DNA from: an uncultured Gammaproteobacteria bacterium
Lineage (GTDB): Bacteria; Pseudomonadota; Gammaproteobacteria; UBA9214
NCBI GenBank assembly: GCA_963827755.1
Contig: CAWHCQ010000009.1
Span: 54,464-118,463, forward strand
Direction: 5' to 3'
Length of the DNA stretch: 64,000 nucleotides
Of this stretch, positions 1 through 64,000 are shown piece by piece. Made by a program: the position numbers and the translations under genes. The notes beneath the pieces were generated by a model. That model was not told where the DNA came from, ran no database searches, and worked only from the letters and a program-made list of their open reading frames with translations. The first letter of the stretch is position 1, and every line of letters starts with the position of its first letter.

Positions 1-1129
1 TATGTTCGACTGCGCGCCGGCTTTGCGAGTAGCTCCGCCAGACCTGCAGCTGGAGTGCGCCAAGCCCGAGGACGAACAGGACGAACACCGCAAGGCCGCC
101 GACCACGGGAATAATCTGCACCAGCAGGAGCGCCAGCAGCGCGAGCACAATGGAGAACACGCGCAGACCCTTGCCTGCGGTTTTCGCCTTGCCGGTGAGA
201 CGCAGGCCGGCGTCGCCCACGTAGATCACGCCGCTGAGGAATCCGCCGAGCAGGGACACCGAGTACCAGGCAAGCAGGGGCAACGCCACCAGCATGCCGA
301 TCACGCTGACCAACAGCAGCAGCACCACGAAGGGGGTGGCGAACAACACGGCAACGCCGATACCCAGCGCGGTAAGGGGTGATCGCCGCAGGCCATCGGC
401 GCCGGCCACGCTGAAGGCCGGGAACAGCAGGTAATAGACGCAGCCCGCCACTGCCAGCGCCACAAGGAAAACGAAACCCGCACCCCTGCCCTGCGGTTCC
501 TTGTAAAGCACAGGCCTGGCAATGATGTCGCCCTCGATCACGGCCCCGGCGGCAATGTGCGGTTTATTGTCGCTGCGGTAGACCAGGTTTCCCCTGAGCC
601 TGGCGCCAGGAAAAATGCGGATTTCTTCGGCCATGAGTTCCACGTCGCCCGCGACGTCGGCAGAGACCGTCACGGCCTGCGCCGCCACCTTGAGTTCCCC
701 GCCCACCTGGCCGGCCACGTTCACTTCCCGCCCCGCAAGCCACGCCCACCCGCCGATGGTCGCAGCCGGCGTGATGTTGACGGTCTCACCGGCGGCGACG
801 ACATGACCCGCGACCAATCCTGCGATGCTGACGGAGCGCCCGGCCGCGCGCACATCGTCGTCGACCCGTGCCCGGACCGTCACGGTCTCGCCGGCAACCA
901 GCACATCGCCGCCCACCGATTCATCGATCGTGACGCGATTCCCCGCCGCGACCACATCACCCTTCGCCTGTGCCATCACATCCACGCTGCGACCGGCAAC
1001 GTACAGGTCATCTTCTATCGTGCCGCGCTTGACCACCACCTCCCCGGTCTCCTGTGCAAACAACAGCGACCCGGTCGACAGTGCAATCAGCAGGCCAGGC
1101 AGTGTCCAGAATCTATGACGGTTTCGCAT
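1..1129 (-). CDS. Membrane protein with N-terminal polymer-forming (bactofilin-like) beta repeats; 3' end runs off the window
   Basis: Own translation from ATG 1129: MRNRHRFWTLPGLLIALS..DDLYVAGRSVDV..GDVVAAGNRVTI..GDVLVAGETV, then hydrophobic segments; absent from the ORF track because it has no stop in the window. Confidence 0.75.
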   Translation of the reverse strand, partial: MRNRHRFWTLPGLLIALSTGSLLFAQETGEVVVKRGTIEDDLYVAGRSVDVMAQAKGDVVAAGNRVTIDESVGGDVLVAGETVTVRARVDDDVRAAGRSVSIAGLVAGHVVAAGETVNITPAATIGGWAWLAGREVNVAGQVGGELKVAAQAVTVSADVAGDVELMAEEIRIFPGARLRGNLVYRSDNKPHIAAGAVIEGDIIARPVLYKEPQGRGAGFVFLVALAVAGCVYYLLFPAFSVAGADGLRRSPLTALGIGVAVLFATPFVVLLLLVSVIGMLVALPLLAWYSVSLLGGFLSGVIYVGDAGLRLTGKAKTAGKGLRVFSIVLALLALLLVQIIPVVGGLAVFVLFVLGLGALQLQVWRSYSQSRRAVEH

Positions 1130-1142
1130 CGCAGGGTGCGAC

Positions 1143-1553
1143 TTATTCCGGCACGCCCTGCCAGAGCATCTGGTAACCCAGTTCGTAGGTCTCGTCGCAG
1201 AATTCCGCCAGCGCCTGGAATTTCTCCTTGAATATGGTGTCGGCGTGCGATTTCTCGTGCTGTTCGAACGACTTCCAGAAAGTCACGATGGCCAGCTCGC
1301 CCTGCTTGATCTTCGCGGCGGTCTCGTTATCTTCCGGTGACTCGCCAACCGTACCCTCTTCGGAAACAAAACCGGAATACTTGTAGACCTGCCCTGCGAT
1401 GAAGCCGCCATTCTCGTCGCCATAGGTGTTTTTCACGACATTGCACATCTCGCCCAGAGCCAGCTCGACGTCTTCAACAGTGACACCGTCCTTCAGGTCA
1501 ACCACGTTGAACATCATCACGCAGCCGAAGGGTATTTCAATGGGTGCAAACAT
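1143..1553 (-). CDS. Conserved hypothetical protein, dimeric alpha-beta barrel (ABM-like)
   Basis: 136 aa, acidic, motif IVTFWKSFEQHEKSH; RBS GGAG upstream. Confidence 0.65.
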   Translation of the reverse strand: MFAPIEIPFGCVMMFNVVDLKDGVTVEDVELALGEMCNVVKNTYGDENGGFIAGQVYKYSGFVSEEGTVGESPEDNETAAKIKQGELAIVTFWKSFEQHEKSHADTIFKEKFQALAEFCDETYELGYQMLWQGVPE

Positions 1554-1602
1554 ATTCTTTCTCCGTTAGAGCCAAAAATCCAGGGGACAGTATACGCTAC
1601 CC

Positions 1603-1626
1603 TGTAGGAGCGGATCTCATCCGCGA
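1603..1626 (+). repeat. GTAG-type REP palindrome
   Basis: TGTAGGAGCGGATCTCATCCGCGA. Confidence 0.55.
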
Positions 1627-1648
1627 TCATGGCCTTGACCGATACGGA

Positions 1649-2362
1649 TTAACGCGGTGCACGCCAGGGAACAAGCATCGGCACGCGCGACTGGTATTCC
1701 CTGTACCTGTCACCGAGTGTTACCACCAGGTCGCGCTCTTCCAGCAGAGTGCCGGCAATAATCCACGCGCTCCAGAGCACGTTGAACAACAGGCGATCCG
1801 CCGTGAGGTCAGGCTGCGACCAGATCATCACAAGGATAAAGAAGTATTGCGGATGCCTGACCCATCGATAGGGGCCACGTTCGTCGAGGCAGGCCAGCGG
1901 CTCTGATGTGCCGCGCAGATGACAGCTGATCGCCCGCAAACCGAAGATATCGAATGAGCGCAGCGCCAGGTTGCTCCAGACAATTCCACCGATTGCAGCC
2001 ACGAACAGGACGCGCATTGCGAGGCGCACCGGGTCGTTCGCAGTTACCAGCACAGGCTCGGAGACCTGCCAGAGGAACACGACGCCATACAGGCATATTC
2101 CGGCGGCGATCGAGTAGGCGGCGCCGTGGTAGTACTCCGGGGCCAGGCTTGCAAACCACGCCTTGAACACGCGGCGAATCATGCCGCTGTGCTGGGCGAA
2201 GAAAACCGCTGAAAGACCCGCATCAAATACCAACACGGCTGTCGTCTGTTTACAGAAAACCAGCAGTTGCCACGGACCCGTGAAAAGAAAAACGGTAAAC
2301 GCAACCAGTGCGGTAATTCCAAACAGTGCAGAGAGCACCTGTGCAAGCCGGGGTCCGGACAT
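1649..2362 (-). CDS. Isoprenylcysteine carboxylmethyltransferase / MddA-like membrane methyltransferase
   Basis: TM helices; GPYRWVRHPQY, LEERDL, YREYQSRVPML motifs. Confidence 0.8.
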   Translation of the reverse strand: MSGPRLAQVLSALFGITALVAFTVFLFTGPWQLLVFCKQTTAVLVFDAGLSAVFFAQHSGMIRRVFKAWFASLAPEYYHGAAYSIAAGICLYGVVFLWQVSEPVLVTANDPVRLAMRVLFVAAIGGIVWSNLALRSFDIFGLRAISCHLRGTSEPLACLDERGPYRWVRHPQYFFILVMIWSQPDLTADRLLFNVLWSAWIIAGTLLEERDLVVTLGDRYREYQSRVPMLVPWRAPR

Positions 2363-2548
2363 GGATGGCCGGGATTCGCCGCCATCGCCGGACTGCCGTT
2401 CGCCTGAACTGTTCTTTTTAATGGGGCCGCACCTGCAGAAGTTGTTGTGGCAACCGGAAACCGGACCAATAAGCAGCGCGCCTGGCGTTTGTCAGCATCA
2501 CTTCACGCCCTCGACCGATACAGTCATCCGCCCCGTGTCCCCGCTATC

Positions 2549-3238
2549 CTACGCCCTGCGCAGGAACGCAAGCCAGCGTGCCAGGTTCAGCAGGCTGGCG
2601 AGCGAGCCGGCCACGTAGGTCAGGGCCGCTGCCCGCAGCACCCTGCGCACGGCCGCCTCGTCATCGGGCTGAATGTAGTGACCGGCGACGAGAATCGGTA
2701 ACGCCTTGTTGAAGCTGGCGTCGATCTCGACCGGGAGGGTAACCAGGTGCACCAGGGTGGCGCTGGCCATACTGCCCAGTCCGATGGCGGCCATGAGCAG
2801 GCCGGCCGATGGCGCACGGGTGATTGCCAGCGCAACCGGCAGCAGGAACATGGCACCGGCACCGAGCTGCTGGGTGGTCTGCGCCAGCCTGACCAGGCGA
2901 TGGCGCAGCGCAAGCTTTGGCTCGTTGCGCTGGTGCTGTATGGCATGGCCCACCTCGTGCGCAGCCACCGCCACGGCCGTCAGCGAGTTGTGATCGTAGT
3001 TGTCGGGACCCAGCCGTACTGCGCGCACTTCCGGATCATAGTGATCGCCGCCCGGTTGCGTTTTCTCCACCGGGACATCAGCCATCCCGAACTGGTCCAG
3101 CAAATGGCGTGCAAGCTCGCCGCCTGTTCCGGGAATCCGCGGCAGCACCCCGGCATAACGCCGGAAGGTGTAACGCGCCCACCACTGCGGACCGAATACC
3201 AGCAGCAACAGGAACAGGATGATAAGAATAATGTGCAT
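2549..3238 (-). CDS. Zinc metallopeptidase (YugP/Zn_peptidase_2 family)
   Basis: DHYDP, AVAAHEVGHAIQH, VTLPVEIDAS, AAALTYVA. Confidence 0.9.
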   Translation of the reverse strand: MHIILIILFLLLLVFGPQWWARYTFRRYAGVLPRIPGTGGELARHLLDQFGMADVPVEKTQPGGDHYDPEVRAVRLGPDNYDHNSLTAVAVAAHEVGHAIQHQRNEPKLALRHRLVRLAQTTQQLGAGAMFLLPVALAITRAPSAGLLMAAIGLGSMASATLVHLVTLPVEIDASFNKALPILVAGHYIQPDDEAAVRRVLRAAALTYVAGSLASLLNLARWLAFLRRA

Positions 3239-3353
3239 GGCTTATGACTGAATGAACTCTGCCTGATACGTCTTGAACATTGCAAATCAATCGCGTCTGA
3301 CTCTATTGACTTTGCGCCAGCGGACTGCGTCTGTATATCCTATAATTATAGCC

Positions 3354-3893
3354 ATGAAACGAAGCTGCCTGATCAGGCACGGATGGCTGCCGGCGGTGGC
3401 GTTGTGCTGCTGCCTGCCCTGCCTTGCGGCCACCGTTTACAGGACGGTGGATGCAAACGGCGTGGTCAGCTTTTCCAGCACCAAACCGGAAGGCGACGCC
3501 CCGGTGGAGACCCTGGTGATCGACACCCTGGCGCCACAACCCGGCGATGCAGAGCGGCAACGCCTGCAGGCCATGCGCGAGATCGCCGAGCGCATGGCCG
3601 CCGATCGCATGGCGCGCGAGAAACACCGCGCCGAACTTCGCCTGTTACAGGCACAGGCGCAACGCCGCTACCAGGCTCCGGAGCAACCCCTGCCGGACAA
3701 CACCCGCCATTACATCGGCTATCCATCAGGATACCCGCGCTATTACACCTACCCGGCACGACGACCCTGGAAACACGGGCACAGGCCATGGCCAGAGTAC
3801 CCGCCTGCATGGCCCTCGCCACATCGCCCACGGCAAGATCACCGCCCCGGATCCCCCTCTCGCCCCCTGGCAGCGATTAACCCGCAGCGCTGA
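3354..3893 (+). CDS. DUF4124 domain secreted protein
   Basis: Signal peptide then VYRTVDANGVVSFS; start moved to ATG 3354. Confidence 0.75.
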   Translation: MKRSCLIRHGWLPAVALCCCLPCLAATVYRTVDANGVVSFSSTKPEGDAPVETLVIDTLAPQPGDAERQRLQAMREIAERMAADRMAREKHRAELRLLQAQAQRRYQAPEQPLPDNTRHYIGYPSGYPRYYTYPARRPWKHGHRPWPEYPPAWPSPHRPRQDHRPGSPSRPLAAINPQR

Positions 3894-4195
3894 TACGCAA
3901 GGGCTGGCGCCCTGAAATCGGCACATCAAAGGGATCAGCCCCCTGTTGTCCTGGTCACCAACAAACAAATAGAACCTCCCCTCCCGCGCAGGGACGGCTG
4001 CATGGATGCAGGAGCAATTGCCGAAAGCACCAGGGAAAAACCCATGGAATCAGCATGTTAGCCTTATATTGCTCAACTCCCCAACCCTCGCCCTGCGGGA
4101 GAGAGTAAAGCCGCCGGGCTAACGCAGGCCTGAGCCCACTGATTTGAGGAAAATCAACAGCTACCGATACTAATAAGACAAACCCGGAGCTTGCC

Positions 4196-5029
4196 ATGAA
4201 CAAATTGACATCTTTTTTCGCCCTTGTTGCCGCCCTTGTTGCCGCCACGATGGCCATCAGCTTCGCGGAAAGTGCACACTCGGGCGAAACAACAGCCGAG
4301 GAACCGGCCGTGCCTGTCCAACAAACTCCCGCGCCCGCAAGCAGGGTTGTGCCGGGTGGCAATGCACAGGCCTGGCAGCAACCGCGCTACTGGCCTGTAC
4401 CTCAGCGGGGTTACCGTCAAGCGCCGCCTGGCTATCCACCGGCCGGACAATACCCGGCCTATCCTGCGGCGCCTGCGGTGGCCCCGGCAGCCCGGGTGAA
4501 CCCACTCAGTGCCGAACTGAAACAGATACAGGACCAATTGACCGCGAAAAGCCGCGAACTGGAAGAGGCCCGCAGCATGCTTGAGCAACTGCGCGGGGAC
4601 CTGCAGGACAGTCTTGCAGCTGAAGAAGCCCTCTCCGACAAGATCGCATACAGCACCCGCGAGCAAAATGCCTTGCGCATGCGCGTGACAGAACTGGTCA
4701 AGACACTGAACACGGCCAACGTCACAATGGAACAGCAGCACCAGCTCATCAACAACCACCAGGCAAGCAACCGGAATCTCACCGCGGAACGCGATCGTCT
4801 AAAGAGCGAACTCGCCAGCCGGAACGAACAACTCGCAGCACTACAGGCTGAACTGCAGGCGGCCACGCAGGCCCTCGCGCAGGCAAGGACCAGCGCCGGC
4901 ACCGCTGCCGAGGCACTCAGTGCAGCCATGACGCAGATCGGCACGCACATGGACGAACTGACCAGGCTTGAAGCCAAACTGCAGCAGCTGGAAACCCGCC
5001 TGCAGAACGACTGGAAATCAATCAAGTAA
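4196..5029 (+). CDS. Secreted coiled-coil protein with Pro/Tyr-rich linker
   Basis: Signal peptide, P/Y/Q-rich segment, long heptad pattern. Confidence 0.7.
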   Translation: MNKLTSFFALVAALVAATMAISFAESAHSGETTAEEPAVPVQQTPAPASRVVPGGNAQAWQQPRYWPVPQRGYRQAPPGYPPAGQYPAYPAAPAVAPAARVNPLSAELKQIQDQLTAKSRELEEARSMLEQLRGDLQDSLAAEEALSDKIAYSTREQNALRMRVTELVKTLNTANVTMEQQHQLINNHQASNRNLTAERDRLKSELASRNEQLAALQAELQAATQALAQARTSAGTAAEALSAAMTQIGTHMDELTRLEAKLQQLETRLQNDWKSIK

Positions 5030-5052
5030 AGCAGAATCGATCGGAATCGATC

Positions 5053-5076
5053 GGGTCAGACTCACTACTGTCCCAC
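5053..5076 (+). repeat. Family C half element
   Basis: GGGTCAGACTCACTACTGTCCCAC; related copies near 10009, 12023 (inverted), 15222 and 18047. Confidence 0.6.
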
Positions 5077-5170
5077 ATAATCATTACGAAAGATTATTGA
5101 ATGCTGCTATTCCGGTGATTACATTGTGTTGAGCGGTATGTGGACATGAAATTCCAAAACAATAATAAAC

Positions 5171-5256
5171 TCATACCCGCGAAGACGGGTATCCAGTAAG
5201 TCACTGATTAGCCGGGGCACAAAATTCCTGGATTCCCGTCTTCGCGGGAATGACGG
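5171..5256. repeat. Inverted pair of GTCAT-CCCGCG-type palindromes
   Basis: TCATACCCGCGAAGACGGGTATCCAG ... CTGGATTCCCGTCTTCGCGGGAATGACG. Confidence 0.7.
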
Positions 5257-5271
5257 CGTGGAGGCCGGGAC

Positions 5272-5454
5272 TCAGTCGTTACCGGATTCTCTGCCCAATG
5301 CGTTACCTATCGTGGCAGACATTGTAGCGATGACCAGAAAAACGATAAACCCGAAGCCTGCGTTGCCTTCATTGCCAAAACCGTTTCTCAGCATGAGATA
5401 TATGGCGAACAGATAGGCGCCACCTGCGATGTAGCCCAGAATTTTACGTATCAT
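5272..5454 (-). CDS. Small two-TM membrane protein
   Basis: 60 aa, two hydrophobic helices, GGAGG RBS. Confidence 0.6.
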   Translation of the reverse strand: MIRKILGYIAGGAYLFAIYLMLRNGFGNEGNAGFGFIVFLVIATMSATIGNALGRESGND

Positions 5455-5594
5455 GAAAAACCTCCCTGCCGGTAGAATTAGGAGATCTCATCAGCGCCTG
5501 TGCATGTACTGATAATCCCCGTCAGGCTGTATATCGGCAGAAAGCTGAATTTCTGAATAATGGTATCAGGGCATATTTTCTCCTTGCATTAGAG

Positions 5595-6548
5595 TTAGAT
5601 GCGCCCCGACACCGTATTCTCCCTGACTATCCATACGTCATCTATTCCGAGCTTTTCTTTAACCGGCACGGCCGCGGCCTTTGCCGCCCTTACCGTGGGG
5701 AAGCCCGTTACCTGCAAGCGCCAGTACGTCCTGCCCTTGACTTCAGCGCTATGGATTTCCACCGCAATATCCATGGATCGCGCCCTGGCGGCAGACAGTT
5801 CTATATTTCCCTTGTTTCGTGAAGACATGAGGTTTATCGCCCACGGGCCCTTTTTATCGGCGGTTGCCGGTTTGGCGGGCGTCTGTGCGGCTGTTTTCTT
5901 GCTGGCCATGGAAGCCCGTGTGACAGGTGTTTGGGGTGTCATTCCGACAGCGGTCTTGCCTGCAACTGCTTTTGGTCCTGAAGTCGGGCCCGCGCTGGTG
6001 GGCTGCAGCTGTGCAGCCCCGGCCCTGATCGTTGCTTCTGCAGCCGGCAGGACGTCAGTCCGGGTGCCTGCGACTGGCGTCGATTCCGGAATATTGGAAA
6101 GCCCGGCCACGGGCGTCTTCCCTGACGGCGGTTTAGCCGCCGCCGGCTTCAGGCTCTCAGGCCGCGCCGGGGAGTTGATCTGTCCGGGGCTGTCGCCGCC
6201 GGCTGCCGGTGTGCCCTGTACGGGCCTGCCGGGTAAGCGTTGGGGAATGCGCTGTCCAAGTTTCCTGTCCAGCGAGGCGATGGCATTGCCCAGTGCCGCC
6301 ATCCGCGCATTCAACGAGGTATACCTGCCCTCCAGCAGGGAGGCGTTGAATACCTGTTCCCGCATTTCGGAAAGCTCGGAGGCCTGCCTGTAGGTGAGTG
6401 ATTCCAGCTTGCTTAGCCGGTTGTTTACACCGGTCGTGAAGAGGTAAACGCCTGTGATGCAGATGGCAAGGACAATGATAAGGTATCCATAGTAGAAAGC
6501 CCGGTGGGAGCGCTTGTTACGGGGTGGCTGTGGTGCATTTGCCTGCAT
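5595..6548 (-). CDS. SPOR domain membrane-anchored protein
   Basis: Start MQANAPQ at 6548; TM, low-complexity linker, C-terminal WAINLMS..YWRLQVTGF..DVWI. Confidence 0.8.
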   Translation of the reverse strand: MQANAPQPPRNKRSHRAFYYGYLIIVLAICITGVYLFTTGVNNRLSKLESLTYRQASELSEMREQVFNASLLEGRYTSLNARMAALGNAIASLDRKLGQRIPQRLPGRPVQGTPAAGGDSPGQINSPARPESLKPAAAKPPSGKTPVAGLSNIPESTPVAGTRTDVLPAAEATIRAGAAQLQPTSAGPTSGPKAVAGKTAVGMTPQTPVTRASMASKKTAAQTPAKPATADKKGPWAINLMSSRNKGNIELSAARARSMDIAVEIHSAEVKGRTYWRLQVTGFPTVRAAKAAAVPVKEKLGIDDVWIVRENTVSGRI

Positions 6549-6624
6549 GGCTGCCTCGGTATCTGTAATGGGTTGTTGACAGCCTGAAATATACGATGAT
6601 TTTCGGAGTATAAGAAGCACAAAT

Positions 6625-6677
6625 GGTGTCGAAGCACATTTAACTCTGATATAAGAAGCAAATGTGCTCCGACATCC
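6625..6677. repeat. Family A palindromic element
   Basis: GGTGTCGAAGCACATTT..AAATGTGCTCCGACATCC, between divergent genes. Confidence 0.85.
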
Positions 6678-6690
6678 CTTATCCGGCCCA

Positions 6691-8568
6691 ATGAACACGC
6701 ACGCCAAAACCGCCGCTAGCGGGAATCTCCAGGCGATTCTCGACGAAATCAATGCCCTGCTGCAGGCCGCCAACGGCATCGATGAAACGCGCGCCAAGAA
6801 AGTGCGCAATGCCATCGAAACCCTGCGCAACACCGGCAACACGCTCGCTGCCGGGGAAGAACAGCCCGCCGATGGCCCGCCGGCCGATGACGACACCGCA
6901 GAAGACAAGGCGATGAATGCGCAAATCGATACCGCCCTGGAAGAGCTGCGCATGCGCGTACACAGGCAGGTGCAGCGCCGCAACCGCGACTATGAGAAAG
7001 CACAACAGCTGATGGATGAGGTAGAAACCGCGCTCAAGGCGAACGAACTGCAATCGGCGGAACGCGCCTATCACAAGACGATGTCCGTCATGGGGAATAT
7101 CCCGGGGCTGTCCGAACAGCGCTGGCAGGACATCGAAAAGCGGCTGAAGCGTGTCCGCCCGCAGCTGCGCAAGCTCGAGTCCTGGCGCCACTGGGGTACC
7201 ACACAGGCACGCCGGCAACTCATCGACCAGGTAAAGCAGCTGAAAGACGCCGGCCTGCCGCCGGAAAAACTCGCCGTGCAAATAAAGCAGGCACGCGAGC
7301 AATGGCAGGCCTGGAACAAATCCGGCGATCACTCGGGCAAAGGGCTGTGGAAGGAATTCGACAGCACTTGCGAGGAGGCCTACAAACCCTGCGCCGTGCA
7401 TTTTAAAAAGCTGAGGAAACTCCGCGCGGAAAACCTTGGCCAGCGCCAGGCCATTATTGATGATCTTGACGCGCGCTACGCGTCGACCGACTGGAAACAT
7501 CCCGACTGGCGCGACATCAACAAATACACCAGTCAGGCCCGCCGCAATTTCTACAAAATCGGTCATGTCGACAACAAGCATCGCAAGCCGCTTGCCAGGG
7601 CACTGGACGAGGCGCTTGAAAAATTTGAAGAGCACCTCGGCAGCGAACGCGAGCGCTCCCTGAGAATCCGGGAAAAGCTCATCACCGATATCGAGGCACT
7701 GGACGAAGTGGTCAACCTGCGCGACGCCCTCGAGCGGCTTGAAGCACTGAAAAAACAATGGACGGTCACGGTCACCGGCAAGCGCACGCTGGAAAACAAA
7801 CTGTGGGAGCGCTTGCAGGCGGCCTGCGACCGCACCTACCGGCGCCGCGATGCCGAACGCAAGCAACGGGATGCCGAATGCAATGCAAACCTGAAGCAAA
7901 AGCAGGCGCTGATCGAGGAACTGACCGGCGCCGCCGCAGCGGGCGACGCGGAATTGCTTGCCAACACCTCGATACTCGCGCGGACCAGGCAGCAGTGGGA
8001 AACCATCGGCCGGGTATCGCGCAAGGATGAACAAGGACTGGACAAGCGCTGGCGTGCGGCACAACAGCAATTCACTTGCGCCCGGCAGGCTGCGGAATCC
8101 ATGGCCCATGCCTCTGCGCTGGATAACCTCGCCAAACGCGCCGCCCTGTGTAGTCGGTGGGAGCAGGCTGTCCTGACCGGTAGCGCGATCCAGCCGGATG
8201 CTGTCGAGGCCGAGTGGGCCGCCCTGCCCGCGCTTGCCAGCGCCTATGCCGCGGCAATCCAGCAGCGCTTCAGCCAGGCCCTCAACCGTCCCGACGACAC
8301 GACACTGTCAAGCAACCATGCAGCGAAGAAAGCGGTCTGTCTCAAGCTGGAAGTCCTGCTGGAACTGGAATCACCGCAAGACTGCCAGGCCGAACGCATG
8401 GCCTACAAGGTCGAACGGCTCAATGCAGCAATGAAAAAGACACTCGACGCAGAGGACTCGCCCGAGGACCTGCTGCTGGCGGCACTGACCACCGGCGCCG
8501 TACCTGCCGAGGCCGCCGGGGCCATCGAAAGACGCATCGAGGACTGCCTGGCGCGTTTCAAGCCGTAA
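6691..8568 (+). CDS. DUF349 domain protein
   Basis: Repeated LWxxFxxACD / NLxQKQALI helical repeats. Confidence 0.8.
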   Translation: MNTHAKTAASGNLQAILDEINALLQAANGIDETRAKKVRNAIETLRNTGNTLAAGEEQPADGPPADDDTAEDKAMNAQIDTALEELRMRVHRQVQRRNRDYEKAQQLMDEVETALKANELQSAERAYHKTMSVMGNIPGLSEQRWQDIEKRLKRVRPQLRKLESWRHWGTTQARRQLIDQVKQLKDAGLPPEKLAVQIKQAREQWQAWNKSGDHSGKGLWKEFDSTCEEAYKPCAVHFKKLRKLRAENLGQRQAIIDDLDARYASTDWKHPDWRDINKYTSQARRNFYKIGHVDNKHRKPLARALDEALEKFEEHLGSERERSLRIREKLITDIEALDEVVNLRDALERLEALKKQWTVTVTGKRTLENKLWERLQAACDRTYRRRDAERKQRDAECNANLKQKQALIEELTGAAAAGDAELLANTSILARTRQQWETIGRVSRKDEQGLDKRWRAAQQQFTCARQAAESMAHASALDNLAKRAALCSRWEQAVLTGSAIQPDAVEAEWAALPALASAYAAAIQQRFSQALNRPDDTTLSSNHAAKKAVCLKLEVLLELESPQDCQAERMAYKVERLNAAMKKTLDAEDSPEDLLLAALTTGAVPAEAAGAIERRIEDCLARFKP

Positions 8569-8570
8569 AT

Positions 8571-8615
8571 GGTGTCAGCCTGTTTTCCGCTTATGTCGAA
8601 AAAGGGGCCGGAATT
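8571..8615. repeat. Adjacent A and B half elements
   Basis: GGTGTCAG right after the DUF349 stop, then AAAAGGGGCCGGA. Confidence 0.55.
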
Positions 8616-8699
8616 TCCTGACCATATCGGAAACAGACATAATATTCAGGCGCAGCGTCGCCCCCACCCGGAACCGGAAAACAGCCGAGGAAAATCCCC

Positions 8700-9947
8700 A
8701 TGACTGAAAACAGTTCAACGCACAGTCCCTCGCAGCAAGGCAATGATGCTGACCATATCAATGAAATGTTCGCGCTGGTCAAGCCGCACTCGCCGCTGAA
8801 TATCATCAATACCCTGCACGATGAACCCGATGACGTGTTCGCGCAGGTGCTCGACCGCCTGCCGCAATCCATGGCCATGCGGGTACTGCACCACCTGCCC
8901 GTGGCAAGAAGCACGGCCATCGTCAGCAGCTTCGATTTCGAAGCGGGCCGGCAATGGATGACCACCCGCCACTACCCGGAGGACAGCCTTGGCCGGCTGA
9001 TCTGCAAGCCGCACGGCGTATTCAGCCCGGAGACCACGGCAGCAGAGGCCATTCGCGAGATTCGTGCGCTGGTGACGCGCAGCATGATTACCTACGGCTA
9101 CGTGGTGGATGCCGGGCAGCGCCTGGTCGGCATACTGGTGATGCGCGACCTGATGCTGGCAAGGCCCGAACAGCCGCTCAGCGAGATCATGCTCGCGCAC
9201 CCGTTCTCGTTCAAGCCGGAAACACCCGTCAGTGACGCGATGCAGGCGATGGTTCGCCGTCATTACCCGACCTACCCGGTGTGCGATGAAGACGAGAAGC
9301 TCATCGGTGTCATCAACGGTGACGTGCTGTTCGGCGAGTACACCTTTCACCTCAGCGCACAGTCCGGCCAGATGGTCGGTGTTGAAAAGGAAGAACACCT
9401 GAATACGTCCTGGCCACGCAGCCTGCGGCTGCGGCACCCCTGGCTGCAGCTGAACCTGTTCACCGCGTTTGTCGCGGCCTTTGTCGTCGGCCTGTTCGAG
9501 GACACCATCCAGCAGGTGGTACTGCTTGCCGTGTTCCTGCCGGTGCTGGCCGGCCAGTCCGGCAACACCGGCTGCCAGTCGCTGGCCGTCACCCTGAGGG
9601 GCATCACCCTCGGTGAATACAAGGCCGGCTTCGGCAGCATCATGATGAAAAAGGAAACCCTGCTCGGCATCCTCAACGGCGCGCTGGTCGGGGTCACCGC
9701 CGGCATCGGCATGTTCCTGTACGCCATGATGAGCAACAACCCGGATGCCCTGCTGCTGGCATTGGTCGTGTTCCTGGCGATGGTCGGCAGTTGTACGGTC
9801 AGCAGCGTTGCCGGCGTGCTGGTGCCGATTACCCTGCAACGCCTCGGCGTCGATCCTGCAACCTCGTCGAGCATCTTCCTGACGACATGGACGGACGTCG
9901 CCAGCATGGGCATGTTTCTCTGGCTGGCAACCGTCATGGTCCTGTAA
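8700..9947 (+). CDS. mgtE: Magnesium transporter MgtE
   Basis: CBS pair; RHPWLQLNL, SGNTGCQS, GVDPA..TTWTDV. Confidence 0.9.
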   Translation: MTENSSTHSPSQQGNDADHINEMFALVKPHSPLNIINTLHDEPDDVFAQVLDRLPQSMAMRVLHHLPVARSTAIVSSFDFEAGRQWMTTRHYPEDSLGRLICKPHGVFSPETTAAEAIREIRALVTRSMITYGYVVDAGQRLVGILVMRDLMLARPEQPLSEIMLAHPFSFKPETPVSDAMQAMVRRHYPTYPVCDEDEKLIGVINGDVLFGEYTFHLSAQSGQMVGVEKEEHLNTSWPRSLRLRHPWLQLNLFTAFVAAFVVGLFEDTIQQVVLLAVFLPVLAGQSGNTGCQSLAVTLRGITLGEYKAGFGSIMMKKETLLGILNGALVGVTAGIGMFLYAMMSNNPDALLLALVVFLAMVGSCTVSSVAGVLVPITLQRLGVDPATSSSIFLTTWTDVASMGMFLWLATVMVL

Positions 9948-10005
9948 TCTTCCCTGCAACCCGATAGCAGACAGCCGCAAGGTCCATGCATCATAGGGAG
10001 TAAAT

Positions 10006-10245
10006 GGTGTCAGACTCACTGTTGTCCTTGCCGCTCAACCTGTAGGAGCGAGCGCCAGCTCGCGAAGGGTTCGCCTGTTCGCCGGTTCGCCAACCTGTAG
10101 GAGCGAGCGCCAGCTCGCGAAGGGTTCGCCTGTTGGATTCGCCTGTTCGCCGGTTCGCCAGCTTGCGCTGGCTCCTACAGTGATTCGTGATTTGTGATTT
10201 GTGAATTGTGAATTGTGATCAACAGGGTCAGATTCCTTTGATCCG
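10006..10245. repeat. Composite: A/C half, three GTAGGAGC REPs, GTGAWTY heptamer run, C half
   Basis: TGTAGGAGCGAGCGCCAGCTCGCGA at 10041 and 10096, inverted copy ending 10179; heptamers 10180-10221; AGGGTCAGATTCCTTTGATC. Confidence 0.8.
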
Positions 10246-10269
10246 CGCCGATAAAATCCGCCCGAAACC

Positions 10270-11688
10270 CTAGCCCGCCTTTTTGCGCCACGTGTGGACT
10301 GCCCTGTCAGGCCGCCACTGGTTCCCGGACCCTTCGTGAATCGTCAGGATCGGCCTGGGTTTTACCGGGATCTCCACCTCTTCTTCCGCAATCACTTCCC
10401 TCGACAGGCTGACGCGGCGGTTCCCGAGCCGTAGCACGAGTTGCTTCTCGCCCGTGTAGTAGGGATGCCAGAGCCGTATCAGAACGGGAACAGAGACATT
10501 CAGCCAGAAGGCAGTCAACATGAGCGTGTAAAAGGCCTGCTCGGTAAATATGGCATGCTCGACATAGCCTATGTTGAGCACCACGAAGGCAAGCTCCGCA
10601 CGTCCCAGCATGCCGAAGCCGATCATGATGCTCTCGTGCCAGTCAAAATGACCTGTATAACGTGCAGCCAGCAAGGCCGAGATTGTCTGGCCAAGGAGCA
10701 GGCCTGCTGTCAACACCAGGGTTTCCGGGAGAACGGAAATGATAATGTCGACATCAAGGATAATCCTGGTCCCGAGCGTTACAAAAAATACCGGGCCTAT
10801 CCACGAAAAAGCGACATTATCGATCACGTGTTTGGCGTTTTGATAGGCGGCTTCCTGCGCAGCCTTGTCGACGTGAAAATATTCCTTTTTGAGTATCAGT
10901 CCGGCCATGTAGGCGCCAACGGCCGGATGAAAGCTGAAATAGTGGGCAATAATGCCGATGACAAGTCCCAGCAGCAGGATGGCGAGCGTCGCGTTGCCGG
11001 ATTCCCCCAGCATGAGCAGGTCGCGCACACCGTGTTTGCGGATAAACGGGATGCGCTGCATGAACCTGCCCGGGCTCTCGCTTGGAAATATCCATAACCC
11101 CAGGGCGGTCACGATTCCGAAAAAGACAAACACATTCAGAATCACGGACAGTATGCCGGTGATCGACACTTCGCTCTCGCCGGTGGCCAGGGGTACCACC
11201 AGTGCAACCAGGGCAAGTGATCCGATATTGTCGAGTACTGCCGAGGTCATGATGCCGCGTGCTGCACTGGAGGTATTCAGGCCTTCACTTCGCAAGCAGA
11301 CCATGGTCAGGGAAACAGCGGTCATCGTCATTGCCAGGCCGCACATCAGCGCGAGTTTGACATCACCCCAGAAAAACATTGCCGTGCAGTAGGCGACGAG
11401 GAAGGGGCCGATTGCGCCGAACAGGGCAATCCCCCAGCTTCGCTTGATACCCTGGACGAACTTGCCCGGGTTTTCCTCGAAGCCCAGGGCGAACATGATG
11501 ATGATAATCCCGATGCTCGAGAGCCCTTCGATGAACGGTGAGGTCTCGACGGGCAGAATGCCGATGTTGACCATCAGCGATCCAAAGGCAAGAAAATAAA
11601 GGACGGCTGTCAGGTTGGTGCGCTTCGCAAGGAATGATGATACGAAGACGCCGAGCCAGATAATTGCAAGATATTCCAGGTCTTTCAT
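10270..11688 (-). CDS. Cation:proton antiporter (CPA2-type)
   Basis: About 12 TM; MFALGFE, SAVLDNI, GMLGRAELA. Confidence 0.9.
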   Translation of the reverse strand: MKDLEYLAIIWLGVFVSSFLAKRTNLTAVLYFLAFGSLMVNIGILPVETSPFIEGLSSIGIIIIMFALGFEENPGKFVQGIKRSWGIALFGAIGPFLVAYCTAMFFWGDVKLALMCGLAMTMTAVSLTMVCLRSEGLNTSSAARGIMTSAVLDNIGSLALVALVVPLATGESEVSITGILSVILNVFVFFGIVTALGLWIFPSESPGRFMQRIPFIRKHGVRDLLMLGESGNATLAILLLGLVIGIIAHYFSFHPAVGAYMAGLILKKEYFHVDKAAQEAAYQNAKHVIDNVAFSWIGPVFFVTLGTRIILDVDIIISVLPETLVLTAGLLLGQTISALLAARYTGHFDWHESIMIGFGMLGRAELAFVVLNIGYVEHAIFTEQAFYTLMLTAFWLNVSVPVLIRLWHPYYTGEKQLVLRLGNRRVSLSREVIAEEEVEIPVKPRPILTIHEGSGNQWRPDRAVHTWRKKAG

Positions 11689-11900
11689 CGTCGCCTCTAC
11701 TGCTACACCTCACTTGGTCTGCAGCACTGAAGCGGTGTTCGGGTACAGGCTGCAAGTCAGACTGAACCGTCAAAGTATTGACGAATAATTCTCAGGGTTC
11801 AGCCGTGTTGGCAATACCGTTCATTTACAAATTCTCGTCGTATCAAATCAGCACAATTGCCTTGTTGTATATATCGACCTGCAAAAAATAAAATTAAGTG

Positions 11901-12023
11901 AACCCTTCGCGAGCTGGCGCTCGCTCCTGACACATCCTGTGCCGCTCACCGACCCTTAATAATTGTAGGAGCCAGCGCAAGCTGGCGAACCGGCGAACCG
12001 GCAAGGACAGCAGTGGATCCGAC
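11901..12023. repeat. GTAGGAGC REP pair plus inverted C-like half
   Basis: Inverted counterpart of parts of 10009-10179. Confidence 0.75.
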
Positions 12024-12024
12024 T

Positions 12025-12561
12025 TTATTGATTCTCCGGCAACTTGCTTGATGCACGGACTCTACCCGCTTCATCCACCACACGAATCGCCGCATAATCG
12101 CCTTTTGGTATCGATACCAATACGCACGGACTCGTTATAACCTGTGCCATTAATGCATCTGCCGGAGGCTCTACCCACGAGACCAACAAGGTCAAATCAT
12201 GACCGCTGATTGCTGCAGTCCCGGAGGCCAGACCAAGCTGGTAACCCGCTGTTGAATGCTTCCCCATGTAAACAGCAATTACACCCGAACGATTGAAATC
12301 CACGGTTGGCAGGTAACCGCTATCATCTAAAATATGTTTTCTTGTCTGCTTGTATGCAGACTTATACGCCTCAATGTTGCTTATCCATACCACAGATGGC
12401 TCCATGCCATCATTCCAGCACTGGCTACTCTGTGTCAGCAAAGCGGCTTCAACTGTTGCAGGCGTGGATCCTGGAATACCATTTGCCCTGCAGGCAGAGA
12501 GCAATAAAACCAGAAGACCGGTCCACAACCGGGCCTTACCTCTGTAGCTGGTGTAGTGCAC
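12025..12561 (-). CDS. PrcB C-terminal domain lipoprotein (protease complex subunit)
   Basis: Lipobox LLSAC; VDF..IAVYMG..TAGY..AQVITSP; start uncertain (GTG 12561). Confidence 0.7.
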   Translation of the reverse strand: MHYTSYRGKARLWTGLLVLLLSACRANGIPGSTPATVEAALLTQSSQCWNDGMEPSVVWISNIEAYKSAYKQTRKHILDDSGYLPTVDFNRSGVIAVYMGKHSTAGYQLGLASGTAAISGHDLTLLVSWVEPPADALMAQVITSPCVLVSIPKGDYAAIRVVDEAGRVRASSKLPENQ

Positions 12562-15181
12562 TTTTTTTATCCAGTCTTCTATAGGGTCGCCGGGTGAGTG
12601 TGCCTGATTCAGTCGATAGCGCCGAAAAACCGGTGATGTAGGACGTTGGGAATTCACTCAATGACTGATTTGCATTCACGTCGACTTCCAGTGGTTGCTC
12701 AACAGTAAGATATGCACCGCATGACTCTCCTGCATCACAGATCAAGGCGTTATTGTTACTGTCACTGCCTGAAATAATCAGATAAGTGCCTTCTGGCACC
12801 TGGTCAAAACGATAGGAATACTCGCCGTCAATTGCGCTTGCTGCATACTCATACAGCGCATCCCCCGTGACTGGATCAATCAACAGAACATACTGAAAAC
12901 CAGCGTCAGCTGGTACAACGTCATTGCTGATTTGCATGATTACGGGCACAAAAACGGTGTTGGCAGAAGATGTAATCGTAATCGTTGCTGTATAGGTCCC
13001 TGCTTCCAGACCGGCACGATTGATAGAGACGACATAGGTGCCGTTACCGTTAATATCAACAACATTCTCCGTAACAGTCAACCACGATGCGCCAACAGTC
13101 GGCGTATCCACTGTCAGTTCGCCGCTGCCACTATTTTCAAGGCTCAATGACAGGTTCGTACCAATGGATCCAAAATTAAGCGACGAAGGGCTGGCCACCA
13201 GATTTTGTGCTACGGCCGCCCCCCCGGCAGCAACGACTGCCTTATGGGCATTGATTAAACCATATCCGTACACATCATCACGACCTGCCAGTCCAAGGTC
13301 TACTGTCAGTTGCCCACTGGATAGCAGGCTGTCAAATGCCGCGGGGGACAACGCAGGGTTTATCGCCTTCATCAAGGCAGCAACACCTGCGACATGCGGG
13401 CTGGCCATTGATGTCCCGTTCAGGAACCCGAAAACCGGCACAATACTGCCCGAAGTATCATCACCTCTCGTACTCAGAACCAGGTCCGGATAGCCATCGC
13501 CATTAATATCCGGGGTACCATCCCCGCCCGGCGCGGCAACATCGATAGTCGCTCCAAAGTTTGAATAGGATGCCTTGTTCTTGTTTATGTCTACGGCACT
13601 CACCGATACCACGCCATTATAAGATGCCGGGTAGAAGGGAACGCTGTTGTTGTTATTGCCTGCGGCTGCCACGACGATGACGCCCTGGTTCCTCACCTCG
13701 GTTATCAAATCCTGGGACGCCTGGGAAAATCCGCCACCGCCGAGACTCAGATTAATCACATCGGCTCTCTGGTCGGGCAACGTTCCGGAATCATTATCAA
13801 GACCCGCGGCATAACGAACCGCCTGAGATACGTCGTATGAGGTCCCCCCCTGGGCACCAAGAACACGCAGAGGCATTATCGACGTTGACCAGGTAACCCC
13901 GGAAACACCTGTCATATTGTTGGTAGCCGCACCAATCGTGCCGGCGACATGCGTGCCATGAAATGCAGAAGAACCGATATTATTCACATCTCCCGGATCA
14001 TTCGGGTTGTTATCAATGCCATCCCCATCCCCTGAGGCTGATGGTGACTGTATAAAATCATAGCCCTGTATGAGCCTCCCTTGCAGATCCGGGTGCGTCA
14101 GAATTACGCCCGTATCTATCACAGCGACAATGACATCACTGCTACCCGTTGTAATGTCCCACGCCTGTGGCAAATTGATCAACGGATAATGCCACTGCAG
14201 GGAATAGCGCTGATCATTCGGCAGCAATAAAGGTTGAATTAAATAGTTCGGGTCTGCATATTTTATGTCGGGGCGCTGCCGTAATGCCTTGATCATCCTG
14301 ATCGTTTCAATCTTCTTTGGGTCAATATTTACACTCTGCATCAGGACAGATTGACGTTTTTCTGCAGCATTTGTTTTCAGGGTCTGGACTGCACTTTCTG
14401 TTTGCCGGGTCTCGTCGAGGCTAAACAACACTTCCCTGTTCATGGCTCCGGCTTTTGCGGCCAAACCACTGCTACTTGCTTTTGAGGACAGGCTGGTAAC
14501 GCTGCTTGTTGCTGCGTCGAGTGCATCGTTAAACCGCACCACCATATCGCCAGGGACAAAGTCATCCAGTGTACTCAGGGTGTCTACAGTACCGGCAGGC
14601 GCTTCCTGACTCACCGTCAGAACGTAATTCGATGCGCCGGAATATGCAAAAACCTCGATAACGTAGGTGCCGGTAACCGCTGATATGATGGTTTCTGTAT
14701 GACCAACACCTTCTGAACTATCTACGATGATGCCATCGGTATCGCCTAAAAATAAGTCAAGATCATTCAAGACCGAAGAATCACCGATGATGAGGGTAAT
14801 CCGCTGGCCAGCGACAAGCGAGATCCTGTACAGGTCAGTCGCGTCTCCAGCGAGCCGGGAACGACCAGCCTCCCCTTCACCGGGTTGATTAACGTAACCA
14901 CCGACATTAACAGGATTGGGTATATCCTGAATTGTTGAAAGCGTGTCGTTGGGAACAAATGCGGCGTTAACATCATTTACATCTCCATCGACAACACTCC
15001 CCCCCGTGGCAACAACACTCCCGCTTATCGTGAAGGTGGCTATATCAGTCTGTGGGGCCGGGGGTACAGATGAACCACCTCCCCCGCCCCCGCCGCCCCC
15101 GCCGCCGCAAGCAGGAAGAATCACTGCCAGCGCGCAAGAGAGAAGGAAGTGCCTGGTCTTCGGGGTTATGCTCCCGTTCAT
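12536..15181 (-). CDS. S8 subtilisin-like serine protease lipoprotein with PPC-like domain
   Basis: VAVIDTG, HGTHVAG, GTSMASPHVAG triad; lipobox LPAC; start ATG 15181 after GGAG. Confidence 0.92.
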   Translation of the reverse strand: MNGSITPKTRHFLLSCALAVILPACGGGGGGGGGGGSSVPPAPQTDIATFTISGSVVATGGSVVDGDVNDVNAAFVPNDTLSTIQDIPNPVNVGGYVNQPGEGEAGRSRLAGDATDLYRISLVAGQRITLIIGDSSVLNDLDLFLGDTDGIIVDSSEGVGHTETIISAVTGTYVIEVFAYSGASNYVLTVSQEAPAGTVDTLSTLDDFVPGDMVVRFNDALDAATSSVTSLSSKASSSGLAAKAGAMNREVLFSLDETRQTESAVQTLKTNAAEKRQSVLMQSVNIDPKKIETIRMIKALRQRPDIKYADPNYLIQPLLLPNDQRYSLQWHYPLINLPQAWDITTGSSDVIVAVIDTGVILTHPDLQGRLIQGYDFIQSPSASGDGDGIDNNPNDPGDVNNIGSSAFHGTHVAGTIGAATNNMTGVSGVTWSTSIMPLRVLGAQGGTSYDVSQAVRYAAGLDNDSGTLPDQRADVINLSLGGGGFSQASQDLITEVRNQGVIVVAAAGNNNNSVPFYPASYNGVVSVSAVDINKNKASYSNFGATIDVAAPGGDGTPDINGDGYPDLVLSTRGDDTSGSIVPVFGFLNGTSMASPHVAGVAALMKAINPALSPAAFDSLLSSGQLTVDLGLAGRDDVYGYGLINAHKAVVAAGGAAVAQNLVASPSSLNFGSIGTNLSLSLENSGSGELTVDTPTVGASWLTVTENVVDINGNGTYVVSINRAGLEAGTYTATITITSSANTVFVPVIMQISNDVVPADAGFQYVLLIDPVTGDALYEYAASAIDGEYSYRFDQVPEGTYLIISGSDSNNNALICDAGESCGAYLTVEQPLEVDVNANQSLSEFPTSYITGFSALSTESGTLTRRPYRRLDKKSALHQLQR

Positions 15182-15211
15182 CTCCACTCCATGATTACGG
15201 TCAGTCTCTTC

Positions 15212-15346
15212 GAGATCAACAGGGCCCGACTCACTACTGTCCCATAACTGCTCATAGTGGGAGATGGAGTTTGTGCGACAGCAGTGGTTCAGACTCCTTT
15301 GATCCGTCAACAATCAGCAGTATCAATCAAGTACGACCCTGTTGAT
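15212..15346. repeat. Nested family C elements
   Basis: ATCAACAGGGCCCGACTCACTACTGTC..GACAGCAGTGG then TTCAGACTCCTTTGATCCGTCAAC..GACCCTGTTGAT. Confidence 0.7.
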
Positions 15347-15392
15347 TCCTGTTAATTCACCATTGATTTGTGAAAAATTGTGTCATGAAAAA

Positions 15393-15425
15393 TGTCATAG
15401 CACATTTTCTACTTCGGCCCCTTTT
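15393..15425. repeat. Hybrid element: A left arm + B right arm
   Basis: TGTCATAGCACATTTT..TCGGCCCCTTTT. Confidence 0.55.
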
Positions 15426-15428
15426 CCC

Positions 15429-16232
15429 CTAGCGAAACAGGCCCGATATTCCCTGCTTTTGAAAATTTCCGTAGGCGTTAAAGCGCGCATCGGACAGCGC
15501 GGCATTCGAGACCGCGGTGACCTGGTACTGCGTGCCATGCTCGATGTCCCGCACGGCCAGCGGCACACCTTCCAGGTCGGCTGCAAGTAATTCAAACTGC
15601 TCTGTCATACCGCCCAGCAGGCCACTGGCAGTGCCCGCCATGCTGCGCGAAAGCCTGACCAGGGCTTCAAGTGTGGCGAAATCCCGGGTTGACAGCTTGC
15701 CGCTGGCCGCGGTCGCCATGCAAACCTCCGCGACGGGACGGCCATTCTTCAATATGCCGCTGGCCTGACATCGCAGCCCGGCAATGGTGTGACTGCCGCG
15801 GTCAACGGTCCGGATGTCGGCGGTTCTGACCGGCTTGCCTGCAGCAGGCGCGCCCGGTATCGCCCCCATGCGCTGCTCGATCATTCTGCGCTGTTCTGCC
15901 GGCAGCCCGGCAAGCATGTCCGCCATGTACGGCGCCATGGATTGCTTGATGTTGGCAGCCGTCTGCACCGCGGCCTCAAGTTCTGCTGCTGTCAGCTGTG
16001 TGTATTTCCGCTGTTGCGGCTCTACATAGGTGATGACCCCGGTCCCGCTGTCATAGAGCAGGTATTCACCCCTGTCATCACTGCTCACCCGGCCCTTGCC
16101 GTTCCTGGCCTGTATTGTCGTGTTCAGTCCGTCCGAACCACGTACTTTCAGTGTGGCATCTGCGTGTACCGGCATGGCCGCCAGCATGACGGATGCCGCG
16201 ACCATACCGCCAATAATGCACCTCGAAATCAT
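15429..16232 (-). CDS. Secreted protein, DUF4412-like
   Basis: Signal peptide to ADA; TIAGLRC motif; start ATG 16232 after GGAGG. Confidence 0.65.
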   Translation of the reverse strand: MISRCIIGGMVAASVMLAAMPVHADATLKVRGSDGLNTTIQARNGKGRVSSDDRGEYLLYDSGTGVITYVEPQQRKYTQLTAAELEAAVQTAANIKQSMAPYMADMLAGLPAEQRRMIEQRMGAIPGAPAAGKPVRTADIRTVDRGSHTIAGLRCQASGILKNGRPVAEVCMATAASGKLSTRDFATLEALVRLSRSMAGTASGLLGGMTEQFELLAADLEGVPLAVRDIEHGTQYQVTAVSNAALSDARFNAYGNFQKQGISGLFR

Positions 16233-16282
16233 AGTGATATCCTCCGTTGGTTTTATTTCAAATGATTCAGCGCCCGGACAAT

Positions 16283-16338
16283 AAAAGGGGCCGGATACAA
16301 TTTCAGATTCCATTTGAAAATTGTATCCGGCCCCTTTT
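16283..16338. repeat. Family B palindromic element
   Basis: AAAAGGGGCCGGATACAATTT..AAATTGTATCCGGCCCCTTTT. Confidence 0.9.
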
Positions 16339-16421
16339 CCGCATGGATTATACTACCATGTCAGGCCTGAGGCGTATAACAGTAAACCCGGGCCAGATCC
16401 GATATTGACAGGAGAAACGAA

Positions 16422-16829
16422 ATGTCTGAAACGATTTCCGGCGGGTGTTTATGCGGGAAGGTAACTTTCGAGGTGTTGAACGAGTTTAAACAATTTCATT
16501 TATGCCACTGCACTGAATGCAGAAAAATAACCGGTTCTGCTCACGCGTCCAATCTGTTTGCCAGCGCGAAAAATATTAAATGGCTAAGTGGTATTGAGAA
16601 CATCAAGCAATATGATTCTCCGGAATATGGTATATCAAAGGCATTTTGCACCGAGTGCGGTTGCGGCGTTCCCTTCATTACGAAAAATGGCAAAGTATTG
16701 GTTATTCCAGCGGGTTCGCTCAATGGAAATCCCGACATTGCGCCGCAGGATAATCTCTTCTGGCCGGAGCGGGCCGGGTGGTATGACGAGGCAGTTGCTG
16801 CAGTACACTTTGATGCTTTCCCGGAGTGA
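16422..16829 (+). CDS. GFA/CENP-V family protein
   Basis: GGCLCG, CHCTECRK, FCTECG. Confidence 0.92.
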   Translation: MSETISGGCLCGKVTFEVLNEFKQFHLCHCTECRKITGSAHASNLFASAKNIKWLSGIENIKQYDSPEYGISKAFCTECGCGVPFITKNGKVLVIPAGSLNGNPDIAPQDNLFWPERAGWYDEAVAAVHFDAFPE

Positions 16830-16849
16830 GGCATTAATTCATTTCAGTT

Positions 16850-16894
16850 GGCCGAATGAATTCGGCCCTACAGTAGGGTCGAATTCATTCGACC
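16850..16894. repeat. GTAGGGCCGAATTCATTCGGCC-type REP doublet
   Basis: GGCCGAATGAATTCGGCCCTACA GTAGGGTCGAATTCATTCGACC. Confidence 0.8.
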
Positions 16895-17044
16895 AGCGAT
16901 GTTTAATAACCGGTACGGAGGCGTTTATCGGTTTAATGCCTGCATTCTTTTCCGGGGACGTGCAATAGCAACCACCGTCATGGCAACACTGATTAACAGG
17001 TAACGGGTGCCAGAGCACATTTTCCATAATCACACCAGCACGCT

Positions 17045-17767
17045 ATGCTCTATACCATGAGAAGGAAACACGCCCGTACCCGCATCATTTTACTGCTAGC
17101 CGGCCTGTTGCTGGCATGTTCTGCAGCCGCACAGGAACAAAGCATCCGCCCGGACATCAACCGTCACTTCGTCGATCCGGACTGGCAACAGTGGGTCAAC
17201 ACCTTCGAGCGCCCCGGTCGTGAAGTCTACGACAAGCGTCATGCCATCGTCGCCGCCAGCAAGGTCCGTCCCGGCATGGCGGTCGCCGATATCGGTGCCG
17301 GCACCGGCCTGTTTACCCGCCTGTTTGCCACCGCCGTCGAACCGGGCGGCACCGTCTATGCCATCGATATCGCCAGCAGCTTTATCGACAATATCCTGCG
17401 TACCTGCCGCGAACAGGGACTAATGAATGTGACGGGCATCGTCAACACGCCCGTTGATACCGGACTGCCGGCAGACTCCATCGACCTTGCCTTTATCACC
17501 GACACCTACCATCACTTTGAATATCCGCAGCAGACACTGGCTTCCATATACCAGGCGCTGCGCAGCGAGGGACGCGTCATCATTATCGACTTTCGTCGCG
17601 ACCCGCGCATCAGCTCGAACTGGGTTATGGGACACGTACGCGGCAACAGGGCACAGGTCATTCAGGAAATGAAGGTGGCCGGCTTCCGGCTTGTGGATGA
17701 CAAACCACTGATGCGAACCAACTACTTTCTGGAGTTTGTCAAATCTGGTAACAAAAAAGGCGAGTAG
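17045..17767 (+). CDS. Exported class I SAM-dependent methyltransferase
   Basis: Signal peptide; VADIGAGTG, DTYHHF. Confidence 0.88.
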   Translation: MLYTMRRKHARTRIILLLAGLLLACSAAAQEQSIRPDINRHFVDPDWQQWVNTFERPGREVYDKRHAIVAASKVRPGMAVADIGAGTGLFTRLFATAVEPGGTVYAIDIASSFIDNILRTCREQGLMNVTGIVNTPVDTGLPADSIDLAFITDTYHHFEYPQQTLASIYQALRSEGRVIIIDFRRDPRISSNWVMGHVRGNRAQVIQEMKVAGFRLVDDKPLMRTNYFLEFVKSGNKKGE

Positions 17768-17784
17768 CTACAGAAAAAGCTACG

Positions 17785-17834
17785 GGTGTCAGAGCACACT
17801 ACCACTTGTATCAGGGTTAAATGTGCTGACACTC
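17785..17834. repeat. Family A element (slightly deleted)
   Basis: GGTGTCAGAGCACA..AAATGTGCTGACAC. Confidence 0.8.
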
Positions 17835-17856
17835 TTTTCTCTGTTAACCGCTCCAC

Positions 17857-17886
17857 AAAAAGCCCGGCAGTCATCGCCGGGCTTTT
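17857..17886. terminator. Intrinsic terminator downstream of the OmpA fragment
   Basis: AAAAAGCCCGGC-loop-GCCGGGCTTTT. Confidence 0.75.
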
Positions 17887-17905
17887 GCACGTCTGCTTGA
17901 CACGG

Positions 17906-18031
17906 CTACTGTTGCCGCAATTCCACCCGGCGGTTCATCGCCCGCCCGTCCTTCGTGCCATTGTCCGCAACGGGTTCAGCTTCACCATAACCCCTGGCCG
18001 TGAGTCTGGCGGCGTTCGCGCCATGCTTGAA
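17906..18031 (-). pseudogene. C-terminal fragment of an OmpA-family protein
   Basis: HGANAARLTARGYGEAEPVADNGTKDGRAMNRRVEL; the 5' part is missing. Confidence 0.8.
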
Positions 18032-18139
18032 GGAAAATGCAATCTGAATCAACGGGATCGGATGCCCTGCTGTCCCACACTCCATCCCCTCAGGGGGAGG
18101 GCCGGGCTGTAAATTCACCGCAGAAGAACAAATACAAAT

Positions 18140-18913
18140 TCACCCCCCGGCCAACCCCTCCAGCCAGTTCGCAACGGCCTCGACCAGGTCATCTTCCCGC
18201 CCGTCAAAGAAATGATTCGCCCCGTCAATCTCGACCTGCTTATAGCCGCGGTTACCCGCCTTCCCGGCCGCCTGCGCACGCGCACCGGCGCTCCCCAGCA
18301 CCCCCTCGAGATCCTCACTCCCGTAGAGGTCCAGCACCGGCAGCGTAATCCCCCCGAGCGAGCGCACGCCGTCCATGCGCGGATCCTCCGACCCCTGCAT
18401 GCCGATGGCCACAAAGCCCTGCACGTCCGGTTTCGCGCCGGCGAGGTAATAAGCGGTCATCGCGGCCCCCATGCTGTGGCCGATCAGCACCACCTCTTTA
18501 GCACCCTTCGCTTTCAGGTAGGCAACCGCCGCATCGATGCGCGGGGCGACCTCGTCGAACAGCGGCGCGTACTCGGCGTGTTCGGCCTCGTTGGCCAGCA
18601 CGGGCATCTGGATGGACAGGGTGTTCCAGTCGTGCGCGGCCAGTTCAACGCGCAGCGGCTGGATCACCTGCTGCCAGTCCGGGTGGATGCCGGTCCCGTG
18701 CATCACCACGACAGCGCGGCCCTTGTCCTCAGCGGCCTCGGTATAAATCCCGAGAAAATCATGAGCACCGTCGTTCAGCCAGACCGCCTCGCCGTCCATG
18801 ATGGCGTCGACCACCTGGTTCGCCCAGCGTTTTTCCTTGGCAAGGTCCGAGGCCTGCAGGGTAGCGCTTAAGCTAAACAGTGAAATTGCCAGGAACCTGG
18901 TCAATGCGTGCAT
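18140..18913 (-). CDS. Alpha/beta hydrolase (DUF3530-like)
   Basis: GHSMG nucleophile motif, PVLDLYG, GANHFF; start ATG 18913 after GGAGGAG. Confidence 0.85.
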   Translation of the reverse strand: MHALTRFLAISLFSLSATLQASDLAKEKRWANQVVDAIMDGEAVWLNDGAHDFLGIYTEAAEDKGRAVVVMHGTGIHPDWQQVIQPLRVELAAHDWNTLSIQMPVLANEAEHAEYAPLFDEVAPRIDAAVAYLKAKGAKEVVLIGHSMGAAMTAYYLAGAKPDVQGFVAIGMQGSEDPRMDGVRSLGGITLPVLDLYGSEDLEGVLGSAGARAQAAGKAGNRGYKQVEIDGANHFFDGREDDLVEAVANWLEGLAGG

Positions 18914-18951
18914 GGGATTCTCCTCCGGGTGATCGGGTGGGATAAATGGAG

Positions 18952-19015
18952 TAAAGGGTGTCAGAACACATTTAACACTAATATATAAGGAACAAATGCG
19001 CTCTGACAACCTTTA
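18952..19015. repeat. Family A element
   Basis: TAAAGGGTGTCAGAACACATTT..AAATGCGCTCTGACAACCTTTA. Confidence 0.85.
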
Positions 19016-19017
19016 TC

Positions 19018-19392
19018 CTACTTCTTGAACAACTCGTCCAGCTTCTCATGCGCCGGGGCTTCCTCGCTGCGGGTTTCTGATGCAGCCCCGGAGGGCTCAC
19101 TCCCGAACAAGGCGTCCAGCGCCTGGTGCGACGCAACAGTCTGATCCGCGGACGCAGTAAAGGCATGCGGATTGATCTGGAAATAACCACAGAAATTAGC
19201 CCGCAGCTTATCGGACACGAGGTCGGCAACCGGCTCCCGACATTGCTGCGCCAAAGTGGTATCGAAAAACACACACATCCGGCACACGTGCAGCTGTGCC
19301 CGGCAGTGAGGACATTCCTCGTGACGTGCCAGCGGCAACAACAGATCCGGCAGCGCCCCGCCGCATTTCCAGCATTCATATGTTTCGATCAT
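19018..19392 (-). CDS. Cys-rich zinc-ribbon hypothetical protein
   Basis: CWKCG, CPHC..HVCRMC, ANFCGYF. Confidence 0.75.
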   Translation of the reverse strand: MIETYECWKCGGALPDLLLPLARHEECPHCRAQLHVCRMCVFFDTTLAQQCREPVADLVSDKLRANFCGYFQINPHAFTASADQTVASHQALDALFGSEPSGAASETRSEEAPAHEKLDELFKK

Positions 19393-19413
19393 GGAAGACT
19401 CCATACAGATACT

Positions 19414-19543
19414 TGTGCTCTGACGCACTTTTCTCCTCTGCAAAGATCAACAGGGTCGGACCTTTTTTATCCGCTATTGATTCATCCGTCATCCCGGCGA
19501 AGGCCGGGATCCGGCAATTTCAATCGAGTCTGACCCTGTTAAT
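19414..19543. repeat. A right half followed by family C element with nested CGTCATCCCGG palindrome
   Basis: TGTGCTCTGACGC; ATCAACAGGGTCGGACC..CGTCATCCCGGCGAAGGCCGGGATCC..GAGTCTGACCCTGTT. Confidence 0.8.
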
Positions 19544-19550
19544 TCTGGCC

Positions 19551-19946
19551 TCACCGCTCCCATTCCTCAAACTGCGGGGCCGTTCCGCCGATGTGGTCCC
19601 AAGGCGCCTTTGACCCAACAAAGATGTGTGCCCGAATCTCAACGCCCGGGTCGCCATTGACGGTTCCAAGAGCGACACCGTGAACCTGGCCTTTGTACGT
19701 GCCGCACAACGTCGTCCCGCATGTTGCACAGAAACACAATCCCCATTCCAGCCCGGATGAATATCGCCGTATGTTATCGCCGCCGGCAACCCAGCTGAAT
19801 GAAGCGGGATCTGCCAACTCCGCATAGGCTGACGATGCGCCACTAAATGCCTTGCGGCATTGCGAACAGTGGCAGGATCGAGCGTTCGTAAGGACGCCGT
19901 CGATTCGATATTTCACTGTCCCACAGAAACATTCACCCTCGATCAA
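19551..19946 (-). CDS. GFA/CENP-V family protein
   Basis: GECFCG, CHCSQCRK, FCATCG, HIFVGSKAPW. Confidence 0.92.
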   Translation of the reverse strand: MIEGECFCGTVKYRIDGVLTNARSCHCSQCRKAFSGASSAYAELADPASFSWVAGGDNIRRYSSGLEWGLCFCATCGTTLCGTYKGQVHGVALGTVNGDPGVEIRAHIFVGSKAPWDHIGGTAPQFEEWER

Positions 19947-20017
19947 GTTATCTGTTCCTCGCTCAATGACGTCCGATCAACAGGCCCGGACCGGGCCTTT
20001 TGATTCTACTCATTTAC

Positions 20018-21205
20018 TCAATTGGCAGAAAGGTGGAGCATGGCTTCGTTCTGGTCAATGAAAAACCGGAAGTGGTTCAGAAAATTCATGCCCAGCAAGC
20101 CGTCCACACTCGGCATGCCGGCCAGGTCCAGCACACCGATTTCGAGTTGGCTGACTTGCCAGTCACCCACCGAAAGGGCATCGAGTGTATAAACAGGTGC
20201 CCGGACCGTGCCATTTGCTGTATTAAAGGCAGCGGTCCTGCCGGTATCCCGATAGCGGATGCCATGTTGCTCAAGCACATCGGGTGTGAAAATCGTCATG
20301 GATGCACCCGTATCGATGAGCAGCCGTATGCTCCGCCCACGCACCGGTCTCGCGTCAACAATATAATGATTGCCGCTGCGTTGTAATGGTATGCCGACAG
20401 CCCCGGTCGCAGGATCCCCCGGCGCCATGTCCTGCATCCCGGCCAATGCAATGCCCAGCTCAGCGAGCATCGCCTGTGCCTGTTCACCGACATCAGGGTC
20501 CTGTGCTACCAGCAGTAATGAACGACGCGCAGCCTGTTTGTCGTCAAGCGCCAGTTGTACGGCGGCCAGCCCCATGAACCAGGGTGCATGATCCGGTTCG
20601 AGCGCGATGAGGCGCTGGTACAACGAAAGCAACGCGTATTGATCGTCGTTGCGTTTTAGTAATTGGGTCAGTTCGGCCACAATGGAGCGAATACGCACGG
20701 CTATACGCGCCCGCATGGCCGGGCGATAGGCATGGCCCCTGGCCTCGTAGAGCTGATCAATCGCTGCGTGCAAGTCTTGCTGGCCGTGATACGCAGCCGC
20801 CAACAGGATTCGCGCCTCCACATCACGGTAGGCGGCGACCAGGAAATGCTGCAATAACTGCTCTGCCAGACTGAAACGGCGATCTTCAATGAGCAGATTG
20901 GCGTGAGACAGAATTTTTGTTCTGGCATCTGCCACCGCTGCGTCGCTCGCGTGAGCCTGTAATGACTCATAGCGCTGCAGTACCGCCTCGAATTCATTGC
21001 GCTCCAGCAGATTCACCAGGTTATCCATATGACCGGGCGCCGTCGGTGAAAAGACGGCTGTTTCATCCGGGTTAACGGGGTTCGCTGGAGTGAGGCTACC
21101 GGGCTGTGCTGACTGTCCCGGATCAGTACCCCAATAATTGTACGCATACCAACCAAGGCCACAGCCTGCCATAAATATCAGTAAACCGAGGATAAGTTTG
21201 CGCAT
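20018..21205 (-). CDS. TPR-containing retropepsin-like (clan AA) aspartyl protease
   Basis: N-terminal TM, TPR-like helices, LLIDTGAS, TANG, GLLGMNFL. Confidence 0.88.
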   Translation of the reverse strand: MRKLILGLLIFMAGCGLGWYAYNYWGTDPGQSAQPGSLTPANPVNPDETAVFSPTAPGHMDNLVNLLERNEFEAVLQRYESLQAHASDAAVADARTKILSHANLLIEDRRFSLAEQLLQHFLVAAYRDVEARILLAAAYHGQQDLHAAIDQLYEARGHAYRPAMRARIAVRIRSIVAELTQLLKRNDDQYALLSLYQRLIALEPDHAPWFMGLAAVQLALDDKQAARRSLLLVAQDPDVGEQAQAMLAELGIALAGMQDMAPGDPATGAVGIPLQRSGNHYIVDARPVRGRSIRLLIDTGASMTIFTPDVLEQHGIRYRDTGRTAAFNTANGTVRAPVYTLDALSVGDWQVSQLEIGVLDLAGMPSVDGLLGMNFLNHFRFFIDQNEAMLHLSAN

Positions 21206-21256
21206 GGTTGGTGGTACCCGCTTAATGGTGTCGCTTAATTGAATCAATAGAATTGA

Positions 21257-21356
21257 ATCAATAGGTTCAGACTCCTTTGATCCGCTATTGTTTCATCCGT
21301 CATCCCCGCGAAGAGGCCGGGATCCAGCAATTTCAATCGAGACTGACCCTGTTGAT
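21257..21356. repeat. Family C element with nested palindrome (direct copy of 19445-19543)
   Basis: ATAGGTTCAGACTCCTTTGATCCGCTATTG..CGTCATCCCCGCG..GAGACTGACCCTGTTGAT. Confidence 0.8.
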
Positions 21357-21377
21357 TTTTCCGACACCTTTAACTCA

Positions 21378-21731
21378 TTACTCATCAACAATAACCTCGA
21401 ACCCTCCAAAGATCATGCGTCTTCCATCAAACGGCATGGGATTACTCTCCGGATGCAACCGTGGATCGGCCATGGCCTGCTTCATGCCTGCATTACGGGC
21501 TTCTTTTGAGGGCCAGGCAATCCACGAAAAAACGACTGTTTCATTCGCCTGGCATTTTACCGCCAGGGGAAAAGAAGTGACTTCCCCATCCGGAACATCA
21601 TCCCCCCAGCACTCCACCAGTTTCAACGCGCCATGTTCCTTGAAAACGGCGGCTGCGGCCTGCGCGTGCTTTTTGTAGACCGCTTTATTTTCATCAGGTA
21701 CCGCAACAACAAATCCGTCAATATATGTCAT
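21378..21731 (-). CDS. DUF1428 (YbaA) family protein
   Basis: YIDGFVVAVP, ECWGDDVPDG, MPFDGRRMIFGGF. Confidence 0.92.
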   Translation of the reverse strand: MTYIDGFVVAVPDENKAVYKKHAQAAAAVFKEHGALKLVECWGDDVPDGEVTSFPLAVKCQANETVVFSWIAWPSKEARNAGMKQAMADPRLHPESNPMPFDGRRMIFGGFEVIVDE

Positions 21732-22234
21732 AGGAATTCCTCCCCTGGGAAACACTACGCTGGTACGCACACTGAATCATGCCCGGGTCCCTGGCGGCTT
21801 GTGTACACAGCCGCTCCGCCCGCGGCCGGATGCCGACCCGCCCAAGATCAAGCCGGTCGGCATCCCAGCAGGTTTGTACCGTTATATTGCACGGTGCACG
21901 GGGTCGGACCTACGCAACTCACTGACATCACTCGATACTTACCCATGATAAAGGTTATTTTCGGGCTTAAAATGCCTGTTCTGGCCACAATATGGTACCT
22001 GCAAGGTCTACGAGGCACTCAAGATCCTCCAGTATTCTCTGTGCGAGAAATCGCGCCTTCGCAATTTCTTGTATGCGTTATTTTGACCCTGAAAAATACC
22101 ATCTAAGACAGGTTTGCGATCTGAATTAACGTGTTTATTGAGCTAATTCAACCGGTTGACGAGGTCCGACCCTTGGATACTCCCATTCAACCCGAGAATC
22201 TCTTAATGCAGCTGTATCTATGATGTCCAGCGAC

Positions 22235-22290
22235 AAAAGGGGCCTGATACAATTTTCGAGTTTAATCAGAAAATGTATCCGGCCCCTTTT
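22235..22290. repeat. Family B element
   Basis: AAAAGGGGCCTGATACAATTTTCGAGTTTAATCAGAAAATGTATCCGGCCCCTTTT. Confidence 0.9.
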
Positions 22291-22320
22291 CCGCCTCTGA
22301 TTTGATTTACTGCACAGAGA

Positions 22321-22791
22321 CTATTGCCACCCAATCACACTGTAGCTTTTTTCGGACAGGCATTTGTTCACGAAATTCATAAACAGTGGCGAAGTCTCCG
22401 TCATTTGCAGACCACCGCTTACCATACCGGCTGCCGCGCCGGCCGCCGCGCCGGCGAGGGCGCGATTTCCGACATCATGAGAACTATCACGCACCGCCCC
22501 CCAGGCCGCAGCCGAAGTGCCGCCTATGGCGGCACCACCCACGGTCTTGCGGCCAATATCGCCGTCTTTTCTTTGGTTGACGCTCGAAGCGCGGGCTAAT
22601 GCAAAACATGCAGCGATATCCTGCTGCGCCTTCTGTTCACCTACCGATTTCAGATGGTTATTGGGATACAGCACCGGTTGCTTTGGCTTGGTGGCACAAC
22701 CGCTGATGCCGGCCGCTGCAAGCGTGGCAATACACAACAGGCAGCATGCCATTTTTCTACTATTCACGAAACGAATGGATGTCCACATCAT
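22321..22791 (-). CDS. Glycine-zipper lipoprotein
   Basis: Lipobox ISGC; PVLYPN; GAAAGAAAG; start may be 22752. Confidence 0.75.
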   Translation of the reverse strand: MMWTSIRFVNSRKMACCLLCIATLAAAGISGCATKPKQPVLYPNNHLKSVGEQKAQQDIAACFALARASSVNQRKDGDIGRKTVGGAAIGGTSAAAWGAVRDSSHDVGNRALAGAAAGAAAGMVSGGLQMTETSPLFMNFVNKCLSEKSYSVIGWQ

Positions 22792-22810
22792 AAGTATGCA
22801 TTTCCCAACT

Positions 22811-22832
22811 AAAAGGGGCCGGATACATTTTC
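22811..22832. repeat. Family B half element abutting the DUF533 stop codon
   Basis: AAAAGGGGCCGGATACATTTTC. Confidence 0.75.
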
Positions 22833-23609
22833 CTAGCTGTAAAGCACAGGCGCGCCAGCTTGCTGATGAATCTGATTACATGCCTGCTGTGAAATCCCCA
22901 TACCTTGCGCCAACTCATGTAAATACTGTGCTTCGGCTTTGGAATCCAGGTCAATCGAGGTCAGCGACATAAGATAGACCTGTTGTTCCATCCCTTTTGG
23001 AATGCTGCGAATAAAGGCAGCCGTGTCCAGCGGCGCAGACATTTCATCACGGAGGAATCGCTTTTCCGACTCGGAAACATCACCCAGGTGTTCGACGATC
23101 CGCTCTTGCTCGGCCTTGTCGATTTGACCATCGGATTTGGCGGCATTGAGCATTGCCCGCAGCAAAATCTCTGCCTGGTGTTCCTGGTCAACCGTGGGCT
23201 GTATCTGCGCTGCCTGCCGGGAGTCACCCATAAAAGAACCAAGAATATCGCCGATGTCACCACCCTGTTTTGCAGCGCCACCACCAGACAGGCCGCTGAG
23301 CAAACCACCCAGTCCGCCGGCACTGCCGCTTTTATTGCCGCCCAGCAGTCCGCCCAGTGCGCCGGCAATACCGCCACCACCACCGCCGGCACTCGCGCTT
23401 TTATTGCCACCCAGCAGCCCGCCCAGTGCGCCGGCAATACCGCCACCACCACCGCCGGCACTCGCGCTTTTATTGCCGCCCAGCAGCCCGCCCAGTGCGC
23501 CGGCAATACCGCCACCGCCACCACCGCCGCTCCTGCTGCCCGCCATACTGACGCCCTTGGCAACCAAACCTGCCATGACCAACTTGCCCAGCATATTTGA
23601 CATACTCAT
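22833..23609 (-). CDS. DUF533 (YebE/TerB-like) protein with Gly-rich N-terminus
   Basis: LLRAMLNAAKSDGQID..E, YLMSL..IDLDS.AE..YL..LA. Confidence 0.88.
   Translation of the reverse strand: MSMSNMLGKLVMAGLVAKGVSMAGSRSGGGGGGGIAGALGGLLGGNKSASAGGGGGGIAGALGGLLGGNKSASAGGGGGGIAGALGGLLGGNKSGSAGGLGGLLSGLSGGGAAKQGGDIGDILGSFMGDSRQAAQIQPTVDQEHQAEILLRAMLNAAKSDGQIDKAEQERIVEHLGDVSESEKRFLRDEMSAPLDTAAFIRSIPKGMEQQVYLMSLTSIDLDSKAEAQYLHELAQGMGISQQACNQIHQQAGAPVLYS
23328..23530. repeat. Intragenic 69-bp tandem repeat x3
   Basis: Units start 23328, 23397, 23466; encode GGIAGALGGLLGGNKSASAGGGG. Confidence 0.85.
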
Positions 23610-23682
23610 AAGAATTATCCTTTGTATTAAAAGAAACGTTAGTTGCGCAAAACCAGGATCAAATAATGACTTTACCCGATTT

Positions 23683-23731
23683 TACCTGAAACCAGGATCT
23701 AACCCCGGCGCCTGAATGTTAAAGATTGTGA
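23683..23731. repeat. 49-bp direct repeat, copy 1
   Basis: TACCTGAAACCAGGATCTAACCCCGGCGCCTGAATGTTAAAGATTGTGA. Confidence 0.85.
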
Positions 23732-23758
23732 ACCACAGGAGAAGAGGCCCCCGGAGGG

Positions 23759-25183
23759 TCAAAAGCGACCACCGGTACGAAAGCCACCACCGCGGCGTTT
23801 CAAGACGGAACCCAGGGTGCCGCCCCGGCGCGAGGACGGGATACGCCAGACCTTGCGCGAGCGGCCGAAACCGCCGCTGCCAAAATCCGGGTTGGAACGG
23901 GTCTGGCGATAGCGCTGGTTGCGCAGGATGGTGCCCCACAGGTCATCGGAACTGGCGACACCGCGCAGGAACTCTTTCATGATCACGGCCAGCAACCCGG
24001 TATTGTCGAACTGGGAATGCATGTCGTCGAAGCGTTTGCGCTTGAAGTTGCGCCTCACGCCTTGCAGTTCCTGCAGACGGGCCAGATGCCGTTCATGCAT
24101 CTGCTTGTGATGATCCAGGGCATCCTGGTGCTGCCTCTTCTCGCTGTCTATATTGGCGAGCCTCTGGATGATGCGGTCATCTTGCGGGGTAATCGTCGTC
24201 TCGGCATGCTGGCGCAAGGATGAAAAACCTTCACGCTCGAACTCCGCCACCAGCGTGGCGATGGCCTTGTTGAAGTACTGATCCTCTGCGGCGGCAAACA
24301 GGGCCTGGTCCTGCAACAGCCGGTTGAAGGTCTCTTCTTCCTGCTGGATGCGCTGATCGATCTTGCGCAGTGCCGCTTCGGCCTGTTCCACTGCCGCGCG
24401 CTGTACAGGGATGCCGTCTTCATCCGCAGCCGCCGCCTCCAGCGCTTCCAGGGCCGCAAAGGCTGCATCGGCATCGCTGCGCACCCGCTGTGCATGCTCG
24501 CCCAGCCGGGCCGGAATCTCGAGCAACATGGCGTAGTTGGGACGGGCCGCGTGATAAGCGCACAAACGCGCCACCTTCGCATCGAGAAAGCGGGCCAGGG
24601 GTCCGGCCGAATAGCGTGATGTTCCGTAGTGTCTTTTCCACAGATACATAAACAGCGAATCCGCCTCATAGGGTTCGCCTTTCTCGACCCGGTCCGCTGC
24701 AGCCTGTGTCGTCTTTTCTTCCGCCTGTATGGCAATTTCGTCAGCGGCATGCGCGGCTGCAAGCAGTTCCTTGTGGGCCGGATCCTCCTGCAGGCGCTGC
24801 TGGGTCGCGGCCTCCATCGAATCGAGTCGTTCGGCGGCCTGGTCGACCTGCTGATGCATGGCTTCACGTTCAACATCCAGGTCATCCTCTGCCTGTTGTG
24901 ATGCCTCGATACGTGACTGCAGTGCCTGCAAGGCCTGCTCGCGTTCTCCAAGCAATGTCTGTACGCGCCGATCGGCGGCATCGAGCCCCGTAATGACCTC
25001 CCCCCTGACCAGTTGATCAAGCCGGATTTCGGCCAGCTGCCGGTAGCCATCCGCTTCTTCCTGCCGCAGATGCACCAGCTTCCTGCTGGTGATTTGAACC
25101 TGGGTATCGAGCTCGCTGACCTGCTGGCGCACCTGGCGCAGGCCCTGGTCGATCGAAGTGAGTGTTTGCTGGCCGCTCCACAT
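23759..25183 (-). CDS. Long coiled-coil protein with Gly/Arg tail
   Basis: Heptads; YEADSLFMYLW motif; ends GGGFRTGGRF. Confidence 0.75.
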   Translation of the reverse strand: MWSGQQTLTSIDQGLRQVRQQVSELDTQVQITSRKLVHLRQEEADGYRQLAEIRLDQLVRGEVITGLDAADRRVQTLLGEREQALQALQSRIEASQQAEDDLDVEREAMHQQVDQAAERLDSMEAATQQRLQEDPAHKELLAAAHAADEIAIQAEEKTTQAAADRVEKGEPYEADSLFMYLWKRHYGTSRYSAGPLARFLDAKVARLCAYHAARPNYAMLLEIPARLGEHAQRVRSDADAAFAALEALEAAAADEDGIPVQRAAVEQAEAALRKIDQRIQQEEETFNRLLQDQALFAAAEDQYFNKAIATLVAEFEREGFSSLRQHAETTITPQDDRIIQRLANIDSEKRQHQDALDHHKQMHERHLARLQELQGVRRNFKRKRFDDMHSQFDNTGLLAVIMKEFLRGVASSDDLWGTILRNQRYRQTRSNPDFGSGGFGRSRKVWRIPSSRRGGTLGSVLKRRGGGFRTGGRF

Positions 25184-25191
25184 AATCAGGT

Positions 25192-26106
25192 CTACCAGGC
25201 GGTGAGCGCGGCGCCGGTCGTCGGCATGGCATAGTCGGGTGTCAGCTGGCCGCGCCGCTTCACACCAAAATCGCGCTGCTGGATAATCCCGTCGTCGCTT
25301 TTATCGGCGGCGATTTGTTCATACAGCTGTTCGCTTACCCGCAGCGCCCATTTATTTACTTTATAGATCTTGCCGTCCTCTTCATTGCGAACAGGAAGTG
25401 TCAGTGTGCTGCCGTCCTCTGTCAGCGCCTCGACGATAACGTAGTAGTTACGGGCATCGGTGTTGACATCGGGCATGCGCCATACGCCACTGGATTCACC
25501 CGGCCGCGATACGATGCGTACGCTGTATTCCTGCTCAAGCTGCGCGCGCAGCTCCTTCAGGGAGACAACCGCTTTCCCGGCTGCATCGGCATCCTCTTCG
25601 CGCAAGGCCGCCTGGCCCTGAAGGAGATACTGCTGCGCACGTTCGCGCGCCTCGGGCACCTCGGTCAGTTCGATAATGGCCTGGCGCTGCGTGGCCAGTT
25701 CGCCGGGGAGTGCTGCCAGGCGACGTTGCTGCGGGCCGCTGATCATCGTTGTGTAGACAATCGCTACCGCAAGGATCATGGCCAGGATCGCCAGCAGCGC
25801 CTTGCCCCAGGTACCCCGGGTGATGTAGATGTGTGCGAGGGTGACGCGCCAGCCCGGTTCGGGCGGCGTGTAGACAAAGCGCTCCTCATCCAGGGCCGCA
25901 ACACCTTCGGCCAGTACATGATCGGGAACATCGATACCCTGGGCGGCATAGATTTCGCGCAGCCGTTTGATCAGCGTTTGCTCGCGCGCTTCTGTATTCA
26001 GCTCACGCTCGACCAGCAATTGTCGATGCCGGAGTGTGTCGACCACATCCATTGCCAGCATGACATCATCGAGGGGATGCCTGGTTGCGGTATCTGTCCC
26101 GGCCAT
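25192..26106 (-). CDS. DUF6384 family membrane protein
   Basis: PLDDVMLAMDVVDTLRH, RNYYVIVEA, DKSDDGIIQ. Confidence 0.8.
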   Translation of the reverse strand: MAGTDTATRHPLDDVMLAMDVVDTLRHRQLLVERELNTEAREQTLIKRLREIYAAQGIDVPDHVLAEGVAALDEERFVYTPPEPGWRVTLAHIYITRGTWGKALLAILAMILAVAIVYTTMISGPQQRRLAALPGELATQRQAIIELTEVPEARERAQQYLLQGQAALREEDADAAGKAVVSLKELRAQLEQEYSVRIVSRPGESSGVWRMPDVNTDARNYYVIVEALTEDGSTLTLPVRNEEDGKIYKVNKWALRVSEQLYEQIAADKSDDGIIQQRDFGVKRRGQLTPDYAMPTTGAALTAW

Positions 26107-26136
26107 TGTCTGGAACTGCCTGTTGTCCGGGTTCTG

Positions 26137-27313
26137 TTATGACTGACCCGGCAGTGTCAGCGGGAATGCCCTGCCTTCCTCGACCAGCCGTGCCAGGCGC
26201 TGCTTGCCTTCTTCCACCGCATCGCGGATTTCTTCAGCATTCTGCGTACTCAGCTTGCGCATTTCCTCGATAATGATGCGCGAGTGTTCCTGGTAACTGA
26301 CGACTGAATCAACCAGGCGCTTGACGGCATCGGCACGAATGGTCGGACCGTAGCCGGCCCTGATTGCCGCTTCCTGCACTTTGCCGCCGATATCAGCCAG
26401 GTCTTCAAGGCTCCTGCTGACACCCTCTTTCATCGCGTTCAGGGTCTCGGTGCTCTCGTGCAATCCAAACATACCGGTAAATGATGCACTCAAGGCGGTT
26501 AATACGGTTTCATTGGTGCCGAAGAAACTGATCGACTGCTGGTACACGCGTTCCTTGGCATTGGTGGTCTGGATGAGCCGTGCCATGACAACCTCGGAGG
26601 TGTTGTAGCCCACTGTCAGGTTATCGGAGAGATCCTTGCTGATCTGGTAACGCTTGTCGGCCGTCTGTACATCACGCATGCGCTCATCGCGCGTCAGTTC
26701 CAGGCGTGCACGATCGGCGGCATCTTCACCTTTATACTCGCCCAAAACGTCCATCGAAGCCTGCAGCTCGGCCTTGGCGGCATCCAGTTTGTCCTGGGCG
26801 ATTTTCAGGACTTCCAGCGCCAGCACCTCGGACTCTTTCAGGGCGCCGCGGAAATCCTGGTAGGCGGTAAGTATCAGGTGTTCGCGCTGGATCTGGTCTT
26901 TGGAATCTTCTGCAACTTCCAGGTACACCTTTTTGATTTTATCGAAGCGGCCGGAGATGTCGCCGCGGCTCACCTTCATCCAGACATTCTGTACGCGTTC
27001 CCAGGTATTGACCTTGCCGTCTTCCAGTTGTTCGACCATCCCCTTGGCATCTTCGCGAATGCTGTTGAATGATTTGATGATGTCTTCATAGCGTTCGCCG
27101 ATCTGCATGGCGCTGACCTGTTCGCGGACGACTTCATTGAATAACGAAGCCTGGTTCAGTGTCATGGCGATCGCCACGACCTTGTCTTCATCCAGATCGG
27201 TAATCTGATTCAGCAACGCGATAACGGGGGCTTCCTGTGCTGTCCGCCGGCATCAGGTCAAGATCACGCAGCGAGTTGAGCGCTTTGTCGAGATATTTTA
27301 ATGGTGTACTCAT
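26137..27313 (-). CDS. TelA/toxic-anion-resistance-like coiled-coil protein, frameshifted near 27245
   Basis: ATG 27313 gives MSTPLKYLDKALNSLRDLDLMP; the continuation QEAPVIALLNQITD is one base out of frame. Confidence 0.65.
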
Positions 27314-27525
27314 GGGACATTCCTCACTGTTGTGGATTGCAGACTAAAAAACTGACCGGGGCAAGCTGATGCTTTAGCCCGAGTGTAGTGCCTTCCGGCA
27401 GGAAAGGCGCCGGCTACAACTACAACTCTGGCCGGAAAATACAGCTAAATCAGAGGGGTCGGTGACAAAATCCGGTTATTCTCATTCGTGACCCTCCCCC
27501 TTTGATCATGGCATTACTCGAATTC

Positions 27526-27574
27526 TACCTGAAACCGGGATCGGACCCCGGCGCCTGAATGTTAAAGATTGTGA
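27526..27574. repeat. 49-bp direct repeat, copy 2
   Basis: TACCTGAAACCGGGATCGGACCCCGGCGCCTGAATGTTAAAGATTGTGA. Confidence 0.85.
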
Positions 27575-27605
27575 CCATTGGAAAAAACCCGTGGATTCCG
27601 GCACC

Positions 27606-27663
27606 AAAAAGGTGGCGGATACAATTTTCAGACCTGATCGGAAAATATATCCAGCCCCATTTT
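27606..27663. repeat. Family B element (degenerate)
   Basis: AAAAAGGTGGCGGATACAATTTTC..GAAAATATATCCAGCCCCATTTT. Confidence 0.75.
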
Positions 27664-27723
27664 CTCCAAACACCTGCTACACTCGCCCTGTAATCTATAA
27701 CGAATTCTGGAGAGGAACAACAC

Positions 27724-28161
27724 ATGGGATTATTCGATTTTGCGAAAAATATCGGGGCGAAAGTTTTTGGTGACAAGGAACCCCCTGAAACTCAGGCCGA
27801 CAAGATAAAGAGCCATATTGAAACCGACAATCCGGGTATTACGGATCTTAAAGTCGCCGTTCACGAGGGTATCGTTTCACTCGGCGGTGAAGCCGCCTCC
27901 GGTGAAGCCCTGGAGAAGGCCGTTCTGCTGGCCGGCAACGTCAAGGGCGTTGAAAAAGTCATGGCTGTCACAGTCAAGGCCGCGGATGAACCCAAGGTCG
28001 AATACTACGAAATCAAGTCCGGTGATTCGCTCTCGGCCATTGCCAAGAAATTCTATGGCGATGCGATGCAGTATCCGCGACTGTTCGAAGCAAACAGGGA
28101 AGTGATAAAGGACCCTGATAAAATTTACCCGGGGCAGAAAATACGGGTCCCGATGGACTGA
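27724..28161 (+). CDS. kbp: BON-LysM protein (Kbp/YgaU)
   Basis: MGLFDFAKNIG.K, EKAVLLAGNV.GV, LysM GDSLSAIAKKFYG..IYPGQ. Confidence 0.88.
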   Translation: MGLFDFAKNIGAKVFGDKEPPETQADKIKSHIETDNPGITDLKVAVHEGIVSLGGEAASGEALEKAVLLAGNVKGVEKVMAVTVKAADEPKVEYYEIKSGDSLSAIAKKFYGDAMQYPRLFEANREVIKDPDKIYPGQKIRVPMD

Positions 28162-28168
28162 TTTGCAC

Positions 28169-28209
28169 AGGGGGCGGAGGAATAATAATTTATTTCCTCC
28201 CCCCCTTTT
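28169..28209. terminator. Hairpin between convergent genes
   Basis: AGGGGGCGGAGGAA..TTCCTCCCCCCCTTTT. Confidence 0.55.
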
Positions 28210-28217
28210 GCAACAGG

Positions 28218-28883
28218 CTACGAGCGTCTGCGTCCCGGCCGGGGTGAACGCATCCACGGTGGTGGCGCACCACCCGGCCCTGCCATCGGTGACCCGGGCG
28301 GCGGCATCCGCTGTCCGGTTGGCATATTCCACGGCGGTGGCGGTGGCTTTCGACCAGGGGGACTAGCCGCGACCGCCTGGTTCCAGGCCGCCTTTCGCCA
28401 GCCCTGCATGTGCAGGAACGCATCGAATTCCTGCTGTTGATGTTGATCGAAGCGCTGCTTCTCCTGCTGCTGATAAGCCGAAAACTTCTCCAGGTCACCA
28501 CGCTGCTTCAGATCCAGCCCGTTGTGCTCCTGCTTCTGATGGGCACGGAAGGCTGCCCAGTCCTGCTTCCACCACGCCTCGTCGAGATCATCCTCATCCA
28601 GCTCAGGTGTCTTTTCGATGGTTGGCGGTGCCGCCTCCGTGGCGGCCTGGCCTGCCGGGCCTGCCTGGCCTGACTGCGAAGTGGGTGTACTGCTTTCCGC
28701 CTGCGGGGTTCCCGGCAGTGGTGCGTTCAAAATGTCCTTGACGCGCTCAAGCAGGGAATCATCGTCATCCTCCTCAGGCGAGGATTGCGTTTGTTTCGAA
28801 GCCGGTGCCTTTGCTCCGGGCAGGGGTGCATTCAGAATTTCACCCAGCTTGTCAAAAAATCCTTTGTCTTCTTGCTGTGCCAT
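28218..28883 (-). CDS. Hypothetical Pro/Gln-rich protein
   Basis: Start MAQQEDK after AAGGAG; ILNAPLPG occurs twice. Confidence 0.7.
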   Translation of the reverse strand: MAQQEDKGFFDKLGEILNAPLPGAKAPASKQTQSSPEEDDDDSLLERVKDILNAPLPGTPQAESSTPTSQSGQAGPAGQAATEAAPPTIEKTPELDEDDLDEAWWKQDWAAFRAHQKQEHNGLDLKQRGDLEKFSAYQQQEKQRFDQHQQQEFDAFLHMQGWRKAAWNQAVAASPPGRKPPPPPWNMPTGQRMPPPGSPMAGPGGAPPPWMRSPRPGRRRS

Positions 28884-28900
28884 CTTCAACTCCTTTACTG

Positions 28901-29170
28901 TCAGCGCTGTACCTTGATGAACTTCGACAACCAGACGAGGAGCAATGCGCCTGCCAGCGCTGCCACGCAGGTAACGATCAGCCCGCCAACCGTGCCGCCG
29001 CCGCCAATACCAAGCAAGGCCAGAGCGTAACCGCCGACGACGCCACCGGCTATGCCGAGAATCATATCGCCAATCTTGCCAAAGGGAGGTGTGCCACCAA
29101 TGAAACTTCTTGCAATCAACCCGGCGACAGCGCCGATCGCCAACCAAACCAACAAAGACCATGCAGGCAT
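28901..29170 (-). CDS. GlsB/YeaQ/YmgE stress-response membrane protein
   Basis: IGAVAGLIA, DMILGIAGGVVGG. Confidence 0.85.
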   Translation of the reverse strand: MPAWSLLVWLAIGAVAGLIARSFIGGTPPFGKIGDMILGIAGGVVGGYALALLGIGGGGTVGGLIVTCVAALAGALLLVWLSKFIKVQR

Positions 29171-29295
29171 ATCCAGTACTCCTTTCCAGTCATGTCAATC
29201 CTGAAGCCAGGATTGATCAAGGGGGGGCGTATTATCACTACTCATGGACTGGTAATTCAAGAGCCCGGAGAGCGTTTACTTTAAAAACAGGCAGT

Positions 29296-29313
29296 AAATG
29301 TGCCCTGACAACC
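29296..29313. repeat. Family A right half
   Basis: AAATGTGCCCTGACAACC. Confidence 0.6.
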
Positions 29314-29399
29314 TTTTCCCTGTACAGGCATTCTGCAGATGGCCATGCCAGGAACCCCTGATTAATTTGTGAATCACGGTATTCAGTTCCTGTACTACC

Positions 29400-29469
29400 G
29401 CAGGGTGCGTTTTACGCACCATGAATTAACGGCCTGCGCGTGCTCATCGGTGCGTAAAATGCACCCTAC
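29400..29469. repeat. Inverted REP doublet (REPIN-like)
   Basis: GCAGGGTGCGTTTTACGCACC..GGTGCGTAAAATGCACCCTAC; single related copy near 31231. Confidence 0.7.
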
Positions 29470-29487
29470 AAGGGTTCATGAAATAAA

Positions 29488-29868
29488 TCAGAAAAATTCA
29501 ACATCACGTTCGCTCACCACATGAAGATGAGTCTTGCTATCGGTATATCCCGAAGCAGCAAAGGCCTGTTCAGCCAGACCGCGCAGCTCATCAGGACGGG
29601 AAGCAACAAGCACCAGCCGGAATCGATTAAACTTTTTTTTATCACGCTCCTCAACGCCGCGCTCCAGCGCCGAGGTGATCACTCCCTGAATATCGGGTTC
29701 ACTATCCGTGGTAATAATGTAGATCAACAATCGGCCACCAATACTGACTTTTCTTTCCGAAGCGCCCGCTCTTCCTTCCTGGCAGTCAATTTTTTCAAAC
29801 ACTTCTTCCGGACACGAACAGCCAAGTGTTTCCTGAACAAAACGTTTGATTTCCGGATTTTTTTGCAT
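29488..29868 (-). CDS. Hypothetical protein
   Basis: FVQETLGCSCPEEVF..FNRFRLVL; GAGG RBS. Confidence 0.7.
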   Translation of the reverse strand: MQKNPEIKRFVQETLGCSCPEEVFEKIDCQEGRAGASERKVSIGGRLLIYIITTDSEPDIQGVITSALERGVEERDKKKFNRFRLVLVASRPDELRGLAEQAFAASGYTDSKTHLHVVSERDVEFF

Positions 29869-29902
29869 GGATACCTCAAGACCCCACAGCACCTACCGGT
29901 AC

Positions 29903-30172
29903 TTATTTCAGGGTGCCCTGTACCGTCCCGTCCGGGTTCAGCCCGCAATCCAGCGTCACCACCTCGACTCCATCCATGATCTTGATGGTGAGTCGATCCT
30001 CCGCGAGTTTCTCGATTCCTTCATACTGGGTTCCCGGAGGAAGTGATGCACGCATGCTCTCAAAGCAATCGATTCCCAGCTTGGGATCGACACCCGGGGC
30101 GGAGCGCTGTTGATCACAAGAGGAAAGAAGTGCCGTTACGGCAAGGAAAACAGTCGTGGTGAGGGTTCGCAT
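29903..30172 (-). CDS. Small lipoprotein
   Basis: Lipobox LLSSC. Confidence 0.7.
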   Translation of the reverse strand: MRTLTTTVFLAVTALLSSCDQQRSAPGVDPKLGIDCFESMRASLPPGTQYEGIEKLAEDRLTIKIMDGVEVVTLDCGLNPDGTVQGTLK

Positions 30173-30195
30173 GCTCGGAGTCTCCCGTCTTATTA

Positions 30196-30253
30196 AATGG
30201 TGTCAGAGCACATTTGTTGCCTATATTAGAGTTAAATGTGCTCTGACACCATT
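30196..30253. repeat. Family A element
   Basis: AATGGTGTCAGAGCACATTT..AAATGTGCTCTGACACCATT, perfect 20-bp arms. Confidence 0.92.
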
Positions 30254-30323
30254 ATATGCAATTCACCCGTCACGCCCCATTCTTGTCATTCCATTACGCT
30301 GCCTGACAGCGTATAAAGCGCCC

Positions 30324-31181
30324 ATGAAAGTACCTAAACGATTGAAACCACTGGTCGAAGACGGCCTGATCGACGAGATTCTCTTCCAGTTGATGAGTGG
30401 TAAAGAAGCACAGGTCTATGTGGTTCGCTGTGGCGCAGAGATACGCTGCGCCAAGGTTTATAAAGCCGCTAACCAGCGCAGCTTCAAACAAGCCGTGCAG
30501 TATCAGGAAGGGCGCAAGGTTAAAAACAGCCGCCAGGCCCGCGCCATGGGGAAACGCAGCCGTTACGGACAAAGAGAATCAGAACAAGCCTGGGTCAGCG
30601 CAGAAGTCGATGCGCTCTATTGTTTGGCCGCTGCCGGTGTGCGCGTGCCCACCCCCTATGGCTTTGTTGATGGCGTACTGTTGATGGAACTGATAACCGA
30701 CGACGACGGCATCGCCGCGCCGAGACTCAATGACCTGACCCTGACCAGCACGCAGGCACGTGAGTATCACAAGCGAATAATTGCAGAAATAGTGCGCATG
30801 CTCTGCTCGGGTCTTGTCCATGGCGACTTATCGCCGTTCAACGTGTTAGTTGATAAGGAAGGGCCAGTCATTATCGATCTTCCACAAGCAGTCAATGCCG
30901 CAGGCAATAACAGCGCGGGCACGATGCTGGAGCGGGATGTTGACAATATGGCAATATATTTCGGCCGTTTTGCCCCGGAGTTACTGAAAACCGACTACGG
31001 CAAGGAAATTTGGGGACTGTATGAAAGCGGCAATCTCCAGCACGACACACCACTTAGCGGGCACTTTGCGCGCAGCACGGTGGATGTCGATGTGGCAGAA
31101 GTCCTGCAGGTGATTGACGACGCCCGTGAACAGGAAGCCGAACGGCGCCAACGGGAACTGGCTGCACGGGAAGACAATTAA
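30324..31181 (+). CDS. RIO1-like protein kinase (PA4780 family)
   Basis: LMSGKEA.VY, AKVYK, LVHGDLSPFN, IIDLPQAV. Confidence 0.92.
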   Translation: MKVPKRLKPLVEDGLIDEILFQLMSGKEAQVYVVRCGAEIRCAKVYKAANQRSFKQAVQYQEGRKVKNSRQARAMGKRSRYGQRESEQAWVSAEVDALYCLAAAGVRVPTPYGFVDGVLLMELITDDDGIAAPRLNDLTLTSTQAREYHKRIIAEIVRMLCSGLVHGDLSPFNVLVDKEGPVIIDLPQAVNAAGNNSAGTMLERDVDNMAIYFGRFAPELLKTDYGKEIWGLYESGNLQHDTPLSGHFARSTVDVDVAEVLQVIDDAREQEAERRQRELAAREDN

Positions 31182-31261
31182 AGAAAGAATAAAGGGTTTA
31201 ATGCCTCCGGCCCTTTTTTTGACTGGGTTCAGGGTGCGTTCTACGCACCATGACACCCCCG

Positions 31262-32894
31262 TCATTCATACCCCCCCTCCGTCCCCAACCGCACATCCTC
31301 CACCGCCCCACCCACCGTGAAATGATAAATATCCTGAAACCCCCACCCCGACAAGCCAAGCACCTCGTGCATCGGATCATCAAAGAAACACCCGATCCCC
31401 GTACTGCGGATCCCGGCCGCCTCGGCCTCGAGGTACAGCAACTGACCGATCATCCCGGCCTCCCAGTAAAGCCGCGGATAAAACCACGGCCCATACCGTT
31501 GCAGCGGCCCCTCGAACGCCGCCAGCATCGCCAGACTGAAACACCCGTCACTGGCAATCGCCTGTCGACAGGAAATCTCCCGGGCCGCCGCGCGGGTATC
31601 CCGCTCCATCAGGCAATACAGCGGCAACTGTTCCGGGCAGCCCGGCGGCTTCTCCCACGGGTCGGCCTCGGTGAGCGCCTGCTCGAGCACCGCCCGCTGC
31701 ACCGGGTCGCGCACCAGCAGGTACAGGCCCGGGGGCACATCGTCCACGCGGTGCACCATCAGCGCCAGGTGCAGCGCCGACGTCCAGGGCAGCGTGTTAA
31801 ACGGTACCGCACCGGGCACCGCCAGGGTCCGGTCCAGCATGCGATAAAAATCCATCGCTGACAGGCGCGTCTCCCCGTCCATCGCAACAGCACTGCGCCG
31901 CTGACGAATCATGCGGCGCAAAGAAACAGAACGCGGCGCCGGCAAAAAAGACTGCGGCGGCTGTACAAACGACTCATACGCACACACCCCATGCGGCTTG
32001 CGCAGCTGAACGGGCGAAGTCCTCGAGTCCCCAGTCAACATGGTCCGCACTCAAGCGGTTCGGTTGCCCCTGCCAGTCCAGTGACTCAAAGGACTGACAA
32101 ACCGCCGCAGACAACACCGGCAAGGTCACCGCAGCGGGCCCCGGCAGACAGGCAATCAGCATATCCGGCTCCTCCGCTTCACTCTCGTGCGCCTGCGAGG
32201 TCCCCAGCAACCGGGCCAGCTCATCCGTGCCGGGTTCATCCAGCAGGCGCGTCTGCCAGCCAAGACCGGCGGCCGCCACGCTGAGCGCACCCAGCGCGTG
32301 CCCGGCATCGTGCATGCAATAGCGGTAGGCCCGCCGGCCATACTTCCAGGCCTCGCGCCAGTAGATCGAGGTCAGCCCGATGAAAAACGTCTCCGCGGGA
32401 AAGCCGCTGCACAATCGGTTCCAGCGTTCGCGATCAAACACCGCGCGCACTTCCAGGCCGTGCGCCTGCGCGGTGTAATGGCCGACCATGGGTTGCTCAC
32501 ACAAACCCTCGATGGGCCCGCACACCAGGTAGCCTTCCGTCGGGTGGAGGTTGCCGCTGGAGGCATTGACGCGCAACGCCCAGCGCGCCGCACCCGCGGT
32601 CTTCCAGGCGGACAGCGACAGGCTGTCGTAGAACAGCTGTGAAATGGATTGAAGATTCACCGGCGCCGCAACCGGCAGGCACCCCGGCGTAAAGACCGCA
32701 TCAAAGCCGGGTTCATCGGTCGGTGCGACTTTGTCCAGCGCAATCAAGCGCGCCCCCGCATAGCGGCGAAACGGATCCGGCTGGTTGGCCCAGTCCAGCC
32801 CGTCCGGCCCGCTGGCGAAGCGCTCGAAGCGATGCTTGGTCGCCTGGTGATAGGCAAACACGGCCTGCAAGCGATCAGTTAATGCGGACATCAC
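31262..32894 (-). CDS. SagB/ThcOx-family nitroreductase, frameshifted near 32000
   Basis: YHQATKH, SSGNLHPTE, WREAWKYG in ORF 31974-32894; RRSAVAMDG, GIGCFFDD in ORF 31262-32050. Confidence 0.85.
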
Positions 32895-32977
32895 AAGGCT
32901 CCCTCGCCCGGATCCGGCCCCTTTTTTTGTGAGCTGCCGAACACCCCGCCTGGATTATCCCGCTGTCAGACCCCGTA

Positions 32978-34550
32978 TTACCAGAAGGCCACTACCAGCC
33001 ACAGGGTCAACAGCAGCAGTACCACGGCCTGGGCGCGATAATCCGTCCACCACGGGCCCGGTACGGTGCGCGCCAGGATCTCCGGCCGGTAGGTGAACCG
33101 GGCAACCTGCTGCGGTGATGGTGGCGCCGTTAGCCTCCCGGTCACCCAGAACAGCACGCTGCTGGCAGCAAAGATCAGGCCCGCGATCAGGGTGAAGTGC
33201 AACTCCAGCCAGCCCGTCAACGTGGCGACAAAACACAGCGCCGAGACGGCGTGTCCGCCCAGCAATGTTGCCAGCGCGGCGCCCGCACCCGCACGTGGCC
33301 AGAACAGTCCAAACAGAAAGATCACCACCACCGGCGGCACCAGGAACGCCAGCGCGGTCTGCAGGTAATGGAACAGGCCCTCGAAGCCGCCGATGAGTGG
33401 CGCGACCAGCGCAGACAACAGCATAAACACCACGATGGCGGTGCGTCCGATCCAGACCGTCCGGCGCGGCGTCAAGCTGCGGCCACATCGGTTTGACGAA
33501 ATCCAGTGTCACCAGGGCGGCGGCCGAATTCAGCGTCGAGTCGATACTGGACATCAGCGCCGCAACCAGTGCCGCGAGCACCAGCCCGGCCAGGCCCGGC
33601 GGCAACAGCGTGCTGATCAGCGCAGGAAACACCTGGTCTCCCTGTTCCAGGCCGGGCATAAAAACGCTGGCCATCACACCCGGCAACACCATCAGGAACA
33701 GCACCGGCAGCTTCAGCAGACCGGCGAACAATGCACCGCGACGGGCATGGGCGATGCTGCGGGCTCCCAGCACCCGTTGCACAATGAACTGGTTGGTACA
33801 CCAGAAATAAAATCCCAGTATCGGCACCCCCACCAGCGTACCCAGCCACGGCAGGTTCTCATCCGCAAGCGGTAACATCAGCGACAGGTGCGAGGGCGGG
33901 GTCTGCGCCACCAGCTGTGCCCAGGAAAAATCCAGTTGCGCAAACGCGAGTACCGCGACCACCGAGGATCCGGCCAGCAGGATCACCGCCTGCAGGACAT
34001 CGGTATAGACCACCGCGGCAAGACCACCGGCTGCCGTGTAGAGTCCGGCAATAACCGCCAGCAGCAGCGCCGCAGTGAACAGGTCCAGCCCCGGCATGAA
34101 CACGGTGAGCACGATGGCGCCGGCAAACAGCGTACCCGCGGTGTCTACCACGATATTTGCGACGATGGTCAGCAGGGAAAAATAGCGGCGCACATGGCGG
34201 TCATAGCGGTATTCAAGAAACTCCGGGACCGTGCCAATGCGCGCATTCAGATAGAGCGGCACCAGGAACAGCGCAAACACCACCAGGATCGGGGCTGCCA
34301 TCCATTCGTAATTGGCCACGGCAATACCCCAGGTATAGGCCGCGCCGGTCAGGCCGATCATTGTGGTGCTGGAGATGTTCGAGGCAAACAGCGACAGGCC
34401 AATCGGCAGCCAGCCCAGCCGTCGCCCGGCCAGGAACAGGTCCTCGGCGCTGTGGGTACGCCGCGCCATGCGAAATCCGATGGCAAATACCACCAGGAAG
34501 TAGAGGACAACGATCACGAGATCAACCGTGCTCAGTGATATATCCTGCAT
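32978..34550 (-). CDS. Sodium:solute symporter (SSS), frameshifted near 33472
   Basis: FLAGR, SLFASNIS, NQFIVQRVLGA, ALMSSIDSTLNS; the C-terminal TMs continue in ORF 32978-33475. Confidence 0.85.
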
Positions 34551-34656
34551 GTATACGGACCGCCCCCGGCTAACGAAACAAAGACGACACGGAGATTAAC
34601 GCGCGCAAGTCAGGTTTCATAGTCGCCCTTTTCCACCAGGGAATATAACCAATAAT

Positions 34657-34709
34657 GGCCCCGGAACACATTCTTCACTTGTATTAGAATCAAACGTGCG
34701 CTGACACCC
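34657..34709. repeat. Family A element with degenerate (B-like) left arm
   Basis: GGCCCCGGAACACATT..AAACGTGCGCTGACACCC. Confidence 0.65.
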
Positions 34710-34732
34710 TTTTATTCCGAACAGAGGCAGAA

Positions 34733-35629
34733 ATGAATATCAATCAATCAAGTGAATACGAAATCAAGGATGAGCTCAATTTTGTCGAGACCGAACATGG
34801 ATTTACCTATATCGAGATCAACAATGCCCTGGCCCATGCCACGCTATCGACCTATTCAGGCCAGCTTCTGTCCTACCGGCCAACAAGCCAGAAGAACGAT
34901 TTGCTGTTTCTCAGTGACAAGGCCTACTACCAGGACGGCAAGGCGATAAAAGGCGGTATTCCGGTTTGCTGGCCCTGGTTCGGTCCTGATCCGGATCACC
35001 TCGGAAGGCCCGCACACGGTTTTGTGCGCACCCGTCAATGGGAAGTTAACGCCAGCGAGTCCCTGGCGGATGGCTCGACAAAGGTTGTACTGGGCCTGGC
35101 TGATACGGATGAAACACGCAATATCTGGCCGCACCCGTTCAAACTGAATATCGAAATCAGCGTCGGTGATTCACTCAAGGTCGCGCTTGTTACACACAAT
35201 AGCGGTGAAGAACGCATCACTATCAGCCAGGCACTGCACACCTATTTCCAGGTTGGTGATATCAGCAAGGTCACGGTGCTGGGTCTTGAGGGCAGTGAAT
35301 ACCTGGATAAAGTGGACGGCTCCGCCTGGAAAACGCAATCCGGTCCGGTCACCATCAATGGCGAAGTCGACCGCATCTACACGGACGTCAGCGGTGAACT
35401 GGTGATCGATGATGAATCGCTTGCTCGCAAGATCCGGATCCTCTCCAGAGGGTGCAGCACAGCCGTGGTATGGAATCCATGGATCGAAGGTGCCGCGTCC
35501 ATGGCTGATCTCGGGGACGAGGACTACAGAAAAATGCTCTGTGTTGAAACCGCCAATGCCGGCCCGGAGACGATAGAAATTGACGCAGGTGGCAAGTATC
35601 GTCTCGAAGCGGAGTATACGATCGAGTAG
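34733..35629 (+). CDS. yeaD: D-hexose-6-phosphate mutarotase (YeaD family)
   Basis: KAIKGGIPVCWPWFG, HGFVR, ALHTYF, VVWNPW, MLCVE. Confidence 0.9.
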   Translation: MNINQSSEYEIKDELNFVETEHGFTYIEINNALAHATLSTYSGQLLSYRPTSQKNDLLFLSDKAYYQDGKAIKGGIPVCWPWFGPDPDHLGRPAHGFVRTRQWEVNASESLADGSTKVVLGLADTDETRNIWPHPFKLNIEISVGDSLKVALVTHNSGEERITISQALHTYFQVGDISKVTVLGLEGSEYLDKVDGSAWKTQSGPVTINGEVDRIYTDVSGELVIDDESLARKIRILSRGCSTAVVWNPWIEGAASMADLGDEDYRKMLCVETANAGPETIEIDAGGKYRLEAEYTIE

Positions 35630-35737
35630 TAATAAAAGAGGCCGGATACGAATGGCACTTGCCTGAGCTTAAATCCGATGTCATCCCGGCCAAGGCCCAC
35701 TGTCTGTCCGGCATAATAGAGGAGCGTTAAAAGAAAT

Positions 35738-35788
35738 GGTGCCAGAGCACATTTTTGCCTAATATTAGAAATAATTGTGCTCTGACAC
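35738..35788. repeat. Family A element (B half nearby at 35634-35649)
   Basis: GGTGCCAGAGCACATTT..AATTGTGCTCTGACAC. Confidence 0.8.
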
Positions 35789-35882
35789 GAATGGCAATGC
35801 TAGTGAGCTTAACCTGGCGCCATGCTTGCAATCTGGACGGCGTTCGGTACTATCGAACTTCACTTGAACAGTAAGCGGCACG

Positions 35883-36791
35883 GTGGTCAGCAAGACCGGG
35901 GATACCCTGACCATGAAGACAGACTTTGCCGGCGAGATCAAGATTGCCTGGGACAAGGTCATCAGCGTGTCTACCGTGGCACCGGTGGTGGTGCAGCTGG
36001 ATGATGCGACCGTGCTAAAGGGGACGCTGGCCCGTTCCGGTGACGGCAGTGTCGGTATCCAGGGCAGTGAGCTGGTGCAGGCCGAACAGGTACCCGTGGC
36101 GCGGGTCGCACTGATCAATCCGCCGGTGCCGGAGAACGGTGTCAAGCTGAGCGGGCGTGCCAATGCCGGTTTCTACATTGCCAAGGGCAACACCGACAAG
36201 GAGGCCTACCACGGCGACATCGAGAGCGTGTCGCGCACCAAGCAGAACCGTTTCACGGCTGGCGCGATCTACAATCAGGCAAAGGATAACGACATAGAGA
36301 GTGAGAACAATGCCACGGCCTACCTGAAGTACGACCATTTCCTCACCGAGAAGTGGTACACCTATGCCAATACGCTGCTGTTCAAGGACGACTTCGCGGA
36401 CCTGAACCTGCGCACCACGCTGGGCCTGGGTGCCGGCTACCAGTTTTTCGAGTCGGAGCGGACCAACCTGTCGCTGGAGGGTGGCCTGTCCTACGTGAAC
36501 GAGGACTTCGAACAGGCGGAGGATGACAGCTATCCGGCGGCGCGCTGGTCGCTCAACTACGACCACTTCCTCTATCCGAAAAGGCTGCAGTTCTTCCACT
36601 TCCATGAAGGCCTGCTGGGACTGCAGGATACCAAGGACATCATCATTTTCACGCGCACCGGTTTACGCGCCAGTCTGATCGAAAGTTTCATTGCCACGGC
36701 AGAGGTCGATGTCGACTGGGACAACACCCCGTCACCGGGCAACGACCGGGTCGATACGCGCTACCTGTTTAACCTCGGTTACGGTTGGTAG
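35883..36791 (+). CDS. DUF481 outer-membrane beta-barrel protein, N-terminus disrupted
   Basis: GNTD, LGLGAGYQF, terminal LGYGW; no in-frame signal peptide (upstream MLAIWTAFGTIELHLN is in another frame). Confidence 0.8.
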   Translation: MVSKTGDTLTMKTDFAGEIKIAWDKVISVSTVAPVVVQLDDATVLKGTLARSGDGSVGIQGSELVQAEQVPVARVALINPPVPENGVKLSGRANAGFYIAKGNTDKEAYHGDIESVSRTKQNRFTAGAIYNQAKDNDIESENNATAYLKYDHFLTEKWYTYANTLLFKDDFADLNLRTTLGLGAGYQFFESERTNLSLEGGLSYVNEDFEQAEDDSYPAARWSLNYDHFLYPKRLQFFHFHEGLLGLQDTKDIIIFTRTGLRASLIESFIATAEVDVDWDNTPSPGNDRVDTRYLFNLGYGW

Positions 36792-36807
36792 CGATTGATC
36801 CATGATC

Positions 36808-36833
36808 GATAGGGTCAGACTCACGGTTGATCA
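36808..36833. repeat. Family C left half
   Basis: GATAGGGTCAGACTCACGGTTGATC. Confidence 0.65.
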
Positions 36834-36836
36834 TTG

Positions 36837-37205
36837 TTATCTGGCAATCATCTTGTTGTATTCACTGGCATCGAAAAAGACTTCCAGGGCAATGATTTTT
36901 TCATCCGCCACCGTCGCCAACTGGACCACGGCTACATCCTTCAGGGTTTCCATGGTGGTCCTGTAGTGCAGGATACTGCAGACATCACTGCCGTCGACAA
37001 AGGTCCGGTGTCGCTCGATCCGCACGAGGATCGGGCCGACACGGGAAATGAGGGCTATGCAGGTATCCGCATTGTCGGTCTTTGAGACAGGACTGCGGTA
37101 AGTGAACTGTGTATCTGACAGGAACTCTCTGGCACGCTCGAAATCACGTGCATCGATGGCATCGATGAAGGCCGTGACTATGGTTGCAGGTGACTGCTGG
37201 CTCAT
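36837..37205 (-). CDS. SnoaL-like / NTF2 family protein
   Basis: IVTAFIDAIDARDF, C-terminal KII.LEVFFD. Confidence 0.82.
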   Translation of the reverse strand: MSQQSPATIVTAFIDAIDARDFERAREFLSDTQFTYRSPVSKTDNADTCIALISRVGPILVRIERHRTFVDGSDVCSILHYRTTMETLKDVAVVQLATVADEKIIALEVFFDASEYNKMIAR

Positions 37206-37331
37206 ATGCCAGCCACCAGGATGGAAACAGAGTCCGGATAAAGCTCACTAGTACTCATTACAGCAATACTATCCGGAAATTATTCAGAAGGGAAAATAGT
37301 CGGCTTACTTTCTCATTAGCGGGAATAAGGG

Positions 37332-37350
37332 ACAGACTGACCCTGTTGAT
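37332..37350. repeat. Family C right half
   Basis: AGACTGACCCTGTTGAT. Confidence 0.6.
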
Positions 37351-37417
37351 TTCCCCCTTTTTGTGATATCCATTGATCAGAGTTCCTGAAGCCGTATTGC
37401 CGTACCCCGGAGGAGTG

Positions 37418-38440
37418 ATGATCGGAAACCGACCTGCCTGTAAAACCCTGCCGGGTAGCCTGGTCCTGCTTTGCTGCCTCCTGAGTGTTTCCTGCATCCC
37501 GATCGTCAAACAGTCCCGTGCGTTCCCGGTGGACGCAGCGTTTCTGACGAATCTGTATGCCGATCAACGCGAGCGCATCCTCGTTCTGCCCGTATGGCAG
37601 AATTATCCCGCGTTCATTTCAGAGCCTTCGATCGCTGAATCCTCGACGCTTGCGTTCGGGGACCCGCTGATTCTGCAGGTTGCGGACCTGTACGAGGTCC
37701 ACAACCAGGTGCCCGGGCGGACCATTGCGGGTGTCATGGTGATCATCCCGCTGGCTGCTGTCGGCCATGGCGTGGAATTTTATGGATTTATCATCATCGG
37801 TGAATCCGGCAGGATCACGTGGGTCAGACCGGGGTATCCGAAGTCAAGGGTGTTGTCTTCGGTTTATCTTTCACAAGACGATAAAAACGAACTGCTGCGG
37901 ACATTCCGTGACGTTACCGAGATCCCTTCTCCGCTGACCTCACCTGTATGGCGCTTTATCGGCAAGCTGAAACTCTCCGTCGATTACAGCGCGGATCAAA
38001 GAGACGAGGTTGTCGGTTTTTTACAGGGCATTGATGACGAGATCTCCGGCCGCGGTCTCATCCTGTACCTAAGCGGTGATCGCTACGAGGGCGAGTACAT
38101 CGACGGGCGGCCGCATGGACAGGGTGCCATCAAGAGCACGGACGGACACCGCTACGAGGGAGCCTGGATCGGTGGCGCAATTCAGGGTCGCGGCACCTAC
38201 GCGTGGCCGAATGGCATGCGTTACGACGGTGAGCTGGTGAATGGCAAACCCGAAGGGCGCGGTAAAATGGTCAATCTAAATGGCAACTGGTACGACGGCG
38301 AGTGGCATGACGGCTATGCCGAGGGGGAGGGCAGGACGATGATCGATGGCGAGATGTACGAGGGTGCCTGGTTTCGCGGCTGCCTGCGTGGCAAAGACCA
38401 GCCGATGGGCTGGGGATTGCCGCCAAGGCAATGCCGCTGA
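37418..38440 (+). CDS. MORN-repeat lipoprotein
   Basis: YEGEY..GRPHGQG repeats; LSVSC lipobox; GGAGGAG RBS. Confidence 0.8.
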   Translation: MIGNRPACKTLPGSLVLLCCLLSVSCIPIVKQSRAFPVDAAFLTNLYADQRERILVLPVWQNYPAFISEPSIAESSTLAFGDPLILQVADLYEVHNQVPGRTIAGVMVIIPLAAVGHGVEFYGFIIIGESGRITWVRPGYPKSRVLSSVYLSQDDKNELLRTFRDVTEIPSPLTSPVWRFIGKLKLSVDYSADQRDEVVGFLQGIDDEISGRGLILYLSGDRYEGEYIDGRPHGQGAIKSTDGHRYEGAWIGGAIQGRGTYAWPNGMRYDGELVNGKPEGRGKMVNLNGNWYDGEWHDGYAEGEGRTMIDGEMYEGAWFRGCLRGKDQPMGWGLPPRQCR

Positions 38441-38497
38441 TTAATATAAATAAAGGGTGTAACAATTAATCTGCGTCCTGTTGCCTTAACGTAATTG

Positions 38498-39022
38498 TTA
38501 ACCCTGCTCATGGCGGTTTATAAAACCTTCCAGCGCTTCCAGTCTCATTGGGCCAGGGTTGACGCCGAGCAACTTACCTTGCGGTGAGAACAATAGATAG
38601 GTTGGCGTTCCTCGAAAAGCCTCTTCGGTCAATATTGGATAGTTCAACCCGATCAATGCCAGATTACCAATGTAATTCGGATAACTTAATTCATTGCTGG
38701 CCAGAAAGCGCACTACTTCTTCTTTTTTATCCAGTCCGTCAATCGAAATACCAATGACCCTTGCATCTTTGCCGCTGTGATTTTCATGGAATGAAGAAAT
38801 CATCGGTTCCTGCTGCCGGCATATACTGCAGTCGGTGGCCCAGAACATCAGCAGTACCCACTGTCCCCGGCCAATGTCGTCATTGATCGAATAGGCCTTG
38901 CCATCGATGGTGTGCAAGCCAAAATCCGGCAGGCCGGCATCGGCATATACAGTTTGCGCACATAACAGGCACGCAGCCAGGACCATGCAGTTGATTTGTT
39001 TGAAAACAGTCATCGACGTCAT
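38498..39022 (-). CDS. TlpA-like thioredoxin/peroxiredoxin
   Basis: FWATDCSIC, GTPTYLLF. Confidence 0.85.
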   Translation of the reverse strand: MTSMTVFKQINCMVLAACLLCAQTVYADAGLPDFGLHTIDGKAYSINDDIGRGQWVLLMFWATDCSICRQQEPMISSFHENHSGKDARVIGISIDGLDKKEEVVRFLASNELSYPNYIGNLALIGLNYPILTEEAFRGTPTYLLFSPQGKLLGVNPGPMRLEALEGFINRHEQG

Positions 39023-39040
39023 ACGGGTTGTTCCTGCAAT

Positions 39041-39099
39041 AAAGGGTGTCAGAGCACACACATTCTAATAGTAGGGGAAAATGTGCTCTGACACCCTTT
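39041..39099. repeat. Family A element
   Basis: AAAGGGTGTCAGAGCACA..TGTGCTCTGACACCCTTT. Confidence 0.92.
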
Positions 39100-39108
39100 T
39101 TTATTGAG

Positions 39109-40317
39109 TTATTCCCCGGCCCCGCACTCTTTGCAGTATTTTCCGTGGATATACGTTGCCTTGTTGCAATGACTGCATTGCCTGTACTGGTTAAAACCGC
39201 ATAAAGGACAGGCAGAACTCCCGGGCGGTAAATGCGCCCCGCAATCCTGGCACAGTCCTTTTGTTATTCGCTTCTCGACCAGTTTTTCCCTGGAGAACAG
39301 CTTCTTCTGCAGAAAATAGATCAACGACAACGCCGCCACTATGCCCAGCCCCATCAATAAATAATGCCAGATCGCCACGAGCTTCATGGACTCGAGAAAT
39401 TCAATCACGTGCCTCAGGAGCTTTTTGGGTATGACGTTGTAGACCAACTCGGCAATCTTGAATATCACCGGAATGAAAACCACAACCAGCAGGTGCGAGG
39501 AAACCAGGGACTGGAACGGGCGGCCTGCAGCAATACTTTTTGAATTCCAGAAGAAGAAACCGGCTACCAGCGGCAACAGGAAGAGCATTTCCATCCCGAG
39601 GCGTTTTACCGGGTGCCAGAAATTACGGCTGCGCAGGTCCTCCAGCAGGCTGCGCCTGTCCGCATCGGATGAAGACTCGATCACCTCGAACAACCCGGCC
39701 AGTTCGGGGTGTTGAACCAGCGATGATGCCAGCACCCTTTCCTGCTGCACCAGTGAATCCAGCGTTTCGGTTGTCTTTGAAACCCGTGTTTTCAGCGAGG
39801 CAGTGCTATCACCTGCCCCGCCTTGCGCCGCAATCACCTCGAGAAGCGACGTGTTATAAGCGCCTGTCACCCGCTCAAGTTCCGATTTTACCTGGATCGC
39901 TTCTGTTCTCAGGCGAAGGAATTCGCTTAGTTCAGCAGACAGTTCCCGGTCGTCTTCCATGCTCCGTATCCGTGCTGAAATCGGCGCACAGACAGGATGC
40001 TCCCGCTTTAGCCTGTCTCTCTCATCGATCCGCTCATAACTGCCGCGGAATTCAGACACGATACGGGCAATCCGCACAAGGCGGTTCGACTCGTTCCATT
40101 CTTCATCGATTACCACGTCACGGCAGTGCTGAGGGATATATTCCGCGGGGCTGGTCAATTGACGTGTATGGTCAGCCAACCCCTCGAAAATTGAAATCAG
40201 GATGAACAAATCAAGAAGCAGGACGACCGCAAGCGCCGCCTTGCCGATTGGTTGACTGTCCAGCGTGGTAAGACCGCGTTTGACCGCCTTCAGCTTGTTT
40301 CGTATCAGGCCTGACAT
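39109..40317 (-). CDS. Membrane protein with C-terminal double zinc ribbon
   Basis: TMs, coiled coil, CQDC/CPLC/CSHC/CKEC. Confidence 0.8.
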   Translation of the reverse strand: MSGLIRNKLKAVKRGLTTLDSQPIGKAALAVVLLLDLFILISIFEGLADHTRQLTSPAEYIPQHCRDVVIDEEWNESNRLVRIARIVSEFRGSYERIDERDRLKREHPVCAPISARIRSMEDDRELSAELSEFLRLRTEAIQVKSELERVTGAYNTSLLEVIAAQGGAGDSTASLKTRVSKTTETLDSLVQQERVLASSLVQHPELAGLFEVIESSSDADRRSLLEDLRSRNFWHPVKRLGMEMLFLLPLVAGFFFWNSKSIAAGRPFQSLVSSHLLVVVFIPVIFKIAELVYNVIPKKLLRHVIEFLESMKLVAIWHYLLMGLGIVAALSLIYFLQKKLFSREKLVEKRITKGLCQDCGAHLPPGSSACPLCGFNQYRQCSHCNKATYIHGKYCKECGAGE

Positions 40318-40385
40318 ATCTTCGCACTCCCCGGGTCAAGGGATCAGTGTACTTGAAATGCTGAATTCAAAGGTAGTCTTGCAAT

Positions 40386-40440
40386 AAAGGGGGGCAGCAC
40401 ATTTACCGCTTATATCAGGAGTAAATGTGCCGACACCCTT
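40386..40440. repeat. Family A element (degenerate)
   Basis: AAAGGGGGGCAGCACATTTAC..GTAAATGTGCCGACACCCTT. Confidence 0.75.
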
Positions 40441-40457
40441 AGCTTCCAGCAATGCTC

Positions 40458-40955
40458 CTAACCGAGAACCTGTGGGTTGAGTTGCCAAAGGGAATAATTC
40501 AGTGCAGCTGCGAAACTGACCCACAGCAGGTAAGGGATGAGCAGCGCACCGGCAAGCGGGCGCACGCGCCAGAAAGACACCAGGGTGGCCACGATAAGGA
40601 TCCACAGCACCAGGATGTCGGCGAACGACAGAACGCCGAGGTGCCAGGCAAAGAAAAGCCAACTCCAGACTGCGTTGAACGCAAGCTGCAAAAGAAACAA
40701 AACAAGCGCTTGCCGATTGGCACGGAATCCACCGCAACGCCATACCAACCAGGCGGCGATGCCCATCAAGGCATACAGAACCGTCCACACCGGACCAAAA
40801 ACCCATGGCGGCGGCGCCCAAACAGGCTGGGCAAGCTGGGCGTAGAAAGACCCGGCCTGTATTGAGGCCACGGCACCAACGGCAGAGGCAGCGAAGCTCA
40901 GCACCAGCCAACCGACAAGCCCCAGGATCTGCTTTTGCATAGACAGTGATGACAT
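40458..40955 (-). CDS. tspO: TspO/MBR tryptophan-rich sensory protein
   Basis: WAPPPWVFGPVWTVLY, PYLLWVSFAAALN. Confidence 0.92.
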   Translation of the reverse strand: MSSLSMQKQILGLVGWLVLSFAASAVGAVASIQAGSFYAQLAQPVWAPPPWVFGPVWTVLYALMGIAAWLVWRCGGFRANRQALVLFLLQLAFNAVWSWLFFAWHLGVLSFADILVLWILIVATLVSFWRVRPLAGALLIPYLLWVSFAAALNYSLWQLNPQVLG

Positions 40956-40997
40956 ATGGATCTCCGTTTTGTTGCCTGACATTGTATTTCGTTAAAC

Positions 40998-41049
40998 GGT
41001 GTCAGAGCACATTTTCCACTTATATTAGTGTTAAATGTGCTCTGACACC
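40998..41049. repeat. Family A element
   Basis: GGTGTCAGAGCACATTT..AAATGTGCTCTGACACC. Confidence 0.92.
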
Positions 41050-41057
41050 CTTTCCTT

Positions 41058-41627
41058 CTAGATCAATCCTGTTTTTCTCATTTCCCAAAAACATTTTTCC
41101 GTCGCAGCAATATCAACAGAAGCATCATGTGCATTCTCAAAGTCCTTGCCAAATAATTTGGCATGTAATTCTGATAATTTTGGCCACTTATAACCATAAG
41201 GGCCGGAAAGCTGGCAGTAGTCGGTAGAGGACTGCATGGTGCAGAGTTTGGTTTTTTGTTCAAAGCTGGATCGAATTCCCTTTCTCAGAAACTCTGCCCC
41301 CACAATTTTCTCATCAAAACTCATGTTGTGAGCAACAATAAACCCGGCCTTCTCAACCAATTCATTAAAAAGGTTCAGCACCTTGTCAAGAACCTCTCCT
41401 TCATTGATTGCTTTTTCTGTGGTAATCCCATGAACTCTTGATGCCTCCAGGGGTATTACAAAGTTTTCCGGTCGAATAATAAAATCGGCAGATTCGATAC
41501 GCTTGCCCCTGTCATCTGACAATATCCAGGCAACTTGAATCATCCTGGGCCAATTGTCCAAATCCGTCACCGGAGCTTTCCAATTGCGAGGAAGACCGGT
41601 TGTCTCTGTGTCAAAGAATAGATACAT
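41058..41627 (-). CDS. DEDDh 3'-5' exonuclease
   Basis: FFDTETTG, VAHNMSFD, AHDASVD. Confidence 0.9.
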   Translation of the reverse strand: MYLFFDTETTGLPRNWKAPVTDLDNWPRMIQVAWILSDDRGKRIESADFIIRPENFVIPLEASRVHGITTEKAINEGEVLDKVLNLFNELVEKAGFIVAHNMSFDEKIVGAEFLRKGIRSSFEQKTKLCTMQSSTDYCQLSGPYGYKWPKLSELHAKLFGKDFENAHDASVDIAATEKCFWEMRKTGLI

Positions 41628-41657
41628 CCTGTTGCTCCACTGTGTTTGTAATCCGAC

Positions 41658-41713
41658 AAAAGGGGCCGGATACAATTTTCGAGTTTAATCAGAAAATGTA
41701 TTCGGCCCCTTTT
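41658..41713. repeat. Family B element
   Basis: AAAAGGGGCCGGATACAATTTTCGAGTTTAATCAGAAAATGTATTCGGCCCCTTTT. Confidence 0.92.
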
Positions 41714-41767
41714 CCATTCAAATGCATCTGTTTTGCCTACAACGATCATTTACATTCTCATAAAGAG

Positions 41768-41842
41768 GTCTAACCTACCGCATCAGCGGCCAGACCAGAA
41801 GCGTAGCGAGTGGTCTGGTCCGACTGCATGCGTGTGTTAGAG
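41768..41842 (-). mobile_element. Integron attC site of the DUF429 cassette
   Basis: Minus strand: CTCTAAC containing the stop codon ... GTTAGAC; internal stem CAGACCA/TGGTCTG. Confidence 0.85.
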
Positions 41843-42571
41843 AGCACGTTCATTTGGTTGCTCCGTGAAAACTATTTCCATTGGTAGCCCCTTAGAATCG
41901 ATACTTGGTGCAACTGGAATGGTTTGTAGGGCGTCATCAGAGGTGCAAGCCACTACCATTGCAACAAGCGCATCCAATATATCATCACGCGCCACTTCTT
42001 TTCGAAGATATGTATTTAATACCTCGTCAACTAAATCACTTATGTTAGGAACAAATTTTCTCAACAAAAGCAATCTGTCTTCGAAACCATCTTCAGTCTT
42101 CTTGCTACTGACTACTGAGCTACGATCGTTCAAGGCCCAAAAGCATACTTCTGGATGAACTTCCCTAATAGACATGTTGTGATCCTGGTTTAGTAAAAAG
42201 TCGTCTAGCTCCTTTATCTTTGGTGTAATTGCAAAGGCTTGTATGCTAAGTTTTTTACCAATGGCTTTAAAGCTGATTTCTTTTGCTTCTTCATAGCTGC
42301 TCGCTTTCAGCACGGGTCGGCAAGGTGCAGAAAATACCGATGAGGCCTTAGCGCCACCAAGTAGCTTTCGAGCTCCTACATCACAGCTTCGGCCTGTAGA
42401 ACCTTGATCCACCAAGCCGATTGGTATGTCTATAAAAACTCTAGAATCTTCAGGAAGAGAGATTGCCAGATTGTGAATGCTTCTAGCTATTCCATGCGAA
42501 ATATTTTTTCCATCCCTACGAAAGTAAAACCATCCGGCTTTACATCCATCCATGCCAACTGCTGTGCTCAT
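41837..42571 (-). CDS. DUF429 domain protein (gene cassette)
   Basis: GMDGCKAGW, IDIPIGL, EVHPEVCF, DDILDAL; low GC. Confidence 0.88.
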   Translation of the reverse strand: MSTAVGMDGCKAGWFYFRRDGKNISHGIARSIHNLAISLPEDSRVFIDIPIGLVDQGSTGRSCDVGARKLLGGAKASSVFSAPCRPVLKASSYEEAKEISFKAIGKKLSIQAFAITPKIKELDDFLLNQDHNMSIREVHPEVCFWALNDRSSVVSSKKTEDGFEDRLLLLRKFVPNISDLVDEVLNTYLRKEVARDDILDALVAMVVACTSDDALQTIPVAPSIDSKGLPMEIVFTEQPNERAL

Positions 42572-42578
42572 AAGTGCT

Positions 42579-42613
42579 CTCTAACGTTTCGCCTCAGTCG
42601 CGCGGCGTAGCCG
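42579..42613 (-). mobile_element. Truncated attC
   Basis: CTAACGTTTCGCCTCAGTCGCGCGGCGTAGCCG, homologous to complete sites at 52844 and 61542. Confidence 0.75.
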
Positions 42614-42625
42614 TATCGAACGAGA

Positions 42626-42692
42626 TCAATAGGGTCAGATTCCTTTGATCCGTCAACTACTAGTCAAATCAATCGAGTCTGACCCTGGTTGA
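42626..42692. repeat. Family C element
   Basis: TCAATAGGGTCAGATTCCTTTGATC..ATCAATCGAGTCTGACCCTGGTTGA. Confidence 0.88.
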
Positions 42693-42748
42693 CAGAAATC
42701 CTCCCAATGCTGCCGGCATCGCTCGTCGTGCTGATGCCGCCAGTCAAT

Positions 42749-42808
42749 AAAGGGTGTCAGAGCACAATTAATTCTAATATTAGGGGAAAATGTGCTCCGA
42801 CACCCTTT
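42749..42808. repeat. Family A element
   Basis: AAAGGGTGTCAGAGCACA..TGTGCTCCGACACCCTTT. Confidence 0.9.
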
Positions 42809-42882
42809 TTTTCGATATATGATAAGTGCGCGATTTCAACTCCAGGTATCAGCAACTCGAATCGGATAACGGGAAACAGAAC

Positions 42883-43935
42883 ATGCACTATTCAACACTG
42901 GGACACAGCGGCATCAAGGTTTCGCGGGTCTGCCTGGGCAGCATGACCTGGGGATTACAGAACAACCAGCAAGATGCCAACCAACAGATCGATTACGCCA
43001 TCGACCGCGGTGTCAACTTCATCGATACCGCCGAGATGTATGCCATACCCCCATCGGCAGATACCTACGGGCGTACGGAAACCATCATCGGCAACTGGCT
43101 GGCGGACCATCCCGGCAAACGCGATACCCTGGTCGTGGCCACAAAAATCGCCGGCGAGGGTTTAGCGTGGATCCGGGATGGCGGGCCGATTACCGGCGAT
43201 GCCGTGGTCACGGCCGTCGAACAATCCCTGGCCCGTCTGCAAACCGACTACATCGATGTATTCCAGCTGCACTGGCCAAACCACCCCTTCGCGCATTTTG
43301 GCCGCCATTGGCCGAACGATGTTTGTTTCAGCAAAACCGACGCCGGCCAGGCCGTCGAGGGCATGCACGATATATTGAATGGTTTAGCGCGTTGTGTTGA
43401 CGCGGGAAAAATACGCTTCTGCGGTTTATCCGACGATTCGCCCTGGGGTATCAACAAATATATCGAACTGGCCGGGGCGCACGAGCTGCCGCGCATCACC
43501 TCGATCCAGAACGAATTCAACCTGCTCCATCATATCGACTACCCGCATACCATCGAAACCTGCGTGATGGAGCAAGTAGCCTATTTGCCGTGGTCGCCAT
43601 TGGGTGGCGGCGTGCTGAGCGGAAAATACCTGAACGGCCAGCGCCCCGAGGGCAGCCGCTGGACCATATCGCAGCGCATGGGACTGATCAGGGAGGGGGA
43701 GCAAGTCGACGCCGCAGTGGCTGCGTACAAGGCGGTTGCCGAACAACACGGGATCAGCATCGCGCAACTGGCATTAAAATGGTGTGACCAGGTTGACGGG
43801 GTTACATCGACCATCATAGGCGCCACGTCGCTCGAGCAACTTCGCGAAGACCTGGACGCTTTTGAAATCGATTACAGCGAGGCCCTGGCGGATGAGGTTA
43901 GCAAGGTGTTAAAGCGGCACGCATTGCCTTTTTAA
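42883..43935 (+). CDS. Aldo/keto reductase (Tas-like)
   Basis: CLGSMTWG, NFIDTAEMY, LQTDYID..QLHWP, WSPLGGGVLSGKY. Confidence 0.92.
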   Translation: MHYSTLGHSGIKVSRVCLGSMTWGLQNNQQDANQQIDYAIDRGVNFIDTAEMYAIPPSADTYGRTETIIGNWLADHPGKRDTLVVATKIAGEGLAWIRDGGPITGDAVVTAVEQSLARLQTDYIDVFQLHWPNHPFAHFGRHWPNDVCFSKTDAGQAVEGMHDILNGLARCVDAGKIRFCGLSDDSPWGINKYIELAGAHELPRITSIQNEFNLLHHIDYPHTIETCVMEQVAYLPWSPLGGGVLSGKYLNGQRPEGSRWTISQRMGLIREGEQVDAAVAAYKAVAEQHGISIAQLALKWCDQVDGVTSTIIGATSLEQLREDLDAFEIDYSEALADEVSKVLKRHALPF

Positions 43936-43991
43936 GGGTGTCAGAGCACATTTAATTCTAATATTAGGAAAAAATGTGCTCTGACACGCTT
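43934..43991. repeat. Family A element overlapping the AKR stop codon
   Basis: TAAGGGTGTCAGAGCACATTT..AAATGTGCTCTGACACGCTT. Confidence 0.9.
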
Positions 43992-43999
43992 TTTTCATC

Positions 44000-44022
44000 A
44001 AAACGGCCCCCGAAGGGGCCGC
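44000..44022 (-). terminator. Intrinsic terminator of the spondin gene
   Basis: GCGGCCCC-TTCG-GGGGCCGTTTT on the minus strand. Confidence 0.75.
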
Positions 44023-44040
44023 AAATACCTATCTACAGGG

Positions 44041-44802
44041 TTAGTGCCCCTTTCCAATAGTAATGACGACCCTGGCCACCGGGTTGTTCCACTGGTGCAC
44101 TGCACTGTCCAGATCGCTGGTGCCACCGATGGGGTCTGCGTCACCAACAATACCGCGATGCACATGCACGGTCGCGTTATAGTCAGCACCCGTTACGCCG
44201 CTGCCGCCCGTGCCGCTGTTACCACCGGGATCGGCAGGAATGCCGGGTATACCGGGCATGCCACCGCCACTGATGACTTCATCATTGGCTTCGGTGCCGG
44301 CGTCATAGCCATTAAGATAGTAGGTATAGGTGCCCCGCTTCTTGGGGATTCGTATTGCATCGAGCCCGACAAAACCATCATTGGTCGGCAACATCATGGC
44401 AGCCAGTGACAGGAATTTGTTTTGTCCGCGCGCCATCAACGTGGCACTGGCAGATGCGCCCGGCGCCAGTAAACCACCGGCCGGGTTGACGACGTTATTG
44501 GCACCCAGGGCTGCAAGATCTGTATCAAGCCCGGAAATTTCACCCCCCTCGGCCATGGCCTGCAGGCTGGATGAAGCGGCTGTCCCTGCCTGGAACATAT
44601 GGGTATCTGCATTGTGTGCCGATACCAGCAACGGCGTGAAATAAATTGCATTGGTCAGGTTGGTGACCTCGATGCTCATATGGCGATTGCCTGCCATGGC
44701 GTTCATCGAGCCGAGGCTGGCGGCGGCCAACAGGCCGATCATCAACTTTTTCAGGGCGGTACCCGTGAGGCATGCGCGCCCCGGCGTATTGAATGTATTC
44801 AT
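44041..44802 (-). CDS. Spondin_N domain secreted protein
   Basis: TNLT..FTP, MAEGG, MLPTNDGFVG, YDAGTEANDE. Confidence 0.88.
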   Translation of the reverse strand: MNTFNTPGRACLTGTALKKLMIGLLAAASLGSMNAMAGNRHMSIEVTNLTNAIYFTPLLVSAHNADTHMFQAGTAASSSLQAMAEGGEISGLDTDLAALGANNVVNPAGGLLAPGASASATLMARGQNKFLSLAAMMLPTNDGFVGLDAIRIPKKRGTYTYYLNGYDAGTEANDEVISGGGMPGIPGIPADPGGNSGTGGSGVTGADYNATVHVHRGIVGDADPIGGTSDLDSAVHQWNNPVARVVITIGKGH

Positions 44803-44926
44803 AACTGAACTCTCCTTTTATATTTTTCCATTAAGGGGAGTTCATTATCAGGAGACAGCATCACGTGGCCGTCCCGAAAATATCACAATTTGGTAACACT
44901 GAAGATTACAGATTAGTTGAATAAAT

Positions 44927-45133
44927 GGCTCTTCCCCGAATCGAGTGGGTAGATTACCGTTGTAGGGCCGAATTCATTCGGCCAACAGCCATTATTTCCA
45001 TTTGAGACAAGCAGGTCACCATGTCCTGTGACGCATTTGCAGGGCCGAATTCATTCGGCCAATAACCTTGCCATCAGAAGGAACGCATCTTGTCTAAATT
45101 GATTGATTTACCCGCTCAATCAGGGGAAGAGCC
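44927..45133. mobile_element. MITE with GGCTCTTCCCC terminal inverted repeats carrying REPs
   Basis: TIRs; flanks GAATAAAT / GGATAAAT (8 bp, 1 mismatch); two GGGCCGAATTCATTCGGCC inside. Confidence 0.75.
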
Positions 45134-45154
45134 GGATAAATAAAGCTGCTGCCT

Positions 45155-46618
45155 TTATACCGGGATGCGGAATGAAAAGGTTGTGCCCCTTTCGACCTCA
45201 CTGCTGACCTTGATGGCGCTGCCATGCAGGTCGAGAATACGCTTCACAATGGCAAGACCCAGGCCGGCGCTGTTGCCGGCGTAACGGTTCTTGTCCTGCT
45301 GATAGAATCGGTCGAAAATTCTCGGCACATCTTCCGCAGGGATTCCACAACCGCTATCCGCCACCTGCACAACAACATTACCCGAATCCACATCGACACC
45401 AACATGGATACTGCCCCCTGCCGGCGTATGACGCAATCCGTTTTCCAGCAGGTTCTCCAGTACCCGCTGCATCATGGCGATGTCGCCATAAACCAGCGGC
45501 GCCTCCGGATTCAGGCTGGCGTTGAGCCGGATCGACTTTTCCCTGGCACGCAACTGGAATTTCTGCGTGACATCCTGCACCAGTTCGCACATCGAAAAAG
45601 GCTCGGAATAGACCACGGATTCGCAGGAGTCCAGCCGGGCCAGTTCAAACAACTCCTCCACCATCTGGCCCAGACGCTGGCAGTGACTGAGAGCCGTTTG
45701 CAGGTATTGCTGTTGTTCCTCCCTGGACAGTTCCGCATGCTTGAGCTGTAAGGTTTCAAGATAGCCGCGCATGGTTGTCAACGGGGTGCGCAGATCATGC
45801 GAGATGTTGGCAACCATCTCACGACGCAGGCCATCCATCTGCATGAGTTCGTTAATCTGGGATGTGATCTTGTCGGCCATGGCATTGAACTGCTGGCCGA
45901 GGACATCAATTTCATCATTCGTGTTGCCCGCATAGCGGATAGCCAGACTGCCGTCACCTCTTTCCCCGGCATAACGGCGCATGGCATTTCCAAGCATCCG
46001 CAGGCGGCGTGTCTGCAAGGCAAAGATCGCCAGCCCGGCTGTCAATGCCGCCGCCAGGGCGACCAGCAACACCAGCAGCGCGGAATCCAGGATATGGCTG
46101 TTACCGAGCATCTGTACAACATTGTCATACTGCTCACCACCCAGCACGATATACAGATAACCCTGCAAGCCGTCCTCGTTGACAATGCGGGCTGCGGAAA
46201 ATACTTTACGGCCGGCTGGGTTGCGCGGGTCATCCCCCTTCAGTGGAAACCTGGCGCTGCCGTCGAGAAACTTCCTGACGGGCTCCAGTGCAACCTGCGT
46301 TCGCTTGACCTTCCCCTCGGGCGCTGAATAGCCAAGTACGCTACCTTGCTCGTCCAGCAGGTATAACTCGATGCTGGGATTGATCACCATCAACTGGTGA
46401 AACAGGTGGTCCAGTGCCTGGTTATTAATCTTGTGGTCCTGGATCAATGTTTGTTCGGCAACTATATGGGAAGCCAGCTCACGGTTGAGTTTCTGTGCGA
46501 CTTCCTGCTGGTACAGGGTACTCGAATGTCCAATGACCTGGACCAGCATGATGCCAACCAGGCACAGCAGGATAAACAGTGTCAGTGCAAGCCTGCTGTA
46601 CAAGGTTGTTAACATCAC
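45155..46618 (-). CDS. HAMP sensor histidine kinase
   Basis: ISHDLRTPLT, NLLENG, DSGCGI, GLGLAIV. Confidence 0.93.
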   Translation of the reverse strand: MMLTTLYSRLALTLFILLCLVGIMLVQVIGHSSTLYQQEVAQKLNRELASHIVAEQTLIQDHKINNQALDHLFHQLMVINPSIELYLLDEQGSVLGYSAPEGKVKRTQVALEPVRKFLDGSARFPLKGDDPRNPAGRKVFSAARIVNEDGLQGYLYIVLGGEQYDNVVQMLGNSHILDSALLVLLVALAAALTAGLAIFALQTRRLRMLGNAMRRYAGERGDGSLAIRYAGNTNDEIDVLGQQFNAMADKITSQINELMQMDGLRREMVANISHDLRTPLTTMRGYLETLQLKHAELSREEQQQYLQTALSHCQRLGQMVEELFELARLDSCESVVYSEPFSMCELVQDVTQKFQLRAREKSIRLNASLNPEAPLVYGDIAMMQRVLENLLENGLRHTPAGGSIHVGVDVDSGNVVVQVADSGCGIPAEDVPRIFDRFYQQDKNRYAGNSAGLGLAIVKRILDLHGSAIKVSSEVERGTTFSFRIPV

Positions 46619-47337
46619 GCGCTGACCTGCCCGAATTCATTCTCATTGAACTTGTAACCAATACCCCAGACAGTAATTATATAGCGTGGCTTTGCCGGGT
46701 CTGCCTCGATCTTTGCACGCAGACGATTGATGTGGGAATTCACGGTGTGTTCATAGCCGGCATGCCCATAACCCCATACGCTGTCCAGTAGCTGGTTGCG
46801 GGTAAAGACATGCCCGGGATTGCTGGCGAAATGCCATAACAGATCGAACTCCTTGGCCGTGAGTTTAATTTCGTTGTCACCGAGCTGCACCTGGCGCTTG
46901 TCCGGATCCACGCGCAAGTCACCGAACTGCAACGGTGCGCCGGCCTGTGTTGCCTGTGAGGGTTGATATTGATCGGACCTGCGCAATATCGCATTAACGC
47001 GCGCCACCAGTTCCGGGACGCTGAACGGCTTGGTGAGGTAATCATCCGCGCCCACTTCAAGCCCAAGCACGCGGTCCAGCTCGGTAGTCCTGGCAGTCAG
47101 CATCAATACCGGGGTATAGACCATCTCGTTGCGCAGACGCCGGCAAATATCAAGGCCATCCATGCCCGGCAACATCAGGTCCAGTATCACCAGGTGGTAT
47201 TGCCCGGTCAGCGCCATTTGCAGGCCAGCCGTACCATCGGCCGCATGATCGACGTGCATCTGCTTGCCTTGCAGATTCAGCATCACCAGGCGGGCTATGT
47301 CCGCATTGTCCTCGATGACAAGAATATTTTTTTTCAT
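46615..47337 (-). CDS. OmpR-family response regulator
   Basis: ILVIED, LDLMLPG, GADDYLTKPF, winged HTH. Confidence 0.93.
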   Translation of the reverse strand: MKKNILVIEDNADIARLVMLNLQGKQMHVDHAADGTAGLQMALTGQYHLVILDLMLPGMDGLDICRRLRNEMVYTPVLMLTARTTELDRVLGLEVGADDYLTKPFSVPELVARVNAILRRSDQYQPSQATQAGAPLQFGDLRVDPDKRQVQLGDNEIKLTAKEFDLLWHFASNPGHVFTRNQLLDSVWGYGHAGYEHTVNSHINRLRAKIEADPAKPRYIITVWGIGYKFNENEFGQVSA

Positions 47338-47528
47338 CGTCGCAGGCAGTGCAACCCGAACGGCTTGCCGCAGGTTCACCGATATCATCATTTCCGGCAG
47401 TCTATCAGGCACGTATCACAGAAACATCACAATTACAGGATCAGCACTGAATAATGGGGATGGAGGAATTACTTTTATCATCCCCATTGGGACTGCATCC
47501 GGATGACAGATGACGATAAAACACCGCG

Positions 47529-47575
47529 GGCCGAATGAATTCGACCCTACTGCAGGGCCGAATTCATTCGGCCAA
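47529..47575. repeat. REP doublet
   Basis: GGCCGAATGAATTCGACCCTAC TGCAGGGCCGAATTCATTCGGCC. Confidence 0.75.
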
Positions 47576-47580
47576 AACAA

Positions 47581-47637
47581 AAGGTGTCAGAGCACATTTA
47601 TAGCTCATATTAGGTGAAAATGTGCTCTGACACCCTT
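47581..47637. repeat. Family A element
   Basis: AAGGTGTCAGAGCACATTT..AAATGTGCTCTGACACCCTT. Confidence 0.92.
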
Positions 47638-47671
47638 TACTTCTGACCGAGTTGAACGGCCTTGTTATGTT

Positions 47672-48115
47672 TCATTCCTTGGTAAGAACATATTTTAAAA
47701 TTTCTACAACTTGCCCTGGTGTTTTAGCCCATGCCATGGCCGAAGCATCGACTTCCTTGAGAGGATGTATTATGTCCTCGCCATGAAGGGTAATGTACGG
47801 GGTACCCAATGCAGCACAAACACCAGCGTCAAAAGCTGCATTCCACTGTTTATACTTGTCCCCGAAACGGACTACAGCTACATCACAGTTTTCGATAAGT
47901 GTTTTGGTTCGTATTGCATTAACTTTCGCTGATTTGTGATCACGCCAAAAGTTATCGTCTTCTGCGCCAAGCAGGTCGCCTGCACTGTCGCTGGCTTGAT
48001 GATCAGTGACAGCAGACGTGAAAACAACCGGTAGTTTATGCGCCTCACAACCGTCTTTTAATTGTTGTCTCCAGTCGGTATGTATTTCACCAGAGAGATA
48101 TACATTCAATTCCAT
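47672..48115 (-). CDS. YtoQ family protein
   Basis: VYLSGEIHTDWR, FGDKYKQWNAAFDAG, HPLKEVD. Confidence 0.9.
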   Translation of the reverse strand: MELNVYLSGEIHTDWRQQLKDGCEAHKLPVVFTSAVTDHQASDSAGDLLGAEDDNFWRDHKSAKVNAIRTKTLIENCDVAVVRFGDKYKQWNAAFDAGVCAALGTPYITLHGEDIIHPLKEVDASAMAWAKTPGQVVEILKYVLTKE

Positions 48116-48191
48116 GTTTTTTTCCTTTGCTATTCGATAATCACTATCATTCTATCGGTCTTTTGGAAACCTGATAGTATATTAAATCAAT

Positions 48192-48615
48192 GGCTCTTCC
48201 CCTGATCGGGTGGGTAACACATCAATTCAGGCTGTTGGGCCGAATGAATTCGGCCCTGCAACGGTAATCTACCCATGCCGATCAGGGGAAGAGACATATT
48301 CCTTCTAATGGCAAGGTTGTTGGCCCTGCTCAGTCAGGCCTGTAGGGTCGAATTCATTGCGACCAGCGGTGTTTCATCGTCATCACTGATCCAAAGGTGG
48401 CGACCACGGATAAACATGGTGATGCACTAGACTTGATGGTGCGGGGAATGACACCCCTGCGCAATGCGTCGTAGGCCGGTTGGCCGAATGAATTCGGCCC
48501 TACAAATGCGACACAGGACATGGTGACCTGCTTGTCTCCAGTGGCAATAATGGCTGTTGGCCGAATGAATTCGGCCCTACAACGGTTATCTACCCACCCG
48601 ATTTGGGGAAGAGCC
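48192..48615. mobile_element. Composite MITE with GGCTCTTCCCC TIRs carrying REPs
   Basis: Flanks AAATCAAT / AAATCAAC; extra internal right end at about 48295; shares internal sequence, inverted, with 44927-45133. Confidence 0.75.
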
Positions 48616-48617
48616 AA

Positions 48618-48682
48618 ATCAACAGGGTCAGACTTCTTTGATCCGTCAACTATTAGTCAAATCAACCGAGTCTGTCCCTATT
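48618..48682. repeat. Family C element overlapping the rmuC 3' end
   Basis: ATCAACAGGGTCAGACTTCTTTGATCCGTCAACTATTAGTCAAATCAACCGAGTCTGTCCCTAT. Confidence 0.85.
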
Positions 48683-50151
48683 AGTTCGGCTATTAATTCG
48701 GGATCCGGTGTTTCATCTGTATCGGATTCACGCGCAAGGTCTTGCAATACCCGGGGGATCTGTTTTTTTGCTTTTGCGCCCAGCCTTTCCAGTCGCACGG
48801 TGCGATTAACCAGGTTTCCCTTGCCGCTGGTTAGTCGTTTATGTGCTGTTTGATAAGACTCATCGGCCTTCCCGATATGTTTGCCAACATCTTCCAGTGC
48901 CTCGATAAACATGACAAATTGATCGTGGAGACTACCCGCCTGCCGTGCGATTTCCATGGCATTGCGGCTTTGATATTCATACCGCCATATGTTCTGGATG
49001 ATCTGCAGGGTACCCATGAGCGTGGTCGGACTTACCAGCAGGATCTGCCTGTTGAAGGCTTCATTATATAATCCATTATCATGCTCGAAGGCCAGCAACA
49101 GGGCGGGTTCTATAGGTACGAACATCAATACAAGGTCCAGTGAATTAATGCCGGCCAGGTCAGCGTAATTCTTGCCGCTCAATCCCTTTATATGATTACG
49201 AATAGAGGCAATATGGGCCTTGATTTCACGGTCCCGGATTTCATCGGTGCCGGCCGCGTAATAGCGGTCATAGGCAGCCAGGGATACCTTGGAATCGATT
49301 ACGACATCCTTGCTCTCCGGCAGGTGAACTATGACATCCGGCTGGAATCGTTCACCCTTTTCGTTTTTGAAGCTGCCTTGTATTGCATATTCCCGCCCTT
49401 TCTTCAGGCCGCTTTCCTCGAGGATCCGCTCAAGCTGAATCTCGCCCCAGTTGCCCCTGGTTTTGCTTTCACCCTTTAAGGCATTGGTAAGGTTAATGGC
49501 ATCCTCACTGATCTTTTCGTTAAGTTGCCTGAGAGTTTTAACCTGCTCCAGTAACGAAACCCGATCCCTTGATTCCTTGTCATAAACACTGTCAACCCTT
49601 TCCCTGAATTCCTTCAGCTGGGCCTGAAAAGGATCAAGAATGGTTTCGATACCCGTCTTGCTGGCCTTGCTGAATTTTTCATGTTTTTCCTCGAAAATCC
49701 GGTTGGCAAGGTTTTCAAACTCCCGGGTCAAACGCTGCTCGGCCTGTTCAAGCAGGCGGATCTTTTCCTGCGAGGATTTTCGTTCCTCGCCCAGTGTTGC
49801 CTGCAGTGCCGCAAGCCTGGATTCCAGGCCAGTGTTTACCTGTCGGTATCTCTCGAGCTTTTCCCGTTCAGTGTCGCGCTCGGAAGTTGTATCCGTAAGC
49901 CGGCCGCCCAGGCTGTTCTCCAGCAGGGCCAGTTCGTTATTTTTTGCCGCCAGGCGTTCGTTCAGTATTGCATTGTCGGTAGTATATTGATCCAGCATTT
50001 GCAGGCCTTTGTTGCGCTCTGTTCTGACTGTGTTAAGCCTGTGTACAAGGTAGAACTGCCCTGCGCCCGCAAACGCAATCAGGATCACCGCGATTATCAA
50101 CCACGGGTCGGCAGAAGCCGCTGTAAATGCTGCGAGGAAATCCGGATTCAT
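48646..50151 (-). CDS. rmuC: DNA recombination protein RmuC
   Basis: KTRGNWGEIQLE, PDVIVHLP, IDSKVSL, VLMFVPIE, VSPTTL. Confidence 0.93.
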   Translation of the reverse strand: MNPDFLAAFTAASADPWLIIAVILIAFAGAGQFYLVHRLNTVRTERNKGLQMLDQYTTDNAILNERLAAKNNELALLENSLGGRLTDTTSERDTEREKLERYRQVNTGLESRLAALQATLGEERKSSQEKIRLLEQAEQRLTREFENLANRIFEEKHEKFSKASKTGIETILDPFQAQLKEFRERVDSVYDKESRDRVSLLEQVKTLRQLNEKISEDAINLTNALKGESKTRGNWGEIQLERILEESGLKKGREYAIQGSFKNEKGERFQPDVIVHLPESKDVVIDSKVSLAAYDRYYAAGTDEIRDREIKAHIASIRNHIKGLSGKNYADLAGINSLDLVLMFVPIEPALLLAFEHDNGLYNEAFNRQILLVSPTTLMGTLQIIQNIWRYEYQSRNAMEIARQAGSLHDQFVMFIEALEDVGKHIGKADESYQTAHKRLTSGKGNLVNRTVRLERLGAKAKKQIPRVLQDLARESDTDETPDPELIAELIGTDSVDLTNS

Positions 50152-50392
50152 CTATAAATGCCCTGGTATCCCGGCAGACTCCGCATGTATGCCCACTCGA
50201 TTATCTCCGGCCTACCGGGCTTCATCAAATACAAACACCGGCCGCGCGTCGGCAGGCCGTACCTCACCGTCACTCGATCCACTGACCGCCACCAGGCCGA
50301 CGGGCAGCACGATGCCGGTTGCCAGCAGGAGACGACCAGGATCACGCTCTGTACAAACTCTTCAACGGTCATAACAACACCTCCGATCAAGA

Positions 50393-50671
50393 CTAGTGCC
50401 GCCAGATCCGCCGGTAACGGTGCCCCACCGTCAGCACCGTCCCGTCCGGGCCCATCACCGCGTAGGCATTCAGGTGCTTGTCCAGCCGGCGCACCACCTG
50501 CCGGCCCTCTTCCCGGCCAAGCCGGGCCCTGCAACGCTTGTCCAGCCACATCACACACCCGCCGCGGTGATCATGGCTCACCCGTCCATAGGCGAGCACA
50601 TAATCGATGGCCTGGCGGGGGATGCCGCGCTGCTGCATGCGTGTCCTTGCGTGTTGCGTCAGGTTCATCAC
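50393..50671 (-). CDS. Small basic protein, DUF4258/RelE-like
   Basis: LTQHARTRMQQRGI ... VLTVGHR. Confidence 0.65.
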   Translation of the reverse strand: MMNLTQHARTRMQQRGIPRQAIDYVLAYGRVSHDHRGGCVMWLDKRCRARLGREEGRQVVRRLDKHLNAYAVMGPDGTVLTVGHRYRRIWRH

Positions 50672-50685
50672 CTACCCCCTTGCGC

Positions 50686-51657
50686 CTATTCGTCAGCGAA
50701 CCACTGGCCGGGACGGTGCCGCACGACCTTTCCATCCGGGTCCCGGTTGAATGCCGCCAGGTGCACCACCCGTTCTTCTGCCACCAGCGCACCACCGGCA
50801 ACCTCGTCGGCCGACAGGCGCACATCCTCGCCCTCGCCCAGTCCCGGGTAGGCCTCGCCCCTGGCCCCCGCCACCTGTTGCAGGAAGTCATTCACCACGG
50901 CATCCGTTGTTTCCTTGCGCTCGCCCTTCTCTTCCAGCACCGCCGCGACCGCGTAGCTGCCGACCAGCTTGTCCAGTTGCTTTTTGAATGGCCGCGGGCT
51001 GTCGAAATACTCGATGCCCTGCACGTGGCCGTTGACGGCAAACACCGCACCCACCTGGTTGTCCTCTGCCTTGAAGGCTTCCCGGTAGCTGCCAAGCTGC
51101 TTTTCATGCTGCTCGTACATATCACCCATCGAGGCGGTGGGCGAATCAACACGCATTTGTGCCGAGTGCTGGGCAATGTCTTCCCAGACCTCGGACTGGT
51201 CCGAGTAACGCTCCCCGGAGGCCTTCATGCGCACGCTCACCTGCTCCGCCTTGCTGGCACGCACCTTGGAATACATGGCACGCCCCGAGGGTCTGAACTC
51301 CGCGCTGCTGTAGGACCAGCGCCCGGCTTCCACGCAGGAGACCGGGATCTCGATCTTGGAATGCGCCGCCACCAGGATGGTGAGGTTGATGACCCGGTTC
51401 TGCTTGGCGCCGATCAGCTCGTCGCCGTCGACCAGCAGCACCTTGCGGTCGCCGAAATTATCGAACAGCAGGTTCGGCACCTCGCCGTCCTCGTCCACCT
51501 CGACGACCCGCGCCAGTTCCTGCTCGAGGGCCTCGTCCAGCGTGATGTAGTCGGCCTCGCGGACGGTGTCGCCAAACAGGGGAAACACGCTCAGCCCCTC
51601 GAACGTCGTGGCCTTGCCCAGGTGAAGATGATCGATGGTGTCAGTGATGGTCTGCAT
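50686..51657 (-). CDS. ARPP-1 (DUF6569) family protein
   Basis: YITLDEAL, LLVDGDELIGAKQNRVIN, IPVSCVEAGRW, QSEVW; AGGAGG RBS. Confidence 0.8.
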   Translation of the reverse strand: MQTITDTIDHLHLGKATTFEGLSVFPLFGDTVREADYITLDEALEQELARVVEVDEDGEVPNLLFDNFGDRKVLLVDGDELIGAKQNRVINLTILVAAHSKIEIPVSCVEAGRWSYSSAEFRPSGRAMYSKVRASKAEQVSVRMKASGERYSDQSEVWEDIAQHSAQMRVDSPTASMGDMYEQHEKQLGSYREAFKAEDNQVGAVFAVNGHVQGIEYFDSPRPFKKQLDKLVGSYAVAAVLEEKGERKETTDAVVNDFLQQVAGARGEAYPGLGEGEDVRLSADEVAGGALVAEERVVHLAAFNRDPDGKVVRHRPGQWFADE

Positions 51658-51716
51658 GGCCGCCCTCCTTCTCCCACAGCGGGAGTGTTCCGAGGAGACA
51701 GTATGCAGACCCTGGT

Positions 51717-51733
51717 GGCTCACAGGATGAGCC
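51717..51733. promoter_or_regulatory. Candidate WYL-regulator operator
   Basis: GGCTCA-N5-TGAGCC, 11 bp upstream of a CATACT -10-like box for the ARPP-1 gene. Confidence 0.5.
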
Positions 51734-51749
51734 GCTGAAGGTGGCCGGA

Positions 51750-52721
51750 CTAGCGGTAGTGTTCGGCGGCCGCTTCCAGCCGCGCCTTGACCTTGCGGCG
51801 CAGGGCGGCCGGCCCGAGCACCTCGACATCGGCGCCGTACTTGAGGATATCCATGATCAGCTCGCCGTCATTACTGTAAGGAAACTCAAGCAGATAGGAG
51901 CCGTCTTTCTCAAAGGAGCTGACCTGCTGCGGATGCCATTGCTCGGCGGCCACCCAGCGGGCCTGCTTGGGGGTAAAGCGCAGCCGCGCGCGCTTGTCGG
52001 CCTTGCCGGAGAAGATGCCGTAACTGCTTTCCAGCACCTCGTTGAGGTCCTTCTCGGCGATGTGTTTCGCCCTGCGATCGAGTATGTCCGCCGTCTTGAT
52101 CGCATCCACCGAGAAGCTGCGCAGGCCGTCGCGCAGATGACACCAGCCATCGAGGTACCAGTTGTCACGGTAGTGCACGAGGCGCTGCGGCGAGACCTCG
52201 CGCTCGGTGGCCTCGTCACTGGAACGCGCATGGTAGGCGATCTTCAGACGCCGGCGCCGGATGGTGGCACTGGCCGCCGTCTCGAAATGCTCGGGCCGCT
52301 CGGTGCGCGCCGCCATGTGCAGGATGCGGATGCGCTTGCGGATTTCTTCCGCCGAGTCGTCCTGGCTGCCGAGCAGCGCATTCAGCCGGGCAAGCAGCGG
52401 CTTGACGTGCGGGGTGATCAGGCCGCTGCCGAGGTTCGACAGCATCTGGTGCATGGTCAGCAGCGCCAGGATTTCCTGGTCGTTGAACCACAGGCCCGGC
52501 AGGCCGTACTTCTTTGCACCGGGCAGGGACTTGTCGAAACAGTAACCGCGCAGTGACCGGTCCCAGGTGATCGGTGCGTTCAAGCGGTCACGCATGTACT
52601 CGATGTCACGCTTGACCGTGGCCCGCGAGATACCCAGCTCCTCGATCACATACTCCATCGGCACCGACCGCCGGTCATTCAGCAGCTGGTCGATCTTGTA
52701 GAAGCGTTCGGTGCGGTCCAT
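51750..52721 (-). CDS. HTH-WYL-WCX transcriptional regulator (YafY/PafB-like)
   Basis: HTH ISRATVKRDI; REVSPQRL..NWYLDGWC..RSF.VD.I; LKYGADVEVL.P. Confidence 0.92.
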   Translation of the reverse strand: MDRTERFYKIDQLLNDRRSVPMEYVIEELGISRATVKRDIEYMRDRLNAPITWDRSLRGYCFDKSLPGAKKYGLPGLWFNDQEILALLTMHQMLSNLGSGLITPHVKPLLARLNALLGSQDDSAEEIRKRIRILHMAARTERPEHFETAASATIRRRRLKIAYHARSSDEATEREVSPQRLVHYRDNWYLDGWCHLRDGLRSFSVDAIKTADILDRRAKHIAEKDLNEVLESSYGIFSGKADKRARLRFTPKQARWVAAEQWHPQQVSSFEKDGSYLLEFPYSNDGELIMDILKYGADVEVLGPAALRRKVKARLEAAAEHYR

Positions 52722-52783
52722 GTGATCTGCCTCCCGGTCTTCACACACTACACAACTGTTACAGGCGCAACCCCTTCAGTAAT

Positions 52784-52837
52784 AAAAGGGGCCGGATACA
52801 TTTTCTGATTACATTCGAAAGTTGTATCCGGCCCCTT
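52784..52837. repeat. Family B element (opposite orientation of spacer)
   Basis: AAAAGGGGCCGGATACATTTTCTGATTACATTCGAAAGTTGTATCCGGCCCCTT. Confidence 0.9.
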
Positions 52838-52843
52838 CCCCAC

Positions 52844-52904
52844 TCCTTACGTCTCGCCTCAAGCGCGCGGCGTAGCCGCGTCGCTTTGGAGACGATTGTT
52901 ATGC
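52844..52904 (-). mobile_element. attC site (R' degenerate)
   Basis: GCATAAC overlapping the DUF2283 stop; central CGCGGCGTAGCCGCG. Confidence 0.75.
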
Positions 52905-53096
52905 CGCAATACCTTCAATAGTTAAATGACTTACATCGGTACGCTGGCTTGCATGCTCAAATGTTATTGCGCATACGTTACCTTTTGCATCAACATCTAG
53001 CACTGTGTTTTCATCGAGATCTTTTGATTCTGCAATTTCATCATCGCGGAACTCAATATAGAGGGTATCCGTATCTTCGAAATACTTAACTTTCAT
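52899..53096 (-). CDS. DUF2283 antitoxin
   Basis: MKVKYFEDTDTLYIEF..LDVDAKG...ITFEHAS. Confidence 0.88.
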   Translation of the reverse strand: MKVKYFEDTDTLYIEFRDDEIAESKDLDENTVLDVDAKGNVCAITFEHASQRTDVSHLTIEGIAA

Positions 53097-53329
53097 GATT
53101 TATATCCTCGATCAAAAAATGCGTTGTGAATGGTTTCGCCATCCGATAACAATATTACCCGCAGATATTTACCCTGCGCTTCTTCGATCTTAGCCCATCG
53201 GCGAATTCGGCCATCTGCTTGAATGTATTCTTGCTCTGGATGATCAATAACAAGCTAAATCCATTCGTCTTTAATAACTGCACGGTCTTTTCTGGTCCGA
53301 ATCGTTTGAAAATAATTAGTGGTTTTCAC
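53093..53329 (-). pseudogene. Cognate toxin (RelE/DUF4258-like) with in-frame TAG
   Basis: Own translation: VKTTNYFQTIRTRKDRAVIKDEWI*LVIDHPEQEYIQADGRIRRWAKI..YLRVILLSDGETIHNAFFDR; ATGA overlap with the antitoxin. Confidence 0.8.
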
Positions 53330-53347
53330 TGCGTAAAATCCTTTTTG

Positions 53348-53407
53348 GCATAACGCCTCGCATCAGCGGCCCAGCTTTACCGGGGCCGTTGCATGCGCTT
53401 GTTAGGC
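53348..53407 (-). mobile_element. attC site of the cupin cassette
   Basis: GCCTAAC (stop) ... GTTATGC on the minus strand; 60 bp. Confidence 0.85.
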
Positions 53408-53845
53408 GTCACTATCGTTGTGTGTCTCGGTCTGGCGATTTGCGTCACCTTGACCCGGAGAGAACGGTAGAACCTTGTCCTGTTCGGCTGGATCATTACG
53501 AGCGACGACGGCGCGCGCGGGCTCGGTTGCACTGAGATTGATTGCTTCATGAGGAATACCCGGCGGGACGAAGAGAAAGTCGCCTGCCTGGCTAACCACT
53601 TCGTACTGTAGTGCCGACCCCCAACGTGTGCATACGGTTCCTTCCAGGACATAGATACCGGTTTCGTAACCGACGTGGATATGAGGCTCGGCCCGAGCGC
53701 CTGGCGGGATGACCACCAGGTGCATGGACAGTCCCGTGGCATTGACTGTCTGTCCAGAAATGCCAATAAAGTAGGGCAAACGCTGTCGCGTCATGACCTC
53801 ACTGTCTGGCCTGACACTCTGAACCTTTGGCTCGTGGTTGTTCAT
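53402..53845 (-). CDS. Cupin domain protein (cassette)
   Basis: PHIH..YETGIY, GDFLFVPPGIPHEA.N. Confidence 0.88.
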   Translation of the reverse strand: MNNHEPKVQSVRPDSEVMTRQRLPYFIGISGQTVNATGLSMHLVVIPPGARAEPHIHVGYETGIYVLEGTVCTRWGSALQYEVVSQAGDFLFVPPGIPHEAINLSATEPARAVVARNDPAEQDKVLPFSPGQGDANRQTETHNDSDA

Positions 53846-53877
53846 TGTGGTAGTCCCTCAGTACAGGTACTCATGAT

Positions 53878-54002
53878 GCCTGACGCCTTGCCAAGTAGCT
53901 AAAAATACTGCCACTGCACCCAATTTGAACGCGATAAACACCTAAACCGATATGAGCAGCAAGCGCCACGCATTTATAGCCTGCTTAAGCAATTTATTAG
54001 GC
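53878..54002 (-). mobile_element. Degenerate long attC of the RraA cassette
   Basis: GCCTAAT (stop) ... GTCAGGC on the minus strand. Confidence 0.6.
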
Positions 54003-54611
54003 TTTTTTAGCAGCTTCGATTACTTGTTGTATTTTTAACCTGTGGTTAACTTCCCAGTCAGACAGGGTCATATTTTTTTCTACATCCGATATTGCCTTAG
54101 CCGCCCGGTAAGTTTCCAGCGCCCTGGATTTTGGAATAACAGCTATACCTTCGATATCTGCTACTATGATATCTCCTGTGCAAACACTCACCCCACCACA
54201 AATAATCGGTGCACCTGATTCGATGTACTGTTGTTTCCTGCCAGGAACAGGAAATACGCCCCTGGCATAAACGGGGAACTCCATTTCTGCTATTTCACCT
54301 GAATCCCGAACCACACCGTCGATAACAAAGCCTCTAATGCCTCGCTCTTTAGCGACGGCACAGACATTACCGCCAGCAACGGCATATTTAGTATCTACAC
54401 CGTCAACGATCACGATTGAGCCTTCAGGAGCTTCATATATTGCAGAGTGGAGCATCAAGTTATCGCCTGAAGCCAATTGAACCGTATAGGCTGGTCCTGA
54501 TATCCGCTTCATATCCTGCCAAAGAGGACGTATAGATATATCAATAAATTGATCTCGATCTAATACGTTCCCATAGTCAGTTGTTGCTAGTGTGGAAAAG
54601 TCCTGTTCCAT
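53997..54611 (-). CDS. RraA / HMG aldolase family protein (cassette)
   Basis: GPAYTV..GDNL, VIDGVVRD, GDIIVAD.EG. Confidence 0.88.
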   Translation of the reverse strand: MEQDFSTLATTDYGNVLDRDQFIDISIRPLWQDMKRISGPAYTVQLASGDNLMLHSAIYEAPEGSIVIVDGVDTKYAVAGGNVCAVAKERGIRGFVIDGVVRDSGEIAEMEFPVYARGVFPVPGRKQQYIESGAPIICGGVSVCTGDIIVADIEGIAVIPKSRALETYRAAKAISDVEKNMTLSDWEVNHRLKIQQVIEAAKKA

Positions 54612-54645
54612 TTTCGATCCCTTAACTGGATTGTCTACCGGATAA

Positions 54646-54741
54646 GCCTGACGTTGTGTTCAGCTGCGCTTGACGGCAACTGCTCGCAGCGGCAGCGAAG
54701 GAAGGTTACTGTCAAACGTCAGCTGCAACACCTTGTTAGAA
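54646..54741 (-). mobile_element. attC site whose cassette gene is missing
   Basis: TTCTAAC ... GTCAGGC on the minus strand; stems CAGCTG and TTGAC/GTCAA. Confidence 0.8.
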
Positions 54742-54745
54742 TAAA

Positions 54746-54797
54746 GGTGTCAGAGCACATTTGTTGCTTATATTAGAGTTAAATGTGCTCTGACACC
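54746..54797. repeat. Family A element
   Basis: GGTGTCAGAGCACATTTGTTGCTTATATTAGAGTTAAATGTGCTCTGACACC. Confidence 0.92.
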
Positions 54798-54800
54798 ATT

Positions 54801-55115
54801 CAACCAGGCCAACCCCACCCAGGTCGAATGAATTCGACCCTACATTTCACCGCCGATCAGCAACCTGGAGATTTGTAGGGCCGAATTCATTCGGCCAACC
54901 CCAGCGACACCAGGCACAACCCCACCCGAGGTCGGAATAAGGATTCAGGACCCTACATCTTCATCCCCAGATCAGCAACCCGGAGATTGTAGGGCCGAAT
55001 TCATTCGGCCAACCCCAACCAGGCCAACCCCACCCAGGTCGAATAAATTCGACCCTACATTTCTTCCCCGATCAGCAACCCGGAGATTGCAGGCCGAATT
55101 CATTCGGCCAACCCT
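54801..55115. repeat. BIME-like tandem array of three ~105-bp REP doublet units
   Basis: GTCGAATGAATTCGACCCTACA..GATCAGCAACC..GTAGGGCCGAATTCATTCGGCC x3; A half follows at 55129-55147. Confidence 0.85.
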
Positions 55116-55253
55116 ACTGATTATTCCCAAGGTGTCAGAACACATTCAGGTCACATGCTTGATCCACATCAATGCGCCCGGAGTTGAAACAAGCTAGCTT
55201 CTAAACTACCAACAGCTATGTAGCGGTCAGTAAACCAAACGGAGTACGACATC

Positions 55254-55535
55254 ATGGCTTGCCATAACCCCGGATGCCTGGGGGAATACGATTTTGACCA
55301 GATCGCGTTTTTCGCCCGCAAGCGTTTTATCGAGGGTTGCCAGACCGTCACCTTGCTCGAGCAGGCGCGGTCGCAGCGCGAAAAGGAAGAGATTGCACTG
55401 GTCTGCATGCTGGATATTGCGGATGACCAGGTCCGTGACCTGCAACTCAGCTGCCAGCACAGCGAGCAGTGCAAAGTGACCACCTGCAGGAGCCAGCTGA
55501 AAACAATGATCGCCGCGGAACTGGCGGTTCAATAA
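55254..55535 (+). CDS. Hypothetical protein
   Basis: 93 aa with GGAG RBS. Confidence 0.55.
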   Translation: MACHNPGCLGEYDFDQIAFFARKRFIEGCQTVTLLEQARSQREKEEIALVCMLDIADDQVRDLQLSCQHSEQCKVTTCRSQLKTMIAAELAVQ

Positions 55536-55608
55536 CGAAATCCAGGTCAGATAGGGTTTCCCTCTGTCAGCTGAAACCAGATCGACCAGTTCTGTTTCAC
55601 TGATACCT

Positions 55609-56655
55609 TTATTTATTCAAATCCTGCTTCTGCTCCCGCAGTCGCTCCCGGTATTTCCTCCTGGCAAGCTCCTGCATATCTTCGACGGTATCGCGTTCAT
55701 CTAGAATCTCGCGCCCCAGCAGGGTCTCGATGGCATCTTCCAGCGTCACGATGCCCGCAGTCTGGCCGAACTCGTCCTCGACCAGGAACAGGTGCGCGCG
55801 TTGTTTTATGAACTGATCGATCAACTGCTGAATCGGCAGTTTTTCGGATACCCGGAAAACGGGTTTGGCGAACCGAACGATGGGTTCCGAACCATGCCCT
55901 GCACGCTCCGCTTCAAACAGGTCCGCGCGAATGACCTTGCCCTTGATATCATCGATACCTTCGCCATACACCGGCATCCTTGTAAACTGGCGTGTATCGG
56001 CATCATCCAGCGCATCCGTGACCGTCACGTCTTCAGGCAGCATGTGCACGACACTGCGCGGCGTCAGCACCTCCCCGGTCGGAATCTCGTGCAGCTTGAG
56101 AACATTGGCCAGGTATTCATTCTCCTGGGATATCAGGGTGCCGTCCCTGAGCCCCAGCGAGGCCAGGGCGATGATTTCCTCGCGGGTGATTTCTTTCCCG
56201 TCGTGGTGACTGAACAGCCGGGTCAGGCGCGTGGAAATCCAGACCAGCGGATAGACCAGCTTCACCAGCCAGGCAATGACAAAAGCGGCCGGTATCGCCA
56301 GCTGCCGCCAGAAGGTCGCGCCCAGCGTTTTCGGAATGATCTCGGAAAAATACAGGATGGCCAGCGTCAGCAACACCGCGATCAATGTTTCCCATTTTGC
56401 CCCGAACACCTGCACGGCCTGCGAACCGACCCCGGCGGCACCCATGGTGTGTGCAAAGGTATTGAGAATCAGGATACTGGAGAGCGATTCATCCAGGCGT
56501 TCCCTGGCTTGACTCAGCACACCCCCGGCACGCGGCCGATCCGACAGGGTTTTCTCGGCAAAGCTCGGTGTCACTGACAACAGCACGGCCTCGAGTATCG
56601 AGCAGAGAAATGAAACGCCGATGGCGATGGCCAGGTAGACAAACAGCAAGGTCAT
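55609..56655 (-). CDS. CNNM/DUF21-CBS (hemolysin-family) protein
   Basis: SFLCSILEAVLLS, ILNTFAHT, FSEIIPKT, VTLEDAIETLLG. Confidence 0.92.
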   Translation of the reverse strand: MTLLFVYLAIAIGVSFLCSILEAVLLSVTPSFAEKTLSDRPRAGGVLSQARERLDESLSSILILNTFAHTMGAAGVGSQAVQVFGAKWETLIAVLLTLAILYFSEIIPKTLGATFWRQLAIPAAFVIAWLVKLVYPLVWISTRLTRLFSHHDGKEITREEIIALASLGLRDGTLISQENEYLANVLKLHEIPTGEVLTPRSVVHMLPEDVTVTDALDDADTRQFTRMPVYGEGIDDIKGKVIRADLFEAERAGHGSEPIVRFAKPVFRVSEKLPIQQLIDQFIKQRAHLFLVEDEFGQTAGIVTLEDAIETLLGREILDERDTVEDMQELARRKYRERLREQKQDLNK

Positions 56656-56741
56656 GATGGATTCCCGTAAATAGCCAGGGTTTCATTCTTGACCATTCGT
56701 GGCATGGATGTCCATGGCAGCCGGGGAGGCCGCACAATATT

Positions 56742-56820
56742 GGTGTCAGAGCACATTTTCTGCTTATATTAGAGATAATTGTGCTCTGACCCCTATTATT
56801 CGCTGTATCCGGCCCCTTTT
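56742..56820. repeat. Family A element plus B right half
   Basis: GGTGTCAGAGCACATTT..TGTGCTCTGACCCC then TGTATCCGGCCCCTTTT. Confidence 0.88.
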
Positions 56821-56830
56821 CCATTTGGTA

Positions 56831-57181
56831 TCAAGCCGCATGAATCTCAAATTCAGTTGCTTTGACAACCGGTTTTACGGATCTATTATTTTTTCTAAGT
56901 TCAACGAATCCATAATGTTCCATAGTTTTAAGTGTTCTGGATAAGTTACTCATTTGACGGCCAGCAGCATCTGCAAGCTCGGTTAAGGTTTCTGGCTGCA
57001 TTTCTGCGATCATCTTCAGCAAGGCACGATTTTGATCACTCAACACTTCCGCGACTGATTTCATGGAAGGAAACCAGATCCCGGGTTCATTTCTTTTAGG
57101 TTTATAGTCCCCGCGCGCAATGGCCAGAACACGCTTCCTGATCTTGTCCTGGGGCATAATACCAATCACTATTTTTTTCAT
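56831..57181 (-). CDS. HTH antitoxin / regulator
   Basis: WFPSMKS.AEVLS..N, ELA...GR..SNLSRTLKTM. Confidence 0.85.
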   Translation of the reverse strand: MKKIVIGIMPQDKIRKRVLAIARGDYKPKRNEPGIWFPSMKSVAEVLSDQNRALLKMIAEMQPETLTELADAAGRQMSNLSRTLKTMEHYGFVELRKNNRSVKPVVKATEFEIHAA

Positions 57182-57202
57182 AACTCACCTCGAATCACCA
57201 AA

Positions 57203-57583
57203 TCACTTCATACCTTTAAGCACCTTATCCACTTCTCTGAAAAAGTCTGCAAGCAACTGCTGAGCAGATTCAAATACATATGGAACCCCTTTATCGCCGG
57301 GTTTCATATGCTTGTGATCATAAGCAATATGCCTGCCCACAAAGCGCCCTGCCTTTCCCGTTTTAATAAAATGCGCATTGTCAAAACCCAGCAGTCTTTT
57401 TCCATACCTGTCATGCAGTGTCAGACAATATTTAATGCCATGCGGGCACTCATCAGTAGCCTGAGCAAGTTTTCGCGCTTCAATCTTTACCCAGCATCCT
57501 CCTTCCTGAGCCAGGATTTCACCATCAAGGTCTAATAAGTAATCCAGTCCCTTGTCATCGCTCACAGTGTACCGCACTCTCAC
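57203..57583 (-). CDS. DUF6516 / TumE-like toxin
   Basis: PHGIKYCLTLHD..G.RLLGFDNAH, DHKH, LLADFF.EVD. Confidence 0.82.
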   Translation of the reverse strand: MRVRYTVSDDKGLDYLLDLDGEILAQEGGCWVKIEARKLAQATDECPHGIKYCLTLHDRYGKRLLGFDNAHFIKTGKAGRFVGRHIAYDHKHMKPGDKGVPYVFESAQQLLADFFREVDKVLKGMK

Positions 57584-57584
57584 T

Positions 57585-57607
57585 TACTTATCATCCGTTG
57601 ATAAGTA
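57585..57607. promoter_or_regulatory. Operator palindrome upstream of the TA pair
   Basis: TACTTATCA-N5-TGATAAGTA. Confidence 0.6.
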
Positions 57608-57731
57608 TTAATTTTTGGGGGATTTATTTATTACTACATTCTTTGACTCTAACAATAAAAGCGGCCGGTGACGCCGCCCCCACTGATATTGTTCTTGTCG
57701 GAATACGACTATCTGTCTCGTGCGTAATTCC

Positions 57732-57781
57732 GGTGTCAGAGCATTTGTTATTTATATTAGAGATAAATGTGCTCTGACACC
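57732..57781. repeat. Family A element
   Basis: GGTGTCAGAGCATTT..AAATGTGCTCTGACACC. Confidence 0.88.
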
Positions 57782-57861
57782 TTTATCCCTTTCTAACTTC
57801 GTAACTTTCTACCCGGATGGCAAGGTGAGTATGCACCTCCTCTGGTTTCTTATGCTTTCGT

Positions 57862-58533
57862 CTATGGACCATCTTCCAACTGCTTCAAATATTCAACAAG
57901 CTCATGCATCAAGGTTGTGGGATTGTCAGTGTCATTCCTACCCGCTTCCTGCAGCGCGCGCTTACTGAATGCAATAGCCTGATCAGTTTGATCCATCAGT
58001 TCCTTGAACAACCCTCTATCACCCTTCGAATATCCCGGGATATATCTGATTAATTCCTCAATCAAGCGTGCGCATGCACTCCTGCCGGCTGCACCTGTGT
58101 AGGATCGCGTGCTGAATGTGAAATGCAAAATCAGCCAGTATTCAAAGCACGGAATGGAATTGATAGACGAAAATACCCTTCTGGGCATAGATCGCGCGAC
58201 CTCATCCAACGCCTGTGTATAGCTTGCATGAGTATCCTTATCAAATACGCAAAATACCCGGTCAAAGGCATCATTTTTCCGCCGTTCCTCTGCATATCTA
58301 TTTTTTGCATGCTGTACTACAGAAACAGGACTCGACCCACAGCTACCATCAACTTCTACATTTGCACTGTTTAACTCCAGACAATCAATGAGTTCCCCTA
58401 AATAATTTGGCTCAGTCTTTGATCCTTCACATACAATAAGCACACGATCATACGGCGCACGTCTCGATTTTCTGCGCTCCAGGTCACTGGCCACTCGTGC
58501 CTTGCGCCTGTTATGCAAGTCATCGCTGCCCAC
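57862..58533 (-). CDS. rloB: RloB family protein
   Basis: LIVCEGSKTEPNY, VFCVFDKD, SIPCFEYWLILHF, NPTT. Confidence 0.9.
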   Translation of the reverse strand: MGSDDLHNRRKARVASDLERRKSRRAPYDRVLIVCEGSKTEPNYLGELIDCLELNSANVEVDGSCGSSPVSVVQHAKNRYAEERRKNDAFDRVFCVFDKDTHASYTQALDEVARSMPRRVFSSINSIPCFEYWLILHFTFSTRSYTGAAGRSACARLIEELIRYIPGYSKGDRGLFKELMDQTDQAIAFSKRALQEAGRNDTDNPTTLMHELVEYLKQLEDGP

Positions 58534-59814
58534 TCAGCCCACCATTGCGGACTTGACCTTCTTCAAATAAGGCAAGGCACCATAACGACCAGACAAATAT
58601 CCTCTCTCCAGATTTTCAATTCCCTTACGTGGACTGAAATCAGTTAATGGATAAAGTTTTGTAGCCTGATGTTTATCCTTATCGCAAAACCAGATTTGAT
58701 CCCGCCGAAACACTTCCTGGTTTAGAATCGAGGTATCATGCGTGGAAAAGATCAATTGTGCGTTCTTGGGATTGGTTTCTTTTCCATGAAATAACTTGAC
58801 AAGGAATTCTACAATCAGAGGGTGCAGATTATCGTGCAACTCATCGATGACAAGCACATAACCGTTCTCCAACGTATCCAACCATGGCCCTGCAAGCGCA
58901 AATATTTTCTGAGTACCATCGGATTCATCATCCAAATCGAATAGTACTTTTTTACCACTGTCTGACATATGTGCAGTTTTTACGCTGACAAATGACTTAT
59001 CCTGGTATTTATTAGCGATTTCATCTCTAACAATATCAGGCATATCATCTGGTAAATTATCAATACTGAGCTTTCCCTTTTCAAGTTCAACCCCATCGAT
59101 ATCGATATCAGCCGCCTGTAAAAAAGATACGACCTTCTCTCTCTCATCGTCCTTCTCACACAACTCAATTGAGAAACTAGGCACCCAACGTCCAAAACCA
59201 GCGACATGCAAGGTTTCTGAAAACCATTCAAACACAGGCTTAAGCTGCTGGTTATTTAGCTGAATAGCTGTTGAGAGAAAAAGTGCATTTGAACGGGTCG
59301 CATCAATCCATACTTTTTTTGTACCCGTAAAAAATCCTCCCATCTTCCACTCATATTCTTCTGATTCAGTGTTATAGAAACGATCAAACCAGCGTTGTGA
59401 CTTACCCTCCGGGTAAGCCAATAACCACTCCTCAGTAATACGCTTTGACGTCGCAGCAAAGCCGTATTGATAGCGAACGCCCTGGCTAATGAAGGTAACT
59501 TCAAACTCGCTCGGCTTGTTTTGACTCGCTTCGTTCAACAAGAAAGGTGTAATCGGCAATGTTTCGCCAACCTGGCTTTGCCCGGCAGATTTCAGCACCA
59601 ACTGCTCCATTACCTGCAAGGCTCGAATAACATTCGACTTACCGGCTGCATTCGGACCATAGATAGCGGAACTACGCAACAGAGCGGGAGTGGCCAACGC
59701 GTCTGGCTCGAATGAATTGGTATCTTCCAACTCATCCCCTTTCGCCTTTACCAGGCTCAATGTCGTCTGTTCGCGAATCGACAGGAAGTTAGCAACACTG
59801 AATTCGACTAGCAT
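58534..59814 (-). CDS. AAA_21 ATPase (RloA/AbiEii-like)
   Basis: IYGPNAAGKSN, ESDGTQK, VIDEL..LHP, QLIFSTH, YLSGRYGALP. Confidence 0.9.
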   Translation of the reverse strand: MLVEFSVANFLSIREQTTLSLVKAKGDELEDTNSFEPDALATPALLRSSAIYGPNAAGKSNVIRALQVMEQLVLKSAGQSQVGETLPITPFLLNEASQNKPSEFEVTFISQGVRYQYGFAATSKRITEEWLLAYPEGKSQRWFDRFYNTESEEYEWKMGGFFTGTKKVWIDATRSNALFLSTAIQLNNQQLKPVFEWFSETLHVAGFGRWVPSFSIELCEKDDEREKVVSFLQAADIDIDGVELEKGKLSIDNLPDDMPDIVRDEIANKYQDKSFVSVKTAHMSDSGKKVLFDLDDESDGTQKIFALAGPWLDTLENGYVLVIDELHDNLHPLIVEFLVKLFHGKETNPKNAQLIFSTHDTSILNQEVFRRDQIWFCDKDKHQATKLYPLTDFSPRKGIENLERGYLSGRYGALPYLKKVKSAMVG

Positions 59815-59951
59815 CCTAAATACCCTCTGATGGTAATTTAATGTCTATTTTTGACTATTATCGTCAAAATTAGCATATTAATTAGCCATTGACACTGTTT
59901 ATATCTCTCGCTGTCAATCATTGGGCCCCATGATCGCGCCAAAAGCGAAGT

Positions 59952-59970
59952 AGGGGTCAGTCTGACCCCT
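59952..59970. repeat. Minimal family C palindrome
   Basis: AGGGGTCAG-T-CTGACCCCT. Confidence 0.65.
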
Positions 59971-60001
59971 GTTTCTTTTCTGTTTCTTTTAATAACCCGC
60001 G

Positions 60002-61036
60002 CTACTCAAACGACTTCGCTTCCATCTCCAGATAGATGCGATAAGCATTTCCACGGTTACTGGCCTTGAAAGCCGGCAGGTCGGAATAGGCAGACCAGTC
60101 GGTCGCGCTATAGGCCTCATCAAACGGCGTGAAATTCGCCACGGCTGTGCGCATTGCGTCGCGCACATAGGCAATATAACCTTCCGTCAGGGCAACGGCT
60201 GCCGACAGGTCGTCCGAGGGTGTGCCGTGCCCGGGGATCACGTAACGCGGTGTCGGTTCAAGTGCTCCCAGTGCAGCCAGCCCATTGAGCCAGTGTTCTA
60301 TGTTGGTCTCCGGACTGTCGAGAAACGGGACGCGCCCCTTGTAGATGACATCGCCGCTGAACAACACACCGTAGTCCTTCACCAGCATCACCGTGTCGCC
60401 GGGCGCATGTGCCGGCCCCAGGTATTTCAGTGTGAAGGTGACGCCGCCGACCGTAAAAGTTTTTTCCGACTCAAAGGTTTCATCGGGTAACACAATATAG
60501 GTGTGCTCATCCACCCACGGGAACAACGCTTCACGTCGCTGCACCAGGCGCCGCTGGGCGTCTTCTCCCTGGCTTGCTGCCGTACCACCCGCATAGCCAA
60601 GCGCCTGGCGCTGCGCCCACACCGGCGGGTTCCCTGCGTACTCCTTAAAGCCCTGCAGGCCATAGATGTGATCAGCGTGATAGTGACTGACGACAATGCG
60701 CTCAATGGGCTGATCGGTCACCTCGCGGATACGCTCCAGCAACCGATAGCCGAGCGCCGGTGTGCCGAGTGCATCGAACACCACCACCCCACCGTCCGTG
60801 ACCACAAAGCCGGCGTTGGAGGTGTGCCCCTCGTTGTCCGCGCCCGGCACACCGGAAAGCCCGATAACATAGTAGACCGGCACGCCCGGGACCTGGTGCA
60901 GGGTAAACGGAAGTGTGACCTTGCCGTATGGATCGGACACGGGTTTGTTGCAGGCGGCCACGGTTAATGTCAGCAGTCCGCACAAACAGGCCGTGAAATT
61001 GAAGGAGTCAGTAACCTTTTTTAGCATTCTGTGCAT
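60002..61036 (-). CDS. Exported MBL-fold metallo-hydrolase (SoxH-like)
   Basis: SNAGFVV, SHYHADH, AHAPGD, FSGD, IPGHG. Confidence 0.85.
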   Translation of the reverse strand: MHRMLKKVTDSFNFTACLCGLLTLTVAACNKPVSDPYGKVTLPFTLHQVPGVPVYYVIGLSGVPGADNEGHTSNAGFVVTDGGVVVFDALGTPALGYRLLERIREVTDQPIERIVVSHYHADHIYGLQGFKEYAGNPPVWAQRQALGYAGGTAASQGEDAQRRLVQRREALFPWVDEHTYIVLPDETFESEKTFTVGGVTFTLKYLGPAHAPGDTVMLVKDYGVLFSGDVIYKGRVPFLDSPETNIEHWLNGLAALGALEPTPRYVIPGHGTPSDDLSAAVALTEGYIAYVRDAMRTAVANFTPFDEAYSATDWSAYSDLPAFKASNRGNAYRIYLEMEAKSFE

Positions 61037-61105
61037 GTTTTTCCTGTGGCGGATGAAAAAGGGTACTGACCTCTATAATTGAACAGTTTATCGAAGTGTG
61101 TGGAC

Positions 61106-61161
61106 AAAAGGGGCCGGATACAATTTTCGAGTTTAATCAGAAAATGTATCCGACCCCTTTT
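61106..61161. repeat. Family B element
   Basis: AAAAGGGGCCGGATACAATTTTCGAGTTTAATCAGAAAATGTATCCGACCCCTTTT. Confidence 0.92.
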
Positions 61162-61190
61162 CAGATAAAGTAATATTTATAATTAAGCGC

Positions 61191-61526
61191 CTAACTACCA
61201 TTCAATGACTCAACGATCTTAAATGCGTCACTAATTGTTGGCGCATATAGCTTAGCGACACAACAAGACCCCTTTTGTGCCGCATGTGCTTTTACAAGGC
61301 CCAGGATTTCCACTAGAGACATAGAATCCCCACTGGCCTCCGGTTTTACGTATTTATTGCCTGGATTAGTCAAAGTATAAATGTCACCTGAGGAGTCTAT
61401 GAGGCAGTCAGACTCGTCATATTTAAAGTAGTGTAAATCTGCATCGTTATCCCACTCAGATTGGTCGCCAACATAAACTAATTCTGCGTCATCTGAATGC
61501 TTAATGATGCAAGGCCAATTTACCAA
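61191..61526 (-). CDS. DUF4144 family protein (cassette-derived)
   Basis: WPCIIK..DAELVY, LIDSSG, AHAA..GSCCVAK. Confidence 0.75.
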   Translation of the reverse strand: MVNWPCIIKHSDDAELVYVGDQSEWDNDADLHYFKYDESDCLIDSSGDIYTLTNPGNKYVKPEASGDSMSLVEILGLVKAHAAQKGSCCVAKLYAPTISDAFKIVESLNGS

Positions 61527-61541
61527 TTCATGTTTCCTGAA

Positions 61542-61602
61542 ACATATCGTCTCGCCTCAGTCGCGCGGCGTAGCCGCGTCGATCTGGAGGCGTTTGTTAG
61601 GT
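61542..61602 (-). mobile_element. attC of the RelE/XRE cassette (R' mutated to GAT)
   Basis: ACCTAAC ... GATATGT on the minus strand; central CGCGGCGTAGCCGCG. Confidence 0.8.
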
Positions 61603-61605
61603 GAC

Positions 61606-61905
61606 TCATGCTGCATTCTTGTGGAAGTCAATCTCGATTTTGAGCCGGCCACCAAGTGCCTGGACTGCGCTTTGAAGTGTTTGCAACGTCACAGATGAAT
61701 TATCAGGATCGAGCAATCTATCTAAAGAGGAACGACTAGTTTCCATCCTTCTCGCCATTTCCGCTTTGCTTAGTTTGCTCTCAGTCATTTTCTCAACCAA
61801 CTGGAATGCAATATACCGCTTCACTGCAACAGAGGTTGCTTCTTCAAGCAGACCTTCCTCTTCCAAAAACTGGTCAAAATCACTACCAACATTTCGTTTA
61901 GCCAT
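61606..61905 (-). CDS. XRE/HTH antitoxin
   Basis: GSDFDQFLEEEG, EMARRMETSRSSLDRLLDP. Confidence 0.88.
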   Translation of the reverse strand: MAKRNVGSDFDQFLEEEGLLEEATSVAVKRYIAFQLVEKMTESKLSKAEMARRMETSRSSLDRLLDPDNSSVTLQTLQSAVQALGGRLKIEIDFHKNAA

Positions 61906-61907
61906 AA

Positions 61908-62252
61908 CTATACCCTCAGCTTATTCAATCTACGCTTTGCGGTGGCCAGTTCATTTGATGGTGTTTTCTGAGATTTCTTAACAAAACCATGCAGCAAAAC
62001 AATCTTTTTCTGGTACACGGTGAAAAATGTTCTGGCAATACCAGATGAAATGGTCGACCGTAGCTCCCAAAGATCGACATCCATTTTCCTGGCTAGCGGC
62101 ATTCCTACGGGCCACCCAAACTGTAAGGTCTTGATATCCTCGCCGAGTGTTTTACGATTATCTCGGCTCATGTCCCTAAGCCACTCCCTCACAGGTTCAC
62201 GCCCGGAATCGAGTCGAAAGAAAACTACCGGGATTGGCCTATCCATTGGCAT
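61908..62252 (-). CDS. RelE/ParE-superfamily (Gp49-like) toxin
   Basis: GREPVREWL, WPVGMPL, LWELRS, LLHGFVKKSQKTP. Confidence 0.9.
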   Translation of the reverse strand: MPMDRPIPVVFFRLDSGREPVREWLRDMSRDNRKTLGEDIKTLQFGWPVGMPLARKMDVDLWELRSTISSGIARTFFTVYQKKIVLLHGFVKKSQKTPSNELATAKRRLNKLRV

Positions 62253-62258
62253 TTTAGA

Positions 62259-62286
62259 AGTGTACCATTATTGGTACTTATGTCAA
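62259..62286 (-). promoter_or_regulatory. Sigma70 promoter with overlapping operator
   Basis: TTGACA-16-TACACT; palindrome GTACCA-TTAT-TGGTAC. Confidence 0.65.
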
Positions 62287-62311
62287 GGGCTGCTTATGGT
62301 GATTCAGAGTC

Positions 62312-62370
62312 ACCTAACGCCTGAGCTCAGGGGCGCACAGCGGAGCGACCCTTGGAGCCCGTTGTTATGC
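62312..62370 (-). mobile_element. attC site
   Basis: GCATAAC ... GTTAGGT on the minus strand; 59 bp. Confidence 0.82.
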
Positions 62371-62403
62371 ACTTCCTGGATGCATTAGCTATTTTCATTT
62401 GGG

Positions 62404-63045
62404 CTAGAATATCGACAACTTCTCATCGCTACGTGTCAGATATGGAAGAATCCGGCTAGCAGTCAGCCACGCGATACCAAACGCAACCAATCCGGTAGCT
62501 TCCGCATAAAAAGTAAGCTGTTGGAAACGGTTACTCAATGCGTCATCCATCAGATGATCAACCACCATACTCACCATTGCCAATATAATCGCTAATCCAC
62601 AGCCCCCGTATAAAATCGCCCTCGTACGTGCCTGAGCCCAGCCTTTTTTCCATGCCCTGAGGAAAAAGAAATAGCAGAAAACAGCAAGAATGCTAAACAT
62701 CACTGACGCCGCGATATAGTGAACCATCGGTATGATTTGAGGATGTCCATCGCAGCCACATGGGAAAATCGCCACACAGATAGCGGCCAGTGCCGCCACT
62801 TTACTAAGCCACTTCTCCCGTCTTTCATGGCCATTATATGAGAGGAGAAATGCACTGATTGCAAATAGGAAGCCTACGAATATATTGCCTGACCATAGAC
62901 CTTCATCCCAATACGATGCACTGATGGAGGCAAGTGGTTTTACCGCAAATTTTTCTGTCAGATATGCAAGTGAAATTGCAATAAACCCAACAATAAACTT
63001 CATAGTATGGTTATCAATCTCTGCGTGCTGTTCTTTTGATGCCAT
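62404..63045 (-). CDS. Multi-pass membrane protein (DUF998-like; cassette-derived)
   Basis: SISASYW, FLLSYNG, VHYIAA, EATGLVAFGIAWL; start ATG 63045. Confidence 0.7.
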   Translation of the reverse strand: MASKEQHAEIDNHTMKFIVGFIAISLAYLTEKFAVKPLASISASYWDEGLWSGNIFVGFLFAISAFLLSYNGHERREKWLSKVAALAAICVAIFPCGCDGHPQIIPMVHYIAASVMFSILAVFCYFFFLRAWKKGWAQARTRAILYGGCGLAIILAMVSMVVDHLMDDALSNRFQQLTFYAEATGLVAFGIAWLTASRILPYLTRSDEKLSIF

Positions 63046-63075
63046 GTTTACTTTCCTGTTGCGTGGTGATTGGAC

Positions 63076-63131
63076 AAAAGGGGTCGGATACAATTTTCGA
63101 GTTTAATCAGAAAATGTATCCGACCCCTTTT
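63076..63131. repeat. Family B element
   Basis: One mismatch to 61106-61161, with the same TGGAC left flank. Confidence 0.92.
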
Positions 63132-63311
63132 CCGATAGTCTGCGTCGGCACTATTGTGCATGTGGCCGATTCTGCAGATCATTCAATGCAGTAGATCCAA
63201 TCTGATCCAAGGATCATCCTACACTACGGCGCCAGCTTGTCGGCTGAAACCAAGGATCTGCCTACGGTTATTCCTTCCCTTTCGGCTATACAGAAACTGC
63301 TCAATCCACTA

Positions 63312-63378
63312 CTTGAACTCTGCCGCTGCCGAAGGAGCGCCAGCGACGCAGGCAGTCCGCAGGCGTGATTTGTTATAT
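63312..63378 (-). mobile_element. Degenerate attC downstream of hicB
   Basis: ATATAAC after the stop; central GAAGGAGCGCCAGCGAC; distal arm partly lost. Confidence 0.55.
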
Positions 63379-63384
63379 GCCGCT

Positions 63385-63717
63385 TTACTCATTTGTTGAG
63401 CGCTTGAGAATTTCTGAAACCCACTGATTGATGCTTTTGCCAGCAGCTGTTGCTCTCGCCGCAATCTCACTATGCAACCTGGGTGGTATCCTCAGGTTAA
63501 ACTTACCCGAGTACTCTCTCATTGGGGCAATACCCTTCTCTTCGCAAACCTCCAGATACACCTTCAACGAGTTTTTAAATTCCTTTCGTAGACTTGCAGG
63601 GCTTTTACCATAGAAATCTGCGCTTCCATTCAAGCCGAGAATCTCCCCTCGAAATTGATCAAGCTCAGGATCGTACTCAATCTTTGCCTTGTAACCATCA
63701 ACTTCCATGATATTCAT
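63385..63717 (-). CDS. hicB: HicB antitoxin
   Basis: GYKAKIEYD, YSGKFNLRIPP.LH, SINQW. Confidence 0.92.
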   Translation of the reverse strand: MNIMEVDGYKAKIEYDPELDQFRGEILGLNGSADFYGKSPASLRKEFKNSLKVYLEVCEEKGIAPMREYSGKFNLRIPPRLHSEIAARATAAGKSINQWVSEILKRSTNE

Positions 63718-63968
63718 GGCTTCACCTCATATAACTCTAACCATTTGCGAATACTGGCTATCGCTCCTTTATCAGTATTCGGTGATGGGTGTGGCCTATG
63801 GAATACGCGGACTTCGCTGAATAGCACAACGGCTACCCTGGATCCTGCTCTTTCTGATACATCCGCACCCAGCGCTTTGAACAGAGACTCAATATCCGTC
63901 CATGGAATATTGCCGCTAGTAGGTCGTTTGTAGATTTGTTCTAGCGTTTTCTGATGCTTGCGCTTCAT
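63714..63968 (-). CDS. hicA: HicA toxin
   Basis: KHQKTL..I, W.DIESL, GSRV, FHRPHP. Confidence 0.92.
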   Translation of the reverse strand: MKRKHQKTLEQIYKRPTSGNIPWTDIESLFKALGADVSERAGSRVAVVLFSEVRVFHRPHPSPNTDKGAIASIRKWLELYEVKP

Positions 63969-63974
63969 GGAAGA

Positions 63975-63999
63975 ATGGTACCTTATGGTACCATGTCAA
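63975..63999 (-). promoter_or_regulatory. hicAB promoter/operator
   Basis: TTGACA followed by palindrome ATGGTACC-N4-GGTACCAT. Confidence 0.6.
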
Positions 64000-64000
64000 G

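Follow-up and report, generated by a model that had tools for sequence, protein, structure and literature searches.

Short inverted repeats beside rearranged DNA have been described in several settings. The pdif modules of Acinetobacter plasmids are Xer-dependent and have short inverted-repeat sites at their bounds, with the enzyme encoded elsewhere. Neisseria has Correia elements, dRS3/NIME arrays and 'minimal mobile elements'; abundant intergenic inverted repeats are associated with rearrangement points there, and single-gene modules are swapped between strains. The closest counterpart to the present locus is the REPIN-RAYT system of Pseudomonas and enterobacteria, in which REP doublets occur as hairpins together with a REP-associated tyrosine transposase (parts of PMC3337134, PMC3116915, PMC3390384 and the RAREFAN preprint). 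Where these sources turn to inheritance and location, the RAREFAN preprint describes the systems as mostly vertical, and PMC3390384 calls the variable regions and mobile elements of Pseudomonas 'REP deserts'.

How does the present locus compare? The window, a stretch of 64,000 nucleotides from an uncultured Gammaproteobacteria bacterium, resembles REPIN-RAYT systems in three respects: it carries many short extragenic inverted doublets that fold as hairpins, inverted copies of these repeats border cognate Y1/HUH genes, and there are several families per genome with a RAYT for each. It differs in that the arms of families A and B are not small GTAG-headed palindromes, that the families are clustered instead of spread over the chromosome, and that a genome may hold up to 8 PF01797 matches. 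Moreover, the elements cross species together with gene modules, in blocks that are 95-100% identical, and they occupy the most plastic region, unlike the 'REP deserts' in the account of PMC3390384.

The palindromes lie where the initial annotation put them (Table 1), and its counts of about 15 for family A and 7 for family B agree with ours. Within positions 5053-64000 of the window, family A has 14 clear full copies (14-16 if degenerate ones are counted) and family B has 7. An A element is ~62 nt long with arms of the type AAAGGGTGTCAGAGCACATTT and the centre CTAATATTAG; the B arms read AAAAGGGGCCGGATACA. The inverted units of the palindromes have arms of 20-30 nt, and 0-24 nt separate them at the centre. 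Family C is a GTAG-type REP in which CTAC comes after GGCCGAATGAATTCGGCC. This family is real, but where six complete palindromes had been counted, the same interval has ~14 REP units, with only two tight doublets, and in place of about 20 halves only ~10-12 lone arms were detected in the window. The spacers are indeed asymmetric, but the polarity claimed for each element could not be assigned reliably. Five additional families, D12, D15, D18, I1 and E, had not been named before. The GTAG/CTAC head is missing from the A and B arms and is present in family C and in REP1-3. When six copies were folded as single-stranded DNA, they gave -16 to -24 kcal/mol with z from -6.3 to -9.4, and for all 6 of them none of 200 shuffles folded as well as the native sequence. 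A/T runs border the G+C-rich stems.

Which enzyme belongs to these elements? The guess of a Y1/HUH RAYT is supported because in relatives the A and B arms border RAYT genes, each gene sitting at the palindrome centre. A arms are found on both sides of a 233-aa RAYT gene in G043 (L096) and on the left side of another in G006 (L095), where the contig ends. B arms are found on both sides of a RAYT in G017 (L108), and a truncated B-type RAYT of the own genome adjoins one B arm (L004). This remnant is 91% identical to the B-type RAYT of G017, while the A and B types are 51% identical to each other. These four are the clear arm-flanked RAYTs among 33 loci scanned; the arms of a further locus (L093) are weakly A-like. 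The own genome has no A-type RAYT, as none of its four PF01797 matches carries true A arms, and this speaks against the explanation preferred below. Its other RAYTs have related arms with a common GGGTCAGA core, one of which ends in TATATTAG like the A centre, and one RAYT (L002) has inverted GTAG REPs at its flanks. The PF01797 matches score above the cut-off, and the HUH motif (HVHLL/HVHML) is seen in the RAYT translations. NCBIfam REP_Tyr_transpos was the best family for all three proteins tested; against its cut-off of 80 bits, the B type reached 81.7, while the A type (74.9) and an own RAYT, L001 (74.7), stayed just below.

The distribution of the families is strongly uneven. Positions 5053-64000 make up 2% of the genome and hold 28 of its 58 A cores (1.2 expected), 13 of the 71 copies of family C (1.5 expected) and 5 of the 6 copies of D12; counted as loci, the genome has 39 of A and 13 of B. 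Long hairpins with an arm of at least 16 number 22 in 59 kb and 209 in the whole genome, which gives densities of 3.7 and 0.73 per 10 kb. In the corresponding zones of relatives they are sparser (1.0-2.0 per 10 kb), which again counts against the preferred explanation. In G002, 22 of 26 arm matches fall within two clusters with a RAYT inside one of them, and in G045, 7 of 21 lie in a single 34-kb stretch where a RAYT is also present. The families are restricted to one or two clusters per genome. Family C, the REP1-REP4 of the genome and the RAYT with GTAG REPs are like classical REP/BIME; unlike it, the A and B arms are headless, and classical GTAG REP1 has 93 copies in the genome, 12 of them on the same contig, and none within the island.

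Within the window all full copies lie between called genes. By our own gene calls and Pfam, for gaps from 5030 onward, an element is present in 37 of 55 intergenic gaps (26 of 40 tandem, 6 of 7 divergent and 5 of 8 convergent); 12 of the 18 empty gaps are at most 92 nt, mostly within operons, and 6 exceed 100 nt. The contacts with stop codons proposed earlier hold at 19018, 22833 and 43935. The one at 48646 is made by D12 and not by A, B or C, that at 8568 is a degenerate A arm at the stop codon, and the weak arm near 15429 is 16 nt away from it. Placement between divergent genes is borne out at 16283, 30196, 34657 and 42749, while 6625 rests on a doubtful ORF. GC varies from 0.47 to 0.62 across 4-kb windows.

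Table 1. Elements and modules in the window (positions, feature, strand)
Position	Feature	Strand
5557-5618	degenerate family A palindrome with which the island opens	
6620-6681	family A palindrome	
8567-8617	degenerate A arm at DUF349 stop codon, then lone B arm (8600-8617)	
16283-16338	family B palindrome, arms 100% complementary, divergent genes either side	
16850-16894	family C doublet, two inverted GTAG-type REPs	
17001-17025	lone A arm just upstream of methyltransferase module; homology of G012, G042 and G003 begins at 17021-17025	+
17781-17836	degenerate family A copy	
18952-19015	family A palindrome, 3 nt off stop of Cys-rich gene	
19408-19430	weak lone A arm upstream of Cys-rich gene	-
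22235-22291	family B palindrome	
22811-22833	lone B arm, its end being the DUF533 stop codon	+
23758-29317	five-gene block, 95% identical to G015; holds B 27607-27662, ends at lone A arm 29291-29317	
30194-30254	family A palindrome, arms 100% complementary, adjoins RIO module, divergent genes	
30257-31218	RIO-kinase module; E-type element at 31197-31214	+
34652-34713	family A palindrome, divergent genes for SSF and aldose epimerase either side; bounds on its right the 5.3-kb segment absent from G012	
35734-35789	family A palindrome	
39040-39100	family A palindrome	
40387-40440	degenerate family A copy	
40993-41053	family A palindrome; independent contig (run X3, 40965-41294) spans junction	
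41658-41714	family B palindrome	
42748-42809	family A palindrome upstream of aldo-keto reductase gene, divergent genes	
42869-43993	aldo-keto reductase module and downstream A palindrome (43933-43993)	+
47529-47639	C doublet (47529-47573), then directly A palindrome (47579-47639)	
52784-52837	family B palindrome	
54741-55147	A palindrome (54741-54800), five C REP units, lone A arm (55130-55147); divergent gap	
56737-56820	A palindrome, then immediately lone B arm (56804-56820)	
56778-57792	toxin-antitoxin module (HVO_A0114 and TumE), A elements at both ends	-
57730-57786	family A palindrome	
61106-61162	family B palindrome	
63076-63132	family B palindrome	

Is gene order kept around the elements? 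The synteny claim of the initial annotation is supported in this sense: throughout the contig of the window (C9, at least 118 kb) gene order is scrambled across the genus at the resolution of single genes, whereas three control regions (C11, C21 and C40, the last rich in hairpins) keep a collinear order in 9-11 of 11 good assemblies. Note that equally dense elements among syntenic core genes had been named as evidence to the contrary, and C40 supplies it in part, for palindromic repeats in general. Also, the left half of C9, which is free of A and B, is as scrambled as the element-rich half. The zone contains toxin-antitoxin pairs and small accessory enzymes, at a coding fraction of 0.71-0.77 compared with ~0.9 elsewhere. 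Its modules can be as much as 94-100% identical to those of species with a core identity of 71-90%. For example, the five-gene block agrees at 95% over 5.5 kb with G015, whose core identity is 73-78%; the RIO-kinase module is 94-97.5% identical in six species with cores at ~70-82%; and the toxin-antitoxin module is 99.5-100% identical to that of G012, with a core at 84-90%. The own contig C3 holds near-copies of window modules at 89-99.8% identity. Such a discrepancy between modules and core shows that modules are exchanged between species.

Do the breakpoints of homology fall on the elements? Here also an expectation of the initial annotation was realized, as 20 of the 49 breakpoint clusters are found no farther than 10 nt from the edge of an element, while random placement within the same gaps gives 10.7 +/- 2.6. 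By this statistic a rearrangement at an element looks the same as the insertion of an element that leaves a remainder too short to align. For the other 29 of 49 even the nearest edge is over 10 nt away, and sharp junctions without an element exist, as at 23758. Some edges are striking. Past the lone A arm that closes the five-gene block, the window, G012 and G015 show three different contexts; the left break of the RIO module falls at the identical nucleotide beside A, B or E-type elements, depending on the genome; and the 5.3-kb segment absent from G012 has A elements at both bounds. Homologous genes keep a median flank of 75 nt upstream of the ORF and 2 nt downstream. Tight module borders would also be expected from repeated random rearrangement with selection. 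As for the earlier proposal that the elements are recombination or insertion junctions, the enriched breakpoints speak for it, and the scrambled A/B-free half, the collinear C40 and the B element at 27607, which three species have in an identical position without change, speak against it; that the elements are junctions by mechanism, or that the hairpins drive the shuffling, is a conjecture.

The explanation we prefer, with a probability of about 0.52 for the whole including the roles proposed for the elements, is that of REPIN/RAYT-type mobile hairpins residing in a gene-shuffling zone. A, B and also C are REPIN-type non-autonomous hairpins made of two inverted arms of ~28 nt placed head to head, each family paired with its own RAYT lineage (Y1/HUH, IS200-like), and the autonomous form has the RAYT gene exactly at the palindrome centre. 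The RAYT would recognise the hairpin in single-stranded DNA and copy doublets to new sites between transcription units, mostly near home. Then why do the elements mark the borders of modules? They may be tolerated only between transcription units, often just past stop codons, and they may be carried along with transferred DNA, as with the B at 27607 in the block shared at 95% with G015. What is more, repeated palindromes of 55-62 nt could serve as portable homology and as fragile hairpins, so that inversions, deletions and insertions of incoming DNA would tend to start or stop at them. What is said of hopping near home, of portable homology and of fragile hairpins is our reading of the pattern of the sequences. 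The elements are of a known type (REPIN/RAYT), and it is their setting, confined to an island, that is atypical. A dedicated capture system may exist, but there is no evidence for a site-specific machine of that kind; no integrase, attC site or dif-like core turned up.

The same facts allow the elements to be given a smaller or a larger part. They may be passive passengers in a zone that is plastic for reasons unrelated to palindromes, for instance because accessory genes are under relaxed selection or because foreign DNA is often taken up; REPIN-like elements would then accumulate where they are harmless, arrive with imported DNA, and perhaps double as terminators or RNA stabilisers. The equal scrambling without A and B, the collinear C40 and the B element kept at 27607 favor this, and so do the low coding fraction, which leaves room for insertions, and the A/T runs with G+C-rich stems, which resemble two-way terminators. 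However, element edges have about twice as many breakpoints as placement at random in the same gaps would give, one lone arm repeatedly has a different context beyond its outer edge, and 6 of 7 divergent gaps, where a terminator is useless, hold an element; a simple terminator scan flagged neither A nor B, which is weak evidence since their loops exceed the limit of the scan. We regard the passive account as somewhat doubtful, both on the cause of the plasticity and on the accumulation of the elements. Even with a passive link only, the zone documents genome plasticity of an unusual kind in uncultured Gammaproteobacteria from sediment. Could the RAYT instead mobilise genes as cassettes? Two hairpins, or one hairpin and a cleavage motif, would bracket a gene, and the RAYT would excise the single-stranded segment and reinsert it beside another hairpin, an integrase-free analogue of a chromosomal integron. 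The RAYT gene itself sits as cargo between two arms, A elements stand on either side of the aldo-keto reductase gene in three contexts (two of them, on the own C3 and on G012:C111, at 89% identity with an A element ahead of each), and the nearly identical toxin-antitoxin module lies between A elements too; junctions that arose independently at one nucleotide beside different families, a gene content like that of integron cassettes and the breakpoint enrichment at element edges fit as well. On the other hand, the upstream A lies outside the conserved reductase unit, whose homology begins 60 nt past it, and the median downstream flank of 2 nt means that the 3' element is usually left behind when a gene moves. 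Scrambling is equal in the A/B-free half, the own genome lacks an A-type RAYT, and the search for circular or empty-site junctions, made on contigs only, gave joints with sides of ~20 nt that repeats alone explain. Such mobilisation is unlikely, and so is the reading that RAYT-type HUH transposases take hairpin doublets as ends and move single genes by cutting and pasting them in single-stranded form, inside the zone and also between species once DNA has been taken up. If this were true, REPIN-RAYT, so far viewed as self-contained vertical passengers, would run a platform for gene shuffling and gene sharing.

The zone also invites comparison with chromosomal integron arrays (attC/VCR), as it is a long run of unrelated small modules with imperfect palindromes of similar size between them, rich in toxin-antitoxin pairs and small enzymes, some of them common to several species. 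A typical array has an IntI integrase, attI and a promoter at one end, and its cassettes share one orientation, each being an ORF, mostly promoterless, that is followed by one attC site whose outer core sites are conserved. The present elements might likewise be sites of a tyrosine recombinase, attC-like or exchanged by Xer as in pdif, as the initial annotation suggested by analogy; the imperfect 55-62-nt palindromes with asymmetric centres and the cassette-like genes would suit this. The findings do not support this. The 6 PF00589 matches of the genome all lie off C9, C3 and C8, so that no IntI-type integrase is seen on these contigs, the right end of the zone being cut off by the contig end, and by-eye inspection found no R''/R' core sites in the arms. 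The single dif-like site, on C34, differs in sequence from the A and B centres, and dif lies on non-zone contigs in five relatives; the A and B elements are twice as long as the 28-nt XerC-spacer-XerD sites of pdif modules and lack the 11-6-11 layout. Genes stand in both orientations, the upstream flanks are kept and not the downstream ones, opposite to cassettes of an ORF plus a site, and the arms demonstrably belong to RAYT genes. Recombinase sites are scarcely credible here. The Neisseria systems likewise have other elements and enzymes, and exchange there probably makes use of homologous core genes on either side; in the present zone the neighbouring genes are themselves different. Could the mosaics be false, made by metagenome contigs misjoined at the repeated palindromes? 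The genome is a bin of 52 contigs with 5.4% contamination, many contigs of relatives terminate at elements, and the near-copies on C3 could point the same way. However, A copies are only 61-92% alike and therefore have few long exact words in common, the same clustering and scrambling occur in relatives of 9-20 contigs with contigs of 0.4-1 Mb, the same bins have collinear control regions, and one independent contig spans the TspO-A-RNase T junction. An assembly artefact is very improbable.

REPIN/RAYT are known as vertical elements of the stable chromosome in what PMC3390384 and the RAREFAN preprint say on the subject, and the related elements here behave oppositely. They stand in one or two clusters, in a zone of more than 100 kb scrambled genus-wide, and ride near-identical modules between species that differ by 10-29% in core. 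The zone shows that a long-lived chromosomal 'shuffle zone' is possible without an integron, prophage or conjugative element, and it offers a natural system for asking if the exchange of gene modules is favored by hairpin repeats and HUH transposases. MITEs, which move by cut-and-paste with DDE-type enzymes, have terminal inverted repeats and a target-site duplication; inverted arms are present in the elements of the window, and A/T-rich ends blur the edges of A and B. A different MITE, of ~165 nt with a 9-10-nt duplication, was observed in G012.

What are the palindromes that recur along the window? Repeat searches bore out the palindromes claimed by the initial annotation, and its three families A, B and C were all recovered. 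Family A elements are about 62 nt long, with arms of the type AAAGGGTGTCAGAGCACATTT and a centre CTAATATTAG that is edged by 4-5 variable, frequently non-complementary bases. The arms of family B are AAAAGGGGCCGGATACA, and family C is a GTAG-type REP, reading GGCCGAATGAATTCGGCC and then CTAC; the window also holds further families, D12, D15, D18, I1 and the E type. With arm-level profiles, 36 A-arm and 19 B-arm matches were found on C9, the 118-kb contig whose right end, C9:54464-118463, is the window, every one of them at window position 5557 or beyond. On C9 there are 14 clear and 2 degenerate full copies of A, 7 full copies of B and about 10-12 lone arms, so that the annotated numbers of full A and B copies hold, while the "about 20" halves do not. 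Folded as single-stranded DNA, the six copies tested gave -16 to -24 kcal/mol (z -6.3 to -9.4 for all six). Rfam gave no match at gathering scores across the window. When A copies were compared with the RAYT-bearing copy, the polarity scores differed mostly by 2 or less, which makes the polarity unreliable.

Is there an enzyme that goes with these elements? An HUH/Y1 enzyme like the REP-associated tyrosine transposases (RAYTs) had been guessed, and the arms found around RAYT genes of the genus agree with that guess. Arm profiles were scanned over 33 RAYT loci, 29 fetched from the genus and the 4 matches to the Y1-transposase family (PF01797) in the own bin (L001-L004). In G043 two A arms exactly enclose a 233-aa RAYT gene (L096); the left one ends in CTAATAT, and ATATAAGG precedes the right one. 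G006 has this left arm and gene too (L095), up to the end of its contig, and the RAYT gene of G017 (L108) is bracketed by B arms. There is no A-type RAYT among the four own matches. L002 has inverted classical GTAG REPs on both sides, and L001 and L003 have inverted arms of about 24-28 nt on both sides with the common core GGGTCAGA, those of L003 ending in TATATTAG, which is also how the A centre reads. L004 is truncated; a B arm precedes its start by about 100 nt, and the L004 protein is 91% identical to the B-type protein of G017; A-type and B-type proteins are 51% identical. The best NCBIfam family was REP_Tyr_transpos for 3 of 3 proteins (81.7, 74.9 and 74.7 bits; cut-off 80). Since RAYT genes sit between A or B arms, the A or B palindrome corresponds to two RAYT-unit ends joined without the gene. 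PMC3337134, PMC3116915 and PMC3390384 describe the REPIN in this way, as two inverted REP units plus a spacer, mobilised by a RAYT. Elements A and B are thus alike to REPIN-RAYT in layout and enzyme, but they lack its typical GTAG head, genome-wide spread and vertical inheritance.

Note that the elements are strongly clustered in the genome (2.85 Mb in 52 contigs, 57.4% G+C). Window positions 5053-64000 hold 28 of the 58 A cores of the genome (uniform expectation 1.2), 13 of the 71 C units (1.5) and 5 of the 6 D12 copies, and none of the 93 copies of the classical REP1, 12 of which are on C9. These 59 kb contain 22 long hairpins, defined by an arm >=16, a loop <=30 and no more than 2 mismatches, versus 209 genome-wide, which is 3.7 versus 0.73 per 10 kb. 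The repeat mask was built from repeated 15-mers; 12-mers covered 12.6% of the genome and were discarded. In relatives, 22 of the 26 A-arm matches of G002 fall in C5:196-240 kb (15) and C7:95-126 kb (7), and 7 of the 21 in G045 fall in C3:106-140 kb; a RAYT gene lies within the G002:C5 cluster and another within the G045:C3 cluster. Public genome contigs contain 37 stretches with exact A palindromes, 35 of them from bins of uncultured Gammaproteobacteria or Ectothiorhodospiraceae. The remaining two (L029 and L033) come from a bin labelled Halobacteria archaeon and are most likely mis-binned gammaproteobacterial contigs. A stretch of the own contig C3 carries a full RAYT, seven A-type matches and, in a changed order, near-copies of four window segments: CNNM (96%), aldo-keto reductase (89%), a metallo-beta-lactamase-fold gene (99.8%) and a fourth listed in the table. 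This stretch is paralogous, or else it stems from a co-binned strain. Two other repeats were seen in the genome. One is a composite of about 280 nt with C REP units, which has copies 93-95% identical on C4, C21, C27 and C33 and an inverted partial copy in the window; the other consists of GTGAGAA-type tandem units on C14, more than 100 copies unrelated to the palindromes, where the most repeated words of the genome are concentrated.

Features of the window and of other contigs, with their coordinates
Position	Feature	Remark
Window 2-1129	gene	homolog within the A-arm cluster of G002:C5
Window 19018-19392 (-)	gene of Cys-rich, zinc-ribbon-like protein	124 aa
Window 23305-23537	three tandem 69-nt units in DUF533 gene	86-100% alike; encode a Gly/Ala-rich repeat
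Window 23758	sharp three-way break	without element
Window 23758-29311	block shared with G015	95% identical
Window 27607	B copy	same site in window, G012 and G015
Window 28218-29162	gene left of a three-way divergence	
Window 29291-29317	lone A arm	end of homology of window, G012 and G015
Window 29318-34675	five genes absent from G012	bounded by the lone A arm and the A copy at 34652
Window 30200-30227	sigma-70-like pattern in A copy	faces RIO gene
Window 30257-31218	RIO-kinase module	
Window 40965-41294	match of Logan contig X3	spans an A element
Window 40999-41026	sigma-70-like pattern in A copy	
Window 44924-45062, 48331-48616	composite repeat with C REP units	
Window 50686-52748, 57862-59814	defence-like pairs: WYL regulator + ARPP-1, RloB + AAA_21 ATPase	
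Window 55136-55551	segment also on C3	93%
Window 56778-57792	toxin-antitoxin module	99.5-100% identical in G012
C3:16151-25774	full RAYT, A-type matches, window segments	
C14:20000-50000	GTGAGAA-type tandem units	
G012:C142 ~4525-4700 (L051)	MITE-like insert	
G012:C111 ~3570-3735 (L117)	MITE-like insert	

There is a further question of concern, whether the gene order around the elements is itself unusual. In DNA searches against 30-36 genus genomes, most window genes are 65-100% identical, but they lie on other contigs or in another order. The 18 kb left of the window (C9:36001-54463), which have no A or B, are equally scattered; in G045 they gave 14 matches on 7 contigs. When all C9 proteins were searched by tblastn against fetched regions, homologs from both halves of C9 were interleaved in G042:C9:0-75 kb, G041:C22 and G017:C20, where only pairs or short operons stay adjacent. 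Three control regions, aligned at about 70-80% identity, behave otherwise. The first 15 kb or so of C11:100-118 kb are collinear on a single contig in 11 of 11 good assemblies, C21:80-98 kb is collinear in 9 of 11 (the exceptions are assemblies with 61% and 84% completeness), and the hairpin-dense C40:60-78 kb is largely collinear in 9 of 11. The scrambling is thus specific to the zone; palindrome density in general was dropped as its predictor on account of C40. The zone is chromosomal; in G042 it lies on the same 501-kb contig as the homolog of the C11 control. Its coding fraction is 0.71-0.77 versus about 0.9 in the controls. The idea of terminus plasticity is not supported: GC skew is negative throughout C9 with no switch, and a dif-like site is off the zone, on C34 in the own genome and on non-zone contigs in five relatives (the 52 contigs of the bin are unordered).

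Modules of the zone have also been exchanged between species. Core identity is 84-90% for G012, 71-86% for G015, G031, G032 and G037, and about 70-81% for eleven good assemblies, and zone modules surpass these levels, as in the G015 block and the toxin-antitoxin module of the table. In G037 the DUF481 gene reaches 93.5% identity. The RIO-kinase module is 97.5% identical in G031, 96.4% in G041, 96.2% in G032, 94.6% in G015, 94.0% in G046 and 93.7% in G042, but only 85.8% in G012, the closest relative. Five genomes share the exact nucleotide of its left end; adjoining it are an A element in the window, B in G031 and G046, an E-type palindrome in G041 and, in G015, half a B element whose left context is new. 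The break is 25 nt further in for G042 (A element) and G032 (plain hairpin). In all 7 genomes compared, the RIO stop is followed by an E-type element, either whole or reduced, past which the sequences differ. Past the lone A arm, the window, G012 and G015 run into three different contexts, and G012 joins that point almost directly to an aldose epimerase gene. At the corresponding position G012 lacks the RloB/AAA_21 pair, and its toxin-antitoxin module is followed by the aldo-keto reductase module. RAYT-associated doublets here are REPIN-RAYT by layout and enzyme, confined to a scrambled zone of inter-species exchange. A literature search that was not exhaustive found no paper on such confinement, and the variable regions of Pseudomonas are "REP deserts" according to PMC3390384, a relation that is reversed here.

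How often do breakpoints coincide with elements? The window was aligned with 61 fetched sequences, and all local matches of 250 nt or more and 84% identity or more together gave 92 alignment ends not at a locus end. Merged, these ends make 53 breakpoint clusters. Gaps or their vicinity contain 49 clusters, and 20 of those 49 are at most 10 nt from an element edge, versus 10.7 +/- 2.6 under random placement in the same gaps (0.08% of 5000 trials reach 20), an excess of about two-fold in a statistic that is blind to the difference between rearrangement at an element and plain insertion with a remainder too short to align. The other 29 lie more than 10 nt from every element edge. Upstream of ORFs the conserved flank has a median of 75 nt (43 ends), and downstream one of 2 nt (37 ends). 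Such a pattern is consistent with "promoter plus gene" units pared down in numerous events, or with fast turnover after the stop codon, and is opposite to cassettes of an ORF plus a downstream site. Logan contigs of sediment metagenomes, compared with window positions 40001-60000 (best share 0.44), show joints whose sides measure 19-26 nt, and loose ends that fall on the edges of elements, both of which repeats alone explain.

What do the elements do in this zone? We favour a mixed explanation, with a probability of about 0.52, in which elements would be copied by RAYT with a local bias, might serve as portable homology or fragile sites, and would hitchhike with imported DNA; the last step is partly visible in the B copy inside the G015 block. 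It is also possible, although rather unlikely, that the elements are purely passive, since C40 is rich in hairpins and keeps its gene order, and palindromic repeats can therefore simply occupy existing gaps. The same region speaks against the reading of the initial annotation, recombination junctions of a cassette-like capture array in which a RAYT-like enzyme acts in trans. Such dedicated capture, by active RAYT-driven cassette transfer, appears doubtful, as gene order in the A/B-free half of C9 is no less scrambled than in the element-rich half, zones of relatives hold only 1.0-2.0 long hairpins per 10 kb, and one B copy of the window occupies an unchanged site in G012 and G015. Most breakpoints lie off the edges, one sharp break has no element at all, and the flanks run the reverse way to those of ORF-plus-site cassettes. 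The edge excess itself is compatible with plain insertion, and the metagenomic joints with repeats.

Two other readings have little room beside the mixed explanation. An assembly artefact is very improbable, because A arms cluster in well-assembled relatives too, and the clustering is thus genus-wide rather than the product of a chimeric contig. A tyrosine-recombinase system is hardly credible, with no PF00589 recombinase in the zone and the dif-like sites on non-zone contigs.

The genes of the window (own codon-usage caller, 60 ORFs checked by Pfam, starts approximate) are a run of unrelated accessory functions, with transporters, small enzymes, a two-component pair, defence-like pairs and the toxin-antitoxin genes TumE/HVO_A0114, Gp49 and HicB. 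From 5030 onward, 37 of 55 gaps have an element (tandem 26/40, divergent 6/7, convergent 5/8), and of the 18 without, 12 are at most 92 nt and 6 exceed 100 nt. A simple scan, whose loop limit A and B exceed, found 28 terminator-like sites versus 20.9 +/- 4.2 in shuffles, with 0 at A or B. Promoter-like matches total 14 versus a shuffle mean of 13.0; in two A copies the left arm (GTGTCA) and the centre (TATATT), 16 nt apart, form such a sigma-70-like pattern.

The Cys-rich protein has no Pfam or NCBIfam match and 590 homologs, none named and mostly on short contigs. Its gene is multi-copy in zones of relatives (three copies in G042:C9, one partial, and two in G041:C22) and is frequently 16-140 nt from an A element, although no link to the elements emerged. 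In G032, plain 19-nt hairpins of the type AAAGGGGTCAGACCCCTTT adjoin the RIO and SSF genes (L056, L134). They match the outermost bases of A-like arms, and may be what is left of collapsed elements or else forms that preceded them. A MITE-like insert of about 165 nt, with terminal inverted repeats of the type GGAATGGTGCTTACTTAAG, interrupts a B arm at one site in G012 and an A arm at the other, with about 9-10 nt of target duplicated at both, and it may prefer A/B palindromes as targets.
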